Source: Candidatus Harrisonbacteria bacterium | GTDB taxonomy: Bacteria; Patescibacteriota; Minisyncoccia; UBA6257; 1-14-0-10-40-38 | Direction of reading: 5' to 3' | Assembly: GCA_023245035.1 (NCBI GenBank) | Contig: JAHFLD010000003.1 | Span: forward strand, 121,736-154,738 | Length of the DNA stretch: 33,003 bases | Part shown: positions 1 through 33,003 of the stretch, in pieces | Layout: every line of letters begins with the position of its first letter | How positions within the stretch are numbered: position 1 is the stretch's first letter | Program-made: the position numbers and the translations under genes | The notes under the pieces: generated by a model | Database searches by the model: none | Told to the model about the DNA's origin: nothing | What the model saw: only the letters and a program-made list of their open reading frames with translations

Positions 1-1
1 G

Positions 2-346
2 ATGGTGATTAAATTTGGCCGGTTTGGAAAGTTTTTGGCTTGTTCCGGTTTTCCCGAATGTAAAAACACCAAGTCTTTGACGGCCAGCGGAGAGAGGGAG
101 AAGTTGGAAAATCCGGGAGTAAAATGTCCCAAATGCAAAGAGGGGGAGGCGGTGACCAAGCGAGTAAATCGGGGCCGGGCGAGGGGCAAGTTTTTTTGGG
201 GATGCAGTCGATATCCGGATTGTGATTTTGCCACCTGGGAAAATCCGGCGGGAAAGTCGGCCGAGCAATTGGAAAAAGAACTGGCGGAGGCTTTGGCTAA
301 ACCGCCCAAGGTGCGGGCTTCACGGCAAAAAAAATCCCAGAAGTAG
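2..346 (+). CDS. topA: DNA topoisomerase I, C-terminal zinc-ribbon repeats (5' part outside window)
   Basis: GRFGKFLACSGFPECK and CPKC...FWGCSRYPDC zinc-ribbon motifs with a basic tail. Confidence 0.85.
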   Translation: MVIKFGRFGKFLACSGFPECKNTKSLTASGEREKLENPGVKCPKCKEGEAVTKRVNRGRARGKFFWGCSRYPDCDFATWENPAGKSAEQLEKELAEALAKPPKVRASRQKKSQK

Positions 347-356
347 CTTCTGGGAT
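327..356 (-). terminator. Intrinsic terminator for the 364..909 gene
   Basis: 10-bp perfect stem ATCCCAGAAG/CTTCTGGGAT (334-356) followed by a U-tract on the minus strand; overlaps the topA stop. Confidence 0.75.
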
Positions 357-363
357 GAGAGAT

Positions 364-909
364 CTAGCTATCGCGGGAGCGAGTGGCTTCAAAGGCCGCT
401 CGGATGTTTTGATACACTTCCGAACTAACGGCGGGGACGTTGGGATTGCTTTCTTGTCTATGCGATTCGGATTCGGCATTTTGAGGAAGGTTCAAGAGTT
501 CTGATGGGGAATAGATCAAGCGAAGACCGCCGCTTGATGCCTTGAGGCGAAAATGAGACAGGCGAGCGAACGCTACCTTGAGGACGTAGGCATTGTAGAT
601 GATATCTTCGGTTTCCTTGACTCTGATTGGACCATTCTCAAACAGCTCTCGCCACGCTTCGGGATAAAGCCACCAGTGGCCGATTTCGGCGAGAACACTG
701 CGCTGAATTGCTTGCTCTACGGTTTCAAACGGCGGCTCGACTTCGCCAACCACCGTTTCTTCGTACCATTCGGGGTATTCTTGAAATTCCGTAAAGTTGG
801 TATTCCACTCGCCTCGTTTTTGGAGAATAGCAAAGAGACTGGATTTGCCGTTTACATCTGTCCTGGCGGTCATAATGACCACCGAAACTCTGGTCTTTTT
901 GTGAACCAT
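364..909 (-). CDS. Hypothetical protein with degenerate Nudix-like box
   Basis: 181-aa ORF with SD (AAAGGA), promoter and terminator; GEVEPPFETVEQAIQRSVLAEIG resembles GX5EX7REUXEEXG, preceded by the LQKR strand typical of Nudix folds. Confidence 0.65.
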   Translation of the reverse strand: MVHKKTRVSVVIMTARTDVNGKSSLFAILQKRGEWNTNFTEFQEYPEWYEETVVGEVEPPFETVEQAIQRSVLAEIGHWWLYPEAWRELFENGPIRVKETEDIIYNAYVLKVAFARLSHFRLKASSGGLRLIYSPSELLNLPQNAESESHRQESNPNVPAVSSEVYQNIRAAFEATRSRDS

Positions 910-926
910 CTGAATCCTTTGGTTGT

Positions 927-980
927 TGTTAAAGAACGGAAACTTGGAAGGATAATAGGCCTATTTATGGGGTTGGTCAA
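927..980 (-). promoter_or_regulatory. sigma70 promoter plus boxA-like motif
   Basis: Minus strand: TTGACC (980-975), 17-nt spacer, TATTAT (957-952), then CGTTCTTTAACA (938-927). Confidence 0.7.
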
Positions 981-1026
981 TTTTGATTACTTTACACCGC
1001 CTTTCGGTTGTTCTATATAGAAAGCG

Positions 1027-2481
1027 ATGCTTTCCAAACAACTCATCGATCATCTGGCTGAAGGGATGGCGTCCAAGCGCGCCTATGATTTTGCGCGCGA
1101 GCAGTATCAGGGGCATGTGTTGCCCAACGGAGATTCTATGTTGGAGCGCGCGCTCGCGAATGCCGAGATGATGCTTAACTGGAGAGCGGGTGATGAGGCC
1201 TTGATAGCTGCCATGTTGCGTGATTTGCCCATGGCGAGTTCTTACGAGGCGAGAATTAAGACGGAATTTGGCGAGGATGTTTTGTGGCTGATACAAAAAT
1301 CTTTGGCTATCCATCGGATTAATTTTCGCGAGACGGAGGCAACAATGGTTGCCGTTCGGAAATTTATCCTGCAACTTTGCCCCGATGTGAGGATTTTGTT
1401 GTTAGTTTTGGCGCGCCGTTTGCATGATGCCAGATTTTTGTATGTTTTGCCGCCAGCGGAACGCCAGCGCGTAGCCATTCAAAATATGAAGGTTTACGCT
1501 GTGTTGGCTTATCAGATCGGACTTAATGAAGTCAGCGGGGAGTTGGCCGATCTTTCATTCCCTCACGCCTATCCGCAGGAGCACCAGTGGCTGATTAATA
1601 ATCTTCAGGATCGTTATGAAGAATGGGAAAAATATACCGAGTCTCTGGTGCCGATTTTGGAGTTGGCGTTGCGCGAGCGAGGGATCCGTGATTTTAGAAT
1701 TGAGCATCGTGCCAAAAGATACGCGAGTCTACATCATAAGTTGACTTATCGTTATGAAATGGCTTTGGGTCGAGTTGGAGATCTTGTTGCTTTGCGAGTA
1801 ATTGTCCCTACGGTTAACGATTGTTACGCGGTACTTGGCGTGGCTCATCAACTATGGGCGCCGGTTCCAGATAGAATTAAAGATTATATTGCCTATCCAA
1901 AGCCGAATGGTTATCGAAGTTTGCACACGACTCTTTTTACCAACGAGGACCAAAAAAAATTAATTGAGATTCAAATCAGAACTGAGGGTATGCATTATCA
2001 CGCAGAGTATGGTCCGGCGGCGGATTATGCCTATCATTTTAGAACTTCTCCAGCCATGGCTGGAGTTGGAGTTGGATTGGATATTGATGGCGCCACACTA
2101 ATGATGCTTCGCCGTTGGCGGGAAGTGACTTCTTCCGGATTCCCGGCCAAAGGCGCCTATGTATTGAATCTTTTTGCCGATCGGGTGTTTTTATTCACCC
2201 CGAAAGGCGATGTGTTTGATTTGCCGCAAGGAGCTACGCCGCTTGATCTGGCTTATAGAATTCATACGGATATCGGGCATCGCGCCGATCGAGCCGTGAT
2301 TAATGGCGTTCCGGCCACTTTGGCTGGGAAACTTTGTTCCGGAGATGTGGTAGAAATCTTGCTTCGCGCCGACCGAGTTCCTTTGTCTTCTTCGCTTGCG
2401 CGAGTCAAAACCCGAGGCGCGCGCGAAAAAATACGGGCGGCATTGCGCAGTGCCGCCGAATATTTTCATCATTCCGGTTAG
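1027..2481 (+). CDS. RelA/SpoT homolog: degenerate HD domain, (p)ppGpp synthetase, TGS
   Basis: DLVALRVIV, RIKDYIAYPKPNGYRSLHT, EIQIRT synthetase motifs; FTPKGDVFDLPQGATPLDLAYRIHTDIG TGS motif; HD position reads AAMLRDL. Confidence 0.9.
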   Translation: MLSKQLIDHLAEGMASKRAYDFAREQYQGHVLPNGDSMLERALANAEMMLNWRAGDEALIAAMLRDLPMASSYEARIKTEFGEDVLWLIQKSLAIHRINFRETEATMVAVRKFILQLCPDVRILLLVLARRLHDARFLYVLPPAERQRVAIQNMKVYAVLAYQIGLNEVSGELADLSFPHAYPQEHQWLINNLQDRYEEWEKYTESLVPILELALRERGIRDFRIEHRAKRYASLHHKLTYRYEMALGRVGDLVALRVIVPTVNDCYAVLGVAHQLWAPVPDRIKDYIAYPKPNGYRSLHTTLFTNEDQKKLIEIQIRTEGMHYHAEYGPAADYAYHFRTSPAMAGVGVGLDIDGATLMMLRRWREVTSSGFPAKGAYVLNLFADRVFLFTPKGDVFDLPQGATPLDLAYRIHTDIGHRADRAVINGVPATLAGKLCSGDVVEILLRADRVPLSSSLARVKTRGAREKIRAALRSAAEYFHHSG

Positions 2482-2508
2482 GGATTCTATTTGGAACTAA
2501 ATTTGGCT

Positions 2509-3408
2509 TTAGAGAAAAATGGTCGGTTGTTCGCCGGTTGTTGTCTCTGGTGTCTTTATCTCCTGAATTTCTTTTTTGCTTTCCAGGAGTTTGGCAATGA
2601 TGCCTTTTAACTCTTCCGGCGAATAAAAGTCAATCACGATTTTTCCGGTGCCGCCGGATTTTTCTAAATTTACTCTGGCGCCTAAAAATTCTTCCAGTGA
2701 TTTGGTGAGGCTGGCCAGTTCCGGATCCGGAACTGTCGGGAAGAGGTGATTCTCTTTTTTTAGTGCTTCCGCTTTTTTCTTTTCTATTTTGATTTTGAGT
2801 TCGCGGACGCTCAAATTATTTTTAATGATGTCTTCAAAAAGCATCTCTTGTTCGGCGATTTCCGGAATGGCGAGCAAGAGGCGCGCCTGACTTTCGCTTA
2901 ATTGCCCAACGGCGACGGCGTCTTGGATGTTAGTTGGCAAGTTCAAGAGGCGAACGGTGTTGGCTATGGTTTCCCGGCTCTTGCCGATTCGGCTGGCGAT
3001 CTCGCGCTGGGTCAAGTTGAATTGGTCCTGGAGTTTGGCGTAGGCGCGCGCCGATTCGATGGGGTTGAGGTTGGCTCGCTGGACGTTTTCAATAACGGCC
3101 AGCTCCAGACGCTCACGATCCAGTTTAATGCTTCGGATGATGGCCGGGACGCGTTCTAGCCCTAATAGTTTTGAGGCCAGCCAGCGGCGTTCACCGGCAA
3201 TGAGTTCATACTGAATGGTGGTGCCATGCTCGGCTAGTTCTTCGATTTTGGTAACAACCAACGGTTGGAGGATGCCGAATTCGCGGATAGAGCTGGCAAG
3301 TTCGCGCAAGCTTTCTTCGTCAAAAAATTTTCGCGGTTGGTGCGGGTTCGGGCGGATTTTTTCAACCTCAATCAAAAACACCGGGCCTTGAGTTTGTAGT
3401 TCTTCCAT
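2509..3408 (-). CDS. parB: ParB/Spo0J partition protein
   Basis: NPHQPRK, GILQPLVV, ELIAGERRWLA (GxRR), ENVQRANLNPIE, HTH TQREIASRIGKSRETIAN. Confidence 0.95.
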   Translation of the reverse strand: MEELQTQGPVFLIEVEKIRPNPHQPRKFFDEESLRELASSIREFGILQPLVVTKIEELAEHGTTIQYELIAGERRWLASKLLGLERVPAIIRSIKLDRERLELAVIENVQRANLNPIESARAYAKLQDQFNLTQREIASRIGKSRETIANTVRLLNLPTNIQDAVAVGQLSESQARLLLAIPEIAEQEMLFEDIIKNNLSVRELKIKIEKKKAEALKKENHLFPTVPDPELASLTKSLEEFLGARVNLEKSGGTGKIVIDFYSPEELKGIIAKLLESKKEIQEIKTPETTTGEQPTIFL

Positions 3409-3483
3409 AACAAATTAGGGTTGAGGGTAAAGGGTCTAAGGCGGAGAAAAATAATAGCCAGACGTTCCGAAGACCACCTGTAA

Positions 3484-3512
3484 TTTACTTTAGAAGAAAG
3501 CGTTGATATAAT
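3484..3512 (+). promoter_or_regulatory. sigma70 promoter of the tRNA-Leu/tRNA-Val pair
   Basis: TTTACT, 17-nt spacer, TATAAT with extended -10 TG. Confidence 0.65.
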
Positions 3513-3557
3513 CAACCGGATGTTTTTAGTCTAGTTCTTTTAATGGTTTTGTATTAT

Positions 3558-3640
3558 GCCGAGGTGGCGGAATGGCAGACGCAGTAGACTCAAAATCTAC
3601 CGATCGCAAGGTCATGAGGGTTCAAGTCCCTCCCTCGGCA
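3558..3640 (+). tRNA. tRNA-Leu(CAA)
   Basis: Cloverleaf GCCGAGG/CCTCGGC, anticodon arm GTAGA-CTCAAAA-TCTAC, long variable arm, GGTTCAAGTCC; CCA not encoded. Confidence 0.95.
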
Positions 3641-3666
3641 CAAGCTCTTTTTTAATTTAATTTTCT

Positions 3667-3738
3667 GCGCCCTTAGCTCAGTGGTAGAGCGTTTCATTGA
3701 CATTGAAAAGGTCGGAGGTTCGATCCCTCCAGGGCGCA
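3667..3738 (+). tRNA. tRNA-Val(GAC)
   Basis: Acceptor GCGCCCT/AGGGCGC, anticodon arm TTTCA-TTGACAT-TGAAA, T-arm GGAGG-TTCGATC-CCTCC. Confidence 0.95.
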
Positions 3739-3741
3739 CCT

Positions 3742-3865
3742 AGATTATAAAATACCTTTAAGGTATTTTTAGTCTTATACTGGAGGGATCGAACAGTGGA
3801 GGGGGTCGAGGACCGCGTTTGGTCTCCCGTGTTGGAGATTATCCAGAACCATCGGTTCTGAAAAG
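3742..3865 (+). repeat. tRNA-trailer structured element, copy A (hairpin, anti-T-arm, conserved core)
   Basis: AT-rich hairpin 3742-3775; CTGGAGGGATCGAAC (3780-3794) is the exact reverse complement of tRNA-Val 3718-3732; core 3791-3865 is similar to 25811-25886 on the minus strand. Confidence 0.75.
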
Positions 3866-3967
3866 AGAATTGCCACGTTTCGCTTCGGTTGGCGACTAAT
3901 TGGTATTTAATTTTTGGACTAAAAACGAATTGGCGATTTGGTATTTTTTGGGAAGTTTTTTAATCGT

Positions 3968-4642
3968 ATGAGATTTAAATACATAATTTTAGTTTCCGCA
4001 GTATTGATCTTAAGTCTTATTTATTTTTTAATTTCCCATCAAACAAAGAAAAATTATATGAGTAACAACCGATCATTGCAGGAATTAGTAAATAAAACAG
4101 TTGTTTTAGAGGGAAAAGCAGCGTATGCCAAAGCGGGAGCCGCCTTGTTTGTGAATGATAATCCAGTGTACATAGAAGGCTTAGATTATTGGCCACAGGA
4201 TTTTATTGATAAGCAAGTTATTTTATCAGGCAAATTGGTTTTCAAAAGCTACATACCAAAAGTCGAAACCGACGAAAGCGGTTTGATGCGTCAGGGTAGT
4301 GGCCGTGGTAATGATTATGTTTTGGAGCAGGCGGCCATAGAGATGGACAAAGGAGATTTTGGATATAAACGACTTACAGACGCAAAAGATTTTCCTCAAG
4401 GTCAGTACCAAGAGGCTATAAAGGAAATAATTACTGAACTTGAAAATAAAAAAGAGAATCCAAAAGAATTTTTTGCAAAACTTGAACCAAATTCTACGGC
4501 TTCCAAACTTTCTTTTATATTGGTGCACCAAAATTCTTTTAAAGTTGAGAACTTGAGTTTTATTGGAAATCCGAGTGGCAAGGACAGAAAAGCTACTTAT
4601 GACTTTATTCAGAAGAAAGTCACTTTTTTATTTTATCAGTAA
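3968..4642 (+). CDS. Hypothetical protein with N-terminal membrane anchor (AT-rich, accessory)
   Basis: ORF 3938..4642; ATG 3968 precedes a hydrophobic segment (YIILVSAVLILSLIYFLI); visibly A/T-richer than flanks. Confidence 0.7.
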   Translation: MRFKYIILVSAVLILSLIYFLISHQTKKNYMSNNRSLQELVNKTVVLEGKAAYAKAGAALFVNDNPVYIEGLDYWPQDFIDKQVILSGKLVFKSYIPKVETDESGLMRQGSGRGNDYVLEQAAIEMDKGDFGYKRLTDAKDFPQGQYQEAIKEIITELENKKENPKEFFAKLEPNSTASKLSFILVHQNSFKVENLSFIGNPSGKDRKATYDFIQKKVTFLFYQ

Positions 4643-4703
4643 AATCATGGTTTTTAATTTTTAAAAAAATTGAGGCCAAATAAAAACTTGAAATTGTCAG
4701 CGT

Positions 4704-4743
4704 GCGCCTGCCCGCCTGCGCCGAGGCTTCGGCGGGCAGGCGC
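4704..4743. repeat. GC-rich palindromic (REP-like) element
   Basis: 13-bp perfect inverted repeat GCGCCTGCCCGCC/GGCGGGCAGGCGC enclosing an alternative hairpin CGCCGAGGCTTCGGCG. Confidence 0.7.
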
Positions 4744-4840
4744 CACCTTTCTTAATTTTCACGGTGGACTTCCTCGCCGCCGTAGGCGGTGAAAGCGGTT
4801 CGGACTAATTCAAGTAGTCTGTACAAAAAAAGGAAAACTT

Positions 4841-5410
4841 ATGAAATTTTCTTTTTGGAATTTTGTTGCCGGTTTTTATGATCGCCTTTTTTCGCCGATG
4901 CTTAATAGCGATATTCCGGCGATTTGTGAATTAGCCAGTTTTGAAAAGGCAGATTTAGTTTTGGACTATGGCGGAGGAACCGGGCGGGTGGCGCTCGCGA
5001 TTCGCGGTAAAGTTGCTCGGGTAATAGTTTTAGATGCCGCTTCGAAGATGATCGCGGAAGCTTGTTTAAAGGAGTTGGAGGGAGAGGTGGTTTCTGGTCT
5101 GCCGACTCATTTTGAAGCGGCTTCCTGCGACAAGATTATAGTGATTGAGTCCTTTCATCACTTGCCCAACCAGGATGATCACCTAAAAGAGTTTTGGCGC
5201 CTTTTGAAGCCCGATGGCGTTTTGTTGATTGAAGAGCCAAATCTTGATTCGGCGATTAAATATTTTCTTTGGCTGGAGCATGGGTTTAGGCATTTTCCAT
5301 ATTGGACGGCTGATACTTGGCGGGCGAAACTTTTGACCGCTGGTTTTTTGGTGCAGACCGAAAAAATCGCCGGCTCACGATATTTTGTGAAGGCCAAGAA
5401 AATTGGTTGA
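4841..5410 (+). CDS. Class I SAM-dependent methyltransferase (UbiE/Methyltransf_11-like)
   Basis: Motif I VLDYGGGTG, LDAASKMI, SFHHLP, RLLKPDGVLLI. Confidence 0.85.
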   Translation: MKFSFWNFVAGFYDRLFSPMLNSDIPAICELASFEKADLVLDYGGGTGRVALAIRGKVARVIVLDAASKMIAEACLKELEGEVVSGLPTHFEAASCDKIIVIESFHHLPNQDDHLKEFWRLLKPDGVLLIEEPNLDSAIKYFLWLEHGFRHFPYWTADTWRAKLLTAGFLVQTEKIAGSRYFVKAKKIG

Positions 5411-5435
5411 TGCCCTGGTGTGTTTTTTGTTTTTG

Positions 5436-5479
5436 TGGTATTCTTCTTATGGGTTCATTGTTCTTTGATAATTGGAGGT
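5436..5479 (+). promoter_or_regulatory. Extended -10, boxA-like motif and SD
   Basis: TGGTATTCT (5436-5444), TGTTCTTTGATA (5459-5470), GGAGGT (5474-5479). Confidence 0.6.
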
Positions 5480-5484
5480 AATTA

Positions 5485-6054
5485 ATGAGAATCGGTCTTG
5501 ATTTCGACGGAGTCATTGCTAATTGCGGCAAGTTGAAGGCCGATGGAGCGCGGGAACTTTACGGCCTTGATATCCAGCCAACAAACTTCTCTAAGGAATT
5601 TGTTGTTGGTGCGGGTTATCTGACGATCGAGGAGTATCGCAATCTTCAGCGAAAGGTTTATGAGACACCGGAGTTTATCTCTCTAATGGAGCCGGTTGGC
5701 GGGGCTTTTGAGTATGTTTCTCGACTTGTCGCGGATGGGCACATTGTTCAGGTTATAACTTCGAGAAGCGGCCTGGTTCTTGAAGTCGCGAAGGCATGGC
5801 TTTTGCGACAAGGATTAAAGCTTTCGGTTGTCGGTGTCGGCTATGGCAGGAGCAAGGCGGAAGCGGCTCTTGGTTTAGACGTTTACATCGATGATGATTT
5901 TCAGAAGCTAGAACAGCTTGTTGGTGTTGTCCCTCATAGATTCTTGTTTAGCTGGGGTTATAACGCGGGACTTGATGTTGGAACTCTGGCTCGAAGAGTT
6001 GCTTCTTGGCGGGAGTTTTACGAGGCGATCAGCTTGCTCAAAAACGCTCTGTGA
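5485..6054 (+). CDS. HAD-superfamily phosphatase, 5'(3')-nucleotidase-like
   Basis: Motif I IGLDFDGVI, motif II VITSR, motif III K, motif IV YIDD. Confidence 0.8.
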   Translation: MRIGLDFDGVIANCGKLKADGARELYGLDIQPTNFSKEFVVGAGYLTIEEYRNLQRKVYETPEFISLMEPVGGAFEYVSRLVADGHIVQVITSRSGLVLEVAKAWLLRQGLKLSVVGVGYGRSKAEAALGLDVYIDDDFQKLEQLVGVVPHRFLFSWGYNAGLDVGTLARRVASWREFYEAISLLKNAL

Positions 6055-6071
6055 ATAAGGGGCGTTTTTTT
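6040..6071 (+). terminator. Intrinsic terminator, possibly bidirectional
   Basis: AAAAACGCTCT...GGGGCGTTTTTTT stem with G-U pairs and U-tract. Confidence 0.6.
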
Positions 6072-6139
6072 ATTTCTTTGCTATACTATTGGTAGTACTT
6101 TCGCGGGCGGTTTCCTAGCATAAAAACAGGAGGACGATC

Positions 6140-6340
6140 GTGCCACCACGAAGGCTTCGAGATTACCTGTTTCGTTTGGCCGATGCCCGTTGCAAGGTTA
6201 GGCATTGTTCGGACTTGCCATGCGATGAATGTTTTTGCGTGGTTGAACACGAATATGTCGCGCGCTTGAGGAGGCGTCGGGAGAGAGAGGCTAGGAAGAT
6301 TGCTTCGAATGCTGTTGGTTTAGAGAGAAAGACCGCTTAG
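6140..6340 (+). CDS. Small Cys-rich basic hypothetical protein
   Basis: GTG start with AGGAGG SD, extended -10 TGCTATACT upstream, terminator downstream; CKVRHCSDLPCDECFC. Confidence 0.55.
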   Translation: MPPRRLRDYLFRLADARCKVRHCSDLPCDECFCVVEHEYVARLRRRREREARKIASNAVGLERKTA

Positions 6341-6365
6341 CTTCCGGGATTGCGGTATCGGATTC

Positions 6366-6396
6366 GGGGTTTCGGCGCAACGCGAAGCCCCTTTTT
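6366..6396 (+). terminator. Intrinsic terminator
   Basis: GGGGTTTCG/CGAAGCCCC stem followed by TTTTT. Confidence 0.7.
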
Positions 6397-6434
6397 ATTT
6401 GGTTAGCGATGCTTCTTTTGCTACACTCCATGGA

Positions 6435-7301
6435 ATGACGGAGCCGGTTATTGTTTTTGAAAATGCCGATCTGCTGGTGATTAACAAGCCGGCGGGGATG
6501 CTGGTGCATGGGATGGCGCGGGGCGTGGGGGATAGGGCAAAGGGCGCGGGGTATAAAAAACAGAGAGTTCAAGATGCGAATTTGGACGTAAAAACAGAAT
6601 TAAATCCAAACATCTCCCCCCAACCATCAACCCCAAAACCTCATCAAGAATCTACTTTTGTTGATTGGCTTCTTGAAAAATATCCGGAGATAAAAAATGT
6701 GGGCGATCATAGCCATTTGGCGGGAGAGTTTGAGCAAAAAACTTTTGATCGGCCGGGAATTGTGCATCGTTTGGATCGGGAGACTTCGGGCGTGATGGTC
6801 GTCGCCAAAAATCAGCCGACTTTTAATTTTTTAAAAAAACTTTTTCAGGGGCGGGAGATTCATAAAACCTATCTGGCGCTGGTATGGGGATTGGTAAAAG
6901 CGGATCGCGGGGTGATTGATAAGGTCATTAGCATTAAAGACGGCTCGGTTAAGCGAACCGTCGGGCGCGGCAAGATGCCGCGCGAAGCGATCACGGAATA
7001 CGAGGTGGTGAGGCGTTGTCGGAGCGGAGAGCAAGCCATGACCTTGCTTAGGGTTTCGCCCAAGACCGGGCGAACTCACCAGATTCGAGTGCATCTTAAT
7101 TCAATCGGACATCCGGTGGTTGGCGATAAGCTTTATGGTAAAAAAAAGGAAACACTGGGACTTATGAGGCATTTTTTGCACGCCGAGTCGCTGGAATTGC
7201 CGTTGCCGACCGGTGAGAGAATTACGGTTGCCGCTGACCTGCCGGCGGAGCTGACTGCAGCTTTAGAAAGAGTTCAAGCCGACCCGGGGGATTCTGATTG
7301 A
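6435..7301 (+). CDS. RluA/RluD-family pseudouridine synthase with in-frame insertion
   Basis: INKPAGMLVH, GIVHRLDRETSG (catalytic Asp), TGRTHQIRVH, GHPVVGDKLYG, FLHA; ATG 6435 chosen because it lies 7 nt after TGCTACACT. Confidence 0.92.
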   Translation: MTEPVIVFENADLLVINKPAGMLVHGMARGVGDRAKGAGYKKQRVQDANLDVKTELNPNISPQPSTPKPHQESTFVDWLLEKYPEIKNVGDHSHLAGEFEQKTFDRPGIVHRLDRETSGVMVVAKNQPTFNFLKKLFQGREIHKTYLALVWGLVKADRGVIDKVISIKDGSVKRTVGRGKMPREAITEYEVVRRCRSGEQAMTLLRVSPKTGRTHQIRVHLNSIGHPVVGDKLYGKKKETLGLMRHFLHAESLELPLPTGERITVAADLPAELTAALERVQADPGDSD

Positions 7302-9288
7302 CATAGCGGTAGATTGTTTCTTGATTTTCCGACCAAATAAATCCAAGCGGCGCCTCGAGGGTGATGTCGAGAGCGGCCTTGCTGCCGGATTGTTTTTCAA
7401 AAATAAAATTATAGACGGCGTTGTCGCTGATGGCCGGGCCGACTCGGATGTATTGCAATTCGGTTTTTTTATTTTGGCCTTTTTCGAGCGCGGTCCAGCC
7501 GGCAAAGCCGGTTTTGCCGAACTCGGTGAGTTGGGCAATAGCAAGAAGCGGAATTTTTTCTTCACTTGATTCAATGTTTTCGATGTCAGGGTCACTGGCC
7601 CAGCCCTTGGTCGCGTATATTTTTTTGACAGAGGGCGCTTTTTTATCGGTAAATCCCGCGGCATATTCCGCGACTGCGCCTTCGGGTACCAGCACGGTTA
7701 GATAGTTGTGGTTTATGGCGCGATACCAAGGATCTTTTTCTTTATTGCCCTCGTGGGTTCGATCAATGGTCAGGTAATTGTCTATTTTTCCACTGGCATT
7801 GAGTTTGCTGGAGAGAATGATTTTTTCTTTGATGACGGCGTCGGTCTTGCCGCCGCCGATGTTAGCGTTGATCGCGGCAAGGTAATCGCCCAAGAAGACC
7901 CCGGGAGTTTCTTTGATGTTGCCGGCAATTCCGTTTTGCAAGACGTATTTCTGCAGGCGCTCATCCTTGAGATAGATCATGATATCTTTGGAGCCGACGA
8001 GTTCCGCCAGAATCTGCCGGAACTCTTTTTTGGAGGCGTGACCGGCGAGTCCCGCTAGCAGTTTTGGGGCAAGTGTTTTGAGAATTCGCTTTGGTTCGCC
8101 GGCGCGCTTGTCCTTGCCGGCTTCAACTTCTTTTTGTACCTCGCGTAAAAAATTGTCTTGGCTTATGGTCAGGTCATATTCTGGAAGTTTAATGGGACCG
8201 GTCAGGGTTAATAGTTTTTCGATTACGCCGGTATTCATCGCGATAAGGCCGTCGAAAGTCGTTAGTCTTTCGCGATATATTTTTGACTGTTCAAGAAAGC
8301 CCAGAATTTTTTTGGCAGAGGTTGGAAAGTCAAAAAACCAATTCGCGTCGCGGGCGGCCCAGTTGGTTACGATCCCTTGGAGGGGTTTTGGCGGAATGAT
8401 TTTGGCGTCTAACTGGCCGTCGGGGTCGTAGATATCGGTAACGGTTACGTTGTCTAGACTGCCTTTTTTTGTAATCAGGTCGGCGTAACTGCCGATAAAG
8501 CCGCCGCCCGGACGCATTTCCGAGGGGTTTTGAAAGACGATGGCAAAGTGTCGTTCGAGGTTGGTGTCGAGAACGCTCAAAATCGTGGCGAGCAGATCGG
8601 CTTTTTCCCGCAGATTATCTTGGGCGTTGGCCAGAGTGGCAAGTCCACCGTCTGGCATGAGGCGGGCGATTGAGGTGGAATGCTGAAGGTTGCTTGTGGT
8701 GACGGCGATTGTGGTCAGGCTATTTTTGATGGATTGAATTTTGGCGATTAATTTTTCTCCTTCGCGGTTCAGTATCCAGCTTAGACTGTTTTCCGAGAGG
8801 GAGTTTAATTCCGAAGCGGCAGAGACGGCGGAGGCGCTCGCGGTGCCGATATTTTTGATGGTTTGGGGAATGGCTTTGAGCGCCGGAATGATTTTTCCCC
8901 AGAGCGAAGAAAATTGCGGAATGGCGATCTGATTGGCGCGAGTGCTGATGGTCTGTATTTGATTATCAATAGCGCTCAAAGCCCGTTCTGCTTTTGCCGG
9001 CTCAAAAGTTCGCATGGCCGTTACGGCATTTTTAATCTCCCGCTCCAAGCCGTTTTTGGCCTGCAGTGAAATGGTTTGGAGATGCCAGAGGCCGACGGCG
9101 TAGAGCGCGGCGCTCAAAAGCAAGAGGCCGGCAAAAACCAGGCCTGATATTTTAAGATAACGGCGCAGTCTTGGATGCTCTGTTTTTTCCGCGTCATCAT
9201 CGGTGCTTGCTTCTTTGCTCCACGCCAGGTGGCGGAGCGGGCGCTCCAAGTTTTTTTTGCGGCGAAGGTCAGCGGTGGTGCGGCGCAT
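7222..9288 (-). CDS. DUF4012-like membrane-anchored protein
   Basis: N-terminal TM helix; FQNPSEMRPGGGFIGSY, RDANWFFDFPTSA, NANIGGGKTD motifs recalled for DUF4012 proteins. Confidence 0.75.
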   Translation of the reverse strand: MRRTTADLRRKKNLERPLRHLAWSKEASTDDDAEKTEHPRLRRYLKISGLVFAGLLLLSAALYAVGLWHLQTISLQAKNGLEREIKNAVTAMRTFEPAKAERALSAIDNQIQTISTRANQIAIPQFSSLWGKIIPALKAIPQTIKNIGTASASAVSAASELNSLSENSLSWILNREGEKLIAKIQSIKNSLTTIAVTTSNLQHSTSIARLMPDGGLATLANAQDNLREKADLLATILSVLDTNLERHFAIVFQNPSEMRPGGGFIGSYADLITKKGSLDNVTVTDIYDPDGQLDAKIIPPKPLQGIVTNWAARDANWFFDFPTSAKKILGFLEQSKIYRERLTTFDGLIAMNTGVIEKLLTLTGPIKLPEYDLTISQDNFLREVQKEVEAGKDKRAGEPKRILKTLAPKLLAGLAGHASKKEFRQILAELVGSKDIMIYLKDERLQKYVLQNGIAGNIKETPGVFLGDYLAAINANIGGGKTDAVIKEKIILSSKLNASGKIDNYLTIDRTHEGNKEKDPWYRAINHNYLTVLVPEGAVAEYAAGFTDKKAPSVKKIYATKGWASDPDIENIESSEEKIPLLAIAQLTEFGKTGFAGWTALEKGQNKKTELQYIRVGPAISDNAVYNFIFEKQSGSKAALDITLEAPLGFIWSENQETIYRYVNQNPPGRLELFLKLQSAPPAGQRQP

Positions 9289-10408
9289 ATTGCTCGATTA
9301 TTTCCAGGGTTTTTTTGGCGGTTATCTGCCAGCGAAAGAGGGCGCTGTTTTTGAGTCCTCCGGCAATTTGTCGCGAGCGAAGATTTTGATTGGTGTTTAG
9401 TTCGTCGATAGCCGAAGCGAGCGCTACCGGATCCCAAGGGTTCACGTAGCTCGCGCTCCGCTTGAGGATTTCCGGGAGGGAGGTGCGATCACTAACCACG
9501 ACCGGAGTGCCGCAGATCTGGGCTTCAAGCGGGGGAAAGCCAAATCCCTCAAAGAATGACGGATACACAAAGACCCTGGCTCCAGTATACAGGATTTTTT
9601 TATCAACCTCCGCGACCTCTCCCCAGAAGATGATGTCTTTCAGGTGGGGTGAAAGTTTGGCTTCGGCGATTATGTTTTTATAAAGCCAACCTTTTTTTCC
9701 GGCCAGGATAAGACGGTATTTTTTGTAAGCGGGCTGTTTTTTGAGAAGGTTAAAGGCTCGGATGATCGCCGGAATATTTTTTCTGGGCTCAAGCGTGCCG
9801 AGGTAGAGAATGTAGGGATTATTCAAGTCGGGCGACTTATTTTTTTCACGAGTTAAATCGGTTGCGGGTCGGAGATCTGGATTGACGCCCGAGTGGACGA
9901 CGCTGATTTTTTCCGGCGGCAGGCCCAGGTGTTCGATTAAGTCTTGGCGAGTGTATTCGGACACGGCGATAATGTGCGAGGCCGCGCGTGCTTGGTTTTC
10001 CCATCTTTGGAAGCGATGCCAGATTTTTTGGCGAAAAGAAAAAAAATCCGGGTGGCGGACAAAAGAAATATCGTGAAAGGTGATGACGCGCGGGGTTTTG
10101 TCGGCGACGATAAAATTAAAGTGCGGGCTAAAAATTACGTCAGCCGATGTTTGCCGCCCCAAATCCGGTTGGCTAAAAAGCCCCATGCTTAAATTGAGCG
10201 CTCGATTGGGAATCCGCCAGTTGATGATCTTGTCTTCGTGGCCCGATAAGGTTTTTGGCAGGGGTTTTTTACGGCCACTATTATAGAATAAGAGATAGTC
10301 GTTTTTGCGATCCAATTCCAGTAGATTCAAGGTAAGCGCTTGCACATATTCGCCGATACCGGAATTAACCGCGGGGTTAAGAGAGCGGATATCAATCAGA
10401 ATCCTCAT
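9269..10408 (-). CDS. Glycosyltransferase family 4
   Basis: SGIGEY, TFHD, AVSEYT, YLGTLEPRKNI, FVYPSFFEGFGFPPLEAQICGTPVV. Confidence 0.92.
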   Translation of the reverse strand: MRILIDIRSLNPAVNSGIGEYVQALTLNLLELDRKNDYLLFYNSGRKKPLPKTLSGHEDKIINWRIPNRALNLSMGLFSQPDLGRQTSADVIFSPHFNFIVADKTPRVITFHDISFVRHPDFFSFRQKIWHRFQRWENQARAASHIIAVSEYTRQDLIEHLGLPPEKISVVHSGVNPDLRPATDLTREKNKSPDLNNPYILYLGTLEPRKNIPAIIRAFNLLKKQPAYKKYRLILAGKKGWLYKNIIAEAKLSPHLKDIIFWGEVAEVDKKILYTGARVFVYPSFFEGFGFPPLEAQICGTPVVVSDRTSLPEILKRSASYVNPWDPVALASAIDELNTNQNLRSRQIAGGLKNSALFRWQITAKKTLEIIEQYAPHHR

Positions 10409-10474
10409 GTCTTCACGCTATCATTCCTTGATTTTCTTGCAAATTTTATCAATCGGGTGTAGGATCATTTTCTT

Positions 10475-10795
10475 ATGATTGATGTCCAAATTTTGCCCAA
10501 GATCAAGCCCGGCGCCATGGTGCGCGTTTTTGAGAAGGTTAAAGAGGGCGATAAAGAGCGAATAGCTCGGTTTGAGGGCGTGGTGCTTGCGCGAAAACAC
10601 GGTTCGGAAGCCGGGGCGACTTTTACCGTGCGCGGTACGGTAGCGGAAATTGGCGTCGAAAAATTGTATCCGATTCATTCCCCGGTGATTGATAGTGTCC
10701 AAGTGACGAGCTCGCCAAAAAAGGTGCATCGCGCCAAGCTTTATTACATTCGCGATATTTCGCGGAAGCGTCTCCGCCAGAAGTTAGGATTGTAA
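10475..10795 (+). CDS. rplS: 50S ribosomal protein L19
   Basis: VRVFEKVKEGDKERIARFEGVVLAR, TFTVR, GVEKLYPIHSP, RAKLYYIRD. Confidence 0.97.
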   Translation: MIDVQILPKIKPGAMVRVFEKVKEGDKERIARFEGVVLARKHGSEAGATFTVRGTVAEIGVEKLYPIHSPVIDSVQVTSSPKKVHRAKLYYIRDISRKRLRQKLGL

Positions 10796-10868
10796 TTTGC
10801 GAAGTTATAAATTTTGATTCTTTCGCCGATTTGTTAGGCGACGTTTCGTGGGTTAAAATCTTAAACAA

Positions 10869-10952
10869 GCCCGGGTGGCGAAACGGCAGACGCACTACCT
10901 TGAGGTGGTAGCGCCGAAAGGCGTGCAGGTTCAACTCCTGTCCCGGGCACCA
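10869..10952 (+). tRNA. tRNA-Leu(GAG)
   Basis: Acceptor GCCCGGG/CCCGGGC, anticodon arm CTACC-TTGAGGT-GGTAG, variable arm, encoded CCA. Confidence 0.95.
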
Positions 10953-11000
10953 GAACAGAACTTAACGACTTTGAAATTTTTTTGCGTTAGGCGTTTTTTC

Positions 11001-11031
11001 AAAAAAAACCGCCCAGCTTTGCGGCTGGGCG
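11001..11031 (-). terminator. Intrinsic terminator for the 11040..11642 gene
   Basis: CGCCCAGC/GCTGGGCG stem followed by 8 U on the minus strand. Confidence 0.8.
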
Positions 11032-11039
11032 TTGACGAG

Positions 11040-11642
11040 CTAGGCGGCCAAGAGGAGCCAACCGTTCCTGTTTTTTAGGAGCGGCATATATTCCATGGCG
11101 AGATCGGCGAGCGGAGAGAGATGTTGCGTTTGGTCGTGGCGTTCCAGCAGGTAGAAGGCGAAGAGATAGAAGAGAATGCCGTGCAAATTGACGTGAGCGG
11201 TGGAGCGAATGAGCGTATTCCAATCGGTGGCGATTTTGCCGGCGATTCCCTTGGTGCAGTCGGTTCCGATGATTCCGTGGAGTTTTCCGGTCAACATCAG
11301 ACGCGTCGCGGTATTGAGAACTTTAATCTCGGCGAAGTGCTTGCGGGCCAAAGCATCCACGAGCGGTACGGCTTCCATGTCAACAATCGTTTTCGGTTTG
11401 GCGTGCTGGCGCGAGATGAGGACGACTTCGGTGGTCTCACATCCGACTGCTTGGCAAATGATTCGGGCCGTCGCTCCCTTGTTGCAATCTCCGGCATCCC
11501 GCAGCGGATACATCGTGTGTTCCGGCTGGCTGAGTCTCTCGAGTCGGTTCAAAATCGGCACGATCTCGTTCCGGAAGGTTATCGGTGTTATCCGACCCTC
11601 CAGAAACTCTCGCAGTTGCAGGACAGCCGATCGTTCACTCAT
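11040..11642 (-). CDS. Hypothetical protein (orphan)
   Basis: 200-aa ORF with AGGAG SD, upstream promoter and downstream terminator; overlapping plus-strand ORFs lack such signals. Confidence 0.7.
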   Translation of the reverse strand: MSERSAVLQLREFLEGRITPITFRNEIVPILNRLERLSQPEHTMYPLRDAGDCNKGATARIICQAVGCETTEVVLISRQHAKPKTIVDMEAVPLVDALARKHFAEIKVLNTATRLMLTGKLHGIIGTDCTKGIAGKIATDWNTLIRSTAHVNLHGILFYLFAFYLLERHDQTQHLSPLADLAMEYMPLLKNRNGWLLLAA

Positions 11643-11675
11643 GAGATTCTGATCTCCTGTAGAAGCGGGTCAAGT

Positions 11676-11756
11676 TGTCAAAGAGCCGTATTGAACGAAA
11701 ATGAGCCTTTCGCAAAGCTCATTGGACTATGATAATCATTTTGCCCCGGAAGTCAA
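11676..11756 (-). promoter_or_regulatory. sigma70 promoter, leader hairpin and boxA-like motif
   Basis: Minus strand: TTGACT, 16-nt spacer, TATCAT; hairpin AATGAGC..GCTCATT (11700-11723); GGCTCTTTGACA (11687-11676). Confidence 0.65.
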
Positions 11757-11798
11757 TATTTACTAAATTTACTAAAAAACTCGCCACATAACTATTGG

Positions 11799-12008
11799 TT
11801 ATTTGGTTTTTTCGATGGCCAGATTGATAATTTCCGCGAGTAGCTGGTTTTCCGGTTTAGAGAAGTTTTCCGGTGTGAATAAGCTGCCGGTTTTGGTTTT
11901 TTGCGGCAGTGCTTCGGGCGAAGCTTTAAGCGAATTGTGGCCGACTACCAATCCCAGGAGCGCAGTGATGGAGATGGTGACGATGGCGGATTTTTTGGTA
12001 ATTTTCAT
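11799..12008 (-). CDS. Small secreted or membrane-anchored hypothetical protein
   Basis: Signal-peptide-like N-terminus MKITKKSAIVTISITALLGLVVG; starts 15 nt after the upstream gene. Confidence 0.55.
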   Translation of the reverse strand: MKITKKSAIVTISITALLGLVVGHNSLKASPEALPQKTKTGSLFTPENFSKPENQLLAEIINLAIEKTK

Positions 12009-12023
12009 AACGACAATTTCCGA

Positions 12024-12632
12024 TTAGTGTTTTTGCGTTGGTAGCCAGACAATATTTTCCGCCGTTTTTTCGAGGTGCTTCATTTTGAGGAGTGTTCCGT
12101 CGGCAAAAATGATTTCCGCGTTTTGGACGAGGCCGTTCATGTCGCTTTCAAGCGCGTAGGAGATTGCTTGGCTTTCATCAGCACTTTCATCTTTGACGTT
12201 GACGGCCGTTCCCTCCTCGCGAGTGTGGCATTTTTTTATTTCCCGGGTTTCGCGCGCCGTTTTTTGGGTATCAGATTGAATCCGCGGAGCAGGCAGACAT
12301 CGATCGGCAATTTCCACGGTTGAAAAGCCGGTTGAGCGGTAGATTTCGCCGTTTATGGCGATGATGGTTAAGGTTATCCCGTTTAGATTATTGAAACCGA
12401 TAGGGTAGAGGCGGATATTGCCGAAGACGGCCAGTACGTCGTGATCAAGTTCGCGGCAGGCTTTGGTTGACGGGTCGGTGGAACAGAAGCTGGCGCGAAT
12501 GGCTTTTTCGATAACCGCCGTGCGCACGGTTTCTTTGGTTATGGTAACGCCGGAGGCTTGGCGAATGAGAAGGACTGGCACTAAAGCGAGCAGAATGGCG
12601 ATTCCTGCCGTGAGGAGAAGTTTTTTACTCAT
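12024..12632 (-). CDS. Secreted hypothetical protein
   Basis: MSKKLLLTAGIAILLALVPVLLI signal/TM segment; TTGACA-N16-TACAAT 8 nt before ATG 12632; four Cys. Confidence 0.65.
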   Translation of the reverse strand: MSKKLLLTAGIAILLALVPVLLIRQASGVTITKETVRTAVIEKAIRASFCSTDPSTKACRELDHDVLAVFGNIRLYPIGFNNLNGITLTIIAINGEIYRSTGFSTVEIADRCLPAPRIQSDTQKTARETREIKKCHTREEGTAVNVKDESADESQAISYALESDMNGLVQNAEIIFADGTLLKMKHLEKTAENIVWLPTQKH

Positions 12633-12684
12633 AGGCAGGCATTGTATGCCTAACCGGCGGGCTGTCAAATACGAACTCAAACGT

Positions 12685-13368
12685 TTAGGATTTTATCTCG
12701 TAGTCCTTGAACAGCTTGGGGAGCATCATTTCCGGGCGCCATTCTTTTTGGAGGCGAACAATATTGGCGTGAGTTTGGTACTTGCCCTCATGGTGATAGT
12801 CGTGATCAAGGACCGGTTCCACTTCAAAGAAGGCGATTTGGGCGATGCGACGGCCGACGACGAGCGGGATTTGGTAGTAGCGGCTGTTGTTGGTAATTTC
12901 CATAGTCCAGCGATTTATATAGCCAACATCACCCCAGCCGGCGCACTTACAAACTTCCAAAAAATTGCGTCCCCAGCTGGAGCGAGCCTTCATCATGGTG
13001 GTGACGATACCGTTGCCGCCGCCGATAAACTCTCGGGTATGTCCAAGGATCGTTTCGCCGGGCGCGATCCAAATAACTTTGTCCGCGGGTGAGATTCCCG
13101 ATTGAAGTTCCGGGTGTTCGCCATGACGAGTGAGCCACTCTTTCATCGGCCGAGCGGTTTCGAACTTGGCGCCCCAAACGCGTTTTACCTCTTGTTCCGA
13201 ATAGGGATTGTAAATAGTGTAGCCTTCTTGCGGGCGGGTTTCCCGGTAGTAGTTTTCTCCAAGCGTAACGTCGTAGCTTACTGTTCCCAGATTTTTTTGG
13301 TTGAACGGAGTGATGACGATATTTCCTTTTTTTTGATGGCGCAGAATGGCGGTGTTGGAAAGTAGCAT
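12685..13368 (-). CDS. dcd: dCTP deaminase
   Basis: MLLSN, SYDVTLG, APGETILGHTREF, ARSSWGR, GDVGY..TMEITN, RIAQIAF, GKYQ. Confidence 0.85.
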   Translation of the reverse strand: MLLSNTAILRHQKKGNIVITPFNQKNLGTVSYDVTLGENYYRETRPQEGYTIYNPYSEQEVKRVWGAKFETARPMKEWLTRHGEHPELQSGISPADKVIWIAPGETILGHTREFIGGGNGIVTTMMKARSSWGRNFLEVCKCAGWGDVGYINRWTMEITNNSRYYQIPLVVGRRIAQIAFFEVEPVLDHDYHHEGKYQTHANIVRLQKEWRPEMMLPKLFKDYEIKS

Positions 13369-13427
13369 ATTTTTTCTTTTACTTTATCACGATTTCGCGG
13401 TGGCTCATATTTTGTTAGACTGACGCG

Positions 13428-13958
13428 GTGCAGGAATATACTTTGACTGGCATAGTGCTCGATAAGTTGCCGTTTAAGGAGCAGGACGTTACTTGCGTCT
13501 TGTATACCGAGGAGTTGGGACGAATTCGCGCCACGGCCCATGGCGGCCGCAAGATTACCTCCAAACTTTCGGCTCACCTGGAGCCACTCAACGTTTCGCA
13601 GATACGTTTGGTGGGCGGGGTTTTGACCGAGGGCGGCGGTTTGCGTTTTTCGATTGCCGACGCGCTGACTCTTTATCGGCTTGATGCCGGATTTTTTCCA
13701 CTTATAAATATGGTGGCGCGAATGACTCCTTGGCAGGAGCCGGATCCGGATTTGTGGCAGTTGTTGATTGCGGGCGGGCCACTTCCTTCCGGACGGCAAT
13801 TGCTTTCGGTTTTGGGATTTGATCCGCAGAACGCGCGTTGCGAGCTCTGTGGCCAAAGCGGAGTCACTTATTTTATATTTGATGGTTTTTTCTATACTTG
13901 CGCCGCTTGTCCGCCGCCCATAGCTTCGCCGGCTGATTATTTTGAATTTACCGCTTAA
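13428..13958 (+). CDS. recO: DNA repair protein RecO (short form)
   Basis: GIVL..FKEQD..LYTEELGRIRATAHGGRKITSKLSAHLEP OB-fold and CELC...CAAC zinc finger. Confidence 0.85.
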   Translation: MQEYTLTGIVLDKLPFKEQDVTCVLYTEELGRIRATAHGGRKITSKLSAHLEPLNVSQIRLVGGVLTEGGGLRFSIADALTLYRLDAGFFPLINMVARMTPWQEPDPDLWQLLIAGGPLPSGRQLLSVLGFDPQNARCELCGQSGVTYFIFDGFFYTCAACPPPIASPADYFEFTA

Positions 13959-13976
13959 CGGTTTATACTGGTAGAG

Positions 13977-15698
13977 ATGTTTCGCCGACCGCTCGTAATA
14001 GGGGTCTTTGCTTTTTTTCTGTTGCTTTCGGGGGTGCTGGTTTTTTTGTGGTACCAGTCGCACACCGCCCAAGGTTTGACACTGGGGCTTATCGTTCCGG
14101 AGAGGGTTTTAATCGGCGTGCCGTTTGATTTGAAGGTGACTTTGAGCAACGATTCAAGCAATGTTTTAAATGATGCCAGGCTGAAGCTTTTTTTGCCGGA
14201 TGGCGTGATTTTCGCGGGTGAGTCGGAGGATAAGCGCCTGCGAGCAAAACCGCTGGGTAATTTAGGGGCGGGAAGCTCCAGCGAGGAGACGATTAGCTTG
14301 CTCGCGCTCGATGGGGAAAACACTTTACAGGCGGTGCGGGCGACGGTGGATTATCTGCCGACATCGCTGGGCGGACGCTTTGAGCGTACCGAGAAGGCCG
14401 CTTTTACCATTTTTGGACAAAGCGTGGCGGTGGATATGACGCCGCCCAAGAAAATTTTTAGCGGGGAGGATTTTGAGTTTGAGGTGGTTTATAAAAATAT
14501 TTCCACCGAAGATATTCCGACCTTGGCGTTGACCTTGGATTATCCAAACGCTTTCAAGTTGGTTAGTTCTTCAATCGCGCCCGAGCCGGGAAGTTCAACT
14601 TGGAAGATTTTTGACCTCAAGCCGGGTGTTGAGGGGCGGTTTAAACTCAAGGGACGGCTTATCGGTCCCGAGAACGCTTTTTATGATTTAGTAATCCGCG
14701 CCGAGCGTGATTTTTCGGGACGAGTATATTTGGTGCGCTCGACGCAGGCGGCGATTGCCATCGCGCCGTCGCCACTCGCGTTTTCCATAGATTTGAACAG
14801 TGATCCGAATTATATCGTTCAACCCGGGGACGATTTAAACTACGTCTTGCGTTATCGGAATGGAACGGATGTGGCGCTTAAGGATGTGATTATTCGCGCC
14901 CGACTTCTTGGCGAGATGTTTGATCTGACCCAGTTAATCTCTGATGCTTCGTTGCGGGCGTCGGATAACACGCTAATTTGGACGGCGGGAGTCGCTCCGG
15001 AGCTGGCCTTGCTTCAGCCGGGAGCTTCCGGATCGGTGACCTTTCGCTTGCGGGCGCTGCAACAATATCCAATTAAGAGGTTTAGCGACCGTAATTTTAC
15101 TTTGCGGATTTCGGCCGAGATTGAGTCGCCAACGGTGCCCAGATTTGTGGGTTCCAGCAAGACGACGACTTTGGTGAAATTGGAATCTAAAGTCGCGGGG
15201 AGGGTGGCGATTTCGGCGCAGGCGTTTTTCCGCGATGCCGCTTCGGGGATTCTAAACAAGGGGTCGTTGCCGCTTGCGGTTGGCAACGCGACGCAGTTTA
15301 CTTTGCATTGGAAGGTGACTAATTTTAGTACGGATGTCCGTGATTTGACCTTGCGAGCCTCTTTGGGCGGAAACGTTCGAGCGACCGGCGTAATCAAGAG
15401 CAATGGAGCAACGACTCCGACCTACAACGAGCGGACGCAGGAGCTGGCGTGGAACATTCCTAAAATCGGAGCGACCAAGGGCGTGCTCGACGAACCGCTG
15501 GAGGCGATTATTCAAGTGGAGGCGATTCCGGGATTGAATCAAGTCGGGCAGTATCTTAAACTGCTTCAGCTGACCAGCGGATCGGCAACCGATGATTTTA
15601 CCGGTCAAAAAATTGAGTTTCAGGCGCCGGAGGTGACAACGCTTTTGGCCTCTGATCCGACGGTGCAATCCAACCAAGGTGTAGTCAAAGCTCAATAG
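13977..15698 (+). CDS. Membrane-anchored Ig-like repeat (DUF11-like) protein
   Basis: N-terminal TM helix; repeated beta-sandwich motifs such as VQPGDDLNYVLRYRNGT, LTLDYPNAFKLVSS, W..L.PG.SGSVTF. Confidence 0.65.
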   Translation: MFRRPLVIGVFAFFLLLSGVLVFLWYQSHTAQGLTLGLIVPERVLIGVPFDLKVTLSNDSSNVLNDARLKLFLPDGVIFAGESEDKRLRAKPLGNLGAGSSSEETISLLALDGENTLQAVRATVDYLPTSLGGRFERTEKAAFTIFGQSVAVDMTPPKKIFSGEDFEFEVVYKNISTEDIPTLALTLDYPNAFKLVSSSIAPEPGSSTWKIFDLKPGVEGRFKLKGRLIGPENAFYDLVIRAERDFSGRVYLVRSTQAAIAIAPSPLAFSIDLNSDPNYIVQPGDDLNYVLRYRNGTDVALKDVIIRARLLGEMFDLTQLISDASLRASDNTLIWTAGVAPELALLQPGASGSVTFRLRALQQYPIKRFSDRNFTLRISAEIESPTVPRFVGSSKTTTLVKLESKVAGRVAISAQAFFRDAASGILNKGSLPLAVGNATQFTLHWKVTNFSTDVRDLTLRASLGGNVRATGVIKSNGATTPTYNERTQELAWNIPKIGATKGVLDEPLEAIIQVEAIPGLNQVGQYLKLLQLTSGSATDDFTGQKIEFQAPEVTTLLASDPTVQSNQGVVKAQ

Positions 15699-15700
15699 AT

Positions 15701-17164
15701 ATGATTTCCAAAAAAACCGAAGAACAGGGAGAAAATAAAATGGAAAAAATAATTTCGCTTTGCAAGCGGCGGGGTTTTGTTTTTCCGGGTTCGGAGATCT
15801 ATGGCGGTTTGGCGAATTCCTGGGATTTTGGGCCCTTGGGCGTGGAGCTAAAGAATAATATTAAGACCGAATGGTGGAACCGGTTTGTGCGCCGACGCGC
15901 TGATATGGTTGGCATCGAGACGGCCTTGATTATGAGCCCGAAGGTTTGGGAGGCTTCCGGACACTTGAAGGAGTTTTCGGATCCTTTGGTGGAGTGCAAA
16001 AAATGCCACAGCCGTTTTCGCGCCGATCAAGACAATGGAAGCTTGAAAGCGGAGCTGGTGTTTTTGAAAGAAGCTGAAGCAGACGGGGAAAATCCGATGA
16101 AGGTTTCCGGAAAAGTTGTTCGATATCGATTGAGCGGCAAGTGCCCGGTTTGTGATTCACCGGCAGACGCGGATAGCTTTACCTCTCCAGCGAGCTTTAA
16201 TCTGATGCTCAAGACGTTTTTGGGTCCGGCGCAAGAGAAGGCCAACGAGGTTTATTTTCGGCCAGAAACCGCGCAGGGGATGTTTGTTAATTTTAAAAAT
16301 GTTTTAAATACCACGCGGCGCAAATTGCCGTTTGGCATCGCTCAAATCGGCAAGGCTTTTCGCAACGAGATTACTCCGGGAAATTTTATTTTTCGGACGC
16401 GCGAGTTTGAACAAATGGAGATTGAATACTTTATTCCGGAGCCGAAGGCCGATCATGACTGGCAGAAGTATTTTGAGCACTGGAAGAATGAGATGAAGTC
16501 GTGGTTGCGAGACTTGGGCGTAAGCGAGAGCCGCCTGCATTTTGAGGATATTCCCGAGGGCGAGCGAGCTCATTATTCCAAGCGGACGATGGATGTTGAG
16601 TATGATTTTCCTTTCGGCCGCAAAGAACTTTATGGCTTGGCCTATCGCGGTAATTTTGATTTGTCGGCGCACGCGCAAGGAAGCGGGGAAGACCTGCAAT
16701 ACACCGATCCGGAGACCGGAGCGAAATTTATTCCGCATGTAATTGAGCCGACTTGGGGTGTGGAGCGGACGGCGCTGGTCGCGTTGCTTGAGGCCTATTC
16801 CGAGGAAAAAACCCCCTCAACTGACGGCGAGGGCGAGGCGCGAACGGTTTTAAAATTTCCATTTTGGCTGGCGCCGGTCAAGATCGCGGTTTTGCCCTTG
16901 TCCAAAAAGGAGGAGCTGTCCGCTTTCGCCAAGCCATTGTTTGAAACTTTGATTCAGCACTTTGCTTGCGAGTATGACGAGACGCAATCTATCGGCAAGC
17001 GATATCGCAGGCAGGACGAAATTGGCACGCCGTTTTGCGTGACGGTGGATTTTGATTCGCTTAAGGATCGAGCGGTAACAGTGCGGCATCGCGATACGAT
17101 GGAACAAGAGCGGGTGCCGATTGAGAATTTGGTTGCGCATTTTTCCGAAAAATTCGCCCGTTAA
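15701..17164 (+). CDS. glyQS: Glycine--tRNA ligase, single-subunit (alpha2) type
   Basis: LCKRRGF..GSEIYGG, RPETAQG, FRNEITPGNFIFRTREFEQME, PHVIEP, SIGKRYRRQDEIGTP; start could be the second Met (15740). Confidence 0.96.
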   Translation: MISKKTEEQGENKMEKIISLCKRRGFVFPGSEIYGGLANSWDFGPLGVELKNNIKTEWWNRFVRRRADMVGIETALIMSPKVWEASGHLKEFSDPLVECKKCHSRFRADQDNGSLKAELVFLKEAEADGENPMKVSGKVVRYRLSGKCPVCDSPADADSFTSPASFNLMLKTFLGPAQEKANEVYFRPETAQGMFVNFKNVLNTTRRKLPFGIAQIGKAFRNEITPGNFIFRTREFEQMEIEYFIPEPKADHDWQKYFEHWKNEMKSWLRDLGVSESRLHFEDIPEGERAHYSKRTMDVEYDFPFGRKELYGLAYRGNFDLSAHAQGSGEDLQYTDPETGAKFIPHVIEPTWGVERTALVALLEAYSEEKTPSTDGEGEARTVLKFPFWLAPVKIAVLPLSKKEELSAFAKPLFETLIQHFACEYDETQSIGKRYRRQDEIGTPFCVTVDFDSLKDRAVTVRHRDTMEQERVPIENLVAHFSEKFAR

Positions 17165-17168
17165 GATT

Positions 17169-18452
17169 ATGCCTATCAACAAAAAACAATTTGAGATTTT
17201 GACGCTGAAGAATGGTTTGCGAATTATGCTGATTCCTCGCGCGGAGCAGGTGGCGACGACGGTTTTGGTTTTGGTCGCGGCCGGTTCCAAGTACGAGAAA
17301 AAACCGATTAACGGCATTTCTCACTTTTTGGAGCACTTGTGTTTTAAGGGCACGACGCGCCGGCCAAAGTCAATTGATATTTCGATTGAACTGGATCGCA
17401 TCGGCGCGCGACATAATGCTTTTACCAGTCATGAATATACCGGCTATTGGGCCAAGGCGCAGGCGCATCAGACGGAAAAAATTTTGGATATTGTGAGTGA
17501 TTTATATTTGAATCCGACTTTTCCAGCAGCGGAGATAGAAAAAGAAAAGGGAGTGATTATTGAAGAGCTGAATATGTACGAGGATTTGCCGAATCGGAAG
17601 GTGCACGATGTTTTTAATGAATTGCTCTATGGCGATCAGCCGGCGGGTTGGGATGTTGGCGGAACCAAAGAGGTGATTCGCCGACTGACTAGGCAAGAGA
17701 TTGTGGATTATCGCGCGGCGCATTACGTGGCCTCGTCAACTTTGGTGGTGGTGGCCGGCGGTTTTTCCAAAGCCAAACTTTTGCCATTTATTAAAAAGAG
17801 TTTTGAGGTGATTCCGGTTGGCACGGCGCAGGGCAAGGTATCGGTGCGCGAGGCGCAAGCGCGGCCGATGGTTAAGGTGCAATATAAAAAATCCGATCAG
17901 ACTCACATTGCGCTCGGAGTGCGGGCGTTTAACATGTATGACGAACGGCAATACGCCTTGGAGTTGCTGGGCGATATTTTGGGCGGCTCTATGGCTTCGC
18001 GCTTGTTCCAGAGATTGCGCGAAGAATTAGGTTCGGCGTATTACGTCCGCGCGGGAAGCGATTTAATGACCGATCATGGTTATTTCGCAGTAGCGGCCGG
18101 CATTGGACACGAAAAGCTTACGGAGTCGCTTCAGGCGATTTTGGCGGAGATGCGCGACTTGGCCAATGGCGGCGTTACAGAAGACGAGATTTCGCGCGCC
18201 AAAGAGCATTTGGCCGGATCAACTTTGATCAGTTTGGAAACTTCCGATGATTTGGCTAATTTTTATGGAGCGCAGGAGATTCTAAAACAGCCGGTTATGA
18301 CGCCCGAGCAGATTATCGCCAAAATAAACGCCATCTCGCGCGACGAGGTAACGGCGGTGGCCCGAGCGATTTTCAAAAACGACGGTTTGAACCTGGCGGC
18401 GGTTGGACCCTATCGCGACGGTTTGGCTTTTGAGAAGTTGCTTAAACTTTAA
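17169..18452 (+). CDS. M16-family (pitrilysin-like) zinc peptidase
   Basis: GISHFLEHLCFKGT (HxxEH), NAFTS, EKGVIIEE, SRLFQRLREELG.AY; ATG 4 nt after the glyQS stop. Confidence 0.93.
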   Translation: MPINKKQFEILTLKNGLRIMLIPRAEQVATTVLVLVAAGSKYEKKPINGISHFLEHLCFKGTTRRPKSIDISIELDRIGARHNAFTSHEYTGYWAKAQAHQTEKILDIVSDLYLNPTFPAAEIEKEKGVIIEELNMYEDLPNRKVHDVFNELLYGDQPAGWDVGGTKEVIRRLTRQEIVDYRAAHYVASSTLVVVAGGFSKAKLLPFIKKSFEVIPVGTAQGKVSVREAQARPMVKVQYKKSDQTHIALGVRAFNMYDERQYALELLGDILGGSMASRLFQRLREELGSAYYVRAGSDLMTDHGYFAVAAGIGHEKLTESLQAILAEMRDLANGGVTEDEISRAKEHLAGSTLISLETSDDLANFYGAQEILKQPVMTPEQIIAKINAISRDEVTAVARAIFKNDGLNLAAVGPYRDGLAFEKLLKL

Positions 18453-18464
18453 GGGCTATTTTTT

Positions 18465-19931
18465 ATGAATAAAAAGGTCTACATTACGACGGGGATTCCC
18501 TACGTAAATGCCGCGCCGCATGTCGGTTTTGCTTTGGAGCTGGCGCAGGCTGACGCGCTGGCGCGTTATTATCGCTCGCTTCACGAGGAGGTTCGTTTGG
18601 TCGCGGGAACCGATGATAACGCTTTAAAAAATGTTTTGGCGGCTGAGGCGGCCGGATTGCCGACCGAACAATTTGTGGCGAAGCACCGCGAGAGTTTTCG
18701 CGCACTTAAAGCAACACTCAATCTTGCGACGGATGATTTTATCTCCACTCGCGAGGAGCGCCACATTCGCGGAGCGCAGAAGTTTTGGCTGTCTTGCGCC
18801 AAGGACATTTACAAAAAAAGTTATCGCGGACTTTATTGCGTTGGTTGCGAGGAGTTTAAACGAGAGACTGATTTGGTTGATGGAAGATGTCCGGAACATC
18901 CGAAGTTGACGCCAGAGACCGTGGAGGAGGAAAATTATTTTTTTCGGCTTTCCAACTATGCCCGCGAACTTAAAAATCTTTTGGTTTCCGACGAGTTGCA
19001 GATTATTCCCGAGAGTCGCAGGGGCGAGATGTTGAAATTTATTGAGGCGGGTTTGGAGGATTTTAGCGTTTCGCGGCCGGTCGCGCGGGCCAAGGGCTGG
19101 GGTATACCAGTTCCTGGAGATCCAAATCAGGTGATGTATGTTTGGTTTGACGCGCTGACCAATTATCTAAATATTTTGGGATACGCCGATGACGCGCCGC
19201 TGTTTAATGATTATTGGACTGATTCGCGTTTGATTTTGCACTGCTTAGGCAAGGGCATTTTGCGGTTTCACGCCTTGTACTGGCCGGCGATGCTAATTTC
19301 GGCCGGACTGCGATTGCCCAACCAAATTTTGGTGCATGGATACGTTACCTTGAACGGACAAAAAATTTCCAAGTCTTTGGGTAATACGATTCATCCCGAT
19401 TCGGTTGTGGAACGCTATGGAGTTGATGCTCTGCGTTATTATTTGTTGCGCGAAATTGCGCCGCACGAGGACGGCGATTATTCGGAGGAGAAGATGAGGG
19501 ATCGCTATAACGGCGATTTGGCCAACGGTTTGGGAAATTTCGCCTCGCGGGTAACGACACTTGCCGCTAAATTGCCCGAGCTGTCCGGAGTCGTGTCTTT
19601 AGAGATTGTGGCGGCGATTGACGAGGCTCGCGCGGCCACGGCCACAGCGATGCGTGTTTTTAGATTTCACGAGGCTTTGGCGGCTATCTGGAAGTTGATA
19701 ACTTTTGGCGATACTTATGTAAATGATCGCAAGCCGTGGGAGGGGTCGCCGGAGCGCAATGCCCAAGTTCTTTTTGATTTGATGATTTTGCTTCAGGCGG
19801 TGGCCGAACTGCTTTGGCCATTTTTACCCCAAACGGCGGAAAAAATTCGGGAGACCTTGCGCTGGAGCGCGGACAAGAAGAGCGTTCGGGTTTCGAGAAT
19901 TCAAAATCTTTTTCCGCGGATTTTGGCTTAG
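18465..19931 (+). CDS. metG: Methionine--tRNA ligase (short form)
   Basis: YITTGIPYVNAAPHVGF (HIGH), YVWFDAL, GKGILRFH, KISKSLGN (KMSKS), DLANGLGN. Confidence 0.95.
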   Translation: MNKKVYITTGIPYVNAAPHVGFALELAQADALARYYRSLHEEVRLVAGTDDNALKNVLAAEAAGLPTEQFVAKHRESFRALKATLNLATDDFISTREERHIRGAQKFWLSCAKDIYKKSYRGLYCVGCEEFKRETDLVDGRCPEHPKLTPETVEEENYFFRLSNYARELKNLLVSDELQIIPESRRGEMLKFIEAGLEDFSVSRPVARAKGWGIPVPGDPNQVMYVWFDALTNYLNILGYADDAPLFNDYWTDSRLILHCLGKGILRFHALYWPAMLISAGLRLPNQILVHGYVTLNGQKISKSLGNTIHPDSVVERYGVDALRYYLLREIAPHEDGDYSEEKMRDRYNGDLANGLGNFASRVTTLAAKLPELSGVVSLEIVAAIDEARAATATAMRVFRFHEALAAIWKLITFGDTYVNDRKPWEGSPERNAQVLFDLMILLQAVAELLWPFLPQTAEKIRETLRWSADKKSVRVSRIQNLFPRILA

Positions 19932-19946
19932 TGTCATGCCGGTTTT

Positions 19947-20777
19947 ATGATTGACGTTCACACTCACATTCAATTTCCGGCCTATGACGCTGACCGGCAA
20001 TCGGTCATTGACCGGGCTGTGGCGGCTGGTGTTTTGAAAATGATCGCTGTTGGCACACAGGCGGCGACTTCGCGCGTGGCGATTGATTTGAGCGTCGCCA
20101 ATCCAGGATCAATCTGGGCGACTGTTGGCTTTCATCCCAATCATCTTGACTCGGCGTGGTATCACGATAAGAAGGAGATCAAAGACCCGTTGCAGGAAAA
20201 GTTTGACATTGGGATTTTGGCGGAGCTGGCAAGACATCCCCGAGTGGTGGCGATCGGGGAGTGCGGTTTGGATTATTATAGATTGTCGCCGAATAGCGAC
20301 TCTGATCCGAATTTACGGATGAGACAAAAAGAAGTTTTTCAAGGCCAAATCCAACTTGCTTTGGAGCTAAAAAAGCCGCTGATGATTCATTGCCGACCGA
20401 CCAAGGGCACGGATGATGCTTATGAGGACTTGTTTGGAATGCTGGCTCAAGTTACGGCCATTCCTCGGGTGATTCATTTTTACGTGGGTTCACCGCGGAT
20501 GACGCGCCGATTTTTAGAGGCCGGTTTTTACTTTACCTTTGGCGGAGTGGTTACCTTTAGCCGTGATTATGATGAACAGATAAGCTTAATTCCGATGGAG
20601 CGAATTTTGTCGGAAACTGACGCGCCGTACGTGGCGCCGCTTGCCCAGCGCGGGAAGCGCAACGAGCCGGCGTTTATTTTGGAGACCGTTGCCCGCCTGG
20701 CGGAGATTAAGGGAGTTTCTGTCTCCGAGATGGAGCGGGCGATTGCGGAGAATGTAAGGCGGGTTTTTGCGATTTGA
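19947..20777 (+). CDS. tatD: TatD-family hydrolase/DNase
   Basis: IDVHTH, GFHP, AIGECGLDY, IHCR, LSETDAPY, GKRNEP. Confidence 0.93.
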   Translation: MIDVHTHIQFPAYDADRQSVIDRAVAAGVLKMIAVGTQAATSRVAIDLSVANPGSIWATVGFHPNHLDSAWYHDKKEIKDPLQEKFDIGILAELARHPRVVAIGECGLDYYRLSPNSDSDPNLRMRQKEVFQGQIQLALELKKPLMIHCRPTKGTDDAYEDLFGMLAQVTAIPRVIHFYVGSPRMTRRFLEAGFYFTFGGVVTFSRDYDEQISLIPMERILSETDAPYVAPLAQRGKRNEPAFILETVARLAEIKGVSVSEMERAIAENVRRVFAI

Positions 20778-20873
20778 TAAAGGAGCGTGATTTGCTTGTC
20801 TGGTTGGTATTACCCGATGAGTTAAGAGCTTTTTAACCAGTCTTTTCTGTGTTAGAGTTTTTGCGTTGTTCTT

Positions 20874-23309
20874 ATGTTTTTTATGAATTACGATTTCAAG
20901 AAAATAGAGAAAAAGTGGCAGGAGCAGTGGGCGGAGGCCGGAATCTATGCCGCCAATGATAATTCAGCCAAGCCCAAATATTACGCGTTGATTGAATTTC
21001 CTTATCCATCCGGCGATGGCTTGCATGTGGGGCATATTCGCAGTACGACGGCGATGGATATTATCTCTCGCAAGCGGCGAATGGAGGGGTATAACGTGCT
21101 ATTTCCGATTGGCTGGGATGCTTTTGGATTGCCTACGGAAAACTACGCCATTAAGACCGGCATTCAACCGGCGATTGTCACCCGACAAAACACCGATGTT
21201 TTTCGCAAGCAACTTAAGGCGCTGGGATTTTCTTTTGACTGGAAGCGAGAGATAAATACCACCGATCCGAATTATTACAAGTGGACACAGTGGATGTTTT
21301 TAAGGTTTTTTGAAAAAGGATTGGCTTATAAGGCGCGGATGCCGATTAACTGGTGTCCAAAAGACAAGATTGGTTTGGCCAACGAAGAAGTTGTGGGCGG
21401 CAAGTGCGAAAGGTGCGGGACGCCGGTAGAACAGCGGGAGCGGGAGCAGTGGATGTTAAAAATTACCGCTTATGCCGACAAGTTGCTTGAAGGTTTGAAG
21501 CACGTTGATTTTTTGCCGGAGATCAAGCGCCAGCAAGAGCATTGGATTGGGCGGAGCGAGGGTTTTAAAATAGGGTTTAAGTTAGATGGTTTGGGGGTGC
21601 TTGGTACGGCGGTTGAGATTTTTACCACGCGGTTGGATACGATTTTTGGCGCGACTTTTGTGGCAGTTTCCGCGGAGACGGCAAAAAAATGGCTGGAAGC
21701 AGGTTGGGAGTCGCCAGATGAAATCAAAAAGTATATTGAACAAGTTTTGGCGGAGCGGAAAAATGCCGGTTTTGAAGCCACCGAAAAAAGCGGAATTTTT
21801 TCCGGGGTTCAGGCGGTTAATCCGGTAAACGGCGAGACAGTGCCAGTTTGGATTACGAATTATGTTTTGGGCGGAGTCGGAACCGGAGCGGTGATGGGTG
21901 TACCGGCGCACGACGAGCGCGATTTTGAGTTTGCCAAAAAATATAATTTGCCGATCAGGGCGGTAGTCGGCCCCTCGTCTGGACTGGTTTTTGCGGATAG
22001 GCCTTTTGTGCAGGATGGATTCCTGCACCATTCGGGGACTTTTACCGGAATGAGTTCGGCGGAGGCGATACCGGCAATCAGCAAGGCCTTGGAAGCTCGG
22101 CGCGAGGTTCGTTATCGGCTTCGCGATTGGGTTTTTTCGCGGCAGAGATATTGGGGAGAGCCGATTCCTCTTATTTATTGTGAAAAGTGCGGTTGGATTC
22201 CGGTTCCGGAAAAAGATTTGCCGATTACTTTGCCGGAGGTTAAAGATTATAAGCCGAGGGATGACGGGCAGTCTCCTTTGGCTTCGGTAGAGGAGTGGGT
22301 AGAGGTGAAGTGTCCGAAATGCGGAGGTCTGGCTCGGAGAGAGACCGATACGATGCCCAATTGGGCCGGATCAAGTTGGTATTTTATTGGCTATTTGATG
22401 ACCGAAAACTTGAAATCAAGAGAGCCGATTTCCGAGCAAATTAAGAGCGAGGAAGTTCAGAATAAGTTAAAACGCTGGTTACCCGTTGATTGGTACAATG
22501 GCGGAATGGAGCACGTTACTTTGCATTTGCTCTATTCTCGTTTTTGGAATCAGTTCTTGCACGATGAGGGATTGGTGCCGGTTTCGGAGCCATATCGCAA
22601 GCGCACGGCGCACGGCCTTATTTTGGCCGCGGGCGGAGTGAAGATGTCTAAATCCAAGGGAAACGTGGTGCGCCCCGATGATTTGATTGCCGAGTTTGGA
22701 GCCGACGCGATGCGGGTTTACGAGATGTTTATGGGGCCTTTTAACCAGGCGATTGCTTGGGACGAGCACGGAATTTTGGGAACCTACCGTTTTTTGGAGC
22801 GGGTTTTCAGGTTGGCGACACAGGAGAAGAACCCGACTACTTTACAGACGGAGTTGGCGCGTTTGTTGGAACTCACGGTCAAAAAAGTTGGTGAGGACAT
22901 TGAGTCTTTATCTTTCAACACGGCGGTGAGCGCCATGATGATTTTGATAAATAAAATACAAGCGGCGGGAGGCATGCCGCGCGATTCGTGGAAGACTTTC
23001 TTGCTGATTTTGGCGCCGTTCGCGCCTCATTTAACCGAAGAGCTATGGGAGAAGTTTTCCGGAGAGGGTTCGGTTCACTTGCATCCGTGGCCGGCGTTTG
23101 ACGAGCAGGCTTTGGCTGCCGCCTTGGTTAAGATTGTGGTGCAAATTAACGGAAAGATAAAAACCCGCCTTAGCGTGCCGGCTGGTTTGGTTGAGGCCGA
23201 GATAACTCAATTGGCGCTCGCGGATCCGGTGATTGTCGTTCAACTTAAAGAGGCGACTGTTCGGCGAATTGTTTTTGTGCCCGACCGATTAATTAATATC
23301 GTCGTCTAA
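20874..23309 (+). CDS. leuS: Leucine--tRNA ligase
   Basis: FPYPSGDGLHVGH, GWDAFGLPTEN, FTTRLDT and GTGAVMGVPAHDERD editing domain, SRQRYWGEPIP, KMSKSKGN; start may be 20883. Confidence 0.97.
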   Translation: MFFMNYDFKKIEKKWQEQWAEAGIYAANDNSAKPKYYALIEFPYPSGDGLHVGHIRSTTAMDIISRKRRMEGYNVLFPIGWDAFGLPTENYAIKTGIQPAIVTRQNTDVFRKQLKALGFSFDWKREINTTDPNYYKWTQWMFLRFFEKGLAYKARMPINWCPKDKIGLANEEVVGGKCERCGTPVEQREREQWMLKITAYADKLLEGLKHVDFLPEIKRQQEHWIGRSEGFKIGFKLDGLGVLGTAVEIFTTRLDTIFGATFVAVSAETAKKWLEAGWESPDEIKKYIEQVLAERKNAGFEATEKSGIFSGVQAVNPVNGETVPVWITNYVLGGVGTGAVMGVPAHDERDFEFAKKYNLPIRAVVGPSSGLVFADRPFVQDGFLHHSGTFTGMSSAEAIPAISKALEARREVRYRLRDWVFSRQRYWGEPIPLIYCEKCGWIPVPEKDLPITLPEVKDYKPRDDGQSPLASVEEWVEVKCPKCGGLARRETDTMPNWAGSSWYFIGYLMTENLKSREPISEQIKSEEVQNKLKRWLPVDWYNGGMEHVTLHLLYSRFWNQFLHDEGLVPVSEPYRKRTAHGLILAAGGVKMSKSKGNVVRPDDLIAEFGADAMRVYEMFMGPFNQAIAWDEHGILGTYRFLERVFRLATQEKNPTTLQTELARLLELTVKKVGEDIESLSFNTAVSAMMILINKIQAAGGMPRDSWKTFLLILAPFAPHLTEELWEKFSGEGSVHLHPWPAFDEQALAAALVKIVVQINGKIKTRLSVPAGLVEAEITQLALADPVIVVQLKEATVRRIVFVPDRLINIVV

Positions 23310-23338
23310 TTTTTAGGTTTTTATTTTCCATCACGCCC

Positions 23339-23512
23339 ATGAAAGAGCGGTTTATTCAGATGCTGTTGATTTCACTTTTTATCTTTGGTTTTTTCTTTGT
23401 GAGTTTTCGTTTGCCAGCGATGGCTCGCTCGGGAAGGCTGGGGCGAAGCGCTTTCATAGCGCAGTTTTTGCGTCTTCTGCCGAAGCCAGAGCCGAGTTTG
23501 TATCGGAGATAG
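23339..23512 (+). CDS. Small single-TM hypothetical protein (57 aa, not in ORF track)
   Basis: MKERFIQMLLISLFIFGFFFVSFRLPAMARSGRLGRSAFIAQFLRLLPKPEPSLYRR fills the leuS-htrA gap. Confidence 0.45.
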   Translation: MKERFIQMLLISLFIFGFFFVSFRLPAMARSGRLGRSAFIAQFLRLLPKPEPSLYRR

Positions 23513-23536
23513 ATTTTGTTTAGCAGTCTCGAACTA

Positions 23537-24592
23537 CTATTTTCTTTCCGCTAAAGTTACCTTAATGTCCAACTCTTGGCCGTTGCGGTCCACGCGCAGG
23601 TTTAGAATATCGCCGGCACTTAGTTCCTCCAAAAAGTCTTGAATTGTTTTTTCACCGCTTAGGAGTGTTCCGTTGCAGGCGAGAATAATATCTTTTTCTT
23701 TGATGCCGGCCTTGTCGGCGGGACTCCCGGGAGTGACGGCGGGGAAGTGAGGCATCTGGCCGACCACGATGGCGCCGCATTCAACCGACAATTTCATTTT
23801 GGCTTTAAGATTTTCGTCAATCATCAAGTAGCGCAGACCGAGGAGGGGCCGGCGGATACGGCCGGTTTTCTTGAGATCTTCCAAGTCGCGGCGGACGGCG
23901 TTGATGGGGATCGCGAAGCCCAAGTTTTGCGCGCCGGAGACGATGGCGGCGTTGATGCCGATGGCTTCGCCGTCAAGATTTACCAAGGGACCGCCGGAGT
24001 TGCCCGGGTTGATGGCGGCGTCGGTTTGAATTAAGCCCCGAAGCTCCTGAACCGGATTGCCTTGCTTGCCCTCGGCGCTCGCGCGGATAGAGCGGGAGAG
24101 TCCGGAGATAATTCCGCGAGAAACCGTGTTTTTGAAAATTCCTAGCGCGTTGCCGAAGGCGAGAACGGTTTCGCCCAGGTCTAGCTTGGCCGATTCACCC
24201 AAGGCCACCACCGGAAAGTTTTTTTTCTGGCCGGTAATTTGCAGAATGGCCACATCATCAATCGGATCGCGGGCCAGAATTTCCGCCTTATATTTTTCGC
24301 CCTCGTTCATGATGATCGTGTATTCGGCCTCGGTATCGGAGACGACGTGCTGATTGGTAACTATGATGCCGGTTTTTTCTACGATAAAGCCCGAACCGCC
24401 GCCGATTGTAATCATGCCGTGGGCGTCGATCATCTCGTCCGGAATCCGCGGCTTGCCGTGCTGAAAGGGGATAATCGGCAAAAGTTCCGGCGGAACATTT
24501 TTTTCGATTGATTCGTAACTGCGGGCGATGGCAATAGAGACGACGGCTGGCATCACTTTTTTGACAGTGCGGACAACGTTGGAGTATTCCAT
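23537..24592 (-). CDS. htrA: HtrA/DegP-family serine protease with one PDZ domain
   Basis: GGGSGFIV, TNQHVV (His), DVAILQI (Asp), QTDAAINPGNSGGPL (Ser), PGSPADKAGIKEKD PDZ. Confidence 0.92.
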   Translation of the reverse strand: MEYSNVVRTVKKVMPAVVSIAIARSYESIEKNVPPELLPIIPFQHGKPRIPDEMIDAHGMITIGGGSGFIVEKTGIIVTNQHVVSDTEAEYTIIMNEGEKYKAEILARDPIDDVAILQITGQKKNFPVVALGESAKLDLGETVLAFGNALGIFKNTVSRGIISGLSRSIRASAEGKQGNPVQELRGLIQTDAAINPGNSGGPLVNLDGEAIGINAAIVSGAQNLGFAIPINAVRRDLEDLKKTGRIRRPLLGLRYLMIDENLKAKMKLSVECGAIVVGQMPHFPAVTPGSPADKAGIKEKDIILACNGTLLSGEKTIQDFLEELSAGDILNLRVDRNGQELDIKVTLAERK

Positions 24593-24637
24593 TGGGTTTA
24601 ATTGTATATCAGATTTAGTTTTTTCTTTTGTGGAAAC

Positions 24638-24706
24638 TTGCGGTTGGCGTTCTTTTGATTTATATTCTGTTCGGTTCTTTGGCGGTTTTTGCGGTCACAA
24701 ATGGAG
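24638..24706 (+). promoter_or_regulatory. sigma70 promoter, boxA-like motif and SD
   Basis: TTGCGG (24638), 17-nt spacer, TATATT (24661); GGTTCTTTGGCG (24673-24684); GGAG before ATG 24713. Confidence 0.5.
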
Positions 24707-24712
24707 ACCTTC

Positions 24713-24979
24713 ATGTCCGGTCAAGAAATCACCGCGGCGGTGCCGGCTTCGTCCGCTCTTAACGGGCGTACGATTCTTGGCGTTTTTAAGAAGACGGTTC
24801 GCGAGGGCGGTTCGTCTTGCGACACCCTTCACTTTTTGCTTGATAGCAATGTTGAGCTGGTGATTGGTTCGCAGTTTGTTTTGGGCGCCGATCATGGCGG
24901 TTACACCGTGGCGACGGTTTGGATGAAGACCGGCGAGCATGGCCCCAATGATCGAGGAGAAGTTCTGTTTCGAGAGTAG
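24713..24979 (+). CDS. Hypothetical protein (orphan, 88 aa)
   Basis: ORF with SD, promoter and terminator. Confidence 0.6.
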   Translation: MSGQEITAAVPASSALNGRTILGVFKKTVREGGSSCDTLHFLLDSNVELVIGSQFVLGADHGGYTVATVWMKTGEHGPNDRGEVLFRE

Positions 24980-24987
24980 GTGTTTCT

Positions 24988-25013
24988 AGCCTCGTACTTT
25001 ACGGGGCTTTTTT
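24988..25013 (+). terminator. Intrinsic terminator
   Basis: AGCCTCGTA/TACGGGGCT stem followed by a T-tract. Confidence 0.7.
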
Positions 25014-25046
25014 ATATGCTGATCAACTTCTTCGGCAAATTAAATT

Positions 25047-25088
25047 TGGTGGACCTAGCCAGAATTGAACTGGCGACTCCTCGTTGCC
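25047..25088 (-). pseudogene. Isolated tRNA-Ala-like 3' half with CCA
   Basis: Minus strand GGCAACGAGGAGTC-GCCAG-TTCAATT-CTGGC-TAGGTCC-ACCA: 3' anticodon arm, intact T-arm, Ala-type acceptor strand (U70); no own 5' half. Confidence 0.7.
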
Positions 25089-25121
25089 CCGATGGACTTT
25101 GGTGGGCTAACACTGTTTATG

Positions 25122-25193
25122 TGGACCAAGGGAGGATTGAACTCCCGACCTCCTCATTGCAAATGAGGCGCTCTACCACTGAGCTATTGGCCC
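25122..25193 (-). tRNA. tRNA-Ala(TGC)
   Basis: GGGCCAA/TTGGTCC acceptor with G3-U70, anticodon arm CCTCA-TTTGCAA-TGAGG; CCA not encoded. Confidence 0.95.
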
Positions 25194-25330
25194 ACCAAAG
25201 TCATACGGGATTGTGTTTTGTGACTTCGCTGCGCTTCAGATAAAACGGGAACAAACGAGGCGTAATCGATTTTTACAGTATCAAAATTCGCGCACAGGCG
25301 CAATTTTTTGGTTTGTGATAGAATCGGCTT

Positions 25331-25741
25331 ATGGAAAAATTTCAACCGGAGAGTGACAATGAATCCATCAGAGAAAATCAGTGGGGTTTGGGGCGGGTTG
25401 ATGTTTCGTCGCGCGGTCAAGATGTTGTTGATGCTAACGAAGAGACCGCCAGTTATCTTGAAGATCTTCATGACGCCATGAAGTCGGCTGGCGCCGATGA
25501 AGCCGCTAAAGAAGCTTTAGAACTTTTTATTCATCTTTCATCAGAAAGTTCCGCTGGCGATGTAACTGCGGCGGTTGATGATTTGCTTTCTCGTCGGCAA
25601 AGCGCTTTGGCTTCGATGATGAACGAGGATCCGACTGCTTCGGTGGAAGCTAATTATTTAAATGGTCTTAGAAAGCGGCGCGCGAGGGAAAAAATAGAAG
25701 CAGGTAAGTCGCTTGATGACCGAACTAATTTTGTTGGGTAA
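25331..25741 (+). CDS. Acidic hypothetical protein
   Basis: 136-aa ORF; TGATAGAAT extended -10 six nt before ATG. Confidence 0.65.
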   Translation: MEKFQPESDNESIRENQWGLGRVDVSSRGQDVVDANEETASYLEDLHDAMKSAGADEAAKEALELFIHLSSESSAGDVTAAVDDLLSRRQSALASMMNEDPTASVEANYLNGLRKRRAREKIEAGKSLDDRTNFVG

Positions 25742-25778
25742 GCGTGTTTTTTTGCTAAATTTTCCGAAAGTCAGATTG

Positions 25779-25896
25779 TGGTGTCCCCGCGAGGAATCTC
25801 ACGCGCTTTGCTTTTAGAAACCGACGGTTTCTAATCTCTTCCTGAACGGGAAACCGCAGGCGGTTTCCCGACCCCTTCCACTGTTCGATTCCTCGC
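25779..25896 (-). repeat. tRNA-trailer structured element, copy B (anti-T-arm, conserved core, duplicated tRNA 3' end)
   Basis: 25883-25896 is a 14-bp perfect inverted repeat of tRNA-Arg 25921-25934; hairpins 25847-25870 and 25814-25834; 25779-25798 repeats the tRNA 3' end with CCA. Confidence 0.8.
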
Positions 25897-25913
25897 AAGA
25901 AATTTACTATTTG

Positions 25914-25985
25914 TGCCCCCGCGAGGAATCGAACCTCGATTTTTTCCTTAGGACGGAATTGCTCTATCCATTGAGCTACAGGGGC
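25914..25985 (-). tRNA. tRNA-Arg(CCT)
   Basis: GCCCCTG/CGGGGGC acceptor, D-arm GCTC-AATGGATA-GAGC, anticodon loop GTCCTAA, T-arm CGAGG-TTCGATT-CCTCG. Confidence 0.9.
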
Positions 25986-26035
25986 GTTTTGCGTTAGTAT
26001 CAGATTGCCACATTTTGTTAGACTTAGGAAGTTTT

Positions 26036-26125
26036 GGAGGGTTGGCAGAGTGGTCTAACGCGCCGCACTCGAAATGCGGTTGGGGAGAAATCCCCTCGGA
26101 GGTTCGAATCCTCCACCCTCCGCCA
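26036..26125 (+). tRNA. tRNA-Ser(CGA)
   Basis: GGAGGGT/ACCCTCC acceptor, G73, CCGCA-CTCGAAA-TGCGG, long variable arm, encoded CCA. Confidence 0.95.
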
Positions 26126-26238
26126 GGACAATTTTTTATCGGCATGATACGAGTAACTACGAGCGAGCGGTGGCTAGAGGGCTTTGCGCCTAAGATTTGT
26201 TAGAGTAATGTTTGTTAATCAATTAGGAAAAATAAACT

Positions 26239-26679
26239 ATGGCAACAATCAATCCTCACATTAATTTCAACGGCAATGCCGAAGAGGCGTTTACATTTTA
26301 CAAGTCAGTTTTTGGCGGAGAATTCGCAAAAGTTATGCGCTTCAAAGACCTTTCAAGTCCTGAATTTCCCGTAGCGGAGAAAGAGGCGAATAAAATCATG
26401 CACATTGCTTTGCCTATTGGCAAAAATAATGTATTGATGGCCAATGATGTTCCGGAGAGTATGGGACGAACAAATGAAAACGAAAACAGAAGCAAAATTG
26501 CTATCAGCGCGGAAAGCAAAGAAGAGGCGGATAGATTATTTAACGGGCTTTCAGTAAATGGCAAAATCGAAATGCCCATCGGCGACAGTCCTTGGGGTTC
26601 ATATTTTGGCATGTTTAGAGACAAGTATGGCATTGAATGGATGGTGGATTTTGATCCAAAATATAGCGGGCAGAGGTAA
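26239..26679 (+). CDS. VOC/glyoxalase-family protein (PhnB-like)
   Basis: INPHINFNGNAEEAFTFYKSVFGG, IMHIAL, PWGSYFGMFRDKYGIEWMV. Confidence 0.9.
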   Translation: MATINPHINFNGNAEEAFTFYKSVFGGEFAKVMRFKDLSSPEFPVAEKEANKIMHIALPIGKNNVLMANDVPESMGRTNENENRSKIAISAESKEEADRLFNGLSVNGKIEMPIGDSPWGSYFGMFRDKYGIEWMVDFDPKYSGQR

Positions 26680-26737
26680 CTAAACAAAGTATGAACGAAA
26701 AGAATGCCCAGAACGAAAAACGTGAAGAAATAAATTC

Positions 26738-27184
26738 ATGCAAAAAATAACAACATTCCTTTGGTTTGATGATCAGGCGGAAGAGGCAATGAATTTTTAC
26801 GCTTCAATTTTCAAAAATTCAAAGGTCACGCATGTCACTCGCGGCCCGAATGGCGCGGTATTTTGGGTGTCGGCAGATATCGCGGGACAAACATTTTACG
26901 CGCTAAACGGCGGACCGAAATTCAAATTTACCGAAGCCATTTCACTCTTTGTTACCTGCGAAGATCAGACAGAGGTAGATGACTTGTGGAGTAAGCTTGC
27001 GGCAGACGGCGGAAGCGAGAGCATGTGCGGCTGGCTCAAAGATAAGTATGGTCTCTCGTGGCAGATTATACCCAAAGCACTAAGTGAGTATTTGGCAAAA
27101 GATTCATCGGGAAAAGTAATGCAGGCGATGCTTGGCATGAAAAAAATTGACATTTCCGGACTCAAAAAAGCTTTGGAATCTTAG
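26738..27184 (+). CDS. VOC-family protein (PhnB / 3-demethylubiquinone-9 3-methyltransferase-like)
   Basis: KITTFLWFDDQAEEAMNFY, ALNGGPKFKFTEAISLFV, CGWLKDKYGLSWQI, MQAMLGMKKIDI. Confidence 0.9.
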   Translation: MQKITTFLWFDDQAEEAMNFYASIFKNSKVTHVTRGPNGAVFWVSADIAGQTFYALNGGPKFKFTEAISLFVTCEDQTEVDDLWSKLAADGGSESMCGWLKDKYGLSWQIIPKALSEYLAKDSSGKVMQAMLGMKKIDISGLKKALES

Positions 27185-27214
27185 GATGGAATTTTTCTAG
27201 TTTGCATTTTTCTT

Positions 27215-27607
27215 ATGAAAACTTTATTGATAGACGCGGTTGATGGGTTGGTCATCCCTTGTGAGGGCGGTTTTAAAATTTTTGCCGAAATGCATGACTT
27301 GCTGGAATCTTTTCCGAACCGAAAGATCGTGGTGACCAATGCCCGAAGTGATTCGTTTGCGAAATTCGGTCTGGACAAGATGCCTTATGAGGTTTTTACG
27401 CTACAGCAGAATCCGGCAAAAACTGAGGCGAAATATTTTGAAACATTACTTCAACACTTTAGGTTGAATTCGCGGGAGGCGGTCTATTTTGAGCATAATC
27501 CGGAGGCGGTACGAGCCGCTGAATCCGTTGGTATAAAATCGTATTATTATGATTCAAAAAAGAGGGATTTTGATTCGCTGAAGAGCTTTCTGGTCGAGAA
27601 TCTCTGA
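27215..27607 (+). CDS. Minimal HAD-like hydrolase
   Basis: LLIDAVD, VVTNA, PAKTEAKYF, YFEHNPEAVRAAESVGI match degenerate HAD motifs I-IV. Confidence 0.65.
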   Translation: MKTLLIDAVDGLVIPCEGGFKIFAEMHDLLESFPNRKIVVTNARSDSFAKFGLDKMPYEVFTLQQNPAKTEAKYFETLLQHFRLNSREAVYFEHNPEAVRAAESVGIKSYYYDSKKRDFDSLKSFLVENL

Positions 27608-27683
27608 TGCTCGTTTTTTCTGAGTAAAGATCTATTAATCTTGAAATCTTTGGCTTGTTGGGTGTTTGGTCGGTGGATTTTTT

Positions 27684-28091
27684 ATGAAAATTTATTCTTA
27701 CTGGGGCAAAAAAACACTTTTTTGGTTTTTGGTGGCGACATTGATATTGCTAGTCGTCTACTTCTTTTTTGGGCCGATTGGTTTTGATGGGGGTTATGCA
27801 AGATCTTTTGATTCAGAGCTTTGGAAAAGCGCGGAGGGGATTCACGATACGGATAATCCAATCCGACTTCAGATGATTGATGATTTTCTTGGTCACTACC
27901 AGCTTGTTGGTATGTCGCGTAGTGAGATTGATGCCCTCCTGGGCGTTCCTCAACCTACCGGCTATTTTAAAAATTATGATTATGTTTACTGGCTTGGTCC
28001 GGAGAGGAGCGCTTTTGGGATTGATTCTGAATGGTTGGGAATAATGTTCAGTAATAATGCCGTTGCTCAAGTTCAGATTTTAAAGGATTGA
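27684..28091 (+). CDS. Membrane-anchored hypothetical protein (SmpA/BamE-like motif)
   Basis: N-terminal TM helix; LVGMSRSEIDALLGVP...YVYWLG...LGIMF. Confidence 0.6.
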   Translation: MKIYSYWGKKTLFWFLVATLILLVVYFFFGPIGFDGGYARSFDSELWKSAEGIHDTDNPIRLQMIDDFLGHYQLVGMSRSEIDALLGVPQPTGYFKNYDYVYWLGPERSAFGIDSEWLGIMFSNNAVAQVQILKD

Positions 28092-28244
28092 TTTTGGTTT
28101 GCTTTAAATCTGGCGTAGCTCTTTTTGGATTGAAAAAATTATTACTTGGCGTTATAGTGGTCTTTGTTTTCTGAATATGTCTTTGATGTGTGCGCCTAGC
28201 TCGGACGAAATTAAAATTTGAGTTTTAATTTCACTTCTCGCTTC

Positions 28245-28315
28245 GGGCCTATAGTAAAATGGTATTACGCTTCCATGGCATGGAAGAGGTAGGAGTTCGA
28301 TTCTCCTTAGGTCCA
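28245..28315 (+). tRNA. tRNA-Ala(GGC)
   Basis: GGGCCTA/TAGGTCC with G3-U70; CTTCC-ATGGCAT-GGAAG with the A32-U38 pair known for this isoacceptor; promoter TTGAAA-N17-TATAGT at 28130-28158. Confidence 0.95.
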
Positions 28316-28322
28316 CCCCGAT

Positions 28323-28425
28323 TTGACTTTGTTTTTACTTTCTGTTAGATTGTTTTCGGTTCTTTGAAGAGAGTTTTGATTTCCGCAGGGTGCGGAGATT
28401 GCCGATTTTCTCGCTAATCAAGGAG
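28323..28425 (+). promoter_or_regulatory. sigma70 promoter, boxA-like motif and SD
   Basis: TTGACT (28323), 17-nt spacer, TAGATT with extended TG; GGTTCTTTGAAG (28358-28369); AAGGAG (28420-28425). Confidence 0.7.
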
Positions 28426-28432
28426 TTTTCCA

Positions 28433-28921
28433 ATGTTGAACGGTTTTGCTGAGCCGGATTTGAAGCCGGAGATCATTCCGGTCGGCGCGGTAAGAGTTCC
28501 CTTGACCGCGACTCTTGAATTGATGGCGGCTGGAAAGTATGACTTTGTGAGTGGGGGATTTGAACGCAGTGTCGGCATGTTGCCTCGGGTGGCGCTTGGA
28601 GGCGAGGGCGATCTTGAGGTTAAGGCGATTGGTTTTGGAAGCATCGCGTCAACCAGTCAGGCACTTCAAGCTCTGTCCACGATGAAGCTTCGCCCGTTGA
28701 ACATTCGCGAATTGCTCGCGGTCGGGGTTCATTTTCCGGATCTCCAAAAAATGTTTTTGATGGTTGCCTTGGGGACCAGGTTCTCTACGTCGATTTGCGA
28801 ACGGTTTGCGTTTTTGTGGGGCAGCTCTTCGTCGGGTTCGTCTTCGCGGTATCTGTGCCTCAACGCCACCGAGTTTAAGTGGCCGTCCTACGCGCGATTT
28901 CTTGTTGCCCCCGCAGCCTAG
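28433..28921 (+). CDS. Hypothetical protein, possible C-type-lectin-like fold
   Basis: AAGKYDFV, LRPLNIRELLA..FPDLQK..VALG, C-terminal RYLCLN....W..YARFLVA. Confidence 0.65.
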   Translation: MLNGFAEPDLKPEIIPVGAVRVPLTATLELMAAGKYDFVSGGFERSVGMLPRVALGGEGDLEVKAIGFGSIASTSQALQALSTMKLRPLNIRELLAVGVHFPDLQKMFLMVALGTRFSTSICERFAFLWGSSSSGSSSRYLCLNATEFKWPSYARFLVAPAA

Positions 28922-28938
28922 AGTTTTTTGACCCTCTT

Positions 28939-28980
28939 TCCCTTTTGGTAAGCTTTCAAGCTTACTAAAAGGGATTTTTT
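28939..28980 (+). terminator. Long-stem intrinsic terminator
   Basis: TCCCTTTTGGTAAGCT/AGCTTACTAAAAGGGA stem (one G-U) followed by T6. Confidence 0.8.
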
Positions 28981-29069
28981 ATAGGTTGAGTTGCTAATTT
29001 GCTTTACTTTTAGTCCCTGTTGTGTTAGATTTATCTGGAACCAAAAGAGACGATATTATTGTTTTTCAT

Positions 29070-29636
29070 ATGAAATCCCCGAAAAATTGGCAGGAAGAAA
29101 AAGACGAGGCGGTCCTCAAGGCGTCTGTTAACGAGCCCTCCCTTTTTAAGATTTTAGTCGATCGCTATCGCGAGGCGTTTTTGCGCAAAGCAAAGACGGT
29201 AGTGCGTAATGAGGATGCCGCCGAGGATGTGGTGCAGGAGGCGTTTGTAAAAATTTATCGGAACGCGCCGCGTTTTAAGAAACGAGAGGGGATCGAGTTT
29301 AAAAGCTGGGCTTATAAGGTGCTGATGAATACTTCTTTTACTCATTACGCCAAGTTGCAGAAAACTCGCAATGATGTGAGCTATGCCGATTTTTTGCAGT
29401 ATGGCGAGCGGGATATTGATGACGGGGAAAATTATTTGTCGCGCCAGGAAATGCGTAATTCCATAGAGACGGTCTTGGTAAAGATGCCACTGCCCTTGGC
29501 GTCGGCTTTGCGGGCCTATTATTTTGACGATAAGTCTTATAAGGATATTGCGGCCCAGCATAACATCACGCTTTCCGCCTTAAAGTTGCGTATTTTTCGG
29601 GGCAAGCGGCTTTTTAGGAAACTTTTTGAGGCTTAG
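29070..29636 (+). CDS. ECF (group 4) RNA polymerase sigma factor
   Basis: Region 2 LVDRY..AEDVVQEAFVKIY..FKSWAYKV; region 4 SYKDIA....LSALKLRIFRGKRL; ATG 29070 preferred. Confidence 0.9.
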   Translation: MKSPKNWQEEKDEAVLKASVNEPSLFKILVDRYREAFLRKAKTVVRNEDAAEDVVQEAFVKIYRNAPRFKKREGIEFKSWAYKVLMNTSFTHYAKLQKTRNDVSYADFLQYGERDIDDGENYLSRQEMRNSIETVLVKMPLPLASALRAYYFDDKSYKDIAAQHNITLSALKLRIFRGKRLFRKLFEA

Positions 29637-29671
29637 TTCGGTTCACTATCTTGTATAAACCCTATAAAACC

Positions 29672-30019
29672 ATGAAAATATCTAACACGGATCAAGGAAC
29701 TGGTCGGATTATGAAGAGAGTTTATGGCGTGTGGTTTTTGCGTCGCCTTTATCGAAATGCCGCCAAACTTGGGGTGATGTTTGTGGTGGCGCTCACGGCC
29801 GGTTTTAATGTTTCTTACGCCAGCGTCTTTGAGAATGTCGGCCGGATGCAGATTACCTTCCGTGGTATGTCTCGTTTTGCTTTAACTGCTTTCGCGCAGA
29901 CTGACGCCTTGGTACAGGTCTCGGTTTTATTGAGTGTGGTTTTAGCTTTGGCTTTTGTGTTTGACTTGGGAAATTTGGCGCGCAGATTTATCGTGGCGCG
30001 AGGCGGAACGGCTAAGTAG
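29672..30019 (+). CDS. Putative anti-sigma factor (two-TM membrane protein)
   Basis: Directly downstream of the ECF sigma; short cytoplasmic N-terminus and two hydrophobic segments. Confidence 0.5.
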   Translation: MKISNTDQGTGRIMKRVYGVWFLRRLYRNAAKLGVMFVVALTAGFNVSYASVFENVGRMQITFRGMSRFALTAFAQTDALVQVSVLLSVVLALAFVFDLGNLARRFIVARGGTAK

Positions 30020-30113
30020 AGGATCTGTTTTTTTGTAGATTGAATGATGGAGAAAATATAAGCCAAAGAGGCTTATATTTTTTTGCGCGCATAAATTATA
30101 ATTCATATAGCAT

Positions 30114-31406
30114 ATGAGAGTTCACCTTATCGGCATCGGTGGCATAGGTGTTTCCGCCTTGGCTCGTTATTTTCTTGCTTTGGGGGCGACGGTGAGCGGT
30201 TCGGATGGGCAAAAATCAGAACTTACCAAGGATCTAGAAAATGAGGGAGTTATTTTTAAGCTTGGACACACCGCCCGAGCGGTGAAGAAAAATTTTGATT
30301 TAGTGGTTTATTCGGCGGCTATTTCTGCCACTAATCCTGAGCTTGTGGCTGCTAGGCGGATGGGTTTGCGCTGTTTGAGTTATGCCGAGGCGATTGGCGA
30401 GCTGACTAAGTCTTTTTTTACGATTGCGGTTTCGGGGTCGCACGGCAAGAGCACCACAACCGCGATGCTGGCTTTGATTTTAGTCGCGGCAGGGATGGAC
30501 CCGACAGTGATCATGGGAACGAAGCTTAAGGAGTTTAATGGCAAGAATTTCAGGTTTGGCCGGAGTAAGTATCTGGTTTTAGAGGCCGACGAATATAATC
30601 GGTCTTTTCATAATTATAAGCCGCGGATCGCGGTGGTCACCAATATTGATCTTGAACATTTAGATGCCTATAAGACCCTTCGGGGTGTGGTTCGCGGATT
30701 TGCTGATTATCTTAAATTATTGCCTAAAAATGGAATTTTTATCGGGAATTACGCGGATTCTAATGTTAGAGGCGCGGCGCTTGAAGTTCCGGTCAAAAAG
30801 ATTTGGTTTAATCGGGGAAAATTAAAGCCGAGAAAACTTTTGATTCCGGGTTCGCATAACCAGTGGAATGCCGAAGCGGCGGCGGTGGCGGCTCGGGCAG
30901 TTGGAGTTCCTTTGGTGGTGATTGAAAAAACTTTAAGGGCTTTTCGGGGAAGTTGGCGGCGGATGGAAAAGATTTTAGTGACTTTGCCCGGGGTTAGAGC
31001 GGAAATTTTTTCCGATTATGCTCATCATCCGACGGAGATCAGGGCGACGCTTGAGGCTTTGCGCGAAATTAATCCTCGCCGGAAGTTGATTTGCGTTTTT
31101 CAGCCTCATCAGCAGGATCGTTTGAATCGACTTTTCCAATTTTTTGTTGACGCTTTTAGCCGGGCCGACTTGACGGTTGTTTTGCCGGTCTATGCCGTTT
31201 CGGGTCGGGAAAAATCAGCCGTAAAAACTTCACGCGATCTGGTGCTCGCTATTCGGAAAAATAATGTTTTGTACGCCGATGGTTTTGCGAAAGCGGTTGA
31301 GATGGTCGCTCCTTATTTTTCTCAAAAAAGTCGAATTGTTTTTATGGGAGCGGGGGATATTGACGCTCGGATGAGGGAGTTATTAACACCCGCCACAAAA
31401 GTATAG
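30114..31406 (+). CDS. murC: UDP-N-acetylmuramate--L-alanine ligase
   Basis: HLIGIGGIGVSALA, VSGSD, AVSGSHGKSTTT, LEADE, NIDLEHLD, DYAHHPTEI, FQPH, MGAGDI. Confidence 0.95.
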   Translation: MRVHLIGIGGIGVSALARYFLALGATVSGSDGQKSELTKDLENEGVIFKLGHTARAVKKNFDLVVYSAAISATNPELVAARRMGLRCLSYAEAIGELTKSFFTIAVSGSHGKSTTTAMLALILVAAGMDPTVIMGTKLKEFNGKNFRFGRSKYLVLEADEYNRSFHNYKPRIAVVTNIDLEHLDAYKTLRGVVRGFADYLKLLPKNGIFIGNYADSNVRGAALEVPVKKIWFNRGKLKPRKLLIPGSHNQWNAEAAAVAARAVGVPLVVIEKTLRAFRGSWRRMEKILVTLPGVRAEIFSDYAHHPTEIRATLEALREINPRRKLICVFQPHQQDRLNRLFQFFVDAFSRADLTVVLPVYAVSGREKSAVKTSRDLVLAIRKNNVLYADGFAKAVEMVAPYFSQKSRIVFMGAGDIDARMRELLTPATKV

Positions 31407-31560
31407 ATGCCATAAGGTCTTTTTGTGGTTGTTGTTTGCTAAAATCCTCTTTGTTCCGGCTTCGGCGTAGTGTAAAATTATAGAAGCGCTTGCGAGGGGA
31501 GCTAATTTCATTTTTTCCGCGGGCGCTTTTTTCTCCTACGTGCGGAGTATATCCCGTTTT

Positions 31561-33003
31561 TTGAAACGAATTTTTTTCGTATTGTTTGCGGCCAATTTTT
31601 TGTGGTTTTCTTTTGGTTTTTCTAATCTTCCCTTGGTCGCTTTGGCTTCCGGTCCACCTCAAATTTTGAGTTATCAGGGGCGGCTCACGGATTCTTCGGG
31701 GAGCTTGCTTGGCGGTTCAAGCGGTACGACTTATTATTTCAAGTTTTCGATTTGGGATAGTCCCACCGTGGGAGCCGGTAATCGCCTATGGCCATCTTCT
31801 TCGCCCAGTTCTTTTGGTTCAACCGTAACCAGCGGCGTCTTTAACGTAAACATCGGAGATACGGCTAACGGTTTCCCTCATGTCCTTGATTATAATTTTG
31901 CCAGTAACGCAAATGTCTATCTTCAGGTAGAGGCTTCTTCGGATAACAGCAGTTTTGAAACCTTGTCGCCACGTCAGCGAGTAGCCGCGGCTTCCTTTGC
32001 TGAATTGGCCGGAGCGGTGAGTGGCAGTACGACGCCGTCATCGTTTGGCACCACTTCGCCGATCGGTTTGTCGCAAGTTACTATTGAAGCGACCAGCACC
32101 AACTCAATTGGTCTTTCAATTCGCGGGGCGACGAGCCAGGCGGCTAATCTGTTCCAGATTCAGAACGCGGCGGGAACCAATCTCTTATTCGCGGATTCTG
32201 GAGGCGGCTTGTTTGCTTCTTCGACGCTACAAGTTGGCGGGGCGACCACTTTGTATGGGAGTTTGTATGTTGGAACGACCACTTCCTCGCGCGTTTTCGG
32301 TGTGCAGGGCAATGGTATTTTTTCTGGGACCTTGACCGTGGCTAATTTTATCGCGACAGGTACTACGCAGCTCAACGGTTTGGCTTACACCTGGCCTTCT
32401 TCACAATCAGCATCGACTTGTTTAACCAATGACGGTTCGGGTGGTTTGACTTGGGGCGCTTGTGGCGGATCAGGATCGCAGACCCCTTGGTTGTCCAATA
32501 TCAGCGCGGCCGGCTTCAGCCTTTCCAATGTAACCAACATTACCGCGACTGGAAGCTTGTTAGTTGCGAACGCGACTTCCACCATCACTAATCTGACGAC
32601 GGTCAACGCCACTTCAACTTCAGCCACCACAACCGCTCTATACGTCTCCGGAAGCATCTTGTCCGGCGGCGCCAGCAACACGATCTTGGGCACGCTCTAC
32701 GGCTCAACCTTCAATCCGCAGACCTTGACCTCGACTGGGAGTGTCAACGCCTCGGGCACCTTGGCCGTCTCGGGACTGGCCTCGCTCTACTCGGGCTTTA
32801 TATCCTCGGCCTCCTCGAGCGTCTCCTCGAACCTGAACGTCTCGGGGGCGCTCAATGCCTCCTCAACTCTGGCCGTAGGCGGACTTGCGACCTTGACCGG
32901 TCTGCAGTCAACCGCCTCGAGCACGCTGCTCAATGTCAGCAACTTTACCGCGACCAACGGCACCACGACCTCGGCCACCTCGACCTCCTTGTATGTTTCG
33001 GGC
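31561..33003 (+). CDS. Large secreted Ser/Thr-rich surface protein, runs off the window (not in ORF track)
   Basis: Frame open from the TAG at 31468-31470 to the window end; TTG 31561 (or GTG 31540) gives signal peptide MKRIFFVLFAANFLWFSFGF...ALA then PQILSYQGRLTDSSG...ETLSPRQRV and NATST-type repeats. Confidence 0.85.
   Translation, partial: MKRIFFVLFAANFLWFSFGFSNLPLVALASGPPQILSYQGRLTDSSGSLLGGSSGTTYYFKFSIWDSPTVGAGNRLWPSSSPSSFGSTVTSGVFNVNIGDTANGFPHVLDYNFASNANVYLQVEASSDNSSFETLSPRQRVAAASFAELAGAVSGSTTPSSFGTTSPIGLSQVTIEATSTNSIGLSIRGATSQAANLFQIQNAAGTNLLFADSGGGLFASSTLQVGGATTLYGSLYVGTTTSSRVFGVQGNGIFSGTLTVANFIATGTTQLNGLAYTWPSSQSASTCLTNDGSGGLTWGACGGSGSQTPWLSNISAAGFSLSNVTNITATGSLLVANATSTITNLTTVNATSTSATTTALYVSGSILSGGASNTILGTLYGSTFNPQTLTSTGSVNASGTLAVSGLASLYSGFISSASSSVSSNLNVSGALNASSTLAVGGLATLTGLQSTASSTLLNVSNFTATNGTTTSATSTSLYVSG

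Follow-up and report, generated by a model that had tools for sequence, protein, structure and literature searches.

What reads a short word that recurs in the leaders of unrelated genes is the question raised by this locus, a window of 33,003 nt (the whole stretch of DNA analysed) from Candidatus Harrisonbacteria bacterium, whose CPR-type genome comprises 716 kb. A first-pass annotation had described five dispersed accessory genes, each with a sigma70-like promoter, the word GYTCTTTR, a Shine-Dalgarno sequence (SD) and its own intrinsic terminator, and had proposed that they form a Nus-factor-marked class of mRNAs.

Five cassettes and their counterparts in a sister genome

The words, the SDs, the ATG start codons and the terminators were all recovered where the annotation had them, and GYTCTTTR is oriented in the sense of the downstream gene in all five cases, at 937-930 (-), 5460-5467 (+), 11686-11679 (-), 24674-24681 (+) and 28359-28366 (+). 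The promoters fared less uniformly, as those of cassettes 1, 3 and 5 pass the scan rule, whereas cassettes 2 and 4 have weaker elements recognised by eye. The encoded proteins are indeed unrelated, the best cross-match having E = 0.26. The features are as follows.

952..980, minus strand: cassette 1, promoter TTGACC-17-TATTAT (scan, 10/12 matches)
926..937, minus strand: cassette 1, boxA-like word GTTCTTTAACAA (16.5 bits; 14 nt past the -10 box)
364..909, minus strand: cassette 1, ORF, 181 aa, no Pfam family (SD AAAGGA 920-915; ATG)
334..356, minus strand: cassette 1, intrinsic terminator, 10-bp stem, T8 (scan)
5436-5444, plus strand: cassette 2, weak extended -10-like element TGgTATTCT (by eye; no scan-rule promoter)
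5460..5471, plus strand: cassette 2, boxA-like word GTTCTTTGATAA (16.8 bits)
5485..6054, plus strand: cassette 2, ORF, 189 aa, NT5C-type 5'-nucleotidase (SD GGAGG 5474-5478; ATG)
6040..6069, plus strand: cassette 2, terminator-like hairpin and T-run, overlapping the stop codon (scan)
11729..11756, minus strand: cassette 3, promoter TTGACT-16-TATCAT (scan rule passed)
11701..11722, minus strand: cassette 3, leader hairpin ATGAGCTTTGCGAAAGGCTCAT between predicted start site and motif (-10.2 kcal/mol, z = -2.8)
11675..11686, minus strand: cassette 3, boxA-like word GCTCTTTGACAA (17.3 bits; 42 nt past the -10 box)
11040..11642, minus strand: cassette 3, ORF, 200 aa, no Pfam family (SD AGGAG 11658-11654; ATG)
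11010..11031, minus strand: cassette 3, intrinsic terminator (scan)
24638..24666, plus strand: cassette 4, promoter-like TTGCGG-17-TATATT (by eye; 8/12, below the scan rule)
24674..24685, plus strand: cassette 4, word GTTCTTTGGCGG, core only, tail not boxA-like (13.3 bits; 7 nt past the -10)
24713..24979, plus strand: cassette 4, ORF, 88 aa, no Pfam family (SD GGAG 24703-24706; ATG)
24988..25008, plus strand: cassette 4, intrinsic terminator (scan)
28323..28351, plus strand: cassette 5, promoter TTGACT-17-TAGATT with TG before the -10 (scan rule passed)
28359..28370, plus strand: cassette 5, word GTTCTTTGAAGA, predicted RNA 5' end (16.5 bits; 7 nt past the -10)
28377..28401, plus strand: cassette 5, leader hairpin followed by CCGATTTTCT, terminator-like
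28433..28921, plus strand: cassette 5, ORF, 162 aa, no Pfam family (SD AAGGAG 28420-28425; ATG)
28939..28974, plus strand: cassette 5, intrinsic terminator, 16-bp stem (scan)

The cassette 5 promoter lies directly 3' of a tRNA-Ala gene (28245-28317), and a TCCGCAG..GCGGA hairpin resembling that of its leader occurs in the leader of a distant paralogue (G000:C5:81300).

Four of the five cassette genes have homologues in the sister genome G001, with the word at equal spacing in 4/4; for cassette 2, no homologue was found in G001 or in a further genome, G007, with this ORF as query. The G001 homologue of the cassette 1 protein is only 30% identical in amino acids, and its leader reads TTGACA-17-TATCAT-14 nt-GCTCTTTAATAA. 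The cassette 3 orthologue (94%) carries GTTCTTTGACAA and an identical leader hairpin, the cassette 4 homologue (51%) retains the promoter-like element with GGTTCTTTA at matching spacing, and in the cassette 5 orthologue (61%) promoter and motif are kept while the remaining leader differs. Over six homologous leader pairs the 12-mer is 0.94 identical, its flanks 0.61 and 0.54; if only diverged pairs are considered, these values become 0.92 for the word and 0.49 and 0.45 for the flanks.

Distribution of the word and the genes that it precedes

Across the window as a whole GYTCTTTR is not enriched, with 8 copies against 5.32 expected, a number reached by 18 of 100 shuffles. Five of the eight, however, fall into the leader-sense strand-space (within 100 nt of a start, on the sense strand of the gene), which accounts for 2,193 of 66,006 strand-nt (3.3%; binomial p = 2.1e-6). 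The other three (10552-10559, 16621-16628, 18200-18207), all on the minus strand, lie outside leaders; according to our gene map, which like the terminator finder and the weight matrix was produced with our own scripts, the first is intergenic and the latter two are antisense to plus-strand genes.

Genome-wide, the asymmetric word GYTCTTTRA(M)A marks about 45-60 leaders. The strand and position bias implied by the proposal was borne out in a matrix scan, with 48 leader-oriented matches versus 9 not so oriented at >=11 bits (null 52:48, p = 3.8e-7), compartment counts that are partly circular because the matrix was trained on leader copies. Exact-word counts are free of this circularity: GYTCTTTRA occurs in leaders 18 times in sense and 5 times in antisense, with 2.0 expected. 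Variants lacking the 5' G ([ACT]TTCTTT; 30 sense, 30 antisense, 30.1 expected) or the tail A (GYTCTTTR[CGT]; 3 sense, 4 antisense, 3.0 expected) stay at expectation, so that enrichment requires both the 5' G and the 3' R-A. The leader-sense excess amounts to 6- to 9-fold, with antisense, permuted and backwards controls at background, and a tail bias towards A-M-A emerged although it was absent from the search pattern. Among all 8-mers in upstream-sense DNA, GTTCTTTG is the 19th most enriched (15 versus 2.5 expected, 5 antisense); the higher ranks are taken by T-runs, by promoter hexamers and by three 8-mers that overlap within the CCTAAACCC word. Apart from one leader pair within 100 nt and one direct repeat outside leaders, the copies have no inverted or direct partner. 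Some matches at 11-12.6 bits are probably false, e.g. one inside the 16S gene and two in a local direct repeat at C3:66287/66368.

The pattern is thus larger than the five window cassettes and holds for about fifty mostly orphan, self-contained units. A terminator follows the stop codon directly in 26 of 41 motif-led genes, compared with 61 of 416 other genes that are first in their unit, and a near-consensus promoter is present in 19 of 41 versus 68 of 416. The motif-led genes are short (median 191 aa) and mostly orphans, 11 of 36 having a Pfam match above cut-off versus 16 of 20 comparison genes. The remark that the leader was not seen before backbone genes was likewise upheld: among 37 ORFs scanned, no site preceded a translation gene, nor was the word seen before core genes. 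These data support the units, built of promoter, motif, SD, ORF and terminator, as a distinct class biased to orphan and accessory genes.

Resemblance to boxA and the Nus factors of the genome

The boxA search word used by Baniulyte et al. was GYTCTTTAANA (PMC5725501). The boxA core G-Y-U-C-U-U-U, nucleotides 2-8 of a 12-mer, is contacted by NusB/NusE in a crystal structure, recognition spanning 8 nt (PMC3177189). The rrn boxA consensus is given as UGCUCUUUAACA for E. coli and AUGAUCUUUGAAA for B. subtilis, the latter shown to bind BsNusB, and rrn leaders are described with a hairpin ahead of boxA (PMC13753749). Letter by letter, the comparison supports a boxA-like word over its whole length, R-A-M-A tail included, with window copy 4 matching the core only; judged by its sequence, it is intermediate between the E. 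coli and the B. subtilis consensus.

The first-pass annotation had suggested a comparison with the organism's own rrn leaders. The 16S leader has only a weak version, TGGCCTTTGAAAA (7.2 bits), and the 23S leader likewise, TGAACTTTGATAA (6.7 bits), against 13-18 bits for the mRNA copies; both share just the CUUUGA(A/U)AA part with the word. In some relatives a boxA-like word is found 80-300 nt before 16S genes: the best sense match exceeds the best antisense match in 12 of 15 16S leaders of the order, five of the 15 reach >=10 bits in sense versus one in antisense, and one relative carries a perfect AGTTCTTTGAAAA.

NusB is encoded, with 118 bits to PF01029 and a full-length alignment with solved NusB structures, in which F125 corresponds to AaF122, the phenylalanine that stacks on U8. 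The positions of E81 and G78 are occupied by Asp and Ser, respectively, as in Thermotoga NusB. S10 (NusE) is encoded as well (116 bits), and both proteins are apparently functional by sequence; NusA and NusG are also present, with only one NusG-family gene found. The presence of the factors named in the annotation was confirmed for nusB and nusE, and not for rho: in this genome, rated 99.4% complete, there was no match to Rho_RNA_bind, nor to Inositol_P for SuhB, although of 14 reference genomes 14 and 9 gave control matches in the two profile searches. With neither Rho nor SuhB found, the classical anti-Rho role cannot apply, and any complex formed here differs from the E. coli rrnTAC. No copy of the word directly precedes nusB or rpsJ in the genome, so that the Nus autoregulation known from gamma-proteobacteria is not evident.

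With these results, the proposed Nus-marked class keeps its unit layout, its orphan bias, its boxA-like word and its Nus genes, while the weak rRNA leaders and the missing matches for Rho and SuhB count against it or qualify it. We consider it somewhat probable (about 55%) that the motif is a boxA-type NusB/S10 RNA element on mRNAs, with the consensus (N)GYUCUUURA(M)A.

Placement, competing readings and a possible regulon

A feature overlooked in the first-pass annotation is that the motif often sits at or beside the predicted transcription start, start sites being predictions from promoter matches. A sigma70-like promoter lies within 80 nt upstream of 30 of 62 copies (downstream of 9, mostly weak), and 32 of 62 have none recognisable under the scan rule. 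Half of the 30, i.e. 15/62 copies, begin 6-8 nt past the -10 box, where the word would form the predicted RNA 5' end; random leader positions fall into a slightly wider interval (5-8 nt) in 47 of 5000 cases. This mode would also suit a DNA element tied to the promoter at +1 to +12, be it an operator bound by an asymmetric DNA-binding protein or a signal in the initially transcribed region to which RNA polymerase or sigma responds; initiation or promoter escape of one accessory-gene regulon would then depend on it. The surplus of near-consensus promoters in motif-led genes and the joint conservation of promoter and word in G001 are in line with such an element. The other 15 promoter-linked copies, however, are found 10-53 nt past the -10 box, often preceded by a hairpin (true of 6 of the 8 leaders in which the spacing is >=30 nt), and a spacing that ranges from 6 to 53 nt is more easily reconciled with an RNA signal than with a DNA site at a fixed position. 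As the word is furthermore a strictly strand-specific single copy, matches a known RNA signal over 10-12 nt, and precedes 16S genes of relatives, we regard the DNA element as unlikely, albeit credible.

The word's TTGAMA was also considered as a sigma70 -35 element and rejected, for few -10 hexamers lie 16-18 nt downstream: at least four of six -10 positions are matched at promoter spacing in 3 of 62 words, compared with 57 of 126 other leader TTGAMA and 105 of 1359 random positions.

An RNA 5'-end element with a reader other than NusB/S10 might protect against 5'-dependent RNases or serve as the site of a translation-controlling RNA-binding protein. The predicted 5'-end position of a quarter of the copies, a start codon that follows the G at a median distance of 41 nt and the strand specificity would all fit, and an RRM-type RNA-binding protein encoded by one random control gene indicates that such proteins exist here. 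On the other hand, there is no independent ground for another binder, the word matches boxA position by position, and with no 16S rRNA complement of >=7 nt it is not an rRNA-pairing enhancer; this reading seems unlikely.

Quite improbable is a NusG-dependent pause signal. The non-template-strand motif TTNTTT has been described for NusG-induced pausing in B. subtilis and M. tuberculosis, often in 5' leaders, which hold ~20% of 1600 B. subtilis NusG pauses (PMC11602163, PMC9963633), the core TTCTTT conforms to it, and NusG is encoded. Generic TT[ACG]TTT nevertheless shows no leader strand bias (150 sense versus 135 antisense), TTCTTT needs G-Y before and R-A after it to exceed expectation, and two variants, GTTCGTTGACAA and GTTCCTTGAAAA, follow strong promoters at equal spacing although they do not conform to TTNTTT. 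That the word has no function, being a by-product of base composition or of duplicated promoter-leader modules, would agree with the unremarkable 8-mer count of the window and with the clearly paralogous leaders C4:182759/C4:118684 and C5:150093/C5:81300, but is very improbable given the leader-sense excess over background controls, the unrelated flanks of most copies and the retention of the word in diverged pairs.

According to the boxA reading, the word would be transcribed at or near the predicted 5' end of about 45-60 transcripts, most of which are short units of one gene that combine a near-consensus sigma70 promoter and an SD with an intrinsic terminator of their own. On leaving RNA polymerase it would be bound by the NusB-S10 (NusE) heterodimer, the putative target RNA being GUUCUUUGAAAA, and the bound pair would assemble with NusG and NusA at the polymerase, as it does on rRNA leaders. 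As the genes are short and the searches for Rho and SuhB gave no match, Rho protection or long-range processivity is an unlikely purpose. We lean slightly towards a suhB-like effect, in which the loop from boxA to polymerase would damp translation initiation or otherwise tune output; strongly promoted accessory genes would then be tied to the free NusB/S10 pool and hence to the state of ribosome assembly. A fast, pause-resistant expression module of the rrn type may be nearly as plausible.

Some observations sit uneasily with boxA. An antitermination signal is odd before genes directly ended by strong terminators, the own rRNA leaders are weak and just 5 of 15 16S leaders of relatives reach 10 bits, SuhB, which belongs to the E. 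coli complex, gave no match, and the 6-8 nt mode is shared with the DNA element discussed above.

In this context it is useful to recall the known systems. With boxA of rrn leaders (in E. coli the antitermination complex of NusB, S10/NusE, NusA, NusG, SuhB and S4; a boxA-like word in B. subtilis) the motif has in common the type of word (10-12 nt), the sense orientation in a predicted transcribed leader, often behind a small hairpin, and four encoded Nus factors; it differs by dozens of copies before short protein-coding single-gene units, often at the predicted +1, by the degenerate 16S and 23S leaders, and by the lack of matches for Rho and SuhB. In mRNA 5' UTRs, boxA has been described for suhB of E. 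coli and Salmonella and a ParE-like toxin gene of Citrobacter koseri, among targets of many functions that include this accessory toxin gene (Baniulyte et al. 2017, PMC5725501). There, too, a protein-coding gene has the word between its promoter and its SD, and GYTCTTTAANA is nearly equal, whereas here about 40-60 sites occur in a 0.72-Mb genome with no Rho found, and within the 37 ORFs scanned no site precedes a translation gene. BoxA is also mentioned upstream of CRISPR arrays (PMC13753749). This resembles the present case as a use outside rRNA that modifies transcription of a non-rRNA unit. At the arrays, boxA protects a long untranslated RNA from Rho, whereas the cassettes here are short, undergo translation and have no connection to a CRISPR array. 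RfaH and LoaP, finally, are NusG paralogues that act on leaders of horizontally acquired operons, ops being read as non-template DNA by the paralogue in the service of long operons. In these systems, too, accessory genes are assigned to a specialised elongation complex by a short leader signal that works on one strand only, but the word is different, the genes are single and short, and only one NusG-family gene was found.

It is a tentative and rather doubtful extension that, in one Rho-less and SuhB-less ultra-small genus of the Patescibacteria, NusB-S10/boxA may have expanded from rRNA to a global regulon, in which a high-affinity 5'-end boxA on about one tenth of the transcription units, nearly all of them insulated single-gene cassettes of fast-evolving orphans, would make their output depend on the free pool of NusB/S10 and thereby on the state of ribosome assembly. 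If this were true, the mRNA sites, being nearer to consensus than the organism's own rRNA leaders, may even compete with rRNA for the factors. The roughly fifty cassettes as such suggest that transcription factors of rRNA have been enlisted for ordinary mRNAs at an unusual scale.

The word in the window and across the genome

The five dispersed genes of the window for which the first-pass annotation had described a common leader, each preceded by GYTCTTTR, are the following.

Window 364..909 (-): gene whose promoter passes the scan rule
Window 5485..6054 (+): gene with only an extended -10-like box as a weak promoter, read by eye
Window 11040..11642 (-): gene whose promoter passes the scan rule
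Window 24713..24979 (+): gene with a weak promoter, TTGCGG-17-TATATT, read by eye
Window 28433..28921 (+): gene whose promoter passes the scan rule

GYTCTTTR occurs in the gene sense at all five sites, an SD and a start codon follow in each case (5/5), and a consensus scan picked up a terminator belonging to each gene (5/5), as had been described. The promoters held in part, with three of the five passing the scan rule and two being weaker. Comparison among the five proteins bore out that they are unrelated; one is an NT5C-type nucleotidase, and the Pfam scan placed four of the five in no family. A hairpin, TCCGCAG..GCGGA, lies 3' of the motif in the leader of the 28433 gene (window 28377-28401) and also in the leader at position 81300 of contig C5 in the source genome (G000:C5:81300), which serves a distant paralogue of that gene (C5:81606, 30% aa). 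In the window the hairpin is followed by CCGATTTTCT and scored as terminator-like, so that it may be an attenuator.

The bare count of GYTCTTTR in the whole window shows no enrichment (8 versus 5.3 expected). The signal lies in placement and not in count, five of the eight falling in the leader-sense 3.3% of strand-space (p = 2e-6). The window also holds a sixth, weak matrix match (31555-31567, CGTTTTTTGAAAC, 11.6 bits) where the 31540/31561-33003 ORF begins; its position 5 is not C, and it probably does not belong to the set.

A dicodon-based model mapped 709 genes over the full 715,905 bp of the genome (5 contigs; completeness rated at 99.4%), and 8-mers were screened without bias in the upstream DNA of these genes, to at most 150 nt. 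GTTCTTTG ranked 19th (15 seen, 2.5 expected, 5 antisense), and above it stood only T-runs, promoter words of the TGCTATAAT and TTGACAA types, and three overlapping CCTAAACCC 8-mers. Exact-word counts in leaders (sense/antisense/expected) were 18/5/2.0 for GYTCTTTRA, 30/30/30 for [ACT]TTCTTT and 3/4/3.0 for GYTCTTTR[CGT]; a tail A-[A/C]-A-[A/C], absent from the search pattern, is common to 26 leader copies. A 13-position weight matrix found 62 intergenic or gene-edge matches of at least 11 bits genome-wide, and its compartment counts are partly circular, since it was built from leader copies. Of these matches, 48 face the start of a gene in the same orientation, 9 face none, and 5 are unclassifiable (null 52:48, p = 3.8e-7); several of the 9 actually precede small ORFs that the gene caller missed.

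A second word, C(C)TAAACCC, is likewise enriched in the upstream sense (CTAAACCC, 11 seen versus 0.96 expected; 26 copies genome-wide, for example C4:43441, C5:8744, C4:145077 and C3:207415, and in the window 5282-5289(-)). More (T/C)NACCCT-like units often come after it, close to the start codon; some copies overlap a -10 box that immediately precedes ATG, so that leaderless starts are possible.

Promoter geometry and the cassette class

A sigma70-type promoter lies at most 80 nt upstream of 30 of the 62 copies; random leader positions have one in 11% of cases. The G of the word comes 6-8 nt after the end of the -10 hexamer in 15 copies, from which it follows that the RNA should begin (R)GUUCUUUGA; among random positions, 47 of 5000 had such an end at 5-8 nt. 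The remaining 15 promoter-linked copies lie 10-53 nt downstream of the -10, and where the spacing is at least 30 nt (n = 8) the gap holds a hairpin in 6 of 8. Candidate promoters between word and start codon accompany only nine matches and are mostly 9/12, beside low-scoring copies; the distance from G to start codon has a median of 41 nt. The variant GTTCGTTGACAA follows very strong promoters at the same distance. Three other readings were ruled out, namely a -35 element (3/62 versus 57/126), a paired or repeated operator (the copies are single), and a translational enhancer pairing with rRNA (the 16S gene contains no complement of at least 7 nt).

Near-identical modules of strong promoter and leader (cATTGACAAAAAAGCAAAAGCCGTGCTAnAGT..CAG-CGTTCGTTGACAA, then a hairpin around CATGAGG) occur at G000:C4:182759 and C4:118684 (stretches L038 and L039 of the genome), and also at C2:66546. 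They head different small orphan ORFs and form a paralogous sub-family of cassette leaders with the GTTCGTTGACAA variant. At G000:C5:116530-116860 (L041 401-725, local coordinates) the word stands 7 nt after a TTGAAA-17-TATACT promoter and is followed by about 310 nt without a called ORF and then by tRNA-Thr(GGT); this stretch opens with a tRNA-like GTAGCTCAGATGGTAG, for which neither ARAGORN nor Rfam gave a tRNA call. An Rfam scan of 10 motif loci for ncRNA targets returned two tRNAs only, one of them 313 nt downstream of a copy and the other on the opposite strand.

Among genes with an upstream gap of at least 40 nt, an intrinsic terminator directly 3' of the gene accompanies 26 of 41 motif-led genes versus 61 of 416 others (odds ratio 10, p = 4e-11), and promoters with at least 10/12 matches precede 19/41 versus 68/416 (p = 2.5e-5). 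The dicodon score per residue is lower in the motif-led genes (p = 9e-5). The class of promoter-word-SD-ORF-terminator cassettes is thus real. The 40 best matches yielded 36 callable ORFs, of which 11 reached the Pfam cut-off (DHODH-like, SPFH, DUF5701, two GNATs, PurH, a B12/radical-SAM enzyme, NT5C, signal peptidase, Mu Gam and ThyX); the scan found no translation gene among the 36, and one extra ORF from lower-ranked matches had no Pfam family. By comparison, 16 of 20 random non-motif first-in-unit genes reached the cut-off (Fisher p = 6e-4), with S12, S3, PGK, a class II aaRS and RecA among their families. This contrast supports the earlier proposal that the leader marks accessory and not backbone genes.

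Conservation, rRNA leaders and Nus loci

The spread of the word was measured by counting GTTCTTTGAMA, with backwards and permuted controls. The source genome has 12 copies (controls 0, 0), a sister genome of the same genus (G001) 11 (controls 3, 3) and a relative of the same family 8 (controls 3, 1); the other 28 relatives have 0-6, equal to their controls. In 120 further genomes of the class only five reach at least 8 (11, 10, 9, 9 and 8; controls 6, 3, 1, 1 and 4). A class-wide trait is thereby ruled out, the source genome being the highest of the 121 sampled and most genomes standing at control level. All 11 copies in G001 lie in leaders with SD and start codon, and 6 of the 11 precede homologues of motif-led genes of the source genome. 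Eight orthologous leader pairs were examined; over the six pairs just named, with the word on both sides, identity is 0.94 in the 12-mer versus 0.61 upstream and 0.54 downstream, and the three most diverged of them (43-71% aa) show 0.92 versus flanks of 0.49 and 0.45. Homologues in G001 were found for four of the five window genes (94, 61, 51 and 30% aa), all four with unchanged spacing from word to promoter; with the fifth gene as query no homologue was found. One motif-led gene of G001 has a homologue without an upstream word in the source genome, which indicates that sites are gained and lost.

The first-pass annotation had also proposed a comparison with the boxA of the genome's own rrn leaders, where only partial copies precede 16S and 23S. 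In the 16S leader this is TGGCCTTTGAAAA, 170 nt ahead of the gene and about 45 nt downstream of a TTGACA-17-TATAAT promoter; TGAACTTTGATAA lies upstream of the unlinked 23S-5S unit. These partial copies count against a simple boxA reading. In 15 16S leaders of the same order, the best sense match exceeds the best antisense match in 12, with a Wilcoxon p of 8e-4 that is overstated because the relatives are not independent; at 10 bits or more there are five sense matches versus one antisense, one of them a perfect AGTTCTTTGAAAA. A high-scoring copy 1.36 kb upstream of 23S was rejected as an rRNA leader, as it leads a separate 208-aa ORF instead.

The rRNA genes themselves are unlinked (G000:C5:62320-66187, equivalent to L003 1501-5368, and G000:C3:222206-223867), with 16S alone and 23S-5S on another contig behind its own TTGACA/TATACT promoter. 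A group I intron lies within the 23S gene (Rfam RF00028, 58 bits, L003 4852-5052). The length of the 16S gene is 1662 nt versus a 1533-position model.

Neither nusB nor rpsJ has a copy immediately ahead of it, which also counts against a simple boxA reading. Nus autoregulation was rejected at two loci. Between nusB and the copy found 1 kb upstream of it lie two ORFs, first one of 215 aa, which the copy leads and which is separately terminated, and then a short one. At tuf-rpsJ the upstream copy, a variant, heads an orphan ORF of 309 aa that likewise ends in a terminator of its own, and a separate promoter serves tuf. Blocks of a TACGAAT / ATTCG heptamer repeat lie between tuf and rpsJ (G000:C4:96940-97060; L138 2540-2660), and the same repeat type is found before the 16S gene (L001 1430-1500) and at L003 20-60.

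Likeness to boxA and a possible mechanism

As judged by sequence comparison, the word is boxA-like along its whole length. Its forms GUUCUUUGAAAA, GYUCUUUAACAA and GCUCUUUGACAA stand between the rrn boxA consensus of E. coli, UGCUCUUUAACA, and that of B. subtilis, AUGAUCUUUGAAA, as given in a 2026 study (PMC13753749); the form in the 16S leader is GGCCUUUGAAAA. The same study reports that BsNusB binds AUGAUCUUUGAAA, which sits just 3' of a small 5' hairpin, while the crystal structure paper (PMC3177189) has NusB/NusE reading nucleotides 1-8, and Baniulyte et al. (PMC5725501) describe a search of gamma-proteobacteria with GYTCTTTAANA. Of the nusB, nusE and rho genes named in the first-pass annotation, the first two are accounted for: the genome encodes NusB, which looks intact, S10 and NusA, together with a single NusG. 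Neither the Rho RNA-binding domain nor a SuhB-type phosphatase was found in this genome, rated 99.4% complete, and the E. coli complex can therefore not carry over unchanged.

We put at slightly better than even (about 0.55) the reading that the word is a boxA-type RNA site, which in the leader RNA would load NusB-S10 onto the polymerase during transcription. An anti-Rho or long-range processivity role seems beside the point, because no Rho was found and each of the genes is short and has a terminator to itself. The mRNA-leader boxAs known to have been studied by experiment all repress. That of suhB lies 6 nt from the SD and, according to PMC5725501, still blocks translation after the insertion of 100 nt; it depends on the full polymerase-bound complex. 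By analogy with suhB, a damping or tuning of the translation of strongly transcribed accessory genes, set by the free NusB/S10 pool, is slightly favoured, and an rrn-style high-speed expression module is possible.

A DNA element tied to the promoter would fit the sharp peak at +1 as well, and a promoter-proximal signal acting at the DNA level is an unlikely alternative. That some other RNA-binding factor acts at the 5' end of the transcript is rather improbable. A NusG pause signal would call for TTNTTT, which the exact-word counts in leaders reject as sufficient; this explanation is very improbable, and that the word has no function is scarcely credible.

To our knowledge, the boxA sites described outside rRNA number no more than a handful per genome, in gamma-proteobacteria, and their effect there runs via Rho; a literature search for boxA in Patescibacteria, the candidate phyla radiation (CPR) or Parcubacteria found no relevant description. 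What is new here is how widely the word is used (on about 6-9% of the genes that have an upstream gap), its +1 position relative to predicted starts, its tight link to insulated orphan-gene cassettes, and its presence on dozens of mRNAs in a genome without detectable Rho or SuhB. The genes that it singles out form a coherent class of orphans, each with a strong promoter and a terminator of its own. Few regulators are known in CPR bacteria, and if NusB/S10 bind these sites, the word would be a first candidate global regulatory signal there. Such binding would also provide a natural system for the role of Nus factors without Rho, a matter left open in the 2026 B. subtilis study (PMC13753749). 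In these uncultured genomes, word and cassette layout together make an inexpensive marker by which to annotate accessory genes and the starts of transcription.

Follow-up and report, generated by a model that had tools for sequence, protein, structure and literature searches.

What lies directly behind the tRNA-Val(GAC) gene of this Candidatus Harrisonbacteria genome, where an inverted copy of the tRNA's T-arm is followed by a set of hairpins and then by AT-rich genes? Candidate-phyla-radiation bacteria have tiny genomes and very few recognisable mobile elements, and their gene content varies between close relatives. The window, by which we mean the whole stretch of 33,003 nucleotides that was analysed, carries a similar arrangement behind a tRNA-Arg gene. 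The initial annotation had taken the two for copies of one element with a conserved fold and an antisense segment re-targeted to each tRNA. The genome that contains the window (G000) has 715,905 bp in 5 contigs and 47 tRNA genes. It is compared below with a sister species of the same genus (G001) and with other relatives.

Results

The copy behind tRNA-Val

The Val locus is made up of the following parts.

3667-3740, + strand: tRNA-Val(GAC), the host gene (ARAGORN; Rfam tRNA, 73.8 bits)
3749-3770, + strand: AT-rich spacer hairpin, then a T-run; terminator-like, between tRNA-Val and R
3780-3794, + strand: R, the target-complementary arm; reverse complement of tRNA-Val positions 53-67 (15/15)
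3795-3865, + strand: conserved core (covariance model, alignment, pair table)
3872-3897, + strand: variable third hairpin, past which the element is cut short (sequence; comparison with complete copies)
3898-6070 (from about 3870), + strand: strain-specific gene block of 2.2 kb, missing from the sister species (synteny, low GC)

The stretch mirrored by R, tRNA-Val positions 53-67, lies at 3718-3732 of the window, and an inverted-repeat search returned it together with 3780-3794 as arms of 15 nt, 100% complementary, with 47 nt between them. The same search found the hairpin nested in the spacer (3749-3758 with 3760-3769; 10 nt, 100% complementary), which a consensus scan of spacers skips for having fewer than 3 G-C pairs. 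Both repeats are as the initial annotation had described them. Its further proposal, a long stem incompatible with the cloverleaf, agrees with the predicted fold of a tRNA-Val transcript that includes R, in which a 15-bp T-arm:R stem replaces the cloverleaf in the minimum-energy structure (-51.1 kcal/mol, z = -4.9). A transcript that stops at 3775 is predicted to fold as the cloverleaf plus the hairpin.

Past R, the Val core runs through a purine-rich joiner (3795-3807), helix 1 (3807-3829), another joiner, helix 2 (3842-3862) and a short A-rich tail. The covariance model matches it over 3781-3869 (G000:C5:125516-125604) with 77.5 bits. Helix 1 of this copy is the most degenerate of the alignment and contains the sole A-C mismatch and the sole bulge. 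The copy breaks off at about 3897, after helix 3, and has neither the closing strand (P) nor a duplicate of the tRNA 3' end. The lack of a duplicate had been noted at the outset: the tRNA itself is the sole match in the window when 18 nt are searched with up to 3 mismatches or 13 nt with up to 2. When folded, the Val copy forms no closing stem, and with no strand for R to pair with, its fold is not significant (z = -0.36). R lacks a pairing partner here because the copy is truncated, and not because its design is different. The Val copy is thus a truncated, degenerate and decaying member of an element family.

Complete copies

The copy behind tRNA-Arg(CCT) is complete and serves as a reference.

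25913-25985, - strand: tRNA-Arg(CCT), host of the complete copy (ARAGORN; Rfam tRNA)
25883-25896, - strand: R, 14/14 complementary to tRNA-Arg positions 53-66 (25921-25934)
25807-25882, - strand: core with helices 1 and 2 (covariance-model match of 93.2 bits; inverted repeats)
25779-25802, - strand: P and the duplicated tRNA-Arg 3' end (inverted and direct repeats; fold; filled-versus-empty alignment)

The Val and Arg copies share a core of about 75 nt and the junction after GAAC (pairwise alignment; a 26-nt repeat, 92%), in agreement with the first reading of the locus. In the predicted fold of the Arg copy, R pairs with the duplicate through 10 bp, a tandem G-A/A-G internal loop and 2 bp, and this stem closes a four-way junction. 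The Leu, Pro and rplK copies are predicted to fold in the same way, with the stem of R and duplicate closing a multi-helix junction, and unconstrained minimum-energy folding gives the closing stem for 40 of 62 copies. Judged by these models, the normal partner of R is the duplicated target end downstream, which was absent from the earlier reading.

Complete units adjoin the 3' end of a conserved gene and leave it intact; the gene is rplK in two cases and otherwise almost always a tRNA gene. Its order is target 3' end, spacer, R, core, right end and duplicated target 3' end. Units have a minimum size of about 110 nt and usually measure 120-250 nt, and those of 120-250 nt contain no ORF. The spacer is typically an A-run, a hairpin and a T-run (11 spacers of G000 were read). 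T makes up 50-68% of positions -22 to -5 before R in 62 copies, and an automatic, crude test for a hairpin with T-run was positive for 11 of 38 spacers. R is the reverse complement of tRNA positions 53 to 64-72 and always ends at the complement of G53; in some copies it is lengthened to 17-20 nt and pairs with the acceptor 3' strand.

The core of about 75-90 nt holds two to three hairpins, arranged as a purine-rich joiner, helix 1, a second joiner, helix 2 and a variable helix 3, which is often a GCGAAGC mini-hairpin. In 23 of 63 copies the right end reads GTGA and goes on with the tRNA sequence from position 57; in others GTTCG is retained. Most tRNA-linked copies have direct repeats of the tRNA 3' end of 10-23 nt, the Val copy being an exception.

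Conservation of the fold

In an alignment of 64 distinct sequences, which was fitted to the covariance model and hence favours structure, 98.9% of the cells of helices 1 and 2 are paired and 14 of 19 pairs have changed on both sides. None of 500 shuffles reached this level, slid controls had at most 64% of cells paired, and RNAalifold gave the same helices on an independent MAFFT alignment. Helix 2 has five pairs with compensatory changes in an alignment of 41 sequences; in the Val copy, C3844-G3860 and the loop ATC read as the initial annotation had given them. The covariation for which it had suggested an expanded alignment is therefore strong, and its view that structure is conserved at the single-strand level stands. 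Its conserved, covarying stem holds well for helix 2; the first hairpin of the Val copy is a weak example.

The helices contain 17 G-U cells (15 of them in helix 1) against 12 non-standard cells. The G-U count points to the tRNA-sense strand as the one that folds, which would fit RNA and single-stranded DNA alike. Promoter-like signals are not enriched before R, with -10-like hexamers in 6 of 62 copies compared with 80 of 1240 control windows (6.5%).

Size and distribution of the family

A covariance model built from 41 copies finds 12 copies in G000, so that what had been called the second copy is one of 12. Eleven lie behind 11 of the 47 tRNA genes (Arg-CCT, Ser-GCT, Val-GAC, Gly-TCC, Leu-TAG, Met-CAT, Asp-GTC, Pro-CGG, Arg-GCG, Gln-CTG and Phe-GAA), on the same strand as the tRNA and 16-150 nt downstream; the remaining copy starts just past the stop codon of rplK. 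The weakest matches are those at Gln-CTG (E = 0.002) and Phe-GAA (E = 0.5), the latter a remnant. Of 101 genomes of the order, 41 carry the family according to the model (1-16 copies per genome), as do 11 of 150 further genomes chosen to cover the phylum evenly.

Of these copies of G000, a strict sequence pattern also detects the one behind tRNA-Ser(GCT), as a third beside Val and Arg; in relatives it detects copies at the tRNA genes for Pro, Lys, Val(TAC), Arg(GCG), Glu and others. Scanning public genomes for an exact pattern yielded 47 loci, nearly all in Patescibacteria MAGs labelled Parcubacteria, Paceibacteria, Liptonbacteria, Colwellbacteria, Jorgensenbacteria and Saccharibacteria. Four pattern matches outside the Patescibacteria (Kitasatospora, Clostridia, Desulfovibrio and Spirochaetales) are due to chance, the rest of the element being absent. 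The carriers are tiny groundwater bacteria (Patescibacteria).

At the gathering threshold Rfam reported tRNAs only and no family for the element, and at E of 10 or below the best matches to the Val and Arg copies reached 16.8 and 15.8 bits, against cut-offs of 67-100. Two exact core patterns had no matches in viral contigs. A literature search at the level of listings and abstracts gave no published description of the element.

Fit between arm and target

Over 50 tRNA-linked copies, an average of 12.4 of the 14 arm positions fit the tRNA of the same locus (11 perfect; 43 of 50 with at least 12), compared with a mean of 9.8 for tRNAs of other anticodons (at least 12 in 9.2% of 2398 pairs), with locus L005/L042 counted twice in these statistics. 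Chance would not come near such a fit. The re-targeted arm proposed for the Val and Arg copies is therefore a property of the family, and it extends even to rplK. Where a T-loop is unusual, the arm changes with it: the tRNA-Lys of the sister species, for instance, has a T-loop that starts with GTCC rather than the usual GTTC, and its arm ends in GGAC accordingly. Of 80 mismatches, 56 fall at positions 63-66, so the outer end of the arm holds most of them, which fits either an inherited, tolerant guide or relaxed selection.

The arms of the two rplK copies are complementary to the local rplK 3' end over 12 nt in G000 and 11 nt in G036, which belongs to another family of the order. These arms are unlike the T-loop complement and track the synonymous differences between the two rplK genes, and the rplK 3' end is duplicated downstream of both. 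The two rplK copies make the strongest case for a target-matched arm. G001 has a third copy away from tRNA genes; its direct repeat is exact over 20 nt, and the copy lies in antisense orientation at the start of a lepA-like ORF. Given that the arms fit both tRNA and rplK targets, the arm mirrors the intact target across the insertion point, whatever that target is. Near-identical cores carry differing outer arm bases, and these seem to argue for templating or gene conversion rather than slow mutation.

Filled and empty sites

The site at tRNA-Arg(CCT) is filled in G000 and empty in G001, whereas those at tRNA-Arg(CCG) and tRNA-Lys(TTT) are filled in G001 and empty in G000. In all three pairs, the downstream duplicate continues into the sequence that trails the tRNA of the empty site; the inserted DNA therefore runs from within or after the tRNA 3' end to the right end of the element. 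The spacer at Arg(CCG) is only 4 nt long, so the spacer hairpin is an optional passenger. The duplicate of the Arg(CCT) copy ends in CCA, as does the tRNA gene of its empty site. We considered a duplicated CCA as the mark of an RNA intermediate and rejected it, given that this CCA is also encoded at the empty site and the other pairs have none.

At Val-GAC, Pro-CGG and Asp-GTC the two species carry different subfamilies; the core tree, with about 70 columns, is poorly resolved and was used for gross subfamilies only. Cores at different tRNAs can be nearly identical, as between Gly-TCC of G000 and Gln-CTG of G001 (63/65) and between Gln-CTG and Met-CAT within G001 (62/66). Orthologous flanks of the two genomes are 73-82% identical over long aligned pieces, and one 200-nt piece over the tRNA genes of the Arg locus reaches 91%. 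Within G000, homology is visible between the spacer hairpins of the units at Pro-CGG, Arg-GCG and Met-CAT, and a tandem pair of units lies behind one tRNA at L061 and in G006. Filled and empty sites together with 97%-identical cores at different tRNAs point to mobility, although the three pairs could formally be precise deletions between direct repeats. The contigs of four DNA runs on the locus, which are uninformative at this level, break at the tRNA and element repeats and gave no bridging, excised, circular or empty form.

Genes behind tRNA-Val and other cargo

GC content is 0.36-0.39 over 3800-4800, so the AT-rich stretch reported behind the Val copy is there. The ORF at 3938-4642 has no match in Pfam, NCBIfam, PHROG or PADLOC; those at 4841-5410 and 5485-6054 are a SAM methyltransferase and an NT5C-type nucleotidase (both Pfam/NCBIfam). 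Downstream of its tRNA-Val(GAC), G001 has a unit that is complete, belongs to another subfamily and repeats the tRNA 3' end over 17 nt. Directly past that unit, homology with the window restarts at about 6071. The comparison of synteny that the initial annotation had called for thus gives a 2.2-kb block that is absent from the sister species. Its suggestion of a gene-acquisition point is borne out in that the site is variable, but the cargo of the Val locus lies beyond the broken end of the element and not within a unit.

Some other copies hold 0.4 to more than 3 kb of cargo between the host gene and R, and spacers between tRNA and R can reach 400-650 nt or more, genes included. Reading of translations names a NUDIX-like ORF at L055 and a GIY-YIG-like ORF at L014, and L030 has one further ORF. 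The cargo is 1.1-1.5 kb behind tRNA-Ser(GCT) at L044 and L053, and at several further loci no tRNA is within reach over more than 3 kb. The unit thus forms the distal boundary of small genomic islets.

Candidate enzymes and partners

Among 468 ORFs of at least 90 aa within 3.5 kb of 63 copies, the largest cluster shared between loci covers 6 loci and is a gene of the CCA-adding/poly(A)-polymerase family, a neighbourhood that probably reflects synteny. No integrase or recombinase cluster was found in this set. Given that no neighbouring gene family recurs beyond 6 loci, the element is non-autonomous.

The sole recombinase of G000 is a 300-aa Xer-type tyrosine recombinase encoded outside any unit (XerA_Arch, 223 bits; cut-off 220). 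Integron integrase models stayed below their cut-offs in this genome (TIGR02249, 128 bits against 265; PRK15417, 75.6 against 435), and a degenerate pattern search for a dif-like site gave weak scattered matches only. G000 has no IS110 transposase (PF01548), Y1 (HUH) transposase (PF01797) or Cas1 (PF01867), for which the controls were positive in 6, 6 and 7 of 14 genomes, respectively. The search for Y2 (PF04986) gave no match, but its control was equally silent. One retron-type reverse transcriptase is encoded in G000 and does not adjoin the element copies. It was rejected as a partner, since homologues occur in 6 of 101 relatives compared with 41 of 101 for the element, and 36 element-bearing genomes lack it. 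A reverse-transcription route for the element is unlikely.

Discussion

The elements sit at the 3' ends of conserved genes, duplicate the target end, carry a target-matched arm and a folded core, are polymorphic in their insertion, and have no genes of their own. We consider it probable that they are a multi-copy family of small non-coding, non-autonomous, guide-bearing insertion elements of Patescibacteria, with the Val copy as one truncated member. In this scenario, the unit would be moved by an enzyme supplied in trans, and R would serve as an internal guide that specifies or holds the target, analogous to those of introns, IS200/IS605 ends and bridge RNAs. The spacer hairpin and T-run may keep R off the tRNA transcript, where R would trap the T-arm.

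A bolder version is possible, though we would hold it only tentatively. It envisages an integrase-free class of mobile element built on a folded RNA or single-stranded DNA of about 100 nt, whose guide picks the 3' ends of conserved genes. Guide and duplicate would be re-templated at each move, the sites behind tRNAs would acquire genes as cassettes do, and the reaction would be carried out by a host enzyme (e.g., Xer) or be self-catalytic. When aligned on R, the element end and the target start have a modelled geometry that permits a ribozyme at the junction; no known ribozyme family in Rfam matches the element.

Several known systems resemble the element in part. Integration of a single-stranded hairpin, as by CTX-phage attP(+) with host Xer or by integron attC, would leave the order site, spacer, inverted site, body and site, and the element shows the same order (target, spacer, inverted target, body, target). 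Like attC and attP(+), it has an imperfect stem with an internal mismatch, tandem cassette-like units and promoterless cargo. There is also a link through Xer, which CTX phage borrows from its host and which is the type of the only recombinase in G000. The internal G-A/A-G loop of the closing stem recalls attC, yet the core is also strongly conserved in sequence. Unlike these sites, moreover, the element has a stem of 14-17 bp and targets a T-arm rather than dif or attI.

Internal guides are known from group I introns (IGS), group II introns (EBS), the ends of IS200/IS605 and the bridge RNA of IS110. In these systems as in the element, an internal segment complements the intact target across the insertion point and varies by copy. 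However, the element has no Rfam intron match and its core falls well short of the size of a group I or II ribozyme, its genome G000 is without Y1 or IS110 transposase, and its long target duplication is not known to be produced by any of these guide systems. MITE and REP repeats likewise lack genes of their own; they are short and non-coding, form hairpins, occur in many copies and are patchy among relatives. The element differs from them in that its terminal inverted repeat is a copy of each target rather than a fixed sequence, it is site-specific to the 3' ends of conserved genes, and no candidate transposase was found for it. In retron non-coding RNA, flanking inverted repeats close a set of hairpins. 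The element resembles it in its repeats, in the AG(C/T) that directly follows the closing stem in subfamily 1, and in the retron-type reverse transcriptase of G000, but this gene is not adjacent to the element and has a much narrower distribution (6/101 relatives against 41/101).

The main rival is a structured RNA gene that serves the host at tRNA loci. Here R and the duplicate would mimic the top half of a tRNA, an acceptor/T-stem helix ending in a 3' tail, and the RNA, processed or bound by tRNA enzymes, would act as a decoy, regulator, insulator or 3'-end stabiliser. The covariation and the excess of G-U pairs on the tRNA-sense strand are in keeping with such an RNA, as are the arms of 17-20 nt that reach the acceptor 3' strand and the CCA-adding-enzyme family as commonest neighbour (6 loci), though the last is probably a matter of synteny. 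Occupation of about a quarter of the tRNA genes (11/47), most of them the same in G000 and G001, could also reflect host function rather than an element. However, a host gene would have to be patchy in its presence (41/101 in the order, 11/150 elsewhere), vary from 1 to 16 copies, and be filled, empty or replaced by another subfamily at the same tRNA. It would also have to lie at rplK and inside the start of a lepA-like gene, follow a terminator-like hairpin with promoter-like hexamers unenriched, and tolerate truncation (Val, Phe). We therefore regard a host-serving RNA as unlikely. Even less credit is due to a fold acting in cis, in which R, by pairing with the T-arm of the pre-tRNA as it is made, would govern how this pre-tRNA matures or is turned over. 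The loss of the cloverleaf from the minimum-energy fold when R is included (-51.1 kcal/mol, z = -4.9) is what suggests it, and in most cases R fits the functional tRNA better than it fits the duplicate downstream. Yet in most copies a hairpin and T-run separate the tRNA from R, complete copies offer R a competing partner downstream, spacers can extend to 400-650 nt or more and hold genes, and the same design is found at rplK. Given this hairpin and T-run and the lack of a promoter-like signal before R, a role in pre-tRNA processing is unlikely, and we rate the cis-acting fold as very improbable.

The elements could instead be scars of integrase-driven islands, with the repeats as attL and attR and the core as an arm-type binding region left over after deletion of integrase and cargo. 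Direct repeats of a tRNA 3' end beside an intact tRNA are the hallmark of tyrosine-integrase islands, and cargo-bearing versions of the element exist. The tycheposons of Prochlorococcus show arrays and partial tRNAs at tRNA-linked islands (10.1101/2020.12.28.424599), and they share with the element insertion at the 3' part of a tRNA that stays intact, the duplicated 3' end, arrays, cargo and a streamlined genome. On the other hand, there is no integrase gene in or beside any of the 63 copies, unit size is uniform with a minimum of about 110 nt, and near-identical cores occur at different tRNAs. Compensatory changes preserve the hairpins of the core, which protein-bound double-stranded sites do not need, and R is matched to each target, including non-tRNA ones. 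Island scars are thus improbable in our view, and we retain small guide-bearing insertion elements as the preferred explanation.

If so, the family is of interest beyond the Val locus. It fills about a quarter of the tRNA genes of G000, recurs across the phylum, and is gained, lost and replaced within one genus. It bounds strain-specific gene blocks and may therefore be a main route of gene flux in these bacteria. If the arm works as a programmable guide, the element would represent a natural system for site-selecting insertion of very small size, and the long-standing question of how islets without an integrase settle at tRNA genes would become directly testable. For annotation, both the element and the duplicated tRNA 3' ends that it leaves are currently invisible to pipelines based on Rfam.

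Element copies at protein-coding genes

Two copies of the element, from two different families of the order, are linked to rplK rather than to a tRNA gene, one in the window's own genome (G000) and one in a genome from another family (G036):

Element copies behind rplK
G000:C4:43916-43981 (L085:1501-1566), element copy directly past the rplK stop codon
G036:C10:5553-5621 (L107), element copy directly past the rplK stop codon

The arm of each copy, the segment that at tRNA genes is complementary to the 3' end of the intact target, is complementary to the 3' end of its own genome's rplK over 12 nt in G000 and 11 nt in G036, and a downstream duplicate of the rplK end is present at both. The duplicate in G000 is interrupted by an extra insert of about 50 nt with two hairpins.

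A further copy, in the same-genus sister species G001 (G001:C13:6708-6793; L098:509-594), is oriented antisense to an open reading frame and located at its 5' end; we assigned this frame to a lepA-like GTPase by reading its translation. Here a 20-nt exact direct repeat spans the first codons of the frame, and the start of the frame beside the lepA-like gene body appears to lie within the complement of the element's arm.

Short repeats beyond the Val copy

Beyond the truncated copy behind tRNA-Val(GAC), TTGGTATTT is found twice in the stretch 3900-3948 of the window, at 3900 and at 3938. The sequence GGTATTTTT, which is similar to the spacer hairpin's 3' arm, is also found twice, at 3762 and at 3940. 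This pattern may mean that part of another spacer copy, the second, was left behind when a deletion took out the duplicate.

Other motifs, repeats and genes

In several cargo-bearing loci (L030, L041, L044, L052 and L062) a GACCGAG motif followed by an acceptor-like 3' end immediately precedes the spacer hairpin, and this combination may be either what is left of a tRNA-like sequence or a module of a second type. The heptamer GCGAAGC is frequent among the copies (e.g., L003, L005, L013, L034, L056 and L060), where the mini-hairpin that it forms is found in helix 3, in insertions separating helices 1 and 2, and in the duplicated T-loop of tRNA-Ser copies. Elsewhere in the window, tRNA-Ala(TGC) is flanked by a 23-nt inverted repeat (25088-25110/25187-25209; 83% complementary).

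In the strain-specific block, the methyltransferase at 4841-5410 is hit by the PADLOC model mad2 (E = 7e-15), which belongs to the candidate defence system mads_2; the match is confined to its methyltransferase part. In the region G000:C5:26271-27524 (L075), the gene for the sole tyrosine recombinase of G000, a Xer-type protein of 300 aa, precedes tRNA-Leu(TAG) by 77 nt, and this tRNA gene in turn bears an element copy. G000 also encodes a retron-type reverse transcriptase of 313 aa (G000:C3:82213-83151; L076:1402-2343), which scores 94 bits against the St85-family model, under that model's cut-off. Its gene lies 437 nt downstream from tRNA-Gly(GCC), with a gene for an ECF sigma factor next after it, and homologues are found in 6 of 101 relatives.

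What the first reader, a model, noticed from the sequence alone, without database searches (positions are those of the whole stretch)
25779..25934. tRNA-trailer element: host-matched anti-T-arm, conserved two-hairpin core and duplicated CCA end (tRNA-Arg copy)
Seen, reading the minus strand after tRNA-Arg(CCT): a short AT spacer; GCGAGGAATCGAAC, the exact 14-nt reverse complement of this tRNA's own T-arm; the core AGTGGAAGGGGT-CGGGAAACCGC-CT-GCGGTTTCCCG...TTAGAAACC-GTC-GGTTTCTAA; and GATTCCTCGCGGGGACACCA, a copy of the tRNA from the T-loop to the 3' end with one substitution and a CCA that the gene itself lacks. The same core follows tRNA-Val 22 kb away, where the antisense segment instead matches the Val T-arm, so a constant scaffold carries a variable, target-matched segment. 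Established: integrative elements often cross over in the T-loop and duplicate the tRNA 3' end, but they carry an integrase and are not known to me to carry an antisense copy of the target. Inference: either a roughly 135-nt non-autonomous tRNA-targeting element with a guide-like segment mobilised in trans, or a pre-tRNA switch in which the anti-T-arm pairs alternately with the tRNA or with the downstream decoy copy.
Basis: partly seen in the sequence, partly recalled or inferred. Interest (0 to 1): 0.88.

Follow-up and report, generated by a model that had tools for sequence, protein, structure and literature searches.

The report
Guide-bearing mini insertion element in tRNA genes
This stretch is one copy of a small, protein-less insertion element, widespread in Patescibacteria, that sits in the 3' part of tRNA genes, carries a short antisense copy of the exact spot it occupies, and does not seem to have been described before.

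Summary
After tRNA-Arg(CCT) lie a spacer, a 14-nt exact antisense of the tRNA's T-loop and T-stem, a two-hairpin core, and a second copy of the tRNA 3' end with CCA. The same layout follows 10 of this genome's 47 tRNA genes in full and 3 more in part. A model of the core hits 29 of 61 genomes of the order. A same-genus genome has an empty site at this tRNA, which shows that the distal copy is the original 3' end. The junction lies in the 3' half of the T-loop (positions 56-61). The element ends in a constant T-loop-like GTGAGATT. Where the two sense copies differ, the antisense follows the live tRNA (64 of 76 positions). Other copies sit in tmRNA, EF-G 5' ends and protein-gene 3' ends, each with matched antisense and duplication. 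Stems covary with almost no wobble pairs. Cores group by genome, not by tRNA type. There is no Rfam match and no linked transposase. Best reading: a non-autonomous, target-matched insertion element that acts as a single strand. The enzyme is unknown. The pre-tRNA-switch reading is not supported.

The parts
25913..25985 (-). tRNA-Arg(CCT), intact, ending at C74 with no encoded CCA. Its positions 57-74 (25930..25913) are the proximal copy of the duplicated segment.
   Evidence: ARAGORN; Rfam tRNA 62.2 bits; sequence
25921..25934 (-). T-loop plus T-stem 3' strand plus one acceptor base (positions 53-66), the partner of the antisense segment
   Evidence: a 19-bp helix with the antisense is predicted if the two are co-transcribed
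25897..25912 (-). 16-nt AT-rich spacer (AAATAGTAAATTTCTT). It has no terminator hairpin in this copy. TAGTAAAT is shared with the spacer of the Gly(TCC) copy.
25883..25896 (-). Antisense ('guide-like') segment GCGAGGAATCGAAC
   Evidence: exact 14-nt reverse complement
25811..25882 (-). Conserved core: purine-rich junction AGTGGAAGGGGT, hairpin 1 (25870..25847), junction TTCAGGAAGAGA, hairpin 2 (25834..25814), AAAAG
   Evidence: covariance model R1 hit at 50.3 bits; stem covariation; consensus
25799..25810 (-). Right end of the element, CAAAGCGCGTGA. GTGA, together with the following GATT, is the constant T-loop-like terminus. No third hairpin in this copy.
25779..25798 (-). Distal copy of tRNA positions 57-76 with CCA (one G-to-A change). 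This is the displaced original 3' end and is continuous with the ancestral flank.
   Evidence: alignment with the empty site of a same-genus genome
3667..3740 (+). tRNA-Val(GAC), host of the second copy in the window
3749..3769 (+). AT-rich hairpin between tRNA-Val and the antisense, in the terminator position. The simple terminator scan did not flag it.
   Evidence: sequence; scan found none
3780..3865 (+). Second copy: antisense CTGGAGGGATCGAAC (3780-3794), a degenerate hairpin 1 (3807-3829) and hairpin 2 (3844-3860). The distal tRNA copy is lost.
   Evidence: 27.3 bits

Best explanation
This is one copy of a family of protein-less insertion elements of about 120-200 bp. They home into the 3' half of the T-loop of tRNA and tmRNA genes, and more rarely into the ends of conserved protein genes. 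What is shown: the inserted DNA carries, in order, (1) a replacement copy of the target gene's end (tRNA positions about 57/61 to 74), so the gene stays whole; (2) usually a terminator-like hairpin; (3) an 11-15 nt antisense of the uninterrupted target (positions 53 to 63-67, spanning the junction); (4) a conserved core of two to three Watson-Crick hairpins joined by invariant purine-rich strands (GGGGT-CGG..CCG-ugnnGGA); (5) a constant T-loop-like end, GTGAGATT. The displaced original gene end follows. What is inferred: the element works as a single strand, DNA more likely than RNA. Its antisense pairs with the target's sense strand, or with the element's own sense end to rebuild a duplex copy of the target. 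That pairing places the exchange inside the T-loop. The exchange is carried out in trans by a host enzyme. The only tyrosine recombinase in this genome is a Xer-type enzyme, which makes a CTX-phage-like or integron-attC-like single-strand integration the leading candidate. My odds: insertion element with a target-matched antisense, about 0.85. Single-stranded working form, about 0.55. Xer-type folded-strand integration specifically, about 0.25.
For: Insertion status. An empty orthologous site in same-genus G001 shows the tRNA ending in CCA, directly followed by the flank that in this genome follows the distal copy. The reverse case also occurs: sites filled in G001 and empty here at tRNA-Arg(CCG), tRNA-Lys(TTT) and a translational GTPase gene.

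Many copies. There are 11 model hits in this 716-kb genome. The layout follows 10 tRNA genes in full and 3 in part, of 47. Hits occur in 29 of 61 genomes of the order and in 15 of 151 in a phylum sample that includes this genome.

Target matching. The antisense matches its own tRNA at 12.0 of 16 positions on average, against 9.44 for other tRNAs. It is the best match in 24 and tied best in 16 of 70 copies. At the discriminating positions 57, 59 and 63 the match is 0.89, 0.86 and 0.77, against 0.50, 0.33 and 0.33 for other tRNAs. Where the proximal and distal copies differ, the antisense follows the tRNA at 64 positions, the distal copy at 6 and neither at 6.

Junction. The distal copy starts with GTGAGATT, GTGAAATT or GTGAAAAT in 28 of 64 copies, and with GTGA in 36 (plus 10 read one base off), whatever the tRNA's own T-loop is. 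Positions 61-74 are identical in both copies in 45 of 63.

Generality. tmRNA genes are targets in 3 loci. tRNAs that carry group I introns are targets in 2. An EF-G gene 5' end is a target, as are other protein-gene ends with a direct repeat of 23-62 nt and an inverted repeat of 8-13 nt.

Single-strand structure. Of the stem cells, 98.6% are paired, 15 of 17 pairs show compensatory changes, and 0 of 500 shuffles reach that value. Only 19 G.U cells occur against 22 mismatches in 1550.

Modularity. Cores group by genome (51 label changes against a shuffled mean of 70 and minimum of 62) but not by tRNA type (68 against 66).

No gene of its own. No recurrent neighbouring protein family was found near the core except target genes. 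The genome holds one Xer-type tyrosine recombinase. No Y1 HUH, TnpB-type or IS110-type transposase was found.
Against: No mobile intermediate was seen. The public runs hold only DNA contigs, with no joint across the element. No enzyme is tied to the element. Xer is expected in nearly all bacteria, so it cannot be tested by co-occurrence, and no likeness of the target to a dif site was tested. The antisense is less well kept (10.7 of 13) than the distal sense copy (13.1 of 14). That is odd if the antisense is essential or is freshly made at each insertion. The scarcity of wobble pairs is only weak evidence for DNA over RNA. If cores group by genome because of gene conversion, frequent retargeting need not occur. 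In the phylum-wide sample, 39 of 92 copies lack a tRNA upstream. Several recurring contexts of the core (three groups of loci) are not explained by this model. How the replacement gene end and the antisense are acquired for a new target is unexplained.
Confidence: 0.5

Rival explanations
1. The core is a functional small RNA with a 5' antisense guide followed by a scaffold. It acts on the tRNA, the tDNA or another target together with a host protein. The cassette is spread secondarily.
For: The architecture is typical of structured RNAs: variable, covarying stems around invariant junction bases. The antisense lies directly 5' of the scaffold. A hairpin of the terminator type separates it from the tRNA in 44 of 51 copies with a spacer of 25 nt or more, which would make it a separate transcription unit. 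-10-like words (TATAGT, TAGTAAAT) precede the antisense in some copies (my reading).
Against: G.U pairs are as rare as mismatches, 19 against 22 of 1550 cells. No promoter was found by the consensus scan at either window copy. There is no Rfam family. At protein-gene targets the antisense matches gene ends that are being duplicated, which is a feature of insertion rather than of RNA targeting. No RNA run was available.
Confidence: 0.2
2. There is no dedicated machinery. The module spreads and is kept matched by replication template switching and gene conversion. The universal T-loop sequence on both sides of the core (AATCGAAC ... GTGAGATT) serves as microhomology, and quasi-palindrome correction makes the antisense match the neighbouring tRNA.
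For: The junction varies between positions 56 and 61. The direct repeat varies from 14 to about 70 nt and sometimes includes the terminator. Cores group by genome and not by target. The antisense follows the adjacent live tRNA (64 against 6). No transposase was found. Whole units occur as tandem arrays.
Against: The invariant junction bases and compensated stems are conserved across classes of the phylum, which points to selection on a folded form and is not needed for slippage. The conserved spacer lies between the proximal copy and the antisense, so several ordered template switches would be required. The distribution across distant lineages is patchy, which fits horizontal movement better.
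Confidence: 0.2
3. A cis-acting pre-tRNA switch or processing signal: the antisense pairs with the T-arm of the nascent tRNA or with the downstream 'decoy'.
For: If co-transcribed, the antisense is predicted to form a 19-bp helix with the T-arm and acceptor strand of tRNA-Arg. This particular copy has no terminator in its 16-nt spacer.
Against: The element is absent from the orthologous tRNA of a same-genus genome. A hairpin lies between tRNA and antisense in 44 of 51 copies with a spacer of 25 nt or more. The same architecture occurs at EF-G 5' ends, protein-gene 3' ends and tmRNA. The 'decoy' is the displaced original 3' end, and it decays or is lost in some copies, for example the Val copy.
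Confidence: 0.05

Closest known systems
Integrative elements that enter tRNA and tmRNA genes by tyrosine integrases, with crossover in the T-loop (as catalogued by K. Williams, 2002; recalled, not read here)
   Same: Insertion in the T-loop region. The element supplies a replacement 3' end, so the gene stays intact. The displaced original 3' end remains as a direct repeat. tmRNA genes and protein-gene ends are also used.
   Different: The element is only 120-200 bp, with no integrase or any other gene. One conserved core serves at least 32 tRNA types. It carries an antisense copy of the target, which classical attP sites do not need. Its stems covary as in a single-stranded structure.
CTX phage and other elements that exploit the host Xer recombinases (abstracts of PMC3442271 and PMC5357621, seen in the search listing)
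   Same: No recombinase of its own. In CTX, single-stranded DNA is recombined with the double-stranded host site. Here the antisense and the sense end can fold into a duplex replica of the target. A Xer-type enzyme is the only tyrosine recombinase in the genome.
   Different: The target is not a dif site but tRNA T-loops and other conserved sequences. The target-matched arms differ from copy to copy. The size is about 50 times smaller. Use of Xer is untested.
Integron attC sites (abstract of PMC4792948, seen in the listing)
   Same: Recombination sites that are defined by folded single-strand structure rather than by sequence, with variable, compensated stems.
   Different: No integron integrase is present: the best integron-integrase model scores 128 bits against a cut-off of 265. 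There are no cassette arrays. The T-loop words only partly fit the attC end consensus (my reading, recalled consensus).
IS200/IS605 elements and their miniature derivatives (IS608 guide-to-cleavage-site pairing; recalled)
   Same: Single-strand hairpin ends. Target and element end are both read by base pairing with a short internal guide. Protein-less miniature derivatives exist.
   Different: The guide here is 11-15 nt, not 4. A gene end is duplicated. No Y1 HUH transposase or TnpB-type gene is in the genome.
Miniature inverted-repeat, REP-like and hairpin-forming repeat elements (abstracts of PMC3184786 and PMC2800124, seen in the listings)
   Same: Small, multi-copy, gene-less, hairpin-forming and patchily distributed.
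   Different: Site-specific for a conserved gene feature. There is no fixed-length target duplication. The flanking inverted repeat is target-specific, and a replacement gene end is carried.
Guide-bearing mobile RNAs: group II intron exon-binding sites and IS110 bridge RNA (recalled)
   Same: A constant scaffold with a variable segment complementary to the insertion site, spanning the junction.
   Different: There is no ribozyme-size RNA, no reverse transcriptase or IS110 recombinase link, and no Rfam match.

Membership tests
Tyrosine-integrase integrative element at a tRNA gene | Integrase gene inside the element | tested here: not met
   The inserted DNA is about 135 bp with no ORF. The single Phage_integrase hit of the genome lies elsewhere and is Xer-type.
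Tyrosine-integrase integrative element at a tRNA gene | Direct repeat of the tRNA 3' part, with the gene restored by the element | tested here: met
   positions 61-74 are identical in 45 of 63 copies.
MITE | Terminal inverted repeats and a target-site duplication of fixed length | tested here: not met
   There is only an imperfect 8-nt inverted repeat (AATCGAAC / GTGAGATT) extended by target-specific bases. Direct repeats vary from 14 to about 70 nt.
MITE | Many gene-less copies per genome | tested here: met
   11 model hits in this genome and up to 15 per genome among relatives.
IS200/IS605-derived miniature element | A cognate Y1 HUH transposase (or TnpB) somewhere in the genome | tested here: not met
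   PF01797 and PF07282 give no match in a genome that is 99.4% complete.
Xer-exploiting integrative element (CTX type) | Attachment site that resembles the host dif site | not tested
   The dif site of this genome was not located.
Xer-exploiting integrative element (CTX type) | Host Xer present and no recombinase in the element | tested here: met
Xer-exploiting integrative element (CTX type) | Folded single strand that rebuilds a duplex attachment site | tested here: inconclusive
   The closing stem forms in the fold. However, the antisense matches the element's own sense end at only 7.7 of 13 positions, against 10.7 of 13 for the tRNA.
Integron cassette / attC | Integron integrase and cassette array | tested here: not met
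   The integron-integrase model scores 128 bits, below its cut-off of 265. Copies are dispersed at tRNA genes.
Any Rfam RNA family | Match at the gathering score | tested here: not met
   Only tRNA hits in the window and in 15 other loci that carry the core. Nothing covers the core at E up to 10.
Retron non-coding RNA | Adjacent retron reverse transcriptase | tested here: not met
   The one retron-type RT lies at G000:C3:82201-83154, away from any copy. 13 of 29 genomes with the element show no RVT_1 match.

The most novel reading that the evidence does not exclude
A programmable, gene-less mobile element. Its 11-15 nt antisense segment acts as a nucleic-acid guide that picks the insertion site by base pairing with the target's sense strand across the junction. 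A conserved three-way-junction scaffold recruits a host enzyme. The element rewrites both its guide and its carried gene end when it moves to a new target. That would make it a natural, minimal, guide-directed DNA insertion system spread through Patescibacteria.
Probability: 0.3. Interest if true: 0.92.

Novelty: new variant of a known kind. Interest (0 to 1): 0.8.

Why it matters
Site-specific entry into tRNA genes is well known for phages and genomic islands, but those carry their own integrase. Here a 120-200 bp module with no gene occupies about a quarter of the tRNA genes of a 716-kb genome and recurs across the phylum. Each copy carries an antisense copy of its own insertion site next to a deeply conserved folded scaffold. 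If the antisense does direct insertion, this is a very small natural system for guide-directed DNA insertion, and it works with host factors only. Even if it does not, the family matters in three ways. It explains why many tRNA genes in these genomes lack an encoded CCA and are followed by 3'-end fragments. It is a source of mis-annotation and of contig breaks at tRNA genes. It gives a dense set of presence/absence markers for strain-level evolution in reduced genomes that otherwise show few mobile elements.

Tried and rejected
Rfam: at the gathering score the window gives 7 tRNA hits only. A permissive search of 25600-26150 gave nothing on the core. Fifteen other loci that carry the core gave tRNA hits only.

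RNAalifold on a MAFFT alignment of 9 copies recovered only 6 pairs because the alignment was poor. I therefore built model R1 from 3 near-identical copies with a hand-given structure and let Infernal align the rest.

Viral contigs: the core pattern gave 3 stretches, none with the hairpin, so these are chance matches.

Sequencing runs: no RNA holder is listed. Four DNA runs from one study are held as contigs. Laying them on 24800-26800 showed one contig bridging the filled form and no joint across the element. This says nothing about excision.

Enzyme searches in this genome: no Y1_Tnp, no TnpB-type domain and no IS110 transposase.

Co-occurrence across the same 61 genomes, counted by hand from the tables. 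RVT_1 against the element: both 16, element only 13, RT only 7, neither 25. This is a weak link confounded by kinship. All six genomes with 10 or more hits have an RT, but two complete genomes with 6-7 hits have none. Large serine recombinase against the element: both 13, element only 16, recombinase only 11, so no link.

Neighbour clustering: 610 ORFs from loci that carry the core gave no recurrent family next to the core apart from translational GTPases, which are targets. Ile-tRNA-synthetase-like and ABC ATPase clusters lie kilobases away.

The consensus promoter scan found nothing at either window copy.

A pseudoknot between the junction GGCGG and the loop of hairpin 2 was considered by eye and dropped, because the variable positions do not covary consistently.

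A fixed-stagger target duplication (casposon-like, 14-15 bp) was considered and rejected, because direct repeats at other targets are 23-62 nt. Cas1 was not searched.

Literature: five full-text searches listed no paper that describes such an element. I read only titles and the starts of abstracts in the listings. No paper was opened and no supplement was seen. Absence from print is therefore only as good as those searches.

Rows dropped: two weak opposite-strand overlaps of strong hits were removed from the 98 matches. Copies with a tRNA more than 130 nt upstream, and one with an unreadable tRNA, were left out of the 70. 6 of the 70 had no recognisable distal copy.
Full report
**Observation**

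- tRNA-Arg(CCT) runs 25985..25913 and ends at C74 without an encoded CCA.
- A 16-nt AT-rich spacer follows.
- GCGAGGAATCGAAC (25896..25883) is the exact reverse complement of tRNA positions 53-66.
- The core follows, with a perfect 11-bp hairpin (25870..25847) and a 9-bp hairpin (25834..25814).
- GATTCCTCGCGGGGACACCA (25798..25779) repeats the tRNA from position 57, with one change and a CCA.
- The second copy after tRNA-Val (antisense 3780-3794, 15 of 15 complementary to 3718-3732) is also real. There a hairpin lies between tRNA and antisense, and no distal copy remains.

**Scale in this genome**

The window lies in a 716-kb, 5-contig genome that is 99.4% complete and has 47 tRNA genes. A scan of the 450 nt after each tRNA found an antisense run of 11 nt or more at 10 genes and a direct 3'-end copy of 14 nt or more at 11 genes. 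Reading those trailers gives one common layout:
- the tRNA, ending at C74;
- often an A-tract, hairpin and T-tract module;
- a short spacer;
- the antisense;
- the core;
- sometimes a third, variable hairpin;
- ...GTGA;
- the distal tRNA 3' copy.

Ten tRNA genes carry it in full: Ser-GCT, Arg-GCG, Gly-TCC, Asp-GTC, Met-CAT, Gln-CTG, Leu-TAG, Pro-CGG, Val-GAC and Arg-CCT. Three carry it in part: Phe-GAA, Ser-GGA and Thr-GGT. A covariance model of the core (R1: 82 positions, 17 pairs, built from three copies) finds 11 hits in the genome. One of them is not next to a tRNA.

**It is an insertion, and which copy is the original**

A same-genus genome (G001) has the orthologous tRNA-Arg(CCT) locus without the element. 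There the tRNA ends ...GGGCACCA and runs straight into the flank that in this genome follows the distal copy. So the distal, CCA-bearing copy is the original 3' end. What was inserted is the proximal 3' segment plus spacer, antisense, core and GTGA.

The reverse case also occurs. G001 has the element after tRNA-Arg(CCG) and tRNA-Lys(TTT), where this genome is empty. G001 also has two tandem units in the 5' end of a translational GTPase gene, where this genome is empty. Gain or precise loss is therefore recent in both lineages.

**Distribution**

R1 hits 29 of 61 genomes of the same order, with up to 15 hits per genome. It hits 15 of 151 genomes drawn across the phylum, counting this genome, and those hits are scattered over many families. 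Nearly all of the 80 listed record titles name Patescibacteria groups: Parcubacteria/Paceibacteria, Jorgensen-, Lipton-, Colwell-, Nomura-, Moran-, Staskawicz-, Niyogi- and Berkelbacteria, and records labelled Saccharibacteria. 101 pattern matches in these 120 stretches carry the hairpin. The same pattern in IMG/VR gave only 3 chance matches.

**Does the antisense follow the target?**

I fetched the surroundings of hits in 20 other genomes of the order, the bulk from seven of them, and aligned 98 matches to the model. 96 remained after I dropped two weak opposite-strand overlaps.
- 78 of the 96 have a same-strand tRNA within 330 nt upstream. Several of the remaining 18 are cut by contig ends. 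Others follow tmRNA genes (3 loci) or tRNAs interrupted by group I introns (2 loci), which ARAGORN missed.
- In 70 copies with a readable T-arm, covering 32 anticodon types, the antisense matches its own tRNA at 12.0 of 16 positions, against 9.44 for other tRNAs. It is the single best match in 24 and tied best in 16.
- Position by position, complementarity to the own tRNA exceeds that to other tRNAs exactly where tRNAs differ: position 57 (0.89 against 0.50), 59 (0.86 against 0.33), 63 (0.77 against 0.33), 64 (0.56 against 0.24) and 65 (0.63 against 0.27). It fades beyond position 65.
- The effective antisense therefore covers positions 53 to 63-67.

**Where the junction is, and what the antisense pairs with**

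64 of the 70 copies have a recognisable distal copy.
- Its first eight bases are GTGAGATT (17 copies), GTGAAATT (7), GTGAAAAT (4) or close variants. It starts with GTGA in 36 copies, plus 10 read one base off, whatever the tRNA's own T-loop is. GTTC occurs in only 4, plus 3 read one base off.
- This T-loop-like word therefore belongs to the element.
- The part taken from the target begins between positions 57 and 61. Positions 61-74 are identical in the proximal and distal copies in 45 of 63 comparisons, with a mean of 13.1 of 14.
- Where the two copies differ, the antisense agrees with the live tRNA at 64 positions, with the distal copy at 6 and with neither at 6. Within the T-loop alone (positions 57-60) the counts are 54, 5 and 4.
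- Over positions 53-65 the antisense matches the tRNA at 10.7 of 13 and the element's own sense end at 7.7 of 13.

The best partner of the antisense is thus the uninterrupted target, across the junction. With the element's own end it forms a weaker closing stem, in which CGAAC faces GTGAG.

**Not only tRNA**

- The non-tRNA copy in this genome (G000:C4:43898-43977) lies at the 3' end of a protein gene. By my reading the product looks like ribosomal protein L11; this was not tested. The last 18-26 nt of the gene, including the stop codon, occur on both sides, and an antisense of the first 13 nt of that repeat lies directly before the core.
- In other genomes the element sits at the 5' ends of translational GTPase genes, in the DNA that encodes the AHID...GK motif. 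One such gene is EF-G by NCBIfam.
- There the direct repeats are 29-62 nt and include the start codon and some upstream DNA. The inverted repeats are 8-13 nt.
- Two loci show the same arrangement at the 3' end of a small basic protein gene.
- In each case the element carries whatever is needed to keep the target gene whole.
- In the phylum-wide pattern sample, 53 of 92 copies with at least 200 nt of upstream sequence have a tRNA upstream.
- Three other recurring contexts of the core remain unexplained and have no Rfam match.

**Structure**

- On the 97 distinct rows of the 98 matches aligned to the model, 98.6% of 1550 stem cells form standard pairs.
- 15 of 17 pairs show changes on both sides, in 284 cells.
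- No shuffle of 500 reaches any of the five measures, and sliding the partner drops pairing to 44-63%. That alignment was fitted to the model, which favours the structure, but the pair types are informative.
- G.U and U.G pairs total 19 cells, against 22 non-pairs.
- Stems are thus kept Watson-Crick on both strands alike.
- The unpaired joints are the most conserved part: GGGGT before the first stem, the CGG...CCG closing pairs, and GGA after it.
- A third hairpin of variable sequence lies between hairpin 2 and the right end in 43 of 64 copies. 44 of 51 spacers of 25 nt or more hold a strong hairpin. Some of these hairpins share the loop AGCTTGY across different tRNAs.
- Compensated stems mean that a single-stranded form is under selection. 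The lack of wobble pairs leans weakly towards DNA.

**Modularity**

On a FastTree tree of 66 core columns, with the antisense left out, the genome label needs 51 changes, against a shuffled mean of 70 and a minimum of 62. The tRNA-type label needs 68, against 66.2. Cores are therefore more alike within a genome than among copies at the same tRNA type in different genomes. Either the element moves among tRNA types within a genome, or the cores are homogenised by gene conversion. The tree is short and weakly resolved, so only the contrast is used.

**Enzymes**

- The element has no ORF.
- The genome has one tyrosine recombinase. It is Xer-type: XerC model 234 bits, archaeal XerA-type model above its cut-off. 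It lies next to tRNA-Leu(TAG), which carries a copy.
- There is one retron-type reverse transcriptase elsewhere.
- There is one large serine recombinase whose 3' end overlaps tRNA-Asn on the opposite strand, next to genes that by my reading look like a type I restriction-modification system (not tested).
- No Y1 HUH, TnpB-type or IS110-type gene was found.
- Across 61 genomes the reverse transcriptase is only loosely linked with the element, and the serine recombinase is not linked.
- No protein family recurs beside the core.

**Interpretation**

What is shown is a family of gene-less, site-specific insertion modules with a target-matched antisense segment, a carried replacement gene end and a conserved folded core. 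The mechanism is inferred. I rank three routes.

1. Exchange within the T-loop 3' half between the target and a single-stranded form of the element. The antisense either pairs with the target's sense strand or folds back on the element's own sense end to present a duplex copy of the target. The reaction is done by a host enzyme. The precedent is single-strand integration of CTX phage by Xer and of integron cassettes by their integrase (abstracts seen).
2. A guide-plus-scaffold RNA.
3. Spread and matching by template switching and quasi-palindrome correction, with the universal T-loop words on both sides of the core as microhomology.

None of these explains by itself how a new gene end and a new antisense are acquired together. 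The antisense is also less well kept than the distal sense copy, which is an unresolved tension.

The pre-tRNA-switch idea fails for three reasons: the empty orthologous site, the intervening hairpins and the non-tRNA targets. Even so, in this particular copy read-through would be predicted to let the antisense disrupt the T-arm.

**Novelty**

There is no Rfam family, and five full-text searches listed no paper (listings only). I file the element as a new variant of a known kind, the site-specific integrative elements of tRNA genes. There is a real chance that the guide-like segment makes it something new in kind.

Noticed in passing
G000:C3:81780-83154 (outside the window): A retron-type reverse transcriptase (best NCBIfam match is the retron St85 family at 94.5 bits, below its cut-off of 235) lies after tRNA-Gly(GCC). 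About 430 nt of GC-rich, apparently structured non-coding DNA lies upstream. This is probably a retron.
   Followed up: partly
G000:C2:40004-47362 (outside the window): A 501-aa large serine recombinase has its last 14 codons antisense to the 3' half of tRNA-Asn(GTT). Three large ORFs follow, which by my reading look like a type I restriction-modification system (not tested). This looks like an island integrated at tRNA-Asn.
   Followed up: partly
G000:C3:18850-19360 (locus L012): tRNA-Lys(CTT) is followed by two further tandem copies of its last roughly 40 nt plus a roughly 60-nt spacer, with no core. This is a different kind of 3'-end repeat.
   Followed up: no
Several copies: G000 Arg-GCG and Gln-CTG (inside hairpin 1), G000 Gly-TCC (third-hairpin position), L027, L048, L095, L096: A GC-rich palindrome of about 22 nt, of the form CCCTGCCTGCCGGCAGGCAGGG, is nested at different places inside or beside the element. 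It looks like a second, even smaller, palindromic insertion sequence.
   Followed up: no
Trailers of CCA-encoding tRNA genes in G000: The word GTAGG recurs 1 nt after an encoded CCA at four places: Leu-TAA, Lys-CTT, and the distal copies of Arg-GCG and Met-CAT. Its meaning is unknown.
   Followed up: no
Loci L107, L136, L144, L159, L209, L118; L113, L129, L147, L161, L180, L185, L200, L201; L214, L219, L128, L130, L163: The same core occurs in three other recurring contexts that have their own conserved flanks and no tRNA upstream. One group lies just upstream of varied ORFs or of a tRNA 5' end. No Rfam match. Not understood.
   Followed up: partly
Loci L030 and L096: The target tRNA genes here are interrupted by group I introns (Rfam Intron_gpI at 67 and 52 bits), so ARAGORN missed them.
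   Followed up: partly
61 genomes of the order: All six genomes with 10 or more core hits have an RVT_1 match, against 7 of the 32 genomes with no hit. However, two complete genomes with 6-7 hits have none. This may only reflect how rich each genome is in mobile elements.
   Followed up: partly
G000 tRNA genes: About 16 of 47 tRNA genes encode CCA. Most of the others still have C at position 74 followed by an A-rich stretch, the same boundary at which the element's carried 3' segment ends.
   Followed up: no
Spacer hairpins of G000 Arg-GCG, Met-CAT and Pro-CGG, and of G001 Met: The terminator-like hairpin between tRNA and antisense is homologous across different tRNAs and keeps a loop AGCTTGTC. 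It may therefore be a part of the element with a role of its own, not only a terminator.
   Followed up: no
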